DNA of 64,000 nucleotides, taken from positions 52,948,001 to 53,012,000 of the forward strand of contig NC_043009.1 in the NCBI RefSeq assembly GCF_006345805.1, written 5' to 3'. Numbering within the stretch: the stretch's first letter is position 1; the number at the start of each line of letters is the position of its first letter. This document shows positions 1 to 64,000 of this stretch, piece after piece. The DNA is from Octopus sinensis (lineage: Eukaryota). A program made the position numbers and the translations under genes. The notes under the pieces were generated by a model, which had not been told where the DNA came from, made no database searches, and was given only the letters and a program-made list of their open reading frames with translations.

Positions 1-26
1 TACAAATACTTATATATATATATATA

Positions 27-57
<31 letters not shown>

Positions 58-240
58 CTATATATATATATATATAACACAAATAGATATACATGCAGCT
101 AAATATATGCTAACATGTACTACTATACATATATATATATAGGGGTTGTAATATATATACGTACGTACATACATATATGTATGTACTATCCATAACTGTG
201 TAGGAACATGTATAAATATGCAATAATAATGTCCACCTAC

Positions 241-365
241 CTTTTAGCATTAGCTTCTGCTCCGAATAATTCATGGAAGGTAGAACTAAGAAGGTCTGCT
301 TGAAGGAATGTGTGTATTTGATTACGTGTTTGTGGTAAGATTTGAACAGCTGCCGCCATCTTCAT
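241..365 (-). CDS. Possible coding exon of an unidentified gene (MKMAAAVQILPQTRNQIHTFLQADLLSSTFHELFGAEANAK + phase-2 donor)
   Basis: 41 open codons from ATG at 365, ending at AAG|GTAGGT (240-235), in non-repetitive sequence. No homolog recognised. Confidence 0.35.
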
Positions 366-1024
366 TGAGCTGCTGCTGCTGCTATTACTATTACTACTAC
401 TACTATCACTACTACTACTACTATAACTAATAAACTAAGCCACCACCACCACCGCCGCCACTACTATTACTATTACTACTGCTGCTTCTGCTACTACTAC
501 TATAAATACTGCTACCACTCCACTACTGTCTTGGCTTGATGTTGCTACTACTACTACTACTACAAATACTGTTGCTGCTACTACTACTATGATTAGTAGT
601 ATTTGTTACTCGGTTGGTGCTTGCTAGTAGAATTGGTGTGTGTGAGTGTGTGTTGTAGTAGTAACATTATGGAGATCAGAGGGAAGGGGCCAGGGGAGAA
701 TACTGTTGTAGTTATATAGTGTATGTTGAATGATGACAATAGTGGTAGTATATAGCAGAAACGTGTGTATGTATATTGCATGCACGCATTTATACATGTC
801 TGTATATTTATTATTATTTATTATTATTAATCCTAGTTTTCTATTGTCTGTTCGGCCCTTGTGGCCAATAAAAAAATTATCATTATTATTATTATTATTA
901 TTAATCCTAGTTTTCTATTGTCTGTTCGGCCCTTGTGGCCAATAAAAAAATTATCATTATTATTATTTATATTAACCAATACTCTTATTTTGTTGCGTTA
1001 TCTATACACGTTCAGTAGCATGAT

Positions 1025-1027
1025 TGT

Positions 1028-1062
<35 letters not shown>

Positions 1063-1386
1063 TGTTTCTTTATTAGCCACACAGGGCTGCACATAGACAG
1101 GACAAATTACAAGATAGATAGATAGATAGATAGATATATAGGGCGTATGCATAGGTGTGTGTGTGTGTGTGTATTATTTGTGCATATATGAAAGAGGAGG
1201 CGAGGCAGCATCTTGTATTTAGACCGAGAGGGAGAGATAGACAGACACAGAGAGAGATATTTATAGGATGGTGAGAATAGGGTTAAAAATGGTGCTAGAC
1301 AAATAGATAGATGCAAGAGAGTGAGGGAGTGTACTACTACTGATCGATAATTAGAGAAGGGTAGAAAGACAGCTTGGTATATAAGG

Positions 1387-1455
<69 letters not shown>

Positions 1456-1604
1456 TAGATAGATAGACAGATAGATTTACGGTGAATGACCTCACTAGAT
1501 AAACTGTGGTGGGGTAGGTGAAAGCGAAAATAGATAGACACAAAGACGTATTAGAGGGAAAGGTGGAGGTGACAGATAGATCGAGAGATGGTGATGGATT
1601 ACGG

Positions 1605-1686
<82 letters not shown>

Positions 1687-1869
1687 GAACGCAGGAGGTA
1701 GATAAAAAGCTAGTTCTTTTATTATAGTACCATTCACATCTAGGATGCTTTATAACAATAATAAATCGAATGCAGCACTTGGCTAGTATTAAGATGCACT
1801 GAGTGGATATAGATAGATAGATAGATAAGTTTCTTTATTGGCCACAGAGGGCTGCACACAGATGGGACA

Positions 1870-1937
<68 letters not shown>

Positions 1938-1945
1938 GGAGAGAG
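1025..1945. repeat. (GATA)n microsatellite blocks
   Basis: Long tagatagata runs; source of the IYLSIYLS ORFs. Confidence 0.95.
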
Positions 1946-2260
1946 AGAGAGAGAGAGATTAGACAAAAAGGAATTATTCGTAGGGTGTAAGGTAAGCAAA
2001 CATAATCATGGTCATGGTGGTGGTGGTGGTGTGGTGGTTTATTCCTTTGACTACGAACAGCAGGGTTGCCAAACATTTCGTCTACGATTAAATGAATTGA
2101 AGAAAACATATCGTGCTAAAAACAGCAGCAGCAGTAGCAACAGTAGTAGTAGTAGTAGTAGTTCCACCACAGTGATTACTATCTTGTTATTGTGACTGTA
2201 TGATGAAGTGTATGATGATGATGAGGAGGAGGAGGAGATTATTATTATTATTACTATTAC

Positions 2261-2297
<37 letters not shown>

Positions 2298-2870
2298 TGT
2301 TTTTATTTCCTTCGGGTTGTGCTCGTTGACAAGCAGGAAAATGAAGTCATCCATCGTGAATGAAGGCTGCTGGGTAATAATAATATTTATGACGACGACG
2401 ACGACGACGATGTCGACGACAATGATGAAAATGACAACGACGACGATGATGATGATGGTGGTGGTGGTGGTGGTGGTGATGGTGGTAGAGGTGGTTACTT
2501 AGGCATCATTTTTTTTTTTTGTGAAATGACATGTAGTGATTGAGCCGACAGCCCCCCGCCCCCAGATGTTGAAGTAGCAATAATTATTATGAGCGTTGGG
2601 AGAGCAAATGCTGCTCTACGGCATTTGTTCCAGCTCAAATTTGTTCCAGTCTGAGTTCAAATCCTGCCAAGGTCGACTTTGCCTTTCATCCTTTCTGGGT
2701 CGATAAAAATAAGGACCAGTCAAGCGCTGAAGTCGATGCAATCGACTTCTCTCTCCATCTTTAAAAAACTGTTGGGCCTGCGCCAAAATTTGTAATCATT
2801 TTTACCATTTCTTTTATTTTGCTAGGAGGGCGACAGTCGAGATAAAATTACAATGAGATTTGTAAAACGA

Positions 2871-3108
2871 TCGGTTGTCAAGCAATGCTAGGGGTACAAA
2901 CACAGACACACAAACACATACACATACATACATATACATATATACGACAGGCTTCTTTCAGTTTCCGTCTACCAAATCCACTCACAAGGCTTTGGTCGGC
3001 CCGGGGCTGTAGCAGAAGACACTTGCCCAAGATGCCACGCAGTGGGACTGAACCTGGAACCATGTGGTTGGTTAGCAAGCTACTTACCACACAGCCACTC
3101 CTGCGCCT
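2871..3108 (-). mobile_element. tRNA-derived SINE family A, 5' portion
   Basis: Reverse complement of GGCGCAGGAGTGGCTGTGTGGTAAGTAGC...CTTGGGCAAGTGTCTT, shared with more than 10 copies in the window. Confidence 0.9.
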
Positions 3109-3119
3109 ATATATATATA

Positions 3120-4685
3120 CTCTTCTTTTACTCTTTTACGTGTTTCAGTCATTTGACTGTGGCCATGCTGGAGCACCACCTTTAGTCGAGCAAATCGACC
3201 CCAGGACTTACTCTTTGCCGAACTACTAAGTTACGGGGACGTAAACACACCAGCATCGGTTGTCAAGCGATGTTGGGGAGAGGAACAAACACAGACACAC
3301 ATATATTTGATAAAGTCGATAAAGCCTTTGATAAAGTCGACCATGGTATGATCTGTTACAAACTGCGTGATCTCGGCATAGGCGGAAAACTTGGAGAGTG
3401 GCTGCACAACTTCCTAAAAGATAGAAGGCAGGGAGTGGTGGCCAATGGAGCCACCTCCAAGGAAACATAAATAACAAATGGTGTTCCACAGGGCACTGTC
3501 TTGGGGCCACTGCTGTTCATAGTGGCCGTTTCAGACATGCCCTCAGTTGCTAAGATGGCCACCCTTGCTAGCTATGCAGATGACACAAAGGTCTCTCAGA
3601 CAATACGAAACCCTGGAAATATTGCACATCTGCAACGGGAGTTGGATACAATATACAGGTGGGCTGAGGACAGGCCCTGCACTACCGGCACACAAAGGTG
3701 AACGACATGCAGACCGGATACACTGGCCCGGGAAGAATTGCAATTCTTGAATCAAAATCAGTGCGTGACTTGGGCATTGACATGAACAATGATGCATCTT
3801 TCCAAGTGCATATTGCTAATTTGGTAATAAAATGTAGACGGCTAGCAGGATGGATCCTCCGAACTTTCAGAACAAGAGAGAAGGAGACACTGATGGTCCT
3901 TCGGAAGACATTCGTCCTCAGCCGCTTGGACTACTGCTCCCAACTATGGTCACCACACAATATAAAGTTAACAGCAGAACTCGAAGCAATCCAGCGAAGC
4001 TACACTAAGAATATCGTCTCAATGCAACATATCAGCTACTGGGAAAGACTGAATGTATTAAAACTCTTCTCCCTGGAGCGAAGACAGGAAAGATATGCAG
4101 TGATATACATCTGGAAAATCCTGGAGAGTCTTGTTCCGAATTTTGGCATTGAAAGTTACCCCCAACAGCAGAACGGGGCGTCACTGCATGGTGCCAAATA
4201 TCCCAACATCACCATCAAAATACAGGACCAGATACTGCAACAGCTTGAGTTTCAAGGGACCATAGTTCTTCAATATCCTTCCTAAATGCCTGAGAGACCT
4301 GCATGGTGTGAATGTGGGTTTCTTTAAAACTAAACTGGATCTCTTCTTGTCAAGGGTTCCAGATGAACCTACCTCTCGGCAGGAAATACAGATGCGGGCA
4401 GCGGCGTCGAACTCCCTTGCTAACCAAGTGCCACGTATCAGAAGTCCATTCAACGGTGGTGCCCCAGCATGACCGCAGCTTTCGGGCTGAAACATTTTTA
4501 AGGATTTAAGGATATATATATATATATACATATATACCACGGGCTTCTTTCAGTTTCCGACAACCAAATCCACTCACAAGGGTTTGTTCAGCCCGAGGCT
4601 ATAGTAGAAGACGCTTGCCCAAGGTGCCACGCAGTGGGACTGAACCCGGAACCATGTGGTTCGTAAGCAAGCTACTTACCACACG
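3120..4685 (-). mobile_element. SINE family A copy split by a LINE insertion (3' half 3120-3300, 5' half 4525-4685)
   Basis: The two halves are collinear with intact copies and are interrupted at the internal microsatellite. Confidence 0.8.
3308..4505 (+). pseudogene. 5'-truncated CR1/L2-group LINE reverse transcriptase remnant
   Basis: FDKVDHG, NGVPQGTVLGPLLF, YADDTK, RDLG, LSRLDYCSQLWSP and LFSLERR motifs across frameshifted ORFs. Confidence 0.92.
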
Positions 4686-4691
4686 TGCGCG

Positions 4692-4722
<31 letters not shown>

Positions 4723-5827
4723 TTGTGCATAACTCGAATACAGCCGAGGTTAGCAATTTTGGGAAGTTGCTCAAAATCTCCAGCTTGAAAGTCCTTCGGG
4801 ATACACTTCTTCGTTAGTCTTCGTCGACGCCCATAATATCCCGAAACAAAATCTGTTTTGCCCCCGACACAACTCTTAATACAAAGTAATGGTTGATGCA
4901 CCACTAGCCATGTTGCCCGACTGATTCCAAACTGACCCCGGGCTACATGCATTGACACATCCTATACTGAGGAAAGCCATGGTCGACAGAAGGAAGAAAA
5001 TTTCAAGGATATCGTACTTCACATTAATGTTGAGGATGGACAACAGATGCCCAGTCCCTCCAGTTAGATGTGGATGTTTCTGTAAGCAGCTCCTTATAAA
5101 GTCATTTGTATATTCCCTTCTGAAATCTACTGCTCTTTCGGCATATTTGTTTTGTTGGGGTTTTTTTGCTTTTTTTTTCATGGTGTTGTTTAGATGATTT
5201 TTATGTGTTGGCATGTTATTTGTTGGTGCAATGAAATCGCTCTGAATAATGTCTGTGCGTGGCTAATGTGTTTCATTTTTTTGATGATGATGATGACGAC
5301 GACAACGATGACGATGACGGCGACGACGATGACGATTACGATGATAACAACGATGTCGACGAGGAAGATGCTCGAAAGAGGTGGTTGGTAATGCATAGGA
5401 TGATACTGTTAGTGTTTCTCCAGTTCGACTCTGACTGAACAAGCGAACCTATGATCAAAGGTTTTCCAGCCATAAACAAACTGTTTATTTTATTATTCTA
5501 GACTACACAAACCACTTCTGAGACAGTATGACCTTATTCATGCAAAGCTGCTTGAATGATCCGATGTAGTCTGTTCATGTCTACATTGGCACATTCAAGA
5601 AATTCATTCTGTAATTGTTAGACAGTGAGAAACGTCTGAGCAAGTTTTCAAGACTTTTGCGTTCCCTTCTAATAAGCTATTCCCACATGATCCGAACATG
5701 TATCCAAATTACCATTCTAACCCTCCTGCTAGCACTAAGAAGTGTGGCGTTCCTAGGAAACACTCCAAGTCGCCCGGCCTCTGTTGGTCCTGTGAACAGC
5801 TATGCATTGGCAGGTATGGCCTTCGCA

Positions 5828-6045
5828 AAGGCGACGAGCTGGCAGAAACGTTAGCACGCCGGGTGAAATGCGTAGCCGTATTTCGTCTGCCGTTACGTTC
5901 TGAGTTCAAATTCCACCGAGGTCCATTTTGCCTTTCATCCTTTCGGGGTCGATTAAATAAGTACCAGTTGCGCACTGGGGTCGATATAATCGACTTAATC
6001 CGTTTGTCCCCTCTGTGTTTAGCCCCTTGTGGGTAGTAAAGAAAT
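5828..6045 (+). mobile_element. tRNA-derived SINE family B with 16-bp TSD
   Basis: A-box TGGCAGAAACGTTAG, B-box GAGTTCAAATTCC, CCTTTCATCCTTTCGGGGTCGAT core; AGGTATGGCCTTCGCA at 5812-5827 and 6046-6061. Confidence 0.92.
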
Positions 6046-6907
6046 AGGTATGGCCTTCGCAGCTGATCACATTCAGCTCATCTTTTGGATTCAAGTCAAT
6101 GATCCGGCAATGACACCCCGGTAGAATCGTTAGAACGTCGTACAAAATCCCCAGCGGCATTTCTTCCAGCTCTTTATGATCTGAATTTAAATCCCGCCAT
6201 GTTCAACTTCATCTTTTATCCACTTTGGGTTCAAGTACTAACGTCTATATAATCGACTCGTGTCCTCCGTTCAAAATTGCTAGCAACGAACCAGCATCGT
6301 GTTCAGGAGAGTGTTGTGATTTTGTCATGGGACCTAAGGCCCAAGAAAAAAAAAAATACAAACCGGGTTTGGTCACTTAATTAGAGTTATTACCTGAGCC
6401 ATCATCTTTCACCTTCCCTGACTTGTTTTACCGTTGTGAGACTAGGAGAGTGTTCGAGGCCCTAAGGAGCCACCTGAGTTCTTTTGGTACCGAGATCCTT
6501 CGTAGGTTTATGGGCTACCACATTGGTCAGGTTTCGTATCCAACCAACGACTATACTTATAAACTGGGCACAACTTTACCATAATACTCATTTTTGCTAG
6601 CTGAGTGGACTAGAGCAACGTGAACTAAAGTGTTTTGCTCAAGAACACAAGACATCCCCTGGCCTAGAAATTGAAATCACAATCTTACGATCATGTGTGT
6701 AGCAACTTAACCGTTAGGCCATACACTTCAGCAGCTTCCTTATGCTGCAGCTGAATTGACCGTCTCTGGCTACGTGAGACTTTAGCACAAAAACGTTTCG
6801 GTGCCGCCTATTTGGCATCACTAATTCGGCACCGACTTATTGGACAACGGACGTTCTAACGTTCTTTGTCTCTGTCTGTTTGCCTGTCCCCACCTCCTTT
6901 CTATCTG

Positions 6908-6970
<63 letters not shown>

Positions 6971-7877
6971 GAGAGCATCTAGTTATGTTGGTATATATGT
7001 GTAATGTCTCCCTCAACCTTCATCACTCCCTTCCTGTCTGTCTGTCTGTCTACCTGTGTTTATGTATGTGAGCATCTAGTCATAATGGTACGTATATGTA
7101 ATTTCTTTCTGTCTCTCTCTCACTTTCCCCCTCTCTCTCTCTTTCTATCTCTCCCTCTCCTTCTCTTTCTTTCTCTCAATGTTTATATGTATGCGTAATG
7201 ATACTCTCTCTTTCTGTCACACTTTAACAGTAAGTATATATTTTTGCGCGTGTGCGTACTTGGATATTCGTGTGTATATGCGAGTGTGTGTGTGTGTGTG
7301 TAATGTGTGCGTGCATGAGTGTGTGTGTGTGTGTACGTGTATGTTCGCGTGTGTATGTGTGTATGTATGTATGTGTGCGTGCTTGGGGTTGTGTGCGCGG
7401 AGTTATATATGTGTAGTGGATTTTGCAAGCGTGAAGTGGATTCGATCCACCATAGCCAAATTTTAAATTAACACTGCAGCAGAACTTTTCCCACAATGGA
7501 ACAATGGCTTTTCTCTGACAGCAGTTTTACATTTCCCAGATGCCTTTAGCTAGGCCGGAATAATGTCTTCACCACTTGAACCTTTCTAACCTCTTCTACT
7601 TCACCAAAAGCTAGAATAGGGATAACAAGACCACCAACTAAATCTATTGTTCTCAATGACATATCCATCCTTCTTGATCTTTATATAAGCAAGTACACCC
7701 CAAGCAAAAATCAGTTAGTCACAGTCGGTGATGACTCAACGAGGGAGGTCTGGCTGACCAACCTTGGTCAGAGGGAGAAATGAAGTTTACTGTCAGCAAC
7801 TGTGAGACAACGTCCCACACTCTACAATTCTCACTAGCTCTAATTCTGTTCTCTTACAGCATTCTATTTCTCTCAGT

Positions 7878-8107
7878 GGATCTTTTCATTTTGAAGGCCA
7901 GATTTTCCTAGTTAACTAAAAAATTTGAAACTTCGTATACTGGTAGAATGTGTCAAAAGAAAACATTACTGTAAACAAAATTGAAAACAAAATTGTAATT
8001 CGTAACTTAAACGTAGTTTAATTTTACGAATTTTAACCAATGAAATCGCAGCATTCGAGCTCAAATTATTTACTGCGTCTAAAAACTCACACGCACACGT
8101 CTTATTC
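7878..8107 (+). mobile_element. Left-end fragment of the GGATCTTTTC-TIR (Merlin-like) non-autonomous family
   Basis: Starts GGATCTTTTC; close reverse complement of 16237-16468. Confidence 0.7.
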
Positions 8108-8387
8108 AGTAAGTACTACTACTAAACAATGAAGAGGGCACAAACACAAACTTTACTTCGCATGCTTTTGGATTTATCATAACCTGCTCGTCAAGGCAAG
8201 GTATTTGTAACGTAACGGTAAATAAATACTTTCTTAAAACTTCATGCATTGTTCATCTTTCACATCCTACAGTATGCAATAATAACAACAAAAATATTTA
8301 TCGTCACAACTGCTGACTCCAATACTCCATCATAATTATTGAGTACCTAATCAATCTTACCCGTTACAAATGATAACTACACTAATA

Positions 8388-8760
8388 GGCGCAGGAGTGG
8401 CTGTGTGGTAAGTAGCTTGTTTACCAACCACATGGTTCCGGGTTGAGCAAGTGTCTTCTACTATAGCAAGTGTCATCTACTATAGCCTCGGGCCGACCAA
8501 AGCCTTGTGAGTGGATTTGGTAGACGGAAACTGAAAGAAGCCCGTCGTATATATATATGCGTGTGTGTGTTTGTCCCCCTAGCATTGCTTGAGAACCGAT
8601 GCTGCTGTGTTTATGTCCCCGTTACTTAGCGGTTCGGCAAAAGAGACCGATAGAATAAGTACTGGGCTTACAAAAGAATAAGTCCCGGGGTCGAGTTGCT
8701 CGATTAAAGGCGGTGCTCCAGCATGGCCGCAGTCAAATGACTGTAAAAGAGTAATAAAGA
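8388..8760 (+). mobile_element. SINE family A
   Basis: Head-to-tail match to the other copies, with a small internal deletion/duplication. Confidence 0.9.
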
Positions 8761-9172
8761 TTACCCGTTACATATGCTTTCCTGTGTGTGTGTGTGTGCG
8801 TGTGTGTATGTGTGTGTGTGCGTTTGCGTGCATGTGTGTATGCCCATGTATGTGTAATTGTGTGCATGTATGTATGAGTGTGTGTTATGTGTGTGTGGGA
8901 GGTGTTTGTTGTTCATTGTGTGTACGTGTGTGTATGTATGTGCGTGTGTATATGTGCGTGTACGTGTGTGTATGTGCGTGTGTATGTGTGTGTGTTCGTG
9001 GGGTTGTGTGTGTGGTTGCGTGTGTATATGAGTTTGTGTGCGTGTGTGTGCGCGTGTGTATATGTGTGTGCATGTGTATGTGTGTGCGTGCGGTTTTATA
9101 TGTGGAGGTATATGTGCGCTTTTGTGCGTGTGTGTGTGTGTGCGCATATATATGTGTGTATGTGTGTATTAT

Positions 9173-9545
9173 AGGCGTAAGCGTGGCGGTATGGTAGGAA
9201 GTTTGCTTTCCAATCACATGGTTCCGGGTTCAGTCCCACTGCGTGGCACCTTGAGTAAGGGTCATCTACTATAGCCTCGGGCCGACCAAAGATTGCGAGT
9301 GGACTTGGTAGACGGAAACTGAAAGAAGCCCATCGCATATATGTATATGTCTAAGTGTGTGTGTGTGTGTTTGTCTGTGTTTGTGTTTGTCATCCCGCTC
9401 ACCACTTGACAACCGGCGTTGGTGTGCTTACGTTCCCGTAACTTAGCGGTTCGGCCTACTGGGATTGATTTGTTCGACTAAAACCCCTCAAGGAGATGCT
9501 CCAGCATGGTCGCAGTCAAATGACTGAAACAAGTGAAAGATAAAA
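9173..9545 (+). mobile_element. SINE family A (diverged)
   Basis: Same head, core and ACTGAAACAAG tail. Confidence 0.85.
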
Positions 9546-9549
9546 GGTA

Positions 9550-9911
9550 TATGTACAATATGCATGCATGTATGTATGTATGTATGTATGTATGTATGTA
9601 TGTATTATGTATTATGTATGTATGTATTATGTATGTATGTATGTATTATGTATATATGTATGTATGTATTATGTATATATGTATGTATGTATTATGTATG
9701 TATTATGTATTATGTATGTATGTATGTATTATTATGTATGTATGTATGTATGTATGTATGTATGTATGTATTATGTATGTATGTATGTATGTATTATGTA
9801 TGTATGTATGTATGTATGTATGCATGTGTGCATGTATGTATGTATGTATGTATGTATATATGTACGTATGTATTATGTATGTATGTATTATGTATGTATG
9901 TATTATGTATG

Positions 9912-9945
<34 letters not shown>

Positions 9946-9985
9946 TGTATGTATGTATGTATGTATGTATGTATGTGTGTGTGCG
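9550..9985. repeat. (TATG)n microsatellite
   Basis: Direct inspection; source of the MYVC ORFs. Confidence 0.97.
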
Positions 9986-10332
9986 TGTGCGTGTGTACGT
10001 GAGTGTAAAGTGGTCGTCTTATGCAGTCTGCCCACACCGCATGATCCACGCTAAGCCACAGTTCATAATGCGTTGGTCATCTCCAGGTAGGAGAAGAAGA
10101 TGCTTGCCCAACACACCGCATCGTAAGAAAGAACGTAAGCAAAATTAAATGCCTTAAAAATAAAAAAAAAAGTATTTGCAATGCCGAAACTTCCCATAAG
10201 GATGTCTGCTCTCCATAAAATATTTCTCCAGCGGACAGTGACGACAGCGAAGACGATGATGATGATGCTGTTGTCGGTAGCGGTGCTGGTTGTACTGTTA
10301 ATAGATATGGCGGTAGAGGTGGTTTTGTGGGA

Positions 10333-10438
10333 TACATACATACATACTACATACATACATACATACATACATACATACATACATACATACATTTATACAT
10401 ACATACATACATACATACATACATAATACATATATACA

Positions 10439-10470
<32 letters not shown>

Positions 10471-10628
10471 CATATATACATACATACATACATACATTTA
10501 TACATATATACATACATAATACATATATACATACATACATACATACATACATACATACATAATACATACATACATACATAATACATATATATATACATAA
10601 TATATACATACATACATACATACATACA

Positions 10629-10660
<32 letters not shown>

Positions 10661-10813
10661 CATACATACATAATACATACATATATACATACATACATAC
10701 ATACATAATACACACATACATACATACATACATATATACATACATACATAATACATATATACATATATACATACATACATATATACATACATACATACAT
10801 ACATAATACATAT

Positions 10814-10844
<31 letters not shown>

Positions 10845-10978
10845 CATATACATACATACATACATACATAATACACACATACATACATATATACATACAT
10901 ACATAATGCATATATACATACATACATACATATATACATACATACATACATACATACATACATAATACATACATACAT
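10333..10978. repeat. (CATA)n microsatellite
   Basis: Direct inspection; inverted relative to 9550-9985. Confidence 0.97.
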
Positions 10979-11399
10979 GGTTGTGCTATTGTCGTAGTGC
11001 TGCTGGTAGTGGTATTGGTTTTAATGGTAGTTGTTGGGGCAGCATTTGTGGTGCTTGTGGTGGTGATGGTAGCGGGCAATGATTGAGATGTTACAGGCGT
11101 TGTTTGTTGTTGTTAAGCAACAAGAATGGGTAAGGGTGATTAGGTGATGGTCTAGGGCTTAGGGGGCGGGAAACCCCAGACCTTGGGAAAAAAAAAAAAC
11201 TTTGGTCGTCTTGTTGTAATCGAGGGCTCTTTGTTGACGCCCGACAGCACTGGGAGGTGGCCCTCGGAGTCGCTGGAAATGGAGATCTCCAGGTCCAAAT
11301 TCTTGAACGATGGCGTTGTTTGTGAAGCTGGTGGTTGTGGAGCTAAATTCCATGGTTTAAGATAGTTAGAAGGTAAAGGGAGACAACTAATGACTGAAA

Positions 11400-11670
11400 T
11401 GCAATTTTTAAAAATTTTGTCCGTCAAAAACTCTGACACCAAACAAGCACGATCTTTTAGAAATAGCAGCCATATCACCCTTAAATCTCTATCTACTATC
11501 TTGAAATTGGTTCAAGGACCGTTGCATGACGTTTGTAAAGGGTCCATGTCTCACGTGAATAAAGGAGCGATGTCAGTACACATGCACGGTACACAGCAAT
11601 TCTTGTTTGCTTTATGATGCCTTGCTGAGACCAGACACAAGACTGAAGAGACCAGAAGGAATCAGTTGCT
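11400..11670 (-). pseudogene. RTE-clade LINE RT C-terminal remnant
   Basis: VWSQQGIIKQTRIAVYRACVLTSLLYSRETWTLYKRH matches the RTE/BovB post-RT region. Confidence 0.8.
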
Positions 11671-11796
11671 CTAAGCACCCATAGAATAAGTACTAGGTTT
11701 AGAAAGTAATACGTCCTGGGGTCGATTTGTTCGACTAAATTCTATATTCCTGGATATCGTTTAAAAAAAAACATGTTTGTTTTGACTGAACGCCTT

Positions 11797-12030
11797 CGGC
11801 GGCGAGCTGGCAGAATCGTTAGCACGCCGGGCGAAATGCTTAGCTGTATTTCGTCTGCCGCGACGTTATGAGTTCAAATTCCGCCGAGGTCGACTTTGCC
11901 TTTCATCCTTTCGAGGTCGATAAATAAAGTAGAAGTTTCGCACTGGGGTCGATGTAATCGACTTAATCCCTTTGTCTATCCTTGTTTGTCCCTTCTATGT
12001 TTAGCCCCTTGTGGGCAATAAAGAAATATA
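11797..12030 (+). mobile_element. SINE family B
   Basis: GGCGGCGAGCTGGCAGAATCGTTAG ... GGGCAATAAAGAAATA. Confidence 0.92.
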
Positions 12031-12499
12031 CCGTTGTTGCCTCTTCCATAATTGTTGTTATTATCGTTATGGCCATCGCCGTTACACTCTAAATTAATGC
12101 TATTCGAGTAAAAATAACTACAATCAAATATTTTGCAGGCATGATCATATTTGGTTTCTTTGTTGGTTGATTTATTTCCTTAAAATTTGAGACTGACTTA
12201 ACTGCTATTTCTTACAGCTTGAGCTATCACGTAGAAGCCGTTGTTGTTGGTCAGCCTTAGGTCAACATTAATCTAGCTGACGTATAGCGGAAGGTATGAC
12301 AGGCTTGAGTATCCTGTTCTTTTATCAATGTGTTGGTCAACATGCCCATTTCTTATTTAAGATCTAGCCAGAGACAGACTGACCGCTGTTCCTCGAAGAA
12401 AGAGCTATCGTAGGAGGAGGCTATTTTGATGGCTGGACAGAAGTTACTTGATGTTGTTATTGCTGTTTTTACTTTTGAGACAGACCTATACAATTGAAT

Positions 12500-12999
12500 C
12501 TTGTCTATACAATAATGGAGATGCATCTATACAAATTTATGGCACAAATGGTTTTAAACAGCGTTGTGTCTCAGCGTCTACTATTTTTTAGCAATCTGTT
12601 TTCTGCCATATTACAAGTGGCTTTCATAACACCTTCACCTTGAATTGACATCATCAACGCAGTTTGCAAGCAAAAGCTTACGCATCTTAAGTGTCTGCGA
12701 AAGGTTGTCTGCATATGATGAAGAATTGCATGCGCTAGATGTGTTCGGGATGCAAGGATGTATCAATCGATTTTCAAAGGCCTGCAGTAACGTTGGCCTA
12801 ATTATCAGCACTGGAAAAAACCCAGAAGTACATCAACCTGTGTGCCTTGGAACAAAAAATAACTGTGAGTGAACTGAGAGGCGTTGACAATTTTTGAATG
12901 TCTTGGAAGTACGCTGTCTTCAAATACTTGCATCACGTAATGGCAGGGTTTCGAGTGTAGCTTTTAGAAAACTGCGGCATAGAGTGTGGTACAGTTCAG
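12500..12999 (+). pseudogene. Decayed RTE-clade RT fragment, interrupted by a MITE
   Basis: TNGFKQRCV, FSKACSNVGLIIS, LGSTLSSN and AFRKLRHRVW motifs. Confidence 0.75.
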
Positions 13000-14052
13000 G
13001 GATCTTTTCGGTTTGAAGGGCAGTTTTTTCTAGCGGTGTCATATGAAATTGTCACCCATAATTATGACCCTAGTATCGATCTATTGCATTTCAATCTGTT
13101 TTAGGGTTAGGGGTGGGGGGAAGGGTATCTTTTTTTCTTCAGAAATATAAATAAACCCAATCTGTTTCTTAAACGAGGGACATATTCATACGGCACAGAA
13201 TGTTTTCATCTCAATAGACGTCATCGATTGGTTGAAATTGCAGAAATTGAAGAAAAAAAACAACAACAAATATCTTACAAACTATAGAATTTTCTCAATA
13301 TAGCCAAGAGAAAAAGATGTTTGGCATAGTTTCGGTTGTAGTAGCACAGATTTCCGTCGATTTCCGTAAAAAAACTTTTATTTTTTTACATAAGTAATGA
13401 GAGCGAAAGAGACTAAGAGGAAGCGATTTTACGACGAGAAGGTTTCTCTTTGAAGTCGGCCTGTGTGTGTTTGATGGGGTGTGGGAGACAGACAGTATGT
13501 TGTGTAAGTGAAGTGCTTCTGTTAGTGTGTGCGAAGAGACAGACATACATATACACATACACCGAGTAAAAAATTACACTGAATCGACCATACATACATA
13601 CACACATACATACATACACACACACACATACATAGATACATACACACACACACATACATGCAGAAATACATATACACATACACCGAGTAAAAAATTACGA
13701 TGAATCGGCCATACATACATACACACACATACTTACATACACACACATACTTACACACACACACATACATAGATACATACACACACACACACATACATAC
13801 ATATACACATACACCGAGTAAAAAATCAGTTATCTCTCTCTTTCACACATTACTCTCTCTGTCTCTTCGCACACACTAACAGAAGCACTTCACTTACACA
13901 ACATACTGGGACGAAACTTCGCCAGATGAGCTACGACATGCGAAACTTCGCCAGATGTTTTATAAACACATTCTACCAGTATACGAAGTTTAAAAGTGTT
14001 TAGTTACGTGGAAATTATTAAAAAAAAACTGCCGTTCAAACCGAAAAGATCC
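13000..14052. mobile_element. Non-autonomous DNA transposon with ~30-bp TIR (GGATCTTTTCGGTTTGAA...) and 8-bp TSD; Merlin-like
   Basis: TIRs at both ends; CAGTTCAG at 12992-12999 and 14053-14060. GG termini plus an 8-bp TSD fit Merlin/IS1016. Confidence 0.8.
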
Positions 14053-14524
14053 CAGTTCAGATATAAGCGTTTATATTGAAATGACAATTTAGAATACTTC
14101 AGATTTGGACAGTACACCGATCTCATGCTTCAAAGCTTAACTAGTCCCATATATCCTGCTTAAGGATGAATCACGTTGCTTATGAGAATAGCGATGATGA
14201 TTTTTATTGTTTAGTCCCTTGGTAAGTTGTATGATCGAAAGTGTAACAACCGTGGCCACCCTGTCTATAGTTTAGACGTATGAGCTATATACTATCCAAC
14301 ATGTATTTCTTTTTCAAGACGCTAGTAAAATCACCGCAACCCTTGTAAACACTTGGACAAGTCTGTAGTGTAAAGGGAGGCCACTCCATATTTTAATCTC
14401 TCTTCCAACTGCAACTATCAACCATTTTTCATTCACCAGGATTGAGAGAGCCAGAAAACGTTATAAGCGCTGCCCTTCTTTCTTTAAATACACTACGTGA
14501 ACAACACTGTGTTGTTTTTCTCTG

Positions 14525-14987
14525 CTGTCGGGTGCCATCTTGCTCAGAACATTGACCTCCTGGAATCTGTCCAGAGACGTGCAACCAAACGCATACGCTC
14601 CATCAGACACTTACCATATTCTGAGCGCCTTGTTTCCCTGGGCATGGATTCACTGAAGCTCCGGCGTCTGGCGACGGACTTGGTAAACACCCACAAAGTT
14701 GTCAACCACCTCACCAACAACAACACTGAACACCTTTTTGATCTCCATGTGTCTAACACACGTGGACATGCCTACAAAGTCAGAAAACAACACAGCTCCC
14801 ATGACTTTCGGAAACATTTTTTCACGCTCAGAGTTGCTGAAGCATGGAATAAACTGCCTGCGTCAGTTGTTGACTCACGACACTGCATCCTTTAAGGCCC
14901 TCATGCTTTCCGAAATCCACCGAAACTACACCTGATTATATATACACTTTAGATGAGTTGTAGTGCACCCGAGCACTGTACACAATG

Positions 14988-15052
<65 letters not shown>
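14525..15052 (+). pseudogene. CR1-clade LINE 3' end with (TTA)n tail
   Basis: LLESVQRRATK, YSERL, RRLATDL, TRGHAYK and FFTLRVAEAWNKLP motifs. Confidence 0.9.
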
Positions 15053-15054
<2 letters not shown>

Positions 15055-15619
15055 CCGTTTTGATGCAAGCGGTCACCGATCTCCATGTCAACATCTGAAG
15101 ATCCGTGATTTTTCTTCGGAAGGATAGGATACTGCTGTAGATTTTCAGGCGGAATTCAGGTTGAAGCGCCCCATAGGCGATCTTTCGATACTAGTAACGA
15201 AAGATCGCCGTATACTCCATATAATACCTGCTTGCATTTTTATTTCTAGGAATCTTCAGAACATTTTTCACGTATTTGTGTTCCACACACAGGGAATTTA
15301 TACGATTATGCCAAAAAAAAAAAAAAAAAATTTTGTGTGATTTAATGACTATTTACCTGTTATTTTTAGCACATCTCACGGATCTTTTCCTTTTGAACGG
15401 CAGTTTTCAACACAATTTCTAGTTAACTAAACACTTTTAAACTTCGTATACTGGTAGAATGTGTCAAAATAAAACCTTTTTTTACTCTTGGCTTTCTTGA
15501 GAAAATTGTAATTTGTAAGTTTAACGTAGTTTAATTTTTCGAATTTTAACCAATCGATGGCTTCTATTTAGTTAAAATCATTTGCTGCGTCTAAAACTGA
15601 GACAACATCCTGTCACTGA

Positions 15620-15720
15620 CCCTAACCTAACCCTAACCCTAATCCTAACCCCAACCCTAACACTAACCCTAACCCTAATCCTAACCCCAACCCTAACACT
15701 AACCCTAACCCTAACCCTAA
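15620..15720. repeat. Interstitial (CCCTAA)n telomere-like repeat with a duplicated 36-bp variant unit
   Basis: ccctaaccctaatcctaaccccaaccctaacactaa at 15631-15666 and 15667-15702. Confidence 0.9.
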
Positions 15721-15741
15721 ATCTTAGCCTTTCGTTTCTTT

Positions 15742-16468
15742 GGATCTTTTCTGTTTGATAGACGGAATTTTCTAACACATACACGCACAAGCATACATAC
15801 ACGTTCGTGTTTTGCCACTTGCTGCAACAAATTTGCACAAAAGGTAAATAAACCAGAAGGGGTGGGGTCAATGTTTCATCGTTTCGGGGTCGATAAATTA
15901 AGTACCAATTACGCACTGGTGTCGATGATTTTTTTCCCAATTTATATCACAGCTTCCGATAAGCTGGGGGCATCCTTTTATGAAAAAATATTTCGCAAAT
16001 TTTTACAATACTACTCACACTCCATGCGCAAACTCGAGACCAATTTAGGCATATTATTGTTTTGTTTTTGTTGTTTCTGGCCCTTCAAAACCATGGGAGA
16101 AGCCTTTTCGGTAAAAAAAAATAAAGAAAATATTCAAAAAATATCGTTAATATTTTTATTGGGTGACGAAATTCATCGATTTAAGAGATATAGCTGTTAT
16201 TTCTAGCACATGTAGAAGACAGAAGAAGAGACAAGGATGAATAAGACGTGTGTGTGTGAGTTTTTAGACACAGTAAATAATTTGAGCTCGAATGCTGCGA
16301 TTTCATTGGTTAAAATTCGTAAAATTAAACTACGTTTAAGTTACGAATTACAATTTTGTTTTCAATTTCGTTTACAATAATGTTTTCTTTTGACACATTC
16401 TACCAGTATACGAAGTTTCAAATTGTTTAGTTTACTAGAAAATTCCGTCTATCAAACAGAAAAGATCC
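15742..16468. mobile_element. Second Merlin-like MITE with 8-bp TSD
   Basis: Perfect TIR GGATCTTTTCTGTTTGATAGACGGAATTTTC at both ends; GTTTCTTT on both flanks. Confidence 0.8.
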
Positions 16469-16494
16469 GTTTCTTTTTTCTTAATTGTTAAATT

Positions 16495-16646
16495 AGATTT
16501 TTTCCTTTTCAACGGTAGTTTTCAGCACAATTTCTTGTTAACTAAACACTTTTAAACTTCGATACATTCTACCAGTATACAAAGTTTAAAAGTGTTTAGT
16601 TAACTAGAAATTGTGTTGAAAGCTGTCGTTCAAAAGGAAAAGATCC
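16495..16646. mobile_element. Fold-back mini-derivative made almost entirely of the family's two ~70-bp ends
   Basis: Left and right halves are imperfect reverse complements and match the end at 15380. Confidence 0.65.
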
Positions 16647-17459
16647 CATATTTATATTTTTCAATATCCTTCTCCTCATTAACGCATTTACTGATACATT
16701 GCTGTGAGTTAAGTAAAAAAAATTCGAACTACCTGCATTTTAAATTGATTAAAAAAAAAAAATTTGAAAAATTAAAAAGAAATTCTTTTGGAAATTCAAA
16801 AAAAAAAAAAAAAAATTTCTTCCTAATCGTAAGAATTCCTGTTTGTAGAACAGAAATGCTCAAAAATATTCAGAAAATTCCAACAAATAGAAAAAAGTTA
16901 TGTTGTGTTTATATGGGGTGCTTAAAGCAGAATTCTGCCAATTTTCATTGCATTCTGCTTGTTTATTTACCGTTTATTTGCTAGTTTCCAGCTCATCTGA
17001 GCTTTTCTTTAAGGCACTGAACAAGGTAACTGTTTCACATGGCATCGGTGAGTTGTAATTTAGCGTTGCGGTCTACCATGGTATCCGTAGACTACGCTAT
17101 GAAATGACCCGATCTGGTAGGAGTTTGGGTTAGGCAGTGGCTCTCAACCTTTTTTTTTTGCTTGTGGGCCTCTTTGGCTCATATTTTACTCAGATGGGTC
17201 CTTCTAGCCTTTCGATGGCTATATATATATATATATAACTTTTAATACTTTTGATATATATTTAAAATAATATATATTAAATAATTTTATGTATTGGCTT
17301 AAATTTTTCATTGTTTGATTTGCCTAATAGTGGTTTTATCTCTAATTTAATATAATATAATATTTTACTATAAAATTAGATTCAATCCTAAATCTGATTT
17401 TTCCCTGTAAGTTTGGATTTATTCCCTAATATTTTATTATATATATATATATATATATA

Positions 17460-17795
17460 CATATGTATATTTAGGGATAAACCACTAGGTGGATAACCAA
17501 TACGCTAGAAGCAGATCACATACGATCTAACTACAAAGAAAGAATGTTCTCCAGAGAAAATTCAGTGAACACCAGGACATAGGCGGGCAAGACAGATGAA
17601 AATTATATAAAAATCAAGAATTAATCGTTTACCGGTTTCGTCTATTACTGAATAAATTACTTACATAATCCTTCATCTGCAGACTTGTTGAATTTTCTCT
17701 GGAGAACATTTTTTCTTTGTAGTTAGATCGTATGTGATCTTCTTCTAGCATATTGGTTATCCACCTAATGGTTTATCCCTAAATATACGCATGTA
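17460..17795. repeat. ~105-bp inverted repeat pair (Penelope-like end fragments)
   Basis: 17460-17565 is the reverse complement of 17688-17795 with ~5 mismatches. Confidence 0.85.
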
Positions 17796-17899
17796 TTGAA
17801 ATTTTTTTTGATTTTTCAGATTTTTTTATATATGCTAGGCTACTGGTTTTAAATTGATATTCAATTTATCTCCCTCATTATTTAAATTTTATATATATA

Positions 17900-18308
17900 G
17901 GCGCAGGAGTGGCTGTGTGGTAAGTAGCTTGTTAACCAACCACATGGTTCTGGGTTCAGTCCCACTACGTTGCATCTTGGGCAAGTGTCTTCTGTTATAG
18001 CCCCGGGCCGACCAATGCCTTGTGAGTGGATTTGGTAGACGGAACTGAAAGAAGCCTGTCGTATATATGTATATATATATATATGTGTATGTGTGTGTCT
18101 GTGTGTCTGTGTTTGTCCCCCTAGCATTGCTTGACAACCGATACTGGTGTGTTTACGTCCCCGTCACTTAGTGGTTCGGCAAAAGAGACTGATAGACTAA
18201 GTACTGGGCTTACAAAGAATAAGTCCCGGGGTCGATTTGCTCGACTAAAGGCGGTGCTCCGGCATGGCCACAGTCAAATGACTGAAACAAGTAAAAACAA
18301 AAAAGAAA
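17900..18308 (+). mobile_element. SINE family A, full length
   Basis: Complete head, internal (TA/TG)n and tail. Confidence 0.93.
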
Positions 18309-18324
18309 GAAAGATATATATATA

Positions 18325-18620
18325 TATCATCATCATCATCATCGTTTAACGTCCGTTCTCCATGCTAGCATGGGTTGGACGGTTCGACCGGGGATCTGGG
18401 AAGCCAGAGGCTGCACCAGGCTCCGGTCTTATCTGGCAATGTTTCTACAGCTGGATGCCCTTCCTAACGCCAACCACTCCGTGAGTGTAGTGGGTGCTTT
18501 TTACGTGCTACCTGCACTGGTGCCAGGCGAGTCTGGCATCGGCCACGGTCGGATTGGTGCATTTTACGTGCTACCTGCATGGAAGCCAGTCAAGGCGGCA
18601 CTGGCTTCGGCCACGATTAT
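18325..18620 (-). mobile_element. SINE/RTE-type retroposon end with (GAT)n tail
   Basis: GGTTGGCGTTAGGAAGGGCATCCAGC motif and TAAACGATGATG tail on the minus strand; internal tandem duplication. Confidence 0.7.
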
Positions 18621-19318
18621 CATATATATATATAAAATCCTACTGTATCTTTATAGCTAAACATTATAAGGAAATCTTTTTTTATATCAGTCATTCAATT
18701 GCAGCCATATTGGGGCACTGCCTTGAAGAACTTTTTTTAGTCGAATAATTCGACTCCAGTACTTATTTTTAAAGCCTGGTACTTATTCTATTGGGCTCTT
18801 TTACCGAACCGCTAAGTTACGGTTGTCAAGCGATGTTGAGGATAAACACACACATGACACTCTTCTTTCAGTTTCAGCTTCTGTCACAAAATCCACTTTG
18901 GTCAGCCCGAGACTATAGTGAATGACACTTGTTCAAGGTGCCACACAGTGGGATTGGACCTGGAATCATGAGGTCGGAAAGTAAACTTCTTACCACACAG
19001 CTATGCCTGCCCCTTGTATTATTTACATTTGACAGATATTTGTCCTCAACGTTGGAGAAATTTCGAACCTGGGTTCTCATTCCTAAGGTATTTTTCGATG
19101 TTATTATTGTTGTTCAGGCCACTGCCTGGAATCGAACTCAGAATCTTGGGGTTAGTAGCCCACACTCTTACCCACTACGTGGGCAATTATGGAGTGAATT
19201 TTAGGGTTTATAAATCTAATATTTTCCTATCCTTCTTTAATATTGGTTCTCATATGCTATTCAGATTTGCACTTGGTCTACTTTGTAGGTTATTATGTCC
19301 TAGCATTTGTGCTGCTTC

Positions 19319-19989
19319 TTACAGTTTTTGTATTTTCCAGTGGTGTTTTCTGTCTATTATTTTAGCCTCATCCCACAGGGGAAGGTGGTCTCCGTTTTTC
19401 CATACGTGATCAATTATACTCAATTCATCAATAACTCCCCATGTCACAGCTTTGCGATGTTCTTCTACCCTTATTTTGAGGGGGCAGCATGTTTCACCTT
19501 TGCATAACCTACCACAGCTGCATGGGATGGAGTACACACAGTCTTTGGTCATATTCTCTTCTATTGGTGGTCTTACTTGAAGGAGATATTTGCGAAGTGT
19601 TGTATTACTCTTGAATACTGTCCTGATGTCATATGGACCACATATATTTTGTATCTTTTCGGAGAGGCCTTTCACATAAGGTAGACAGACTGTCATCAGT
19701 TTATGGGTTTCATTCTCTATGTTCTTCATAACTGGAGTAGATAGTATGCTTTTTGGGGTAGTTTGATCATTTCTTCAAGGTATGTATCAGGGTCACTACT
19801 TATATTATTTGCTTGATGTTTTAGGCATTGAGCAATCCATCTTTTTACACTGTATGGATGGGGGAAATTAAAGTTGAGGTATCGTCTAATGAAGGTTGGC
19901 TTGCGGTATACGGATGCCCTGGATCCATACTTGGTGCATGTTATTAGTACATCCAGGAATGCTAGCTTATTGTCTTTTTCCTTTCCCAT
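19319..19989 (-). pseudogene. Penelope-like element RT end plus GIY-YIG endonuclease remnant
   Basis: LAFLDVLI, VYRKPT, LPYVKGLSEK, CVYSIPCSCG, GET and EH motifs. Confidence 0.88.
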
Positions 19990-20069
19990 TGTGAACAGTA
20001 TTTCGAGTGGTTAAGAGTGCGGGCTACTAGCTTCAAGATTCTGAGTTCAATTCTAGGCAGTGACCTGCT

Positions 20070-21270
20070 TGACAGAAAAATATGAAAACTATTGATAATT
20101 CATAGAATGCACCACCTTAAGGCAGATATAGAAATACTTTATCTGCCAAGAAAAGAGGGAGTCCGTGGACTTTTACAACTTGCATTAACAATGAAGCAAA
20201 CAAGAAAGCATCCTACTCAATAACAAAACAGGCAAAGGAATATCTTAGTGAATTCCAAATACAACAAATTCCGGAATTAGCCGTACTAGAAACAAGCACA
20301 GACAAAGCTAAGCGTATGAAAACAAGTGCTAAAACTGCTGCCTTAGATATTCTGACTGATAAATGGCAAGAAAAACCTCTCAATGGCAAATACCCAAAAA
20401 GAGCAAATAATGCTGATGTTGACAAAGCCATTTCCCATCAATAGCTAATGGCTTCTAGCTTAAAATCAGAAACAGAAGGGTTTATCATAGCAGACCAAGA
20501 TCGATGCCAACCTACAAGGAACTACCAGGCCAACATATTAAAGAATGGCAGCTCCCCAATATGTTGTGTATGTCAACAACAAAATGAGACCATTGATCAT
20601 GTTGTTTCCATGTGCAGTTTTCTTGCACCTACAGAGTTTCTCAACAGGCATGATAGATCTGCACAATATATTCACTGGGTAATTTGCAGAAACCTGGACT
20701 TGCCCCATGATAAAAACTGGTGGGAACACAAATCACCCCCAGTACTTGAAAAAAATTCACGTGTCACTTCTCTGGAACTTCATTCAAATTGACAGAAAGT
20801 TAGATGCAAATAGGCCAGACATCATATTGAAAGGCTTCAAACAAAAATCATGCTTTCTCATTGATATGAGTGTCTCAATCAATATAAACGTATCTGTCAA
20901 GACCTCCAAAAACTGAGCAAGTATAAAGATCTTGAAATAGAAATTGGCAAAATGTGGAACCTCAAGACTAAAATAATACCTGTTGTCATTGGTGCCCTAG
21001 GAATGATAACAAAAGGGGCTGATGCTACCTAGCTCAGATACCAGGAAACCCCCAAAATGGCAGAAATTCAAGAGATAGTGCTCATGGGAACTGCCCATAT
21101 CCTACGTAAAATATTGTCTATGTAATCTCAGATTTTAAAACAAACTTAGAATTTTCTTGTTTTCTTACATATTCTCTAGAACAATATTATGTGCAAAACC
21201 AAATATATGCACCCTAGTCATAACACCAACTTTAACTTCTAACTTGTTGTCTATTGAGGTCTCTGGAGTC
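20070..21270 (+). pseudogene. R4/Dong-like (RLE-bearing) non-LTR element remnant
   Basis: LKSETEGFII, CxxC-ETIDH-C zinc knuckle, RHD, NRPDI, D-S and PVVIGALG motifs; (AAT)n tail. Confidence 0.88.
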
Positions 21271-21559
21271 AACTTGTATGAATACAAAACAATAATAATA
21301 ATAGTAATAATAATAATGATAATAATAATAATAATAATAAATAATAATAATAATATATAATCTCAAGTTTTAAACAAACATAATTTTGTTTTTTTTTTTT
21401 AGACATTCACTAGTACAACACTAAATACAAAACCAAATATATGGCACACTAGGCATAACAACAACACAAACTTCCAACTTGTTGTCTCTTGAGGTCTCTG
21501 GGTGAGACTTGGAGCCAACTTGTACAAATATAAAACAAAAGTCAAACATAAAATAATAA

Positions 21560-22215
21560 TAATAATAATAACATGTGCAACTCAAGAACAAGTGAGCACT
21601 CATATGTGCAGCTCAGGAACAAGCATTAAGGACCAATTATATGAAGTGCAGAATTGACAACACTACTGATAGCAACAAATGCAGAATATTTGGTGAGAGG
21701 GGGGAAATGGTATGGCACATCATTTGTGAATGCCCTAAATTGGCATAACATGAATATAAACGATGCCATGACACTGTGGCAAGAATAATCCATTGAGAGT
21801 TCTGTGGAAATCAAGGCCTACAAAGAGCAAAGACATGATATGAACAAACCCCAGAAGGAGTCACTGAAAATGAGAATTGCAGTATGATCACCTGACCAGG
21901 CACAGGAAACCAGACATTGTTGTGGTGAACAAAAACGAAAGAACATGTATCGACATTGCATGGCCCGGTGACAACAGGATCAATGTGAAAGAGGCAGAAA
22001 AAATAAACAACTATGACGATTTAAAGTGGGAAATAAGAAGGTTGTGGTCAATGAAGAGAGTAGACGTGATACCAATAATAATTGGTGCGCTTGGAAGTGT
22101 CAGCACTCAACTACCAACATTGCTAAAAAAAGATCAGTGCAAGTGTAAAGGTAGAACACCTAAAAAAATCAGCATTGCTCGGAACTGTAAGAATTCTTCG
22201 CAGGGTTCTTGAAGC
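21560..22215 (+). pseudogene. Second R4/Dong-like RLE remnant
   Basis: RKPDIVVV, IDIAWPGD, EKINNYDDL and PIIIGALG motifs; sits between (AAT)n tracts. Confidence 0.85.
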
Positions 22216-22336
22216 ATGACCAGTGAACAAGCGTTATCATAATCTGCTGGCAGTAGACAGCTGACACTTTCCATGTTGTGAGATTTCATATAATAATAAT
22301 GATGATAATAATAATAATAATTATTATATAATAATG

Positions 22337-22392
<56 letters not shown>

Positions 22393-22705
22393 TGATAATA
22401 ATAAAACAAAAATAATAATAATAGTGGCTGTGTGGTAAGTAGCTTGTTTACCAACCACATGGTTCCGAGTTCAGTCTCACTGTGTGGCCCCTTGGGCAAG
22501 TGTCTTCTACTATAGCCTCGGGCCGACCAAAGCCTTGTGAGTGGATATTGGTAGACGGAAACTGAAAGAAGCCTGTCGTATATATGTATATATATGTATG
22601 CGTGTGTGTGTTTGTGTGTCTATGTTTGTCCCCCTAGCATTACTTGACAACCGATGCTGGTGTGTTTATGTCCCCGTTACTTAGCGGTTCGGCAAAAGAG
22701 ACCGA

Positions 22706-23752
<1,047 letters not shown>

Positions 23753-24124
23753 TCTACTATAGCCTTGGGCTGAGTTAAGGAATTTTGAGGGAGTATGGAG
23801 TTATTCTTTTCATTACCAATTCAACCAAATTTTCTCAGGTAGATGGTAGATGTCAAAGGCTCTAGTTATGGGTCAAATAGCAATAGATTATCCCATCACT
23901 AAGGTACTTTAGCATGCAGTCAGTCTAGCCGTTTACATTTTTAGCATGAAGTCTGACTCTTTCAAAATTCCTATTTTGTTTTACACACATGAATTTGTGT
24001 AGGTTGAACTGTGTAAAATATTAGAGAAAGAAACCCAGTTGTTGATCCTGTTTCTTGCTTTCAGCTCTGTCCTGAGTATTGTCCTTACCCAGTGATAACA
24101 TTCTCTTCTGTTCCTTTCCCTCAT

Positions 24125-24445
24125 CATTACATGTTTGATCCTCCTCCTCCTCCTCCTCCTCCTCATCTCACTCCCCCTCTCACTCCTCCTCCTCTCACCC
24201 CTCCTCCTCCTCCTCCTCCTCTCACCCCTCCCTCCTCCTCTCACCATCTCCTCATTCCCCCTCCTCTCACCCCTCCCCCTTCTCTCACCGCCACGCCACC
24301 CCCTCCTCTCACCCCTCCTCCCCCTCCCACTCTCACCCCTCCCCCTTCTCTCACCACCACGCCCTCCTCCTCTCACCATCTCCTCCTCCTCCTCTCATTC
24401 CCCCTCCTCATTCTCCTCTCATCCTCCTCCCCTTCCTCTTCTTCA
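24125..24445. repeat. Polypyrimidine (CCT/CTCAC)n low-complexity tract
   Basis: Direct inspection. Confidence 0.9.
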
Positions 24446-24756
24446 TTTTTGCTAGCTGAGTGGACACAAACAACATGAAATAAAGCGTCTTGCTCAAGGA
24501 TACAACACACCGCCAGGAATTGAACTCATGATCGTGGGCCAAATACCCTAACCACTAAGCCATGCACCTTCACAGTGCCATAAATGAAATGAAAGAAGCG
24601 ACAATCAAGAACTTATAGCGAACTGCTGAAACTTAACTAAAAAGTTTACAGATGTAAAATACAGTGGAAGTGAAAGTCACCCAGATTTCTGGTTTTCTTT
24701 TTTTTTATGGTTTTCAGGAGACAGTCTAGAAAATCCTTGAAATATAAAATAAACTA

Positions 24757-25170
24757 GGCATAGGAGTGGCTGTGTGGTAAGTAGCTTGTTTACCAACCAC
24801 ATGGTTCTGGGTTCAGTCCCACTGCGTGGCACCTTGGGCAAGTGTCTTCTACTATAGCCTCGGGCCGACCAAAGCCTTGTGAGTGGATTTGGCAGACGGA
24901 AACTGAAAGAAGCCCGTCGTATAGATGTATGTATATATATATATGCGTGGGTGTGTTTGTGTGTCTGTGTTTGTCCCCCTAGCATTGCTTGACAACCGAT
25001 GCTAGTGTGTTTATGTCCCCGTTACTTAGCGGTTCGGCAAAAGAGACCGATAGAATAAGTACTGGGCTTACAAAAGAATAAGTCCCGGGGTCGAGTTGCT
25101 CGATTAAAAAAGGTGGTGCTCCAGCATGGCCGCAGTCAAAGGACTGAAACAAGTAAAAGAGTAAAAGAGA
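24757..25170 (+). mobile_element. SINE family A, full length
   Basis: Match to the other copies. Confidence 0.92.
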
Positions 25171-25563
25171 GAGAGTATTTAAAGTAAAGAACTAAATTGT
25201 ATTTAATAGATTTAAATTTATACACTTCTAAAGTAGGGTGTGTCTGATATCTATTTATCCATTTAAAATTCTTAAAATATATCATACTGTACCATGTATA
25301 AGTATAATGTGTATTGGATAATACAAAACTAAGAAAAAGCAAGAACACAATTTTGTTTAACACACACATACGTACAAATTATTGCAGGGTATGTATAATC
25401 TTTATTGAGCCATTTAAAAATATAAACAACAAAACTGCTTTTAATATGGCAGTATGCAAAATTAATCACTTTTTAAAAAAATTTTTAAAGTGTCTGTTTA
25501 CTTAATATTGTATATTGCATGATATTGCAAGCTTTTCCATATTAAAGGACCAGATTTAATAAT

Positions 25564-25598
<35 letters not shown>

Positions 25599-26245
25599 CC
25601 ACAACAACAACAACAACAACAATAATAATAATAATAATAATAATAATTATAATAATAATAATGATGATGATGATAATAATAATAATAATAATAATAATAT
25701 TTTATAATAATTAATATAATAATTAAAAAAAAAAAATTTATGTATTAGACATTCACTAGTACAACACAAAAAAAACCCCCAAATATATGGCACACTAGGC
25801 ATAACAACAACGCGGACTTCCAGCCTGTTGTCTCTTGAGGTCTCTGGGTGAGACTTGGAGCCAACTTGTACAGAAATAAAGCAAAAGTCAAACATAGAAT
25901 AATAATAATAACAATAATAATAATAATAATAAATAATAATAATAATAATGATAATAATAAAGAGATCGAAGGGAGGTAACTAGATTTTAACTGCAATATT
26001 TAGTTGTTAAATGTTCAATAAACAAGGGGGGATGATTTTTCATGAAAGAGTTGTCGGAAACGGGTGGAAAAATATAGCTGACGACAAAACCTCTAGGTGG
26101 TCTATCAACATGCTAGAAATAGCAGTCAAATCATCAAATTACACATTAAACTGTCCATAAAATGCATCAGATTAAACACGATACTCACAGACGGTAGAAT
26201 TTCCAGCTCATAAAAATGTGTGTATGTACGTGTGTAGTATATGTG

Positions 26246-26278
<33 letters not shown>

Positions 26279-26864
26279 GTATGTGTGTGTGTGTGTGAGT
26301 GTGTAGGTGAACGTAGGTGCATGTATGTGAGTGTATATGCGTATGCATGTGTGTGTGTGTGTATATAAATGTATGTTCACTTCCAAACTGTATTTTCCAT
26401 TTGCAAGGGAAATAAGAAGTCGATTCTTGGTCATGAGTTATTCGTCTTGGATATTTTATTTATTCATATATCTTTTTCCTGTCTATCTTATCACCTACAT
26501 GCCGTAGTGAGGCACCGCCTTAAAGAATTTACTGGTGAACGAATCAGCCTCAGTACTTCCTTCCTTCTGTTCTTATTCTATCGGAAACTTTTGCCGAACC
26601 GCTTGCTTACGAGGACTTAAACACAACGCTGGTTGTCAAGTGATGACAGGAGCCAAACACAGACACGAAGTTACACACACATACATACATAAACACACAC
26701 ACACACACACACACACATTTTATGATTAATTAATAATTATAATTGAGGGTACACGAGGCACCAGCGTCGCTATAAACAAGAGTCGAAAACTACTCTAATA
26801 AGCCATCATTTCACTGAAAGCGCAACAGGCCGACGGAAATCGCGGGACGAGCAGAGAAATTTAC

Positions 26865-27285
26865 TTACCTATTTCTTTATTACCCACAAGGGGTTAAACA
26901 TAAAGGGGACAAACAAGGACAGACACAGGTATTAAGTCGATTTCATCGACCCAGTGCGTAACTGGTACTTAATTTATCGACCCTGAAAGGATGAAAGGTA
27001 AAGTCGACCTCGACGGAATTTGAACTCACAACGTAAACAGCAGAAGAAATACCTATTTCTTTATTACCCACAAGGGGCTAAACACAGAGGGGACAAACAA
27101 GGACAGACAAAGGGATTAAGTCGATTATATCGACCCCAGTGCGTAACTGGTACTTTATTTATCGACCCCGAAAAGATGAAAGGTAAAGTCGACCTCGACG
27201 GAATTTGAACTCACAACGTAACGGCAGAAGTAATACTGCTGAGCATTTCGCCCGGCGTGCTAACGTTTCTGCCGGCTCGAACTTA
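26865..27285 (-). mobile_element. Head-to-tail dimer of SINE family B
   Basis: Full unit followed by a head-truncated unit. Confidence 0.85.
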
Positions 27286-27518
27286 CCGTCGCGGCTGATT
27301 GTCGCAAATGAGGTTGTAGACAATCCTGTATCATATGATTTCGAGCTTTGAGATGATTCTCTTATTTCCCATCAGCAACGCTCACTGTTTACCTAGGGCT
27401 AGAATTTTTATTCGCTTCATCATGCATGTTGATCGTTGAAAGGCCAGCCGCAAATTCAAAACAATGCCAGTGTATAATTTTGCATAAATGAATAAACATA
27501 GATACACTAATAATAACG

Positions 27519-27623
<105 letters not shown>

Positions 27624-27629
27624 TTAATA

Positions 27630-27688
<59 letters not shown>

Positions 27689-27689
<1 letters not shown>

Positions 27690-27788
27690 CCTTCTTTCTT
27701 CAAATTTTCTTCTGTTTCTCGCCGAGTGTTTCCCTAGGTGTACGGAAAACACTCGGCGAGAAACGGAAGAAAATTTGAAGAAAGAAGG

Positions 27789-27820
<32 letters not shown>

Positions 27821-27831
27821 AATACTAATAC

Positions 27832-27862
<31 letters not shown>

Positions 27863-27965
27863 TTTTCTTCTTTCTTCAAATTTTCTTCCGTTTATCGCCG
27901 CGTGTTTTCCTAGGTGTACGGAAAATAATCGACGAGAAACGGAATAAATTTGAAGAGAGAAGGAA
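27689..27965. repeat. Two tandem ~100-bp palindromic mini-elements in (AAT)n
   Basis: 27689-27789 and ~27863-27965 are each self-complementary around the loop CTAGGTGTAC. Confidence 0.85.
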
Positions 27966-28001
<36 letters not shown>

Positions 28002-28325
28002 CATAATAAACAGATAAATAAATAAAATAACAATGATAATAGTATAAGTGGCCAGCAAATAGAAAGGCAAATCCATAAATTTTATAATTAATTAATAATT
28101 ATAATTGAGGGTACACGAAGTACCAGCGTTGCTATAAACAAGAGTCGAAAAATACTTTGATAAGCCATCTAAGAGAATCATCTTAAAGTTCAAAATCAGT
28201 GAAATGGTGGCTTAATACAGTATCTTTGCCCTTTTATTAGCTTTAATGCTTCCTCGCCACTTTTATTATTATTATTATTATTATTAGTAATAATAATGAT
28301 ATCTATATTTATTTATTCATGTAAA

Positions 28326-28721
28326 ACTAGCAGTATCGCCCGGCGTTGCTCGGGTTTGTAAGGGAAATAACTATATAAGCATTTTTAGAGTTATAGCCAA
28401 AAAATAGCAAAAAAATGCATTAAAAATGGAAAAAAAATTATGGTAATTTTTAAAAAAAATCGTTGACTCATCGTAGACATTTTTAGAGTTATTTCCCTTA
28501 TATAATAGCGAAAAAATGCATTAAAATGGAAAAAAATGATGGTAAATTTATTTTTAAATCGTAGACTCATCGTAGACGCGCGCTAATACCCAGAAGGGCT
28601 CGATATGAATCACGACTATAAGATACCCGGTTTTGGTTAAACTGCACCGCAAAATGTGGGAGTAGTTTGGAATCTAAATCATAGGAGACAGACACACAAC
28701 CTCTCTTTTATATATAAAGAT
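28326..28721 (+). mobile_element. Non-autonomous Helitron-like element
   Basis: ACTAGCAGTATCGCCCGGCGTTGCTCGGG start with subterminal hairpin, shared by 4 copies. Confidence 0.65.
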
Positions 28722-28911
28722 TACACACTGGCATCGTTTGAATTTGACGCTGGCTTTTCAACGATCAACAGGCATAACGAAGCGAGTAAAAGTTTTAACC
28801 CTGGGTAAACAGCAAGCGTTGCTGATGAGAAATAAGAGAATCGTCTCAAAGGTCGAAATTATATGAGACAGGAATATCGGTAACCTCATTTGTGACTATC
28901 AGCCGCGATGG

Positions 28912-29350
28912 TAAGTGGAAGAATGCTATTTTCTCGGATGAGTCATCTTTTTCCTTATTTCCGACCACCAGCCGAGTATATGTGTGTAGACAGTCGAAAG
29001 AAGTATTTGACCGAGACTGCCTTCTTCCAACTGTTAAACATAGAGGAGGATCTGTGATGATCTAGGGGATATATCTTGGAAATCCTCCGGCCCAATGGTT
29101 TCCTTTCATGGCAGAATTAATAGTAAAGACGTTTTAAGCATTTTATCTGATCAAATTCATCCTATGGTTGTGGAACTATTTCCGGAGGAAACGCAATCTT
29201 TAAGGATGATAATGCACCAATTCACACAGCTAAAGATGTTATTGAATGGCACGAATAATATACTAGTGAAGTTGAACATCTTATCTGGCCACCACGGTCC
29301 CCAGATCTCAATATTATAGAACATTTATGGTGCATTTTAGAAAAACAACT
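28912..29350 (+). pseudogene. Tc1 (DD34E) transposase remnant
   Basis: IFSDES, GGSVMI, DNAPIH, WP-SPDLN-IEHLW motifs. Confidence 0.9.
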
Positions 29351-29599
29351 AAGGAATTAACCTTATTATATAATAATTGAAAAGTTATTCTACTTGATAA
29401 TGATATATACAAATACTAATGACTACGCTATGCACAAATACTGATGACTAAAAGAATAACAATAACGCATAAGATAATTAAATACCTATTTATTCTTATA
29501 TTATACCCTTTCTACGTTATGCTTAATCGGAGCTTAGATACTTTGCATCGCTGTAACTAATTACTTACTTATTATATTAAGCACTTTAATAGAAATTAA

Positions 29600-30560
29600 C
29601 CTTATTATATAATAAAATAATTAAAAGATTATTATTATTATTAATAATTTAAATATTCGAATAACCTTCTAAATTTATGGCAACATCTTAAAGTTAAGTG
29701 TTCATTAAAATGCAGTAAAATTAATTTGGAAGTAATAAAGTATAAAAGATCACAAGTAGAATTACTAATATTATACGATGGTCCATAACTAATAATGGGC
29801 CACTTTAAATCATATTTAATATTCTCATTAATTAAATTCCAAATGCATTTACTAAGATTAGTAGAATTACATTTTCTTCTATATTTAAAGGATTTAGAAT
29901 GATTATAAAATCTAGATTTCCAGCTAGGAGCAGATGAACCAATATACCAATTCTTACGATGCTTAATTATTACTTCACGTTGATAACTATATTCTTTTTT
30001 AAATACTGATTTCCTAAAGGGCATCAATCTTTCTTTACACAGTTACACATGGATTTGTTTACTCGTAAATTGCCTTCATAGTTATAAGAATTTCTGTTAG
30101 TACCTGTCTGTAAAATAGGAGTTAAAGTTGGATTATGATAATAATTATTATTAGAATTAATATTAATACAAAGTAAAAAAAACTAATTATTTAACAGACA
30201 TATAGATTTATCTCTTTAAAATCATTTTGATAAATTATAGAATCTAAACCTTGTTCCGAATGATTATCAATAACATTAATTTCACTATACGTATTATCAG
30301 TTCTACAATTATTTATATATTTAGAATTTTAATATTCTCTAATTCTCTGTTTATTTTGTGCTGCAATAATCTTAGCTAAATTTCTGGTGGCTGAATACGC
30401 AAACTTAAGACTATGTCTTTTAAATAATTAGCCATATTTACTTGAAGGTGGGATATACCTAATTAGTGCTGCAAAGAATTTGAGAGGGATAATAGAAGCT
30501 ATTGAATATGAAAATGGAGCATTATTCCATATAACATTTGTTGATTTCTTATTATTTCTA
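29600..30560 (-). pseudogene. Decayed Penelope-like element C-terminus/endonuclease
   Basis: VIWNNAPFS, KFAYS, WYIG, SRFYNHSKSF, STNLSKCIW, KWPII and YN-C motifs. Confidence 0.75.
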
Positions 30561-30636
30561 TAAACATTTTCGTCAGTATTACTTTTATTAAAATTGAGTT
30601 GTTTCCTATTATAATTTTTATTCAGAAATTTGTAAC

Positions 30637-30700
<64 letters not shown>

Positions 30701-31330
30701 GTTGTTGTTGTTGTTTTTGTTGTTATTATTTCTATCTAAATTTTTAGTTTTCTTATAATCTTTATTGATTTTCAATGTCTCTATAAATTCTATCATTTTC
30801 TATAACGATATGATGGTATTATACTCCATTTTCATATTCAATAACTTCTAATATTCTCGTAAGTTCTTTGCAGCGTACACAAGCAATATTTCACACTCCG
30901 ATACTTCTAAGAGGAACCATGAACCGCGCTGCCAACCCTACCAAGGTAGCTTCTTTTCCTGAGCGTGAACATTGAATATATACAACACAAAAACTTCACA
31001 CGTAGAAGAAACATGCTCTCCTGATGAACTTACTCATCAGGAAAACGTAGAAACATCACATATACCCATAATATAATATAATATATAATGTAAATGAATT
31101 CACCATCCAACACAGGAGTCGAATCCAAGGGAGATAATCACTCAAATGTGTCACCCAAGAGTAGCACCCCTTGATTTCTTGCTTTCTTTATGAAACTTTC
31201 TGGGAATTCATGAGACTTTTCCCGAGACTGTATTTTCATCCAATATGGAGACGAAAACCATCCCTCCATGTGATCGTCTAGAAAGATTAGGATATTAAGA
31301 TATTTTTCTTAACATGAAAGCAATGGTAGC

Positions 31331-31610
31331 TGTGGGATGACGTCAGCAGCTGGGTGCGTTGACCGGAAGTTGGGGCAACCGGAAGGGGCAGCCGTGAGGC
31401 GTGCGCAGGGAGCGGGGATTTCGGCCTTTCTAACGAGGGTCGTCGAGGTGTTAAGACGTGTGAAGACGTTGCTAAGGTTGGGTGAAGCAGCTGCTATCTT
31501 TAGCGTTCGGGTCGGGGCTGTGACTAAGGATCCGTTACCACTGAAGGGTCTCTATCAGAGCGAAGAGAAGGTAGGTGCCTTTATATATCGACTATCTCGC
31601 ACACACCACA
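31331..31610 (+). repeat. 5' LTR (TG...CA)
   Basis: About 8 differences from the 3' LTR by manual count; TGACGTCA and CCGGAAGT motifs; TATA-like run near the 3' end. Confidence 0.95.
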
Positions 31611-31645
31611 AGCTATTTCGGCATTCCACGTAAGTCGTCACCACG

Positions 31646-32388
31646 ATGTCTGCAAAAATCAGGATCGCCAGCGACATCATCAGACCCTTTAATGGCGAAG
31701 GCGATGTAGTGGCCTGGATGCGTAAAATCAGGCTGGTGGCAAGACTGCAAGGTATAAGTGATGTGGCAAGTCTTATGGCGCTGTATTTAGAAGGGAGCGC
31801 GTTAACGCTATACCTTGAGATGGACGAGGAAGAACGTCTGAGCGAGGAAACGATAGAGCAACGATTGCGGGATGCCTACACAGAATGTGAATACACAGCT
31901 TTTGCTAAGCTGGGTACGATTCGGTGGACGGGGGGACAAGTGGATGAGTATGCGGCAGAAGTTAGAAGGTTAGCGACGCTGGCTGGGTTTACAGGAGAAG
32001 GGCTGGAGAGAGAGCGGCGCGGCTGGCGTTCGTAAATGGGTTCCCCGACGATGTAGGGATTCACCTACAACGATTACCCGGGATTAAAAAGATGGCGCTG
32101 AGCGAACTGGTGACTCAAACCCGCGTGTTGACGTGACACTCTGGGCGGAAGGCGATGGCAGTGACGGAGGTGCGTAAAGACGGACGACGACCGGAGAAAG
32201 ACGTACAGAAGCGGCCGTTCACAGGTCGGTGTTTTAGATGCCAGGGGTCGCACATGGCGCGGGACTGTACGCAACCGGGGCCCGTTTGCTATCGATGCAG
32301 GCAGACAGGGCACATCGCCCGTGATTGCGACCAGGGAAACGACTGCGGGGAAGTTGCTGCCTCTCGAACTTTCCCCGCAAACGAGTAG
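31646..32388 (+). pseudogene. gag: gag with two CCHC zinc knuckles (one frameshift and one stop)
   Basis: CFRCQGSHMARDC and CYRCRQTGHIARDC. Confidence 0.9.
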
Positions 32389-32392
32389 AGGC
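32334..32392 (+). promoter_or_regulatory. Predicted -1 ribosomal frameshift signal: GGGAAAC plus H-type pseudoknot
   Basis: Heptamer is in the correct gag frame and -1 enters the protease frame. Stem1 32344-32355/32367-32379; stem2 32359-32364/32387-32392. Confidence 0.8.
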
Positions 32393-35172
32393 GCTATTGG
32401 AGACGCTGCCATTGATGGACGTGGAGGCCGAGGGGAAGACGTTCAAGGCCCTCGTGGATACGGGCTGTACGACCACCCTTGTGACTTCAAGGGTGACGAA
32501 GGAATGGAACGAGGCAAGTAGCGTCTGGGCGGTCGACGGCAGCGAAATCCGTTGCAGAGGCAGCAGCAAGGTAGAGATTGTGGTGCGCGGCGCGACGCTA
32601 AGGCTGCAGGTAATTGTGGCTGAACGCGTGATAGATGGTGTTGATGTGGTGATGGGGATGGACGCCATCAACTGCCTTGGTGGCGTCGGTGTTGTGGGAA
32701 ATGAGGTCACGTTCGGAAGCGTGGGGGCGTCGTGCACTGCGAGCCAGGATCGCCAGAGAGAGCAGAGCCCCGCGAGGGACTCCACCGCTTACACCATCGA
32801 GGACAAAGACTTTCAGGCGGCGTTCGATGGTCAGTGGTGGACGATAGAGTGGCGATGGAAGGACGAGCCCCCGACGCTGGAAAACTGGGTGAGCTGTTAC
32901 CAGCATACCCTGAAAGGCCACGCCAGGGTTGAGTTTGAAGACGAGGTGGAGAGGTGAATCGAGGAAGGGGTCCTTGTCCCTTGGAAGGAGGAGGTAACGG
33001 GCGGAGTGCTACCCCTGATGGCGGTGGTGCAGCCTACGAAGGGAAAAGTCAGACCGGTGTTGGACTTCAGGGAGCTAAACCAGCATATACCATGTCACAC
33101 GGGAGGTGAGGCGACAGACGTTTGTGGAGAGACGTTACGTGCGTGGAGACAGTCGACCGAGGCAGCGACGATTGTCGACTTGAAATCGGCATACTTGCAG
33201 CTGCATGTGAGCGACAAACTGTGGCGATATCAGCTGGTGCGGTACAAAGGCGCCGGACGTACTGTTTAACCAGACTGGGTTTTGGGCTGAATTCCGCTCC
33301 GAAGATCATGGCGGCAGTGCTTAAGTCCGTCCTAGGGAAAGACGACAAGATTAGAAAGGCCACCAGCTCCTACATTGACGACATTTTGGAGGACGAAACT
33401 GTAGTGCCAGCCAACGAGGTAGTTAGACATCTGGAGAAGTTCGGACTTATTGAGAAGCCACCGGAGTCGATGGAAGGGGGAGCCGCGCTGGGGCTGAAGC
33501 TGAGAAGAGATAGATCGGGTGAATTGGTGTTCCGGAGAGGGAATGAAATCCCAGAGCTGAGTTCTAGCGTCAGCAGGAGAGAGCTGTTCTCGGTGTGTGG
33601 GAAGTTGGTCGGTCACTACCCGATCGCCGGATGGCTGCGCACGGCGTGTAGTTACACCAAGAGACGAGAAGAGGGGCAGAGTTGGGGCGACAAGGTGGGA
33701 GAAGGGACGGTGGCGATGATGCAGGAAATCCTAGAGAGGACGAGAGCGGAAAACCCGGCCAGGGGGAACTGGTACGTGCCCAAGACGGAATGCGGGACCG
33801 TCTGGTGTGATGCTAGCAGTATAGCGATAGGGGTTGTGTTGGCAATCGAAGGTGCTGCGGTGGAGGACGCGGCCTGGCTTCGGAAAGCAGATGATTTCAA
33901 CCACATCAATGTCGCCGAATTAGACGCGGTGCTGAAAGGGTTGAACTTGGCCCTGAAATGTGGGCTGCGCACAATTGAAATCCGGACGGATTCGGCCACT
34001 GTGCTTGGCTGGGTAGGATCGGTGATCACCGGTGAAAGGAGAGTGCGGACGAAAGGTGTCGCGGAGATGTTAGTGAAGCGCCGTCTAGGAGTTCTAGATG
34101 AATTGATCGCCGAGTTCGGACTGAAGCTGAATGTGGTTTTCGTGCCTTCGGAGAAAAACAGGGCGGACGCACTGACCAGGGTGAAAAGAGCGTGGTTGGA
34201 AGAACCGGAGGAGGCTCGGAAAGGGATAGCTGCGGCGTGTCGGTTGGATGACTCCGAACTGAAGAGACTGCACGCTATGCATCACCTGGGTGTGGACAGG
34301 ACCCTGTATCTGCCGAAGAAAATTGATGCTGACGTCACTAGGAGAAGCATCCGGAAGGTGGTCAGGAACTGCGACAGGTGTCAGTCCATCGACCCTGCTC
34401 CGTGTGGGCATGAACAGGGAAGCCTTTCGGTGGAGCAGAACTGGAAAAGGCTAGCTGTGGATGTGACACACTACCGTCAGGGAATGTACCTCTCCATGGT
34501 CGACTGCGGGCCAGGCCGGCTGGCCATTTGGAGGGAGTTAAGAACGGGCATTGCTGACGAGATCACGCAGATCCTGAACGGGATATTTTTAGAGAGAGGT
34601 CCCGTGGAAGAACTACTGATGGACAACGGGGCGGCGTTTCGTTCGGAAGCATTGAGGGTTATGCTTGATCGGTGGAATGTGCGTCGCTTGTTCAGAGCAG
34701 CGTATAGGCCGAGCGGCAACGGGATCGTGGAGAGGCCATAGCGGAAAGAGGGCGCATTTCGCCGCTTGAAGCAGTTTTTTGGTACAACTTGTCTCCCCGA
34801 TCTGGACAAGCTGAGGAATCTGTGCCGCAGAGAGCTCTGTTCAAATATGAATGGAGGCACCCGAGCAAAGCGTCGGAGGGTCACGAGGAAGAAAAGGGAC
34901 CCGTTCGCGTGAAAATAGGGGAGGAAGTCTGGGTTAAGCCACCAAAGGCGCGCTGTACGTCTCAATGGAGCAGAGGAACGGTGACGGCGGTCAATTCCAG
35001 AAACAACGTATCCGTGGATGGAATGCCGCGACACGTCTTGGACCTTCGCAGGATTGTCGCTTCGACGGACGACGATTCTGGAGAGGGGGAACGAGGTGCC
35101 CAGCTTGAGAAGATCTCGACGCGCAAGGCACCCTCCCGGTTGGATGGTGGACTACGACATGGAGCGGAGTGA
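32340..35172 (+). pseudogene. pol: pol (protease, RT, RNase H, integrase) with stops, frameshifts and a deletion
   Basis: ALVDTG; RPVLDFRELN, DLKSAY, YIDD; WCDAS, AELDAV, TDS; HHCC zinc finger, VDV, MDNG, NGIVER. Confidence 0.93.
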
Positions 35173-35198
35173 TTGTGATCTTTAAGATCAGGGTGGCG

Positions 35199-35478
35199 TG
35201 TGGGATGATGTCAGCAACTGGGTGCGTTGACCGGAAGTCGGGGCAACCGGAAGGGGCAGCCGTGAGGCGTGCGCAGGGAGCGGGGATTTCGGCCTTTCTA
35301 ACGAGGGTCGTCGAGGTGTTAAGACGTGTGAAGATGTTGCTAAGGTTGGGTGAAGCAGCTGCTATCTTTAGCGTTCGGGTCGGGGCTGTGACGAAGGATC
35401 CATTACCACTGAAGGGTCTCTATCAGAGCGAAGAGAAGGTAGGTGCCTTTATATATCGACTATCTCGTACACACCACT
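35199..35478 (+). repeat. 3' LTR (terminal CA mutated to CT)
   Basis: Preceded by a purine-rich AAGATCAGGGTGGCG (PPT-like); followed by the TSD. Confidence 0.95.
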
Positions 35479-35860
35479 GTAGCCTTAATACACAAATAAA
35501 GAAATTTTATCCCCTAATTAGGTGTTGAACGCCCATTTTCATCGTTCAACATATACATTATGATGAGACCCCAATAATGTTCGAAAATCGATTAAGGTTA
35601 TTCATGATTTTTTCAATCTACGGAGGAATAGCTAAATTAGCTCTTTTTTTATATATCTACTAGATGGGGTTACATACATACATGCGTACATAAGTTCATA
35701 CAAACGCACGCATTCTAAAAAAAGTGAAGGAATTCCACGCAGTTCCCAACAACTAAGTTTAACACACTAGCTTGTGTCAAGTTGATCTACTTGGTCTTAG
35801 GTCATCCATTTACTCATACGAAGGTTAATGGTCACAGATACTTCTTTAGGAAGTATAAAT

Positions 35861-36899
35861 GGTTAATATCTAGATCCGCACCCGGTGGAAAAAATGGAAA
35901 CGCAAATGTGTAACAGTTGTAAGGCATCGTATATTGACGTAATAAGACGGAAAAAAAGGGCGCTGACGAACAGGGGTGGGGGAGGGGGGGTCGGACGGGG
36001 AGGGGGGGGGGGTCGGAAAATTCCCAGGACAACGTTAAAGAATTTGAAATAGAAGCGTGGTAGATTTGTTGAAAATAATCAGCAAATCTACCACGCATGT
36101 GGTAAGTACAGATTATATTTTCCCAATATTATTGATTGTCACAGAATAATTATCAATCGCAACTTCAAAAATTCAAATTCCATTACTTCAGTTTTCACTT
36201 TTTGTTTGTAAAATAAAAAAAAAATATATATATAGACTAGCAGTATCGCCCGGCGTTGCTCGGGTTTGTAAGGGAAATAACTATAAAGCATTTTTAGCAA
36301 AAATATTGAAAAATATTGAAAATAGCAAAAAAATTGAAATTCTCGACCCCATGTCGAATTTATCGATTTTTTTCAGAACTGGGGGAACTTTTCAAAATTT
36401 TCTCTGCGTTAGTTTTGAATTATGACATTGGGCTATGTGTGTGTCAAGTTTCATCAGAATCGGTTGAAAGCCGTGGTCAGGGTGAGGGTACAACCTGACA
36501 GACACACAGAAAAACTGCCGTTTATATATAGAGATTTTTAGAGAGTTACTTCCCTTATGCCAACAATGCGTTTAAATGGTGAAAATTGATGGTAAATTTT
36601 TCTTTAAATCGTAGGCAATTTTCCGAGCGCCCCCCCCCCCCGTTTGTCAGCGCGCTTTTTTTTCGTCATATTCCTTCAATATACGATGCCTTACACCTGT
36701 TACACATATTTTTTTCCATTTTTGCCACCTGGGCGTGGATCCTCTACGGTTGATCCTGGGAATTTTCCGACCCCCCCACCCCACCCCCGTTCGTCAGCGC
36801 CCTTTTTTTACGTCTTATTCCGTCAATATACGATGCCTTACAACTGTTACACATTTGCGTTTCCATTTTTTCCACCGGGTGCGGATCTAGATATTAACC
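35861..36899. mobile_element. Probable DNA transposon with ~150-170-bp inverted ends, containing a Helitron-like insert (36236-36535)
   Basis: 35861-36029 is the reverse complement of 36754-36899. Confidence 0.6.
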
Positions 36900-37240
36900 G
36901 TATAAATTCTATGGACTGAATTATTTCTCCCTGACCTAAAAATCCTTTAGACATAGTCACATCTTCCAGCCGACCTCCGAGTGCTATGGATGTAACCATT
37001 CTTCGATATCTACACATGCAAATGACGCAAAGTTCGTTAAAATTTACAAAGATTATAGACCCAAGCACTTCTAAAGACATTTCCAGTTCTTCCAAATCGA
37101 CGAAGATTATAGAAACAGCAACATGTTGTGAACCTAGAAACGCCAAGTTGCAGTCACTTTTTCCAGAAATACAAAAAGCTATGGAGATAGCAACTCCTTT
37201 ACTCTTTTACTCTTTTACTTGTTTCAGTCCTTTGACTGCG

Positions 37241-37414
37241 GCCATGCTGGAGCACCGCCTTTAGTTGAGCAAATCGACCCCGGGACTTATTCTTTGTAAG
37301 CCCAGTATTTATTCTATCGGCCTCTTTTGCCGAACCGCTAAGTGACGGCAACGTAAACACACCAGCATCGGTTGTCAAGCAATGCTAGGGGGACAAACAC
37401 AGACACACAAACAT

Positions 37415-37453
<39 letters not shown>

Positions 37454-37695
37454 CATATATACACACACACATATATACATATATACACACACACATATAT
37501 ACATATATACACACACACATATATACATATATACGAGGGCTTCTTTCAGTTTCCGTCTACCTAATCCACTCACAAGGCTTTGGTCGGCCCGAAGATATAG
37601 TAGAAGACACTTGCCCAAGATGCCACGCAGTGGGACTGAACTCGGAACCATGTGGTTGGTAAGCAAGCTACTTACCACACAGCCACTCCTGCGCC
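37241..37695 (-). mobile_element. SINE family A, full length
   Basis: Match to the other copies. Confidence 0.92.
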
Positions 37696-38039
37696 TTTCT
37701 GAATAAACTATTAAAAATAAACGACAGCAACAACAACAACAACAACCAACAACTGTAATATTTCTGACATTTATTTTCTTATAACAAATCAGGATCTCTT
37801 TTGAGGTGGGCTGGGTAAGAATAAAGAGTATTGTAGGTGATTATATGGATCTAATAATTGATTAGTATGTTAAGGATCTTCGGAAATATCATGTCTGACA
37901 TGTTATGCAAAGTCTATTAAAAGTTAACAGGCAATTTATCGACATCAGTACATGACTGTTATTTTAATAATGAAAATAATAATAATAATAATAATAATAA
38001 TGGGATTAATCGTTGAATAAGTCATTGAGATTTCTTTAG

Positions 38040-38238
38040 CTAGTTAGCAAAAAGTAAGATTAGAAACAACAGGGAAATGAAGGAGATATTTGGAAGTGGT
38101 TTTATACCGGATGAATCTTTAATGTTGATTGATCTACATTTGTCGGACATTATATCATAGTTGTGGACTTGAAATAATTTCGTAATCTTCTCTGGACACT
38201 TAAAGTCGGCCATGTTTTCAATTCCTTCTTTCAAAAGT
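38040..38238 (-). CDS. Paralog 1 terminal exon: LLKEGIENMADFKCPEK...DKCRS...ISFISLLFLILLFAN*
   Basis: Acceptor TTTTATCTTTTCAG; 1+66 codons (phase 2) matching the upstream donor; homologous exon at 49800-49992. Confidence 0.85.
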
Positions 38239-38637
38239 CTGAAAAGATAAAAATATCGTCTTAAAAGTTTCATTTTAAGTTCCACAAAAACAATGACAGC
38301 AATAGGTAATTAAGTACAATTTGATACCAGGGATGGAGCAATGGATATTTAATGTGTAAACTTTGATTACATATTTATAATGGGACTATATAGGTTTTAG
38401 TTTATTCTTCGGATCTCACTTCCGGTTGTTATTTCACAAAATATAATATATCACAACTGTGACATATCTTATGAGATATTCAAGAAAGGGAGTGGAATTT
38501 GTAAGAAAATACTGGTGTGAGACGTATTTTAAAACATTTTTGGTATATTAATGAAACGATTCTAATTTAGCAACATACAAATGTATTTTAATAAAAAAAT
38601 TGTGCGTATTTTCTCGGTAAGTTTTCTTATGAGATTT

Positions 38638-39140
38638 TTATGAATCGATTTTCAGCATCGATGATTGCTTCAATGCCGGACAGAAGTCCTTGAAATTGCT
38701 TGCACTAAATGGTTCCTATTGGTTTTGGATACCACCTGGACAATGACCGCTTTCAGTGAAGCTACGGTATTGCGATGATGTCGATTAGTCGCCTATTCAA
38801 TAATATTCTGTGATTAAATCTGACAAGTTTGGAGTGTACAAGTTCGGTGTTAGGTGATCGTAATGATATCCTGACATCCATTCTTGGGTTACGTGGGCTT
38901 TGTAAAATGCTGCCGAGTATTACTAAAACACGTATGGCATTCTGCTGCGTTACTTCATCCAGGTTTTAAAAACTGTCTCTAACACCTCAACGTATGCATC
39001 AACATTGGTTCTAATACTTTTGAGATAAAGACATGAACATTTATATTTGACATACTCCCGTGCACTAGACAAATGCAGCGAACGTTTTCCCACCTTCGAT
39101 GAGGAGTTTGTCAAATATAAATGCACGCCGCTCTTTCTTT
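38638..39140 (-). pseudogene. maT/DD37D-like transposase remnant in paralog 1 intron
   Basis: DAYVEVLETV, TQEWMS, NRHHRNTVASLKA and EAIIDAE-like C-terminal motifs. Confidence 0.65.
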
Positions 39141-39337
39141 TTTTGTGTGTGCATATTATACATCTGTCTGTCTGTGTAAACGCATATATTAATAGGCGTA
39201 CGAAGTTATCATTCGCAGCTACATCCATCGCATATTAGAATCTACCTCAAAGTGGATATTAATATTATAACTGGTGATGTAAAATCCTTTTCACAACTAG
39301 CGCATGTTAAAATTCTGTAGAAGAGGTTGTATATATA

Positions 39338-39731
39338 TATACATATAAAGCTGAAGTTGTCTGTGTGTGTGGTAGGTTTGGTAGCCTTCAACTAACACTA
39401 TCTATTCCGAGACCCTACAGCGCAAGTTGACCAAAATTGAGAACATGATAGAAGAAGGCTTGCTCTTCATTCTGTAGAAGAAAAAATTCAAATCGGACCA
39501 TGTTAAGACTAAAAATTATTTACATCAAACAGGTGCTTTTTTTCTATGAAAATCCCTAATTTTTACGATTTTTTGACTGCTGTGTCGCGATTTTTCAGTG
39601 TATTTCAATCAGAAAAATGTTCCCTTAAAAGAATAACAAGCTACATAATGCAAGATTTTTACTTACAAGATTCCAATTCTAAAGGGTCGAAAAGAAAACA
39701 AACCCGATCAACGCCGGGCTATACCGCTAGT
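39338..39731 (-). mobile_element. Helitron-like element (related family)
   Basis: Minus-strand ACTAGCGGTATAGCCCGGCGTTGATCGGG start. Confidence 0.6.
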
Positions 39732-39914
39732 ATATATATATTATAGCATATTACTGTTATCTATTATTATACCAACTGGGAGAGCTGGAAGTCAACCCCA
39801 ATGAGATCCGAAGTAAAGACGTTGAGTTTTGAATCTAATTGCATTAAAACTCTAACGTGTCTCTTAATCATCACTCGTGTATCATTAAATAATCGAAACA
39901 TTTTCGCTACATAC

Positions 39915-40086
39915 GGACAATATTTCTTGTAGTATTCTTCTCTTGTAATTTTATAATATCTCTGCTGCATAAATAAGTCTTTTCCTTTCTCGAAGAGCCG
40001 CTGAAATTTCTTTAATCCATTCATTGAGCTATTGAATACTGCAGTCGTTATCTTTTGTATGAAACATGGCATACCATCAAATACAG
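39915..40086 (-). CDS. Paralog 1 exon: VFDGMPCFIQK...REEYYKKYC
   Basis: TTTCAG acceptor, GTATGT donor, 172 nt (2+56 codons+2); same length as 52150-52321. Confidence 0.88.
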
Positions 40087-40379
40087 CTGAAATAGATTTA
40101 AGGAAAAAGTGCTATAGATTACCATTTTATTTATGATTTGTTTATGTATATGAATTTGTTTTATTCCGTGTGTGTGTGTGTGTGTGCACGCGCATATACG
40201 CGGTGAATATTTCGCAGGTGTAATAGAGAATATACAAGTTGAGATTCGCATGTAATGATGTTATAAAAACAAAAGGAAAAAGTTAAGAGGTGTAGTGTTT
40301 GTAACATCGACATTTACCACCCTGTCGGCAAAGTAATTGCTGTTTAGGATTGTATCTTGGGCGTAGGAGAACCGTATCG

Positions 40380-41270
40380 GTACACAGCCCTGATAAGCAC
40401 TGTTCTAAAAGAATATAGGAGCAAAAATTGACCACGAGAAAGCAGTAGGCCTGTAGTGTGGCCCCTCGACAGATTATCAGTTAAAATGCTGGGGGTTTTG
40501 GTCCAGAATTCTAGGTGGACAAAAACTAGGGCAAGGTCACGAGATATGGAGAGAAACATATCTCTGAAAAGCCGGGTGGAAGTGAAGAATCCTCACATCG
40601 CTTCCATCATACATTACATCCCGACCGTCGTGTCTTGTCCCGGTTTACGTCCAACCAAACTGGAGCGCATACTCTTCCGACTTCTTTGGAACGGATGCGT
40701 TCCACTGGTCAAGGCGCGCCATTTGCTGTCAATATACACTGAACGGAGGACTGGGCATGCCGTGGCTGCTGATGCGCAGACATGCGCTGAGGCTACGATT
40801 TCTTCAGTGCTTCTTTGACGGTGAGTAGGTGTGGTCGCCGTTTGTAAGACAGGATTATTCACAGCTCGTCTCTTTGACTGAGCTGCAGTCCTGGATCAAG
40901 TATACACCGAGGCAGAGCACCTGGCACCTAAAGTGTCGTTATCAGAGCACCTGGCACCTAAAGTGTCGTTATCAGAGCACCTGGCACCTAAAGTGTCGTT
41001 ATCAGAGCACCTGCACCTAAAGTGTCGGTTGTGACACCTAAAGTGTCATAATCGCCTGTCAGCCCGCCAATGCAGTCGGTAGAATTTCCACTCTGGTGTT
41101 ATGTAAGGCTCAGTAGCAGGAAAGTGTGATAACGTTCTCGGGGAGATTCTAGGTATCGACGAGAATGAGCTGAACGATCTGTTCTGGAGGACTTTCAGTT
41201 CGGAGCCTATGGATAGTTTCCAGAAATCGTTGACTGGGGTGGGGGTGGGGGGTCATTGCTTGCTCGGGAT
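40380..41270 (+). pseudogene. L1/Tx1-like LINE remnant
   Basis: KLERILFRLLWNG-VPLV followed by GLGMPWLLMRRHALRL in a shifted frame. Confidence 0.65.
40913..41030 (+). repeat. 30-bp tandem repeat, ~3.8 copies (CAGAGCACCTGGCACCTAAAGTGTCGTTAT)
   Basis: Direct inspection; no spacers. Confidence 0.95.
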
Positions 41271-41504
41271 AAACACTACAAGCATGGAAGGGTCTGCTCG
41301 ATGCTGGTGTGTTCACATCCCCTTAACTTAGCAGTTCGGCAAAAGTGACCGATAGAATAACTACTAAGCTTACACTCAAGGTGGTGCTCCAGCATGGCCG
41401 CATTGAAATGACTGAAACAAAGAAAAGGATATATGTGTGTGTGTTCATGTATGAATAACAAGAAATACTGCCCTACCTATATAATATTGACTCTCTCTCT
41501 CTTT

Positions 41505-41915
41505 ACTCTTTTACTTGTTTCGGTCATTTGACTGTAGCCATGCTGGAGCACCGCCTTTAGTCGAGCAAATCGACTCCAGGACTTATTTTTGTAAGCCTAG
41601 TACTTATTCTATCGGTCTCTTTTGCCGAACTGCTAAGTTACGGAGACGCAAACTCACCACCATCGGTTGTCAAGTGATGTTGGGGGGACAAACACAGACA
41701 CATAAACATACACACGCACAAACATATATATGTATACATATATTACATATATTTACGACGGGCTTCTTTCAGTTTCCGTCTATCAAATCCACTCACAAGG
41801 CCTTTGGTCGGCCCGGGGCTATAGTAGAAGACACTTGTCCAAGGTGCCATGCAGTGGGACTGAACCCGGAACCATGTTGTTCATAAGCAAGCTACTTACC
41901 ACACAGCCACTCCTA
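41505..41915 (-). mobile_element. SINE family A
   Basis: Match to the other copies. Confidence 0.9.
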
Positions 41916-42163
41916 CGACTGTTGAAAAAAAAAAAACAACCTTCGATTAGCGGTGAGTATTTAATTATGTTTGTAATTCGAAGGCAAAATCTCCTCACGA
42001 TTTGTGTTAGATATGAACAAAAATCAAAACAACTAGTGACGAAGATATATACTGACGGCCATGTTCTGTACGACAAGTGTTTGAGTGGACAGTTTCTAGT
42101 TTGTAATGCTCAACCAACAGTGACCAGAAGAAAGCATTAACAAGAAAAAAAACTTAAGCTTAC

Positions 42164-42309
42164 CTTCTCCGTTTTTACACAGTTTCTCGTTGGCCTCTTT
42201 CAAACGGAAGATATTTATCCCCAATATATTTAAGGTCGTCCTAACTTGATCACATTTTTTTAAATCATCGTAGCAAGAATAGAGTAGCTCATTGGGCTTT
42301 GATCCATCC
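42164..42309 (-). CDS. Paralog 1 exon: DGSKPNELLYSCYDDLKKCDQ...EKLCKNGE
   Basis: TTTCTTTTTCTAG acceptor, GTAAGC donor, 146 nt (1+48+1); homolog at 60151-60299. Confidence 0.88.
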
Positions 42310-42333
42310 CTAGAAAAAGAAACAAATAAACAC

Positions 42334-42336
<3 letters not shown>

Positions 42337-42396
<60 letters not shown>

Positions 42397-42510
42397 CATA
42401 CATACATGCATACATACATACATATATACATACATATATACATACATACATACATATATACCTACATACATACATATATACATACATACATACATACATA
42501 CATGCATGCA

Positions 42511-42544
<34 letters not shown>

Positions 42545-42558
42545 CATACATACATACA

Positions 42559-42592
<34 letters not shown>

Positions 42593-42677
42593 CATACATA
42601 CATACATACATATATACATACATACATACATATATACATACATACATACATACATACATACATACATACATACTACA

Positions 42678-42711
<34 letters not shown>

Positions 42712-42725
42712 CATACATATATACA

Positions 42726-42757
<32 letters not shown>

Positions 42758-42863
42758 CATACATACATATATACATACATACATACATACATACATGCAT
42801 ACATGCATGCATGCATACATACATACATACATACATGCATGCATACATATATACATACATACA

Positions 42864-42925
<62 letters not shown>

Positions 42926-44050
42926 CATACATACATACATATATACATACATACATATATACATACATACATATATACATACATACATACATACATACAT
43001 ACATACATACATACATACATACATACATACATACATACATACATACATACATGCATACATTATTATTATTATTATGGCTGTCCCCTCGCTATCGAGTATG
43101 GTCATTGCACGAAGCTTAACTGTTACTGGTGCTGTGATCGAATGTGACTTTTTAGCCCAGCTAAAGATCTACAATGTCTTGTACAAAATTGGCAACTAAA
43201 ACCTTTACTGGTAATAGCCGGCTGTAGTTGTAACAGGGCTTCATGTACATACATACATACATACATACATACATACATTATTATTATTATTATTATGGCT
43301 GTCCCCTCGCTATCGAGTATGGTCATTGCACGAAGCTTAACTGTTACTGGTGCTGTGATCGAATGTGACTTTTGAGCCCAGCTAAAGATCTACAATGTCT
43401 TGTACAAAATTGGCAACTAAGACCTTTACTGGCAATAGCCGGCTGTAGTTGTAACTGGGCTTCATGTACCTTTGCATGTCGTTTAAGTCCTCCTGCCGAA
43501 TTACACTCTCTTCCACATGCCCAACAGATATAATTAGTATGGTGTGTTACACCACCACCAGTGGCCAGGTTGTCACTCATCTGTCTCGTTTTATGACTAC
43601 GAAGATGACTCATGAGTCCAGCTTTACTGAGTCAGGGTCTTGCACAGACATTACATGTCAGAATCATAGGAAGACCCTTCCCTTCTGGAAGTGTAACAGC
43701 GATGCCCATACATACATACATACATACATGCATACATACATACATACATACATACATACATACATACATACATACATGCATACATGCATACATACATACA
43801 TACATACATACATACATGCATGCATACATACATACATACATACATGCATACATACATACATACATACATGCATGCATACATGCATACATACATACATACA
43901 TACATACATGCATACATACATGCATACATGCATACATACATACATACATGCATACATGCATACATACATACATACATACATGCATACATGCATACATGCA
44001 TACATACATACATGCATACATACATACATGAATACATGCATACATACATG
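42337..44050. repeat. (TACA)n/(CATG) microsatellite blocks
   Basis: Direct inspection; source of the HTYI/MYVC ORFs. Confidence 0.95.
43063..43700 (-). pseudogene. RTE-clade LINE 3' end with C2H2 zinc fingers; last ~180 bp tandemly duplicated
   Basis: CWACGRECNSAGGLKRHAKVH and [22 protein letters not shown]; ~43063-43243 repeats ~43279-43463. Confidence 0.75.
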
Positions 44051-44208
44051 CATATTGCATGTCTCTACATAGACACACAGACAGAGACACGTGCGCACGC
44101 ACGCACGCACACACACACACACACACACATACACACTCACACACACACACACACATTACAGTAGTATCGGTGCTCAACGGTGTTGAGGCACAAGCGAACT
44201 GTAGTGAT

Positions 44209-44292
44209 GCCATCTTGGAAATCTCCAGCACGCACGCGCAGGGCTGGAGTCTTCCGGGAGGCTTGCCGGAAGTTCCCTCATGCGCATGCGCA
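44209..44292. promoter_or_regulatory. GC-rich patch with YY1-, ETS- and NRF1-like motifs
   Basis: GCCATCTTG 44209-44217, CCGGAAGT 44266-44273, TGCGCATGCGCA 44281-44292. Confidence 0.4.
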
Positions 44293-45035
44293 GAAAACTA
44301 GCAGCAGCAAAATTCTCTGGTATCGCACTAACCCTAACCCTGACGCCAGCAGCTGAACAAGACAGACGTGTCTGCATCAGCTCTCTCGAGCTGCTACCTC
44401 GTGGCGCCTCTCTGCTATGCTTGGACGGGCAGGATTAACTCACTCCAATTTACTACAGCCGATAAGCTCCTAGGTTGCCCATTCGCCCAGAGGAAGGAAA
44501 TGTTTATATTGCGAATCAAGAAATAAATATTTATGCCGTTGAAGTTAATCGGAAGTCTTGACTCTTTCTTCGATTAATATTTAATGTAAAGGATGCGAGG
44601 TGAACCCATCCAATGCGGATATCTCTAATGCTGTTACAGAACTTTAGGTTAGTTAAAATATGCTTATGACATATTTCAACTTCTAAACGCAAATTCATAG
44701 CAGTTACCGTATAGAAAAAAAAATTCTCTCTTCTGGTAAAAAGGTGTAAAAACATCATATTTGTACAGTGCTGTCACCTGTTGCATTGTCACACATCGAT
44801 GTTTCTAACTCTTTCGCAGTATCAACCGGAAGTACCAAAGACAGACATCTCTGGACATATATATACATATATATATATATACATATATATACATATATAT
44901 ACATATATATATATATACATATATATATATACATATATACATACATATATATATACATACATATATATATACATACATATATATATACATATATATATAT
45001 GTGTACATACATATATATGTACATACATATATATA

Positions 45036-45067
<32 letters not shown>

Positions 45068-45145
45068 CATACATATATATATACATACATATATATAACA
45101 TATATATATATACATACATATATATATAACATATATATATATACA

Positions 45146-45185
<40 letters not shown>

Positions 45186-45196
45186 ACATATATATA

Positions 45197-45237
<41 letters not shown>

Positions 45238-45248
45238 ATATATATACA

Positions 45249-45280
<32 letters not shown>

Positions 45281-45564
45281 ATATATACATACATACATAT
45301 ATATATATGTATGTATATGTGTGTGTGTGAGAGAGGATGATGTTTGTATATGTTTATGTTTGTAATCAAAAATTTCCGATTTAAGTAAAAAAAAAACCAC
45401 TAAATTATCAGTTTGAAGACCGCCTTCAAGTGAAAAACTCTGACCAGAATCATCTTTTGTAAATATCTAATTATCACAGTGAAAAAAATTATCAGAAAAT
45501 CCATTTCTCATCATTTTATCACACATACAATATTATACCAAAGCCTTTCTATCTCCTATTCTAC

Positions 45565-45596
<32 letters not shown>

Positions 45597-45644
45597 TGTA
45601 TGTATGTATGTATGTATGTATGTATGTATGTATGTATGTATGTT

Positions 45645-46005
45645 TTGTCTTAAGGCTGTATCATGCGCGGGGACATAGAAATAATCGGACTGAATACCCG
45701 ATCGCACAGTTAAACCATTGGGAGTGAAGGACTCCTAGCCTTTGTTAGGGCATCCTTCTTCGAGAAGGTAACTCAGGTAACTGGGATAACTCCGACATAA
45801 AACCTGCGGCTCAGTGGTTACCGATGATGTTGACTTGTTCTTCTTTTCGGATTATGGCTGCTGTTGTTTAGTAAGTGGGATTGACTCAGTGCACAGCCTT
45901 TCCTCACTTTAAAAACATCTTCTTGCACAGGCATTGCACGTTAACAACGTTGATGAAGCTTCGTGCAATGGCCATACTCGATTACGAGGGGGCAGCCACC
46001 ACCAT
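45645..46005 (+). mobile_element. Non-coding retroposon sharing its 3' tail with the RTE at 43063, followed by (TATG)n
   Basis: GCTTCGTGCAATGGCCATACTCGAT...GGGGGCAGCC matches the RTE end. Confidence 0.65.
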
Positions 46006-46789
46006 GTATGTATGTATGTATGTATGTATGTATGTATGTATGTATGTATGTATGTATGTATGTATGTATGTATGTATGTATGTGTGTGTGTATGTATGTA
46101 TGTATGTATGTATGTATGTGTGTGTGAGTATGTATGTATGTATGCGTGTATGCATGTATGTATGTATGAATGTATGAATGTATGTATGTATGTATGTATG
46201 TATGTATGTATGTATGCATGTATGTATGTATGTATGTATGTATGCATGCATGCATGTATGTATGCATGCATGTATGCATGTATGCATGCATGTATGTATG
46301 TATGTATCTATGTATGTATGCGTGTATGCATGTATGTATGCATGCATGTATGCATGTATGTATGTATGTATCTATGTATGTATGCGTGTATGTATGTATG
46401 TATGTATGTGTGCATGCATGTGTGCATGCATGTATGTATGTATGTATGCGTGTATGCATGCATGTATGTATGTAAATTTATGTGTCCGTGTTTCACATAA
46501 TTTTCTTGTTAGTTTTATGCATATATGATGTATATATGTACCAAGCGGTGTTGCCCTAACCACAAGGCCAGCTATTTCTGGCCTTACATCAACGTAAGTG
46601 CTCAGCTGCTACATAATTTATAGAAAGGATGAAAACTAAAGTGGTTCTCGGCAGAATTTGAACTCAGAACGTAAAAACGGATGAAATGCCGCAATGTATT
46701 TTCTCCGGCAACCCAACGATTCTGGTAGCACCCTCGAAATTGCTGGCCTTGCGCAAACATTTGAAACAAACATGTAGGTTATCATGTTT

Positions 46790-46868
46790 GGGCAGATGGC
46801 GTAGTGGTTAAGGGCACGGGCTACTAACCCCAAGATACCGAGTTCGATTCCAGGCAATGACCTGAATA
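46790..46868 (+). mobile_element. tRNA-like SINE head (family D) followed by (AAT)n
   Basis: TGGCGTAGTGGTTAAG A-box and GAGTTCGATTCC B-box; related copies at ~19020-19195 (-) and ~20003-20070. Confidence 0.75.
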
Positions 46869-46916
46869 ATGATAATAATAATAATAATAATAATGATAAT
46901 AATAATAATAATAATA

Positions 46917-46963
<47 letters not shown>

Positions 46964-47518
46964 CAGTACCAGGCAGTGGCTCTCATGGCTTCTGATCTTA
47001 ACTGATTGGAAGTGTTATCATGTACGTTGTTTTGTCTTGGTATAAAAGATGGGCTACAGCAAATATTCTGCTCAATACCACAGATTTGCTTGTCAGTTGT
47101 TTGACCGTAACCAGTTGAGCATGTCCCTTAGTGGCTGACGATATGTGCATCTCTGATCACGAGCAGAAGTAGTGGGGGAGCATCATAGCCATGTGTTGAG
47201 AGGGATTCTTTGGGGTTTGAATAATTCACCTCTGGAAACATGGGTGGTTCTTTCAACATCCTTAAACAACCCTTATTCAGGGACCTTTTGAGCGGGATGG
47301 GCTACTCAACCTGAAGAAAATTCTAACTGGGCCCCACCTGCAAGGTCATGTGCTGTTTATCTTGATATGAGATCACCATGTCGCGCACATATGGTTGTGA
47401 TGCATGTGCCTGGTGTACCCTTATCAGACGGGTAGTCATGATGGGTATATTGGGCTTCGTATATTTTACCCCAGTGTCACTTTGATGGCATGAACTGCTC
47501 TCTCACTCAATAATAATG

Positions 47519-47584
<66 letters not shown>

Positions 47585-47766
47585 GAGACACACCGTAAAG
47601 AAGAAGACAAATCTCTAATGTTTAAATACTCTAGTCAACCTTATACCATTCTTATTCTTTGTTGAACATATTCTAACTGATTTCCAACACAGGTACAAGA
47701 TTTTCTAAATTATAAGGCAGTGAATAATTAGATTAATAAGTTATATTTAATAAAATGTCAAATTAC

Positions 47767-47908
47767 TTGCACATCAATTCCGTCTGACTTCTTGGGATAC
47801 GATTACCGTTCAATGAGTTCAAATTTAATTTCGATATACATTTCTGAAATTCACCGATAGCCTTCTCCATACAACCGTCACCCAATGATATCCACTGGAA
47901 AATACTAT
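47767..47908 (-). CDS. Paralog 1 exon: SIFQWISLGDGCMEKAIGEFQKC...QTELMC
   Basis: ATTTTATATTTCAG acceptor, GTAATT donor, 142 nt (2+46+2); phase fits the next exon (AA+G = Lys). Confidence 0.78.
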
Positions 47909-47993
47909 CTGAAATATAAAATGTATAAGCAGATCTTTACAGTAAGCAACAGGTCTTTAAAGAATTAGCTACAAGTATTTATGCGCCTAGTTA

Positions 47994-48516
47994 CCGTAAA
48001 TCCTCGAGTATTGTCCGCCCTTGAGTATAATACGCAGGGGGATTTTTAGGGGGCTATACCTCTGAAAAGCCTAAACCTTATGTATAATACGCACCCCTTC
48101 TCTAGCTTGAGTCGTGCGTAATTATGCCAGTGGCACCTAGTCGAACAAACACTTCCGCGCATGCGTAATACAATAATGGTGATGTTCTTAACTGTTATAT
48201 GGGAATGTAAATATGTTTGCAAATTGTTTTTGTTACATGTTATTCTGTGTTCTGAATACTTTAATTTTAATAAATGTTGCTTACTGTAAGTTATGGATGA
48301 TTCTTTTATGACTTCATTACTTTCAGGCTTAGCTTAAGGTATTTTCGTGCCCGACATCACAAAATGCGTCTGAATAAACATTGCCGGACAGCAAATAGAG
48401 ACTCGAACATTGCTTAGAAAATATATTTCTTTTTTAACCTCGTATATAGTACGCACTAGGAATTTTGACCTTTAAATTTTGGGAAAAAAATGCGGATTAT
48501 ACTTGAGGATTTACGG
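47994..48516. mobile_element. Tc1/mariner-pogo-type MITE
   Basis: TIR CCGTAAATCCTC(G/A)AGTAT; TA on both flanks. Confidence 0.8.
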
Positions 48517-48749
48517 TATATAATGTCTGTCTTTTTTTAGTGTTCTTGTGCGTGAATATGTGCTGACAACAATTCTCTGTTTTTAAAATCTTAGCATTTA
48601 CTCAAAATTGCTACATTATGTTCAAGTGGTAGTGTTTGCAATAACATGTGTTACTAGACCTCCGGGTTGATCAATAAGTTCTAAGTATAGATTGTTGATT
48701 TGAAAAGCAGAAAAATGAGCAGCCAGGGATTGTAAATACAAATACTCAC

Positions 48750-48757
48750 CTCCACAT
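48750..48757 (-). CDS. Candidate micro first coding exon of paralog 1 (ATG TGG AG|GTGAGT)
   Basis: Consensus donor. The phase fits only if the TAG 4 nt into the next exon is the acceptor. Confidence 0.25.
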
Positions 48758-49276
48758 ATTTATATATTAGAGTGAACAAGCAATTTTAAAGATATGATAT
48801 TTAACGGTTTTCTGGGGGTTCGTAGACTGCGTGGAGATGAGTGGTAGGGTTATCAACGATTGAGTCAATTAACGCAGATGTACTCCAACGTGAATTCGGC
48901 TTACAGGGTTTTTAAAGGAATCCTGGCGACATTCTTAACCAATTAACCATTAAATAGAACAAACATGGCTCAAACTTCCACTGCTCCAATTGCCTCACGA
49001 AATGGTTTCGTTATGCTCGAGTCACTTTGTGAACACCCCACAGAATTCCTCTAAAGTGAAGGAAGCCAGGACTCTTGACATAGCCTTCTTCACCTTCAAA
49101 ATAATTACCTCTAAGGTTTTCGTTCAGCTTGGAGAATAACCAAAAGTCAGAGGAAGCAAAGCCTAAAATGTAGGAAGGACGAGGGAAATTTTGTTGCCCA
49201 ACTCTGTCATGTAGTTGGTTACCAGGATGTTCATCACAGAGTGGCCTGGGAACAAACTTTGCATAAATTTTGTGCA

Positions 49277-49705
49277 GGTGTGGCTATGTGGTAAGTAGCT
49301 TGCTTACCAACCACATGGTTCGGGGTTCAGTCCCACTGCGTGTCACTTTGGGCAAGTGTCTTCTACTATAGCCTTGGGTCGACCAAAGCTTTGTGAGTGG
49401 ATTTGGTAGACGGAAACTGAAGGAAGCCCGTCGTATATATGTATGTGTATATATGTATGTGTATATATATATATATATATGTATGTATGTGTGTGTGTAT
49501 ATGGTTGTGTGTCTCTGTTTGTCCCCCCACCATCGCTTGACAACCGATGGTGGTGTGTTTGCGTCACCGTAATTTAGCGGTTCGGCAAAAGAGACCGATA
49601 GAATAAGCACTAGGCTTACAAAAATAAGCCCTGGAGTTGATTTGCTCGACTAAAAGCGGTGCTCCACCATGGCCGCAGTCAAATGACTGAAACAAGTAAT
49701 AGAGT
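49277..49705 (+). mobile_element. SINE family A
   Basis: Match to the other copies. Confidence 0.9.
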
Positions 49706-49799
49706 GTATAGTTTCTGATGATTTAGGCACGAAGCTAGTAACTTTTTGGAGATGAGGTTAATCGATGCGTAGGTCAATTTTTTTTTTAGCAAATAACTT

Positions 49800-49992
49800 T
49801 TAACTAATAGCAAAAATTATTAAACAAGGAAATGAGGGAGATATTTTGAAGTGATTTTTACCAACTGAACCAATATTGTTGATAGATCTACATTTGTCAG
49901 ACATGATATAATAGGTGTTGTTCTGCATTATTTTAATAAACTTTTCTGGACACTTAAAGTCGGTCAGTTTTTCAATTCCATTTTTCAAAATT
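49800..49992 (-). CDS. Paralog 2 terminal exon: ILKNGIEKLTDFKCPEK...DKCRS...FPCLIIFAIS*
   Basis: TTTTTATATTTTTCAG acceptor, 1+64 codons, homologous to 38040-38238. Confidence 0.85.
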
Positions 49993-50167
49993 CTGAAAAA
50001 TATAAAAATAACATTTTGAAGTTTCATTATAGTTTCCAAAGATGTTTGAGAACAGCAAGTGGCTCTAAGAACAACGACAAAGCTATGTATTTATCGGTAT
50101 GTATTTAAGTACAACTTGATACGAGAGAGAGATAGAGCAATGTAAATTCAATAGGATATATAATGGA

Positions 50168-50550
50168 ACTAGCAGTATCGCCCGGCGTTGCTCGGGTTTG
50201 TAAGGGAAATAACTATAAAGCATTTTTAGAGAGTTATAGCCAAAAAATAGCAAAAAAATGGAAAAAAAATGATGGTAAATTTTGTTGAGTTAAAAAGGTC
50301 GAGTTGCGTCCCCTAGACAGTCTGTGGTTTGTGTTTCTGATTCTCGACCCCATGTCGAATTTATCGATTCTTTTCAGAACTGGGGGAACTTTTCAAAATT
50401 TTCGCTGCGTTAGTTTTGAATTATGACATTGGGCTATGTGTGTGTCAAGTTTCATCAGAATCGGTTGAAAGCCGTGGTCAGGGTGAGGGTACAACCTGAC
50501 AGACACACAGACACACAGACAGACAAACTGCCGTTTGTATAGAGAGAGAT
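50168..50550 (+). mobile_element. Helitron-like element
   Basis: Same 5' end as 28326; (CAGA)n subterminal repeat. Confidence 0.65.
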
Positions 50551-50700
50551 TATGAAATTTTTGTTTGTTCTTTAAATATATTCGAAGTTTGAAATTTGGG
50601 AAATGGCATGACATACTAAAAAAAAAAAAAAAGTAAGGAATTTATCAGAAAATACAGGGCGCTAGTGCTACTTGAAGTCATATTTAGTATAGATAGATAG

Positions 50701-51078
50701 GAGCACTCCGTCGGTTACGACGATGAGGGTCCCAGCTGATCCGAATCAACGGAACAGCTTGCTCGTGGAATTAACGTGCAAGTGGCTGAGCATTCCACAG
50801 ACACGTGTACCCTTAACGTAGTTCTCGAGGAGATTCAGCGTGACACAGAGTGTGACAAGGCTGGCCCTTTGAAATACAGGTACAACAGAAACAGGAAGAA
50901 AGAGTGAGAGAAAGTTGTGGTGAAAGAGTACAGCAGGGTTCACCAGCACCCGCTGCAGGAGCCTTGTGAAGCTTTAGGTGTTTTCGCTCAATAAACACTC
51001 ATAATGCCCGGTCTGGGAATCAAAACCGCGATCCTACGACCGCGAGTCCGCTGCCCTAACCAACTGGGCCATTGCGCC
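50701..51078 (-). mobile_element. tRNA-derived SINE family C, full length
   Basis: GGCGCAATGGCCCAG...GGTTAGGGCAGCGGACTCGCGGTCG head with B-box-like GGTTTTGATTCC. Confidence 0.85.
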
Positions 51079-51204
51079 TCCCATATTTAGTATATTAATG
51101 AAACAAATCTAATGTAGCAAAAACAAAAACAAAAAAACCAAACGTATTTTAATAAAAAAAATTCTGTGCATTGTTTTCGATGAGCATTTTTTATAAAATT
51201 TTTC

Positions 51205-51700
51205 TATGAATCTATCTTCAGTTTTGATGATTGCTTCAAAACGAGACTGGAATCATCGACATTCCTGCTCTAAACAGTTCTTATTGATTCTGCATATCAC
51301 CTGGAGAATGGCCGCTTTCGGTGAAGCTATGGTATTGCGATGATGTCAATTAGTCTCCCTTTCAACAATAATCTAAACGTAGTAGTCCTTGGGATTGAAA
51401 TCGGACGAGTTCAGAAGCTAAAAGTTTGGTGTTCCTCGATCGTAATGATATAATGTCATCCATTCTTGGGTTATGTGAACTTTGTGAAATGGAAGTGAGC
51501 ATTATTGAAACACGCATGGCATTCCACAGCGTACTTCATTCAGAGTTTAACAACTGTCTTCGGCACCTCAGCGTATTCTATGACCCTTATGATAAGGAAA
51601 TGTACGTTTATATGTGTATAAAAACGCATCGAGTCGGGCTCTGAACGACTTCATCGGACAACCGGATACGTGTTTCAGCGTGGGGAAATCCATTTCCCCA
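51205..51700 (-). pseudogene. maT-like transposase remnant in the equivalent intron of paralog 2
   Basis: Alignable to 38638-39140. Confidence 0.6.
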
Positions 51701-52149
51701 GTAACAAATATAATTTCAGTCGTCTACACTCTCGTCGGAACTTCTGTTCCTATATATAAAATGCAGAAAATGCATTTAATCTTTATTTATAGGAAGGTAA
51801 ATTCCGATTGGGGAATGAATGATATAAGAGATTTTGTTACTGAAGACGAGCAATTGCATTGAAACATACGTCGTACGTCAGAATCTACCACTGCGGGGAT
51901 AATTATATTATAATCGATAATGTACATTCCTTTTCAAAAATAACACACAAAAACGTTGAGGAAGAGGGTGTATACAGTATTGCATATTGCTGTTATTTAT
52001 TACACCGACCAAGGGAGATGGAAGTTAACTCAAGTGAGATCGGAACCAAGGACCTTGAGCCATGAATATAATTACATTAAAACTCTACCGTGTCTACTAA
52101 TCATTACTCAAGTATCATTAAATAATAAAAACAAATTTTCTCTACATAC

Positions 52150-52321
52150 GGACAATATTTCTTGAAGTACTCTTCTCTTGAAATTTTATATAGTCCCTGC
52201 TGCATGAATAAGTGTCTCCCTTTCTCGAAGAGCAACTGAAATTCCTTTAATTCATTCGTTGGTCTATTGTTTAATAGATTCATCATATTTTCTAAGAAAC
52301 ATGGCATATTCTCAAGTATAA
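52150..52321 (-). CDS. Paralog 2 exon: ILENMPCFLEN...REEYFKKYC
   Basis: TTTCAG acceptor, GTATGT donor, 172 nt; 31/56 identical residues to paralog 1. Confidence 0.88.
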
Positions 52322-52420
52322 CTGAAACAGATTGACGATAGGTACTGTAAATTAACGTTTTCTTTAGGGTTTCTTTAAATCTTGAGTCAGTATATAAGTG
52401 TATTTGTGTGTGTGTGTGTG

Positions 52421-52458
<38 letters not shown>

Positions 52459-53323
52459 ATGGAATATGAATTAGAGATAAAACCACTATTATGCAACTCA
52501 AACAGTGATAGACATAAGCCAATACATAAATAACAAATAATATTCATTCCTAGAGGGTATTGGAATATCCTTCAAAGATGAATTCCAAAATAACGGTTCC
52601 ATCTTACCTGTAAGTTCCATATCATACAAAATTGAGATTAAATACACTCAATAAATGTAAGCTATCAATATAATAATAACGGTTCCATCTTACCTGTAAG
52701 TTCCATATCATACGAAATTGAGATTAAATACACTCAATAAATGTAAGCTATCAATATAATAATAATTATAATAATAATATTAGGGAGTATAACTCTAAAC
52801 TTACAGGGAAAAATTCAATTTAGTATAAAATCAAATTTCACAGTATAAATATATAAAATATGAATTAGAGATAAAACCACTATTATGCAACTCAAACAGT
52901 GATAGACATAAACCAATATATATATATATATACGAGCAAAACGAACCCCCCCCCCCCGTCCAATGGACGGTTCTGAGTTGTCAAACATTTAAACCAAATT
53001 TTCTCAAAACAACTTGTCCGACCGTCCCATTTTGTGGCATTATTTCAAGCCAGCCGGCTTTTTTTGCGCAAGCTGCACGTGCATTTTCCTCGCGTACGCG
53101 TAGTATACATCGCAACAGCTGATGTACTTGCACGTAGAAATGCACGTTCCCACGGCTTTATCGATCGTATTCTCACCTGGAATCGATTTTTGTAATTTTT
53201 TCAAGACTTATACACGCCCTGATACCGTCGGTATCTACATATCAAATTTGAGCGCAACTGGATGGAGGATGCCGAGATCCTAGAAGACACACAGACAGAC
53301 AGACAGAACGGATTTTATATAAT

Positions 53324-53856
53324 ACTAGCAGTATCGCCCGGCGTTGCTCGGGTTTGTAAGGGAAATAACTATATAAGCATTTTTAGAGAATTATAGCAAA
53401 AAATGCATTAAAAATGGAATAAAAAATGATGATAATTTTTTTTTAAAATCGTTGACTCAGTGTCTTCAAGCCATGAAGTCGTTGTTCTAAAAGAACGCTG
53501 GTCTCCTTGACAACGCATTACGGCGTTGATTTCCTTACACTCCCTTCCCCACAGCTTCACGAGGGAGGGAAGAAGGGGGAGAAGCAAACAGGTGCAGGTG
53601 TGACCGTGGACGCCAACTCCGCCGCCATCGACACACGAAAAATTGTGCATTAAAATGGAATAAAAAATGATGTTAAATTATTTTAAAAATCGTAGACTCA
53701 TCGTAGACGCGCGCTAATAGACAGACGGGCTCGATATAAATCATGACTATAAGATACCCGAATTTGGTTAAACTGCACCGCAAAATGTGGGAGTAGTTAG
53801 GAATCTAAATCGAAGGGGACAGACACTCACACAACTACAGTTTTATATATATAGAT
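53324..53856 (+). mobile_element. Helitron-like element with an internal extra segment
   Basis: Same ends as 28326-28721. Confidence 0.65.
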
Positions 53857-53869
53857 ATATATATATATA

Positions 53870-54285
53870 TATTTCTTTATTACCCACAAGGGGCTAAACG
53901 TAGAGGAGACAAACAAGGACAGACAAAGGTATTAAGTCGATTTCATCGACCCCAGTGCGTAACTGGTACTTAATTTATCGACCCCGAAAGGATGAAAGGC
54001 AAAGTCGACCTCGGCGGAATTTGAACTCAGAACGTAACGGCAGACGAAATACCTATTTCTGTTTCTTTACTAACCACAAGGGGCTAAACACAGAGGACAA
54101 ACAAGGACAGACAAACGGATTAAGTCGATTTCATCGACCCCAGTGCGTAACTGGTACTTAATTTATCGACCCAGAAAGGATGAAAGGCAAAGTCGACCTC
54201 GGCAGAATTTGAAATCAGAACGTAACGGCAGAGGAAATATGGCTACGCATTTCGCCCGGCGTGCTAACGTTTCTGCCAGCTCGCC
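53870..54285 (-). mobile_element. Head-to-tail dimer of SINE family B
   Basis: Same architecture as 26865-27285. Confidence 0.85.
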
Positions 54286-54530
54286 ATATATATATACATC
54301 TACATGTATATATACATGCATATATAAATAATTATACGTGAGTACAGGACACCACAACAAGACGTAGAAACGGGAAAAACAAAAAAGCAAAAGAAAACGA
54401 GAAAAAAAAAACAGTTACAGGACGTGCTACACAAGGAAAAAACCCCCGTCATCAGCTGTCGCTAGTAGACTCAAGCATGTTTCGAAGGCAAGACAGAACA
54501 CACACACAACACACACACCACACCACACCA

Positions 54531-54574
<44 letters not shown>

Positions 54575-54623
54575 TATATATATATATATATAATATATAT
54601 ATATATATTTATTATATAGAAGG

Positions 54624-54674
54624 AGCTTCTACAGGACTAGAACTGTTTCATTCAAGAGAAATCTTCAGGAAGCT
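54624..54674 (-). ncRNA. Type I hammerhead ribozyme motif
   Basis: AGCTTC-CTGAAGA-T TTC TCTT GAA T-GAAA-CAG..CTG-TA-GAAGCT. Confidence 0.7.
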
Positions 54675-54877
54675 AGTTAACAAGAATTGTATTGGCATTT
54701 ATACATTTAGGCAGGTTTTATGGGGTGGTGGTGGGGGACTTTTTGGGGGTAGGCATAGCGCAAAAAATCATACTTGGAGGAGTGGTCAAGGAGTCAGTGG
54801 TAAATTAGATATGTGTATATGTGTATGTATGTGTGTGTGTATATATGTATATGTATGTATGTATATGTATGTATGTG

Positions 54878-54929
<52 letters not shown>

Positions 54930-55104
54930 ATGTATATGTGTATGTGTATGTATTTGTATGTGTATGCATGCGCGTATATGTATGTATATGTATACGTGTG
55001 GGTGTGTGTATGTGTGTATATATGTATGTATGTATGGGTGTATGTATGTATGCGGATATGTGTATATATGTATATATATATATGTATATATATGTATATA
55101 TGTG

Positions 55105-55135
<31 letters not shown>

Positions 55136-55685
55136 GTGTGTATGTGTATATGTGTATGTATATGTATATGTGTGTATATATATGTATGTATGTATTTGTA
55201 TGTAGGTGTATATGTATGTGTGTATATATATTTGGTGTATATGTATAGACTAGTCTTCTAAGATTGTAGACATGAATCTGTAGGTACGCGTACGTATGTG
55301 TATATACGTGTATGTATGTAGATGTATGTATGTATGAATATAACGCGTGCGTGCGTGTATGTGTATGAGTGTACGAATGAGAGTGTGTGTGCGTGCTAAT
55401 GAGTGTGCGTGCGTGAGTGAGTGCTTGTGCTCAAGTAGAAAGATAAAAGGGACTAGCCAAGATGTTTGTGACCAGCGGTCAAAGATAACAAAAGTAATAA
55501 ATGAAGATAATCAAATTAAAATTAGGGAATGGGTTTGTAATTGTATGTATATATGTGTGTATGTGTAGGTATGAATAGGTACACATATGTATGTATGTGT
55601 GTGTATATATGTGTATATATGTGTGTGTGTGTGTATGCATACATATATGTGTGTGAATAGGTACACATATGTATGTATATATATA

Positions 55686-55736
<51 letters not shown>

Positions 55737-55941
55737 ATACATACATATATGCGTATATGTATATATGAGTATATAGGGACTTGTGTGTTGTGTGTGCATG
55801 TGTGTATGTGGATATGTGTGTGTATGTGTGTATGTGTATGTGTGTGTATGTATAATTTTTTTGTGTGTATGTGTATGTGTGGTCGTGTGTGTGTATATAT
55901 ACATGTGTGTGTGTATATGTATATGCATGTATACGTGTATG

Positions 55942-55995
<54 letters not shown>

Positions 55996-56320
55996 GATAT
56001 ATGTATGCATATGTGTGTGTGTATATGTATATATATATATATGGGTGTGTGTGTATGTATGTGTGTATGTATATGTGTGTGTGTTGAGAATTTCCTTATT
56101 TACCTAAAACTCTATTCTTCTATATATTTTTGTATTTTATTCTTTTTTTATTCTTTTTTTTTTATTCTTTTATTTATTCTTCTATCTAATTTACCACTGA
56201 CTCCTTGACCACTCCTCCAAGTATGATTTTTTTGCGCTATGCCTACCCCCAAAAAGTCCCCCACCACCACCCCTATAAACCTGCCTAAATGTATAAATGC
56301 CAATACAATTCTTGTTAACT

Positions 56321-56371
56321 AGCTTCCTGAAGATTTCTCTTGAATGAAACAGTTCTAGTCCTGTAGAAGCT
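56321..56371 (+). ncRNA. Type I hammerhead ribozyme motif (GUA cleavage after 56365)
   Basis: Intact CUGAAGA/GAAA core, 6-bp stem I, 3-bp stem II with U.U, 4-bp stem III with CUAG in the loop. Confidence 0.7.
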
Positions 56372-56769
56372 CCTTCTATATAATAAATTAATTTTACTCT
56401 GCTATGTATTGAGTACCTTATTTACTGTGGTTAACCCCGAATCAACCCGGGACCTACATATATATATATATATATATATAATATATATACATATACGTAT
56501 ATATATATATATATATATGTAAGTGTGTGTGGTGTATTTGTGTGTGTGTGTGTGTGTGTGTATCGACTATTTCGTAGGTGTTATGGAATATGTTCTAGTT
56601 CAGATTAGGAAGAATCGCTGTTATAATCGCACAGCCAGAGGAAATCTCAGAGTAGATAGTCAACCAGTGAGATAATTAAAACGTGGCACTCCGTCTGTTA
56701 CGACGTCGAGGTTCCAGTTGATCCGCTCAACAGAACAAACGGTAGTCTGAAGAAGCAAGGTCGGAGAGA

Positions 56770-57600
56770 ATAAGGTGGATGAGGAATTTGTTCCTAAGCA
56801 AACTCTTCGATCTTCTATGATGTGATCTTTGCAGTGTTGGGTCGCGCAATGTCCTGATGAAACATCACTCCTTTTCGATTCACTAAAGCGAGTCTTTTTT
56901 TCTTCAAAGCTTGGTTCAAGCGCTCTAATTGCTGACAGTAGACCTGAGCATTGATTGTTGCATTAGGTGGTAACAATTCAAACTGAATTACTCCTTTGCA
57001 ATCCCACCAGATAGAGAGAAGAACCTTTTCCCCATGAAGTTCCCTTCTCGGTTGTGGTTGAGCTTTTCCCCTTTACCAAGCCACTGTTTACAACGTTTAA
57101 CATTTCGATTGAAGATCCATTTTTCATCACCAGTCACAAGTCTATCCAAAAAGGGTAAAATGAATTCGCGATACTAGGGATTTGCAGTTACTTTCGGACA
57201 GTTCATTAGGCATCCATTTTCCAAGTTTAGGAACCTTTCCAAGTTGTTGAAGATGACGTCGAACAGTTGTATGGCTTGAACAAAGCTTTATTTCCAATTC
57301 TTCAACTGATAATGCAGGATTTTCTTCAAGTAATGCCTCAAGGAGCTTATCATCAAACTCAACTGGACGTTCTGTTCGATCTTCATCTTCGAGGCTGAAA
57401 TCTCCACTTCTGAATTTTGCAAACCATCTTCTGAAAGTTCTTTCATTCAAGCATTCTTTCCCATAAACTGAGTGTATGTTTCGAATCGCTTCGGCTGCAG
57501 AGTTTAATTTTTTGTACTCATAAAGCATTATGTGCCTCAAATGCTCTTTGGATACTTGGATGTTAGAAAGTGTTTTAATCAAAGAAATTTTATTTCTATT
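56770..57600 (-). pseudogene. mariner (DD34D) transposase remnant
   Basis: WFAKFRSGDFSLEDE, GKW-P-EL, TGDEKW, WWD, FHQD-ARP motifs. Confidence 0.92.
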
Positions 57601-57644
57601 ATTCTGTAAAATAATATTTAATCAGTTTAAGTGTACACATAAAG

Positions 57645-57796
57645 CACAGGAGTGGCTGTGTGGCAAGTAGCTTGCTATCAACCACGCTAGCCTGGTTCTG
57701 GTTCATCCCACTGCGTGGCATCTTGGGCAAGTGTCTTCTGCTATAGCCCCGGGCCGACAAATGCCTTGTGAATAGATTTGGTAGACGGAAACCTGT

Positions 57797-57847
<51 letters not shown>

Positions 57848-57861
57848 TAGATATATTGTGT

Positions 57862-57895
<34 letters not shown>

Positions 57896-58095
57896 TGTGT
57901 TGTCCCCCTAGCATTGCTTGACAACCGATGCTGGTGTGTTTACGTCCCCGTCACTTAGCGGTTCGTCAAAGAGACCGATAGAATAAGTACTGGGCTTACA
58001 AAGAATAAGTCCCGTGGTCGATTTGCTTGACTAAAGGCGGTGCTCCAGCATGGTCGCAGTCAAATGAGTGAAACAAGTAAAAGAGAGAGTAAAGA
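57645..58095 (+). mobile_element. SINE family A
   Basis: Match to the other copies. Confidence 0.9.
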
Positions 58096-58832
58096 GTATA
58101 TGCATAAAAATAATTCTAAATTCCATTAGACATTCTAAAATGCTATTAAATTTGATTCAATTTAAAAAAAAAAGGTAAAATCGGATAGAACTTATGAGAC
58201 GACCTGATATTACATAAGATAAATATACAAACTCGGGGTTAAAGGATATCGTCTACGGTCGTTTCAGTGTATAAATGGCGTTTTAAGTATTGAATTTTTA
58301 TCTCAATATTTGTCCCTCTCTATTCGGTATGCGAACCCAACGTACATGATGCATAGTTTTTGCATATAACTTTATATATATATATATATATTATATATAT
58401 ATATATATATAATGACTCTTTTAACTCAAGAGGGGCAAATATACCACCAAACCCCCACCTTGTGATAAAAAATGTTAGCTCTGCTATGCCAGTGAGGAAT
58501 ATATCACCCGTACCATTAGCAGCTGCTCCAAAATGTCTGTGAGATAATGCTTGCTTCTGAGGCACGATATAGTTGCAATGAATATTTATAATGCTATCCA
58601 CAGGAAGAACTGCCATGATGTATACATCAAAGGCATGTCAGAACCAGCTAGAATTCACACTTTTAAAAACAAGGAATACTGGTGGAATGAGCCAATAAAA
58701 ACATGAGTTCCGTGCTGTAAACATGACAAACCTGATATTGTAGCGTGAGACAGGGAACGGAAGTCATGCACTGTTGTAGAAGTCAACAGCCCAGCAGATG
58801 TGAATGTACAATTAAAAGTCCAGGAGAAAGAG

Positions 58833-59105
58833 AACAATTGCAGCGTGGAAGGTGTTTGTAAGCCATTTAAGAAACACACAAAAGCCGTTCGATTCGCTTC
58901 AACATTTAAGTTTAATTTGTCAAAATATTTTCGTCGCTTTAAGACCGCGACCTGTTCACTGACAAAAATCCGTGCTCAGTGAACAGGTCGCGGTCTTAAA
59001 GCGACGAAAATATTTTGACAAATTAAACTTAAATGTTGAAGCGAATCGAACGGCTTTTGTGTGTTTCTTAAATGGCTTACAAACATCTTCTACGCTGCAA
59101 TTGTT
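58833..59105. repeat. Near-perfect hairpin: 130-bp arms, 13-nt loop
   Basis: 58833-58962 vs 58976-59105, 2 mismatches. Confidence 0.95.
58916..58966 (-). ncRNA. Hammerhead-like motif with G3-C8 swapped core (GUGAACA)
   Basis: TTTGTCA/TGACAAA stem I, GTCGC/GCGAC stem II, GAAA, palindromic AATATT stem III. Confidence 0.55.
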
Positions 59106-59506
59106 TTCGTTTCAGCACACGATCTCAGATCAAATCACTCGCTATGCAAGTACATCTCCGTAATTCAGAAAGAGAACATTTATGGGGAACTTGCCGCACT
59201 TATGCCATAACTATGCATCCTCATTTATCCTTATCAACATTAGGTTATTTACCAACAAATTTGCACAAAAATCTAAAAAATACTCGGTTTCACGGAAAAG
59301 GAACAAAAGAAACTGACGCAGATTCTCCAAATCTGATCTATTAATGACACAGTGAAGATCTGTAAGACATTTCAAAAATTTTCTATCTGAGATTCTTAAG
59401 TGAATAGATGCAGACTCTTGGGTGTATGCATCGACACTTAAACCGGCACACCAGCTCAACCATACATTTACAAACATCAGGAACTCTTTTAACTCAAAAA
59501 GTCATG

Positions 59507-59684
59507 CCACTTTGTTAGCGGCCAGCTTGGACTTAAATTAAACTCTAAGAAAAATAAACATGCATACTTACATACATGCACACACGCATACATACATACA
59601 TACATACATACATACATACATACATACATACATACATACATACATACATACATACATACATACATAGACACACACACACATATA

Positions 59685-59720
<36 letters not shown>

Positions 59721-59814
59721 TGTATGTATGTATGCATGTGTGCATGTATGTAGGTATGCATGTATATTTTTCTTAGAGTTTAATTTAAGTCCAAGCTGGC
59801 CGCTAACAAAGTGG
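59507..59814. repeat. Fold-back inverted duplication centred on a (TACA)n/(TATG)n switch
   Basis: ~90-bp arms with 3 mismatches plus mirrored microsatellite. Confidence 0.9.
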
Positions 59815-60150
59815 TACACACACACACACACACATATATATGTATGCATGTATGTATGTATGTATATATGTATGTGGGTGTGTATGTGTGTATAAAAGTA
59901 AACATAATGTGTTTTGTATGTAATATTAGCTGTTTAAAAATCCTTCGGTTAACATGGAGTTTTTAATTATATTTTTAATTAAAAGAGAAAATCCCCCTCG
60001 TAATTGTGTTAGATGAAGAAAATGACAATCAAAACGATCAGTAACTTATATATATCTTGACGGTCAAGCTTTGAACGAGAGCTGTGAGACTGGAAAGCTG
60101 CAAGTTTATATTATTTCACCAAAAATGACCAGAAGAAAACTAAATCTTAC

Positions 60151-60299
60151 CGTCTTCGTATTGACACAGCCTCTCGAAGCCCTCCATCCAACGTGAGATT
60201 TCAAATCCAAGAATACCCATGGTCGTGCTAAATTGTTCACAGTTTTTAAAATGGTGAAAGCAAGAAGTGAGTAACTCTTTGTGTTTTGATTTTCCGATC
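60151..60299 (-). CDS. Paralog 2 exon: IGKSKHKELLTSCFHHFKNCEQF...ERLCQYED
   Basis: ATTTCTTTTTCTAG acceptor, GTAAGA donor, 149 nt (1+49+1); three Cys align with 42164-42309. Confidence 0.88.
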
Positions 60300-60595
60300 C
60301 TAGAAAAAGAAATAAATGTAGAAGAAAAATGTATACACTCATATACATATACACGCATGCATGAATACATTCATACTGCCATACGTATAACGTGTATATA
60401 TATATATATATATTATATAATATATATATATTATATATATATATATAATAAATGGATGAGTGAATTATCCTTTGTTTACAGTTAACACGGAAAATTCAAT
60501 AAATAGTTATCAGGGTAGCAAATTCAACAGCAGTAACAGGATGTAGCGACCTATTCAAAGGTAGAAACTCCGGGTTAATGTGCAGGAATTTGTAT

Positions 60596-60983
60596 AGTAT
60601 AAGTAAATAAATGGAGTTGAACGCAGATATTATTCAAATTCTTTTACTTTCGACATATGTTTCGAAGACAACATTGGTTTTATTTCAAAGGAATAAACGG
60701 TGTAAAATAATGTAATCTTCTCACCAGGAAAGAAAGAGCAACCATCTCAGCAACAAGACATTATAACAATTTTGCTGACTGTATAAATGATAAACAGAAC
60801 GCTATTAAGTATTTTAAAAAGTAACCGTTACTAGGTCTGACGTCAAAGGTAGACCATAGAAAGAGATGAGAAGATTACATTATTTTACACCGTTTATTCT
60901 TTGGAATAAAACCTATGTTGTCTTCGAAACATGTCGAAGTAAAAGAATTTGAATAACATCTGCGGTTCAACTCCATTTATTTA

Positions 60984-60990
<7 letters not shown>
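60596..60990. repeat. ~125-bp inverted pair carrying a degenerate hammerhead (minus strand 60647-60732)
   Basis: 60596-60722 vs 60868-60990; CTTTC-CTGGTGA-GAAGA..TCTTC-GAAAC ATAT GTC-GAAAG. Confidence 0.75.
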
Positions 60991-61042
<52 letters not shown>

Positions 61043-61661
61043 TATTCCATGCTATATAAATTACCATGTCTTTAACTATCCTATGACCAAATTATGAGAA
61101 CAAACAGTTTTAAATTCCTATTTCTTTTATTCCATATTTTTTGACTTTCAAAATTTAATATTTGATAAGATGAACATACACATAAATGTCAGTTAACGTA
61201 GCAAATATAAAAAAAAATTAAAAAACACAACACTTTCGTGCTGTTTTCACTTTTTCTATTTAACAAATAACCTTTAGTTTGTATGGATTCTAATATATCT
61301 AAATGAAAAAAAACAACAAAACAACGAAGTGAGTGCGTGTACAACCAATATATCAATTTGACACTCAGTGAAAGAAGAGTGTTGTTAACATTTCGAGCAC
61401 AGCTCTTCGTCGGAAATATGTGTATGTGTTTTCCATAAAATTAAGGATAAAATCACTTTGATGAATTTATCAAGTGGCTAGCGTGAAATAAATACATTGT
61501 AGGTATCATTTTATACTAATTAATAATTATATAAAATAATTATATTAATGGGTGCGGATAATCCCAACCAACACGCTAGAAATAGATGCCAAATGGCGCT
61601 AAAAGCCACCTCTATACTCCATAAGCGGGAAGATGAAAAAATATATAAGATCTTTTGTTTA

Positions 61662-61718
61662 ATTGTAAATCGATTTCTAGCTTAGCGCTGTAAAACACCT
61701 TGCTGTCATCAGTACAAT
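61662..61718 (-). ncRNA. Minimal type I hammerhead ribozyme motif
   Basis: ATTGTA-CTGATGA-(C)AGC..GCT(A)-GAAA-TCGA-TT-TACAAT; palindromic ATCGAT stem III. Confidence 0.6.
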
Positions 61719-61917
61719 ATGTCGACGTACACAGATACAAATATCCATACGAACAATATATACGCACTACTAACGACTATATACATACATTTACATTTTT
61801 CTTCTCATCTCAACCACGTGCATTTATTGTTAAAATAATTTTCCACTGAATGCAATTTTAATCGGGAGCTAAAAAATATATATTTTATAAAATTAAGGAT
61901 TAAATCAATTATAATAG

Positions 61918-62077
61918 ACGTAGGAGTGGCTGTGTGCTAAGTAGCTTGCTTACGAACCACATGGTTCCGGGTTCAGTCCTACTGCGTGGCACCTTGGGCA
62001 AGTGTCTTCTACTATAGCCTCGGGCCGACCAAAGCCTTGTGAGTGGATTTGTTGACGGAAACGGAAAGAAGCACGTC

Positions 62078-62150
<73 letters not shown>

Positions 62151-62326
62151 TGTCTGTGTGTGTGTTTGTGTGTGTGTGTATTGTATACGTTGTGTGCTTG
62201 TGTTTGTCCCCCAACATCGCTTGACAACTGATGCTGGTGTGCTTACGTCCCGTAACTTAGCGGTTCGGTAAAAGAGACCTATAGAATAAGTACTAGGCTT
62301 AGAAAGAAAAAGTCCTGGGGTCGATT
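61918..62326 (+). mobile_element. SINE family A
   Basis: Match to the other copies. Confidence 0.9.
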
Positions 62327-62367
<41 letters not shown>

Positions 62368-62368
<1 letters not shown>

Positions 62369-62793
62369 TATATTAGAAGGAGCTTCTACAGGACTAGAAC
62401 TGTTTCATTCAAGAGAAATCTTCAGGAAGCTGTTAACAAGAATTGTATTGGCATTTATACATTTAGGCAGGTTTATAGGGGTGGTGGTGGGGACTTTTTT
62501 GGGTAGGCATAGCGCAAAATATCATACTTGGGGAGTGGTCAAGGAGTCGTGGTAAATTAGATAAAAGAATAAATAAAAGAATAAAAAAATATATAAAAGA
62601 ATAGAGTTTTAGGTAAATAAGGAGATTCTCACTTATACCTATACACATATGTATACATATATATACACACACACACACATATACATACACAAATACATAC
62701 ACACACACACATATATATGTATATACACATACATACACATACATATATCTACACACATACATACATATATATATATATCTATATATATATATA

Positions 62794-62835
<42 letters not shown>

Positions 62836-63655
62836 TATACATGCATACACATATACACACACACATGTATATATACACACACGACCACGCATACATATAC
62901 ACACAAAAAAAATATATATACATACACACACATACACATACACGCATACACACACATATCCACATACACACATGCACGCATAACACACAAGTCCCTATAT
63001 ACACACATACACACATATATACATATATATACATATATACATATATACATATGTGTACCTATACATACCTACACATACACACATATACATAAATAACAGA
63101 CCTATTCCCTATTTTAATTTTATTATCTTCATTTATTACTTTTGTTATCTTTGACCTGGTCACAAGCATCTGGCTATGACAGCAAGTCCACTTATCTTTC
63201 TACTTGAAAACAACACTCATTCACGCACGCACACTCATTAGCACGCACACTCACTCTTTCGTACACTCATACACATACACGCACGCACGCGTTTATATTC
63301 ATACATACATCCATCTACATACATTCACGTATATACACATACGTACGCGTACCTACAGATTCATGTCTACATTCTTAGAAGGCTAGTCTATACATATACA
63401 CCAATAAATATATATACACACATACATATACACCTACATACAAATACATACATATATATATATACAATACATATATAACACATTATATATATGTTATATA
63501 CATATACATACATACACATATACACGTACACATACATACATACATACATCCATACATACATATATACACATACACACACCCACACGTATACATATACATA
63601 CATATATATACGCGCATGCATACACATACAAATACATACACATACACATATACAT

Positions 63656-63700
<45 letters not shown>

Positions 63701-63840
63701 CATACATATACAAACATACATATACAAATATACACACACACATACATACACATATACACATACACGCACATACACATGTACATGCGTACCCATACACACA
63801 CACACACGCGCGCATCCATATATACACACAAGTACACACA
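62368..63840 (-). mobile_element. Second copy of the non-coding hammerhead-bearing element
   Basis: Unique islands and microsatellite blocks are collinear (inverted) with 54810-56385. Confidence 0.75.
62381..62431 (-). ncRNA. Type I hammerhead ribozyme motif, identical to 54624-54674
   Basis: Same 51-nt sequence. Confidence 0.7.
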
Positions 63841-64000
63841 TGCGTAAAAGTATACATATATCTATGCTTACACATACACACACACACACGCTCCTCCTTA
63901 TATTCATACTTACATGCATACTCAAAAAATAAATAATAAATATTAAGTATATGTACGTGCAGTTACCTATTATACAGACGGATACATACGTATAAACTTA

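What the first reader, a model, noticed from the sequence alone, without database searches (positions are those of the whole stretch)
38040..60299. Tandem pair of an unannotated Cys-rich, probably GPI-anchored protein family hidden in repeats
Seen: seven exons with canonical splice sites join in phase. Paralog 1 (47767-47908, 42164-42309, 39915-40086, 38040-38238) gives ~218 aa with 10 Cys. Paralog 2 (60151-60299, 52150-52321, 49800-49992) gives 170 aa and keeps all 7 shared Cys and all intron phases. Both end in small residues (DSSG / GSVG), a spacer and a hydrophobic tail. None appears as a recognisable ORF in the track. Inference: a lineage-expanded cell-surface or secreted family (recognition, sensory or immune). 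The Cys spacing loosely recalls DUF19/DUF1397-type helical disulfide domains, but that is not established.
Basis: partly seen in the sequence, partly recalled or inferred. Interest (0 to 1): 0.75.

Follow-up and report, generated by a model that had tools for sequence, protein, structure and literature searches.

The report
One three-domain octopus surface-protein gene
The two supposed hidden paralogous genes are the second and third repeats of one Octopus sinensis gene that is already annotated but uncharacterised. It encodes a fast-evolving, cysteine-rich, probably GPI-anchored surface protein found almost only in octopods.

Summary
The seven exons are real. They sit on the minus strand, have canonical AG/GT sites, and join in frame.

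They are not two genes. When the third exon is ended at an internal donor (G|GTAAAA, exon 49862-49992), the seven exons translate exactly to residues 165-533 of RefSeq XP_029644460.1. This is LOC115218675 of Octopus sinensis, and the window is CM016871.1:52948001-53012000.

The gene encodes a signal peptide, then three tandem ~185-aa domains with 10 cysteines each, then one GPI-type tail. "Paralog 2" is domain 2. Its apparent tail is a frameshifted intronic relic. "Paralog 1" is domain 3 and carries the only intact tail.

The duplicated unit never contained exon 1. The same domain junctions are annotated in O. vulgaris and O. bimaculoides.

The family forms a small gene cluster in octopods. 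Argonauta has relatives, and the bivalve Solemya gives one faint match. No member reaches a Pfam threshold; DUF19 scores 10.7 bits against a cut-off of 23.2. A confident AlphaFold model (pLDDT 85, ten helices) has no PDB analogue.

Orthologues evolve at dN/dS of about 1.2, yet every aligned cysteine is kept. Function is unknown; a surface recognition or binding role is inferred. The result is real and modestly interesting, but the gene is already annotated.

The parts
60151..60299 (-). The preceding exon 2 of domain 2 lies outside the window, at about window-equivalent 71411-71575.
   Evidence: AG/GT sites and reading frame. 100% match to XP_029644460.1. Exon 2 is located in L004 at 16433-16597.
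52150..52321 (-). Domain 2, exon 4.
49862..49992 (-). Domain 2, exon 5, used as an internal exon. It ends in phase 1 at the donor G|GTAAAA (GT at 49861-49860).
   Evidence: Sequence read directly. With this boundary the seven exons translate exactly to residues 165-533 of XP_029644460.1.
49800..49861 (-). Decayed relic of a GPI-attachment signal plus its stop codon, now the start of the inter-domain intron. It carries a 1-bp deletion and further deletions relative to domain 3.
   Evidence: DNA alignment of all exon-5 tails. Read-through translations. Hydrophobicity 1.87 against 3.12. Frame-shifted tblastn match.
47909..49861 (-). Inter-domain intron. It consists of the exon-5 tail and about 100-140 nt of former 3' flank, then repeat insertions, then about 700 nt derived from the 3' end of intron 1. 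It holds no exon-1 homologue.
   Evidence: blastn among paralogous and orthologous segments. Start-codon and donor scan. Exon-1 DNA and peptide searches.
47767..47908 (-). Domain 3, exon 2. It encodes a 12-aa linker (DSIFQWISLGDG), a degenerate remnant of the signal-peptide C-terminal half, and the first three Cys.
42164..42309 (-). Domain 3, exon 3.
39915..40086 (-). Domain 3, exon 4.
38040..38238 (-). Domain 3, exon 5, the terminal coding exon. It carries the last two Cys. The intact GPI-type signal SSG-IKPLPNIS-FISLLFLILLFAN is at 38043-38114 and the stop codon at 38040-38042.

Best explanation
The window holds the 3' two-thirds of a single gene, Octopus sinensis LOC115218675.

Product: an N-terminal signal peptide (encoded upstream of the window), three tandem ~185-aa all-helical domains, short linkers that are degenerate remnants of the signal peptide, and one C-terminal GPI-attachment signal encoded only by the last exon. 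Each domain has 10 invariant cysteines, presumably forming five disulfides.

Origin: a single-domain ancestor of the type still present next door (LOC106869697-like) underwent tandem duplication of the block 'end of intron 1 - exons 2-5 - short 3' flank'. Every copy carries a latent 5' splice site at the omega-site glycine codon (G|GTA), in phase 1. This is the same phase as the exon-2 acceptor, so the copies splice into one open reading frame. The GPI tails of the internal copies became intronic and decayed.

Shown: the exon structure, identity to the RefSeq protein, tail decay, the duplication boundaries, rapid evolution with conserved Cys, and the absence of Pfam or PDB relatives.

Inferred: the mature protein sits on the outer face of the plasma membrane by a GPI anchor. 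It acts as a rapidly diversifying binding or recognition scaffold (immune, gamete or chemosensory) whose ligand is unknown.
For: 1. Exact translation match. Seven exons with the 49862 boundary equal residues 165-533 of XP_029644460.1. The window is 100% identical to CM016871.1.
2. The same junctions (…SIN..SS|V/D…G-C) are annotated in O. vulgaris (CAI9731999.1, 600 aa: signal peptide plus three domains) and in O. bimaculoides LOC106869700.
3. Read-through tails of the internal domains D1 and D2 are frameshifted or truncated in both species. The D1 lesion is shared by both. Terminal D3 and the single-domain genes keep 12-15-residue apolar tails.
4. There is no exon 1 or start codon between the units, and the duplicated unit demonstrably excludes exon 1.
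5. D2 and D3 nevertheless keep open frames, splice sites and all 10 Cys across species. Orthologous D2 domains are 74% identical.
6. dN/dS is 1.2 over 441 codons, with 22 of 22 aligned Cys columns conserved. Exons are 86% identical against about 89% for orthologous introns.
7. The AlphaFold model of D3 has pLDDT 85, pTM 0.79 and ten helices.
8. Relative LOC115218299 has a Ser/Thr-rich repeat stalk before the same kind of tail, typical of surface display.
Against: - No transcript evidence could be consulted. The fused models are computational annotations, and such pipelines sometimes chain tandem paralogues.
- The O. sinensis RefSeq model is 5'-truncated. Domain 1 exons 1-2 were not found within 9.9 kb upstream, so the signal peptide is seen only in the orthologues.
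- dN/dS of about 1.2 is not significantly different from 1 (Fisher p=0.36). Taken alone it would also fit relaxed constraint.
- GPI anchoring rests on rule-based inspection only. No predictor or experiment was available.
- The functional role is pure inference.
Confidence: 0.78

Rival explanations
1. One reading: two independent, tandemly arranged paralogous genes, each making its own roughly 200-aa GPI-anchored protein. On this view the fused database models are read-through annotation artefacts.
For: - Each unit has the full exon 2-5 set of the single-domain relatives, with the same phases.
- Paralog 2's exon 5 reads through to a stop codon.
- Annotation pipelines do sometimes fuse tandem duplicates.
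Against: - There is no start codon or exon 1 for paralog 1 in the 1.9 kb between the units, and no homology to exon 1.
- The duplication unit lacks exon 1.
- Paralog 2's tail is frameshifted and poorly hydrophobic, and the same kind of decay is seen in D1 and D2 of O. bimaculoides.
- The signal-peptide remnants have lost hydrophobic residues (VTISPLIPSING, DSIFQWISLGDG against VVTIFLWITLSNG).
- Three annotations in three species use the same junction.
Confidence: 0.08
2. One gene with several products. Besides the three-domain anchored form, use of the read-through stop or polyadenylation after domain 1 or 2, or in-frame skipping of whole exon sets, yields shorter secreted or chimeric isoforms. 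All repeat units share intron phases, so such skipping stays in frame.
For: - O. bimaculoides isoform X2 (431 aa) joins D2 exons 2-4 directly to D3 exon 5.
- Read-through frames of D1 and D2 end in stop codons soon after the donor.
- All phases are identical between units.
Against: - The O. bimaculoides locus has assembly gaps exactly where D3 exon 4 should be (41030-42204 in L005). X1 and X2 may therefore be modelling artefacts.
- There are no transcript data.
Confidence: 0.25
3. A decaying, functionless locus: a pseudogene or a gene drifting neutrally.
For: - dN/dS is about 1.2 and not distinguishable from 1.
- The RefSeq model in O. sinensis lacks its 5' end.
Against: - Open frames and all splice sites are intact in three species.
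- 22 of 22 aligned Cys are conserved although about 28% of residues differ. At roughly 0.7 identity per site, the chance expectation is about 4e-4.
- The terminal GPI tail is conserved while the internal tails decayed. This shows selection discriminating between otherwise equivalent sequences.
Confidence: 0.04
4. A divergent molluscan member of the nematode DUF19 (PF01579) secreted Cys-rich domain family.
For: - UniRef auto-names the multi-domain O. vulgaris and O. bimaculoides orthologues 'DUF19 domain-containing protein'.
- DUF19 is the only Pfam family hit by more than one of the 13 domains (2 of 13, best E=0.075).
- An oyster protein carries the same automatic name.
Against: - The best score is 10.7 bits against the 23.2-bit gathering cut-off.
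- The three-domain proteins give no DUF19 hit at E<=1 with the 2025 Pfam release.
- The match covers only the first seven Cys.
Confidence: 0.3

Closest known systems
RefSeq LOC115218675 (XP_029644460.1, O. sinensis) and its orthologues CAI9731999.1 (O. vulgaris) and LOC106869700 (O. bimaculoides)
   Same: It is this gene. Residues 165-533 are encoded exactly by the seven exons.
   Different: None for the sequence. The database entries carry no function. The O. sinensis model lacks its 5' end. The O. vulgaris model ends in a doubtful micro-intron that removes the last Cys and the tail.
Single-domain neighbours LOC106869697 / LOC106869698 / LOC106869701 (O. bimaculoides) and LOC115218647 / LOC115218299 (O. 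sinensis)
   Same: The same 10-Cys domain, the same five-exon structure and phases, a signal peptide and a hydrophobic C-terminal tail. They lie on the same chromosome; LOC106869698, LOC106869697 and LOC106869700 are adjacent on the same strand in O. bimaculoides, and the position of LOC106869701 within the cluster was not mapped.
   Different: They have one domain per gene and are 18-55% identical to the domains here.
Pfam DUF19 (PF01579), nematode secreted Cys-rich domain
   Same: Extracellular, Cys-rich, often in several copies per protein, with unknown function. There is weak sequence similarity over the first seven Cys.
   Different: The match is below threshold (10.7 against 23.2 bits). 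The domain here has 10 Cys in about 185 aa. From my memory of the Pfam entry, not checked here, DUF19 has about 12 Cys in roughly 130-157 aa.
Ly6/uPAR superfamily (analogy of architecture only; from general knowledge)
   Same: Clustered genes for small disulfide-rich GPI-anchored single-domain proteins. One member (uPAR) has three tandem copies of the domain and a single GPI anchor, made by internal duplication.
   Different: The fold is unrelated: a three-finger beta fold against ten helices here. There is no sequence or structural similarity.
Helical disulfide-rich extracellular domains with solved structures (OSTM1 luminal domain; GFR-alpha/GAS1 from memory)
   Same: All-helical, several disulfides, glycosylated, membrane-tethered.
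   Different: Foldseek finds no significant match. OSTM1 (9g6c_D) gives E=1.1 and TM 0.25, and nothing reaches E<0.8.

Membership tests
LOC115218675 gene product (octopod 10-Cys helical domain family) | Encoded peptide identical to the RefSeq protein | tested here: met
   Residues 165-533 are identical. The window is 100% identical to the chromosome record.
LOC115218675 gene product (octopod 10-Cys helical domain family) | Ten conserved Cys per domain, with shared exon boundaries and phases | tested here: met
   Nine Cys columns are invariant and the tenth is at least 90% conserved across 13 domains, including Argonauta and Solemya. Exon structure is shared with L001.
Pfam DUF19 (PF01579) | HMM score at or above the gathering threshold (23.2 bits) | tested here: not met
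   The best score is 10.7 bits (E=0.48) for domain 3. Two of 13 domains give any hit, best E=0.075. There is no hit for the three-domain proteins.
Pfam DUF19 (PF01579) | Profile-profile or structural similarity to bona fide nematode members | not testable with these tools
   No DUF19 sequences or predicted-structure library were available. UniRef's automatic name is the only positive hint.
Pfam DUF1397 | Any HMM match | tested here: not met
   No hit even at E<=10.
GPI-anchored proteins | N-terminal cleavable signal peptide | tested here: inconclusive
   The signal peptide is not encoded in the window. The orthologues start MNRVLPQYIFVVTIFLWITLSNG|C, which has a classic n/h/c layout and obeys the -3,-1 rule by inspection. 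No predictor was run, and the O. sinensis 5' exons were not found.
GPI-anchored proteins | C-terminal signal: small omega to omega+2 residues, a polar spacer of about 8 residues, a 12-20-residue hydrophobic end, and no cytosolic residues | tested here: met
   SSG - IKPLPNIS - FISLLFLILLFAN*. The Kyte-Doolittle mean is 3.12 and the apolar run is 14. This is a rule-based check only.
GPI-anchored proteins | Release by PI-PLC, or anchor detected chemically | not testable with these tools
   This needs an experiment.
Solved helical disulfide-rich ectodomains (OSTM1, GFR-alpha and others) | Significant structural match | tested here: not met
Foldseek against the PDB with the pLDDT-85 model gave a best E of 0.83 and no TM-score normalised by the query length above 0.30.

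The most novel reading that the evidence does not exclude
The ~185-aa ten-helix, five-disulfide domain is a fold with no solved or curated relative. It would define an octopod-centred family, with a faint bivalve relative, of GPI-anchored surface proteins under diversifying selection. These would be recognition molecules for immunity, gametes or chemotactile sensing. The three-domain gene would show a neat route to domain concatenation: a latent splice donor built into the GPI omega-site codons lets a tandem duplicate splice in frame at once.
Probability: 0.3. Interest if true: 0.55.

Novelty: new member of a known kind. Interest (0 to 1): 0.33.

Why it matters
The result corrects the finding. 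There is no hidden gene pair. The window holds part of a gene that is already annotated but entirely uncharacterised.

What remains of interest is modest but real.
- A lineage-restricted, clustered family of probable GPI-anchored proteins, with a confidently predicted helical disulfide-rich domain that matches nothing in Pfam or the PDB.
- Evolution at dN/dS of about 1 or higher with strictly conserved cysteines. This pattern is typical of recognition molecules, so the genes are candidates for octopus-specific surface biology.
- A clear, sequence-documented example of a multi-domain protein built by tandem duplication. A pre-existing cryptic donor at the GPI omega site was used, and the redundant anchor signals then decayed.

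Tried and rejected
1. Exon 1 for paralog 1. An ATG plus phase-1 donor scan of 47909-49799 gave three candidates with no resemblance to the family's exon 1. One of them lies in an O. sinensis-specific insertion. DNA and peptide searches with the O. bimaculoides exon 1 found nothing.

2. An artefact of my own. In one search I thought every exon of the neighbouring B-type gene was duplicated and interleaved. The FASTA file held two loci (L002 and L003) and I had not printed the subject id. One search shows a plain single-set gene in each species, so the idea was discarded.

3. Pfam on single and fused proteins gave nothing above threshold.

4. PDB sequence searches with a single protein and with a profile gave nothing.

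5. Foldseek against the PDB with two models gave nothing.

6. Literature. No paper mentions any of the LOC identifiers. 'DUF19 + octopus' returned only prefix matches such as DUF1943 and DUF1986.

7. Further family members in window 1-38000: none.

8. A dN/dS slip. One search had an off-by-one error in the D3 exon-5 pairing, and crashed on a zero dS. One search has the corrected figures.
Full report
**Observation**

Each is preceded by AG, and each non-terminal one is followed by GT. Joined, they give exactly the 218-aa and 170-aa peptides described, with 10 and 7 (+1) cysteines. The two peptides are 54% identical over 148 residues, E=7e-56. tblastn finds no further copies anywhere in the window.

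One detail fails. The C-terminal 'tail' of paralog 2 matches the tail of paralog 1 only in a different reading frame.

**Identity of the locus**

A first homology search found only uncharacterised Octopus proteins of 220-233 aa. These have a signal peptide (MDGILPRYIFVVTIFLWIPLSNG|C…) and a tail (…SSGIKSLPNISLISLLFLILLFVIS) that matches paralog 1's frame. Their genes have five coding exons.

A profile search of 1.84 billion representative proteins then returned a 533-aa protein, P0006. It contains paralog 2 and paralog 1 at 100% identity, fused in one frame (…SINNIGSV|DSIFQWISLGDGCMEK…). P0006 is XP_029644460.1, LOC115218675 of Octopus sinensis.

The window is 100% identical to CM016871.1 and corresponds to 52948001-53012000.

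The O. vulgaris orthologue (CAI9731999.1, 600 aa) shows the full architecture: signal peptide, three domains, C-terminus. O. bimaculoides LOC106869700 has the same domain junctions.

Upstream of the window lie domain 1 exons 3-5 and domain 2 exon 2 (L004 9917-16597). Domain 1 exons 1-2 were not found within the 9.9 kb available. This explains why the RefSeq model starts at an internal Met.

**One gene or two?**

No transcript data were available, so I looked for sequence evidence independent of the annotations.

- **(i) Tail decay.** Read-through translation of every exon 5 shows intact apolar tails in the terminal domain 3 and in the single-domain genes (Kyte-Doolittle 2.5-3.5, runs of 12-15). 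The tails of domains 1 and 2 are frameshifted or truncated in both O. sinensis and O. bimaculoides (1.5-1.9, runs of 7-8). The domain 1 lesion is identical in the two species.
- **(ii) No first exon.** No ATG-bearing exon lies in the 1.9 kb between the units.
- **(iii) Duplication boundaries.** The inter-domain introns are composed of the exon-5 tail plus about 100-140 nt of former 3' flank, joined to about 700 nt of the 3' end of intron 1. The duplicated block therefore never contained exon 1 or a promoter.
- **(iv) Signal-peptide remnants.** The half of the signal peptide encoded by exon 2 has lost hydrophobic residues in domains 2 and 3 (VTISPLIPSING, DSIFQWISLGDG against VVTIFLWITLSNG).
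- **(v) Conservation of the internal units.** Domains 2 and 3 keep open frames, splice sites and all ten Cys between species. This makes sense only if they are expressed as part of the larger transcript.

All copies, including terminal ones, carry G|GTA at the omega-site glycine codon in phase 1, the phase of the exon-2 acceptor. A tandem duplicate could therefore splice in frame immediately. That step is inference.

**The protein**

Each domain is about 185 aa with ten aligned Cys. Nine columns are invariant and one is at least 90% conserved across 13 domains from Octopus, Argonauta and the bivalve Solemya.

AlphaFold2 with the 13-sequence alignment gives a ten-helix model with pLDDT 85 and pTM 0.79. 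A first model made with 7 sequences reached pLDDT 70.6.

Foldseek against the PDB finds nothing. The best E is 0.83 and no TM-score normalised by the query length exceeds 0.30; the helical disulfide-rich OSTM1 ectodomain appears at E=1.1, TM 0.25. Sequence searches of the PDB are empty.

No Pfam family reaches threshold. DUF19 is the only one hit by more than one domain (2 of 13, best 10.7 bits against a 23.2 cut-off). The three-domain proteins give no DUF19 hit with the 2025 Pfam release, although UniRef auto-names them 'DUF19 domain-containing protein'. DUF1397 gives nothing.

The C-terminus of domain 3 (SSG, an 8-residue spacer, 13 apolar residues, then stop) fits the rules for a GPI-attachment signal. 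A relative, LOC115218299, has a Ser/Thr-rich repeat stalk before the same kind of tail.

**Family and evolution**

In O. bimaculoides a B-type gene (LOC106869698), an A-type gene (LOC106869697) and the three-domain gene (LOC106869700) lie in a row on the same strand, and a further relative, LOC106869701, is on the same chromosome but was not mapped. O. sinensis has the same order for the three mapped genes.

Across 1.84 billion representatives only ten proteins reach E<=0.001. All are octopod except one Solemya protein (E=3.5e-4) and one apparent false positive.

Domains 1-3 are about 50% identical to one another, and orthologous domains are 66-74% identical. The triplication is therefore much older than the O. 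sinensis / O. bimaculoides split.

Between these two species, over 441 codons:
- dS = 0.131, dN = 0.157, dN/dS = 1.2. This is not significantly above 1 (Fisher p=0.36).
- Exon identity is 86%, below the roughly 89% of orthologous introns.
- All 22 aligned Cys columns are conserved.

The B-type gene pair behaves alike, with dN/dS 1.22 and 10 of 10 Cys conserved. Constraint on the scaffold combined with rapid change elsewhere suggests diversifying selection on a binding surface. Site models on more species are needed to prove it.

**Function and literature**

Nothing is published on these loci. [quoted passage not shown]

My best reading is a GPI-anchored, glycosylated, three-domain surface protein acting as a rapidly evolving recognition or binding module. 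The ligand and the tissue of expression are unknown.

**Verdict**

The exons are real, but the interpretation needs correcting. They are domains 2 and 3 of one already annotated, uncharacterised gene, not an unannotated pair of genes, and only the last unit has a working anchor signal.

The family is a lineage-restricted member of a familiar kind: clustered, disulfide-rich, GPI-anchored surface proteins, with an architecture analogous to Ly6/uPAR. Its domain has no recognised fold relative. Interest is moderate to low.

Noticed in passing
window 32234-35034 (ORFs 32325-32957 + and 33122-34741 +): A GC-rich (51-58%) fragment of an LTR-type retrotransposon pol region. It has an aspartyl protease, DUF7047 with an RNase H-like RVT_3 domain, and an integrase core. 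It sits in the otherwise AT-rich region downstream of the gene.
   Followed up: partly
window 3698-4285 (+): A 195-aa ORF that looks by eye like the C-terminal part of a LINE-type reverse transcriptase. Pfam gave no hit at E<=0.001.
   Followed up: partly
window 8385-8720, 17897-18260, 22423-22775, 24755-25107, 41544-41920, 49274-49666, 57629-58047 and others: A roughly 370-bp interspersed (SINE-like) repeat present in at least 10 copies. The copies are 77-91% identical to copies in the O. bimaculoides loci (for example L001 33387-33756). One copy sits in the inter-domain intron.
   Followed up: no
window 26866-27236 and 53872-54239: Two tandem dimers of a 184-188-bp unit of one repeat family. 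The same unit is found at L001 19140-19372 and 23916-24149.
   Followed up: no
window 42335-43060, 43707-44054, 44857-45318, 46004-46474, 9559-10978, 54810-55246: Very long (TACA)n, (ATGT)n and (TATG)n microsatellite arrays of up to 182 copies fill the introns.
   Followed up: no
window about 47993-48516: A roughly 520-bp insertion in the inter-domain intron that is absent from the orthologous O. bimaculoides intron. One of the candidate 'start exons' for paralog 1 lies inside it.
   Followed up: partly
window 38009-38035 and 38133-38237: The O. vulgaris model CAI9731999.1 ends …SDKSKRNLNDLFND. It uses a tiny intron that removes the tenth Cys, the GPI signal and the stop codon. This is probably an annotation artefact, or a minor non-anchored isoform.
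   Followed up: no
L004 1-9916 (upstream of the window): Domain 1 exons 1-2 (signal peptide) of the O. sinensis gene are not within 9.9 kb upstream of domain 1 exon 3. In O. bimaculoides that intron is 3.4 kb. The RefSeq protein therefore starts at an internal Met.
   Followed up: partly
L001 13556-14124 vs L005 21506-22076 (O. bimaculoides): The end of intron 1 plus exon 2 of the single-domain A gene and of domain 1 of the three-domain gene are 85% identical over 583 nt. This is nearly the orthologue level (89%) and far above the other paralogous comparisons (about 70%). It suggests gene conversion at the 5' end.
   Followed up: no
P0016 (LOC115218299, O. sinensis; not in the window): This family member carries a mucin-like run of TVDSGSS repeats between the Cys domain and the hydrophobic tail.
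   Followed up: no
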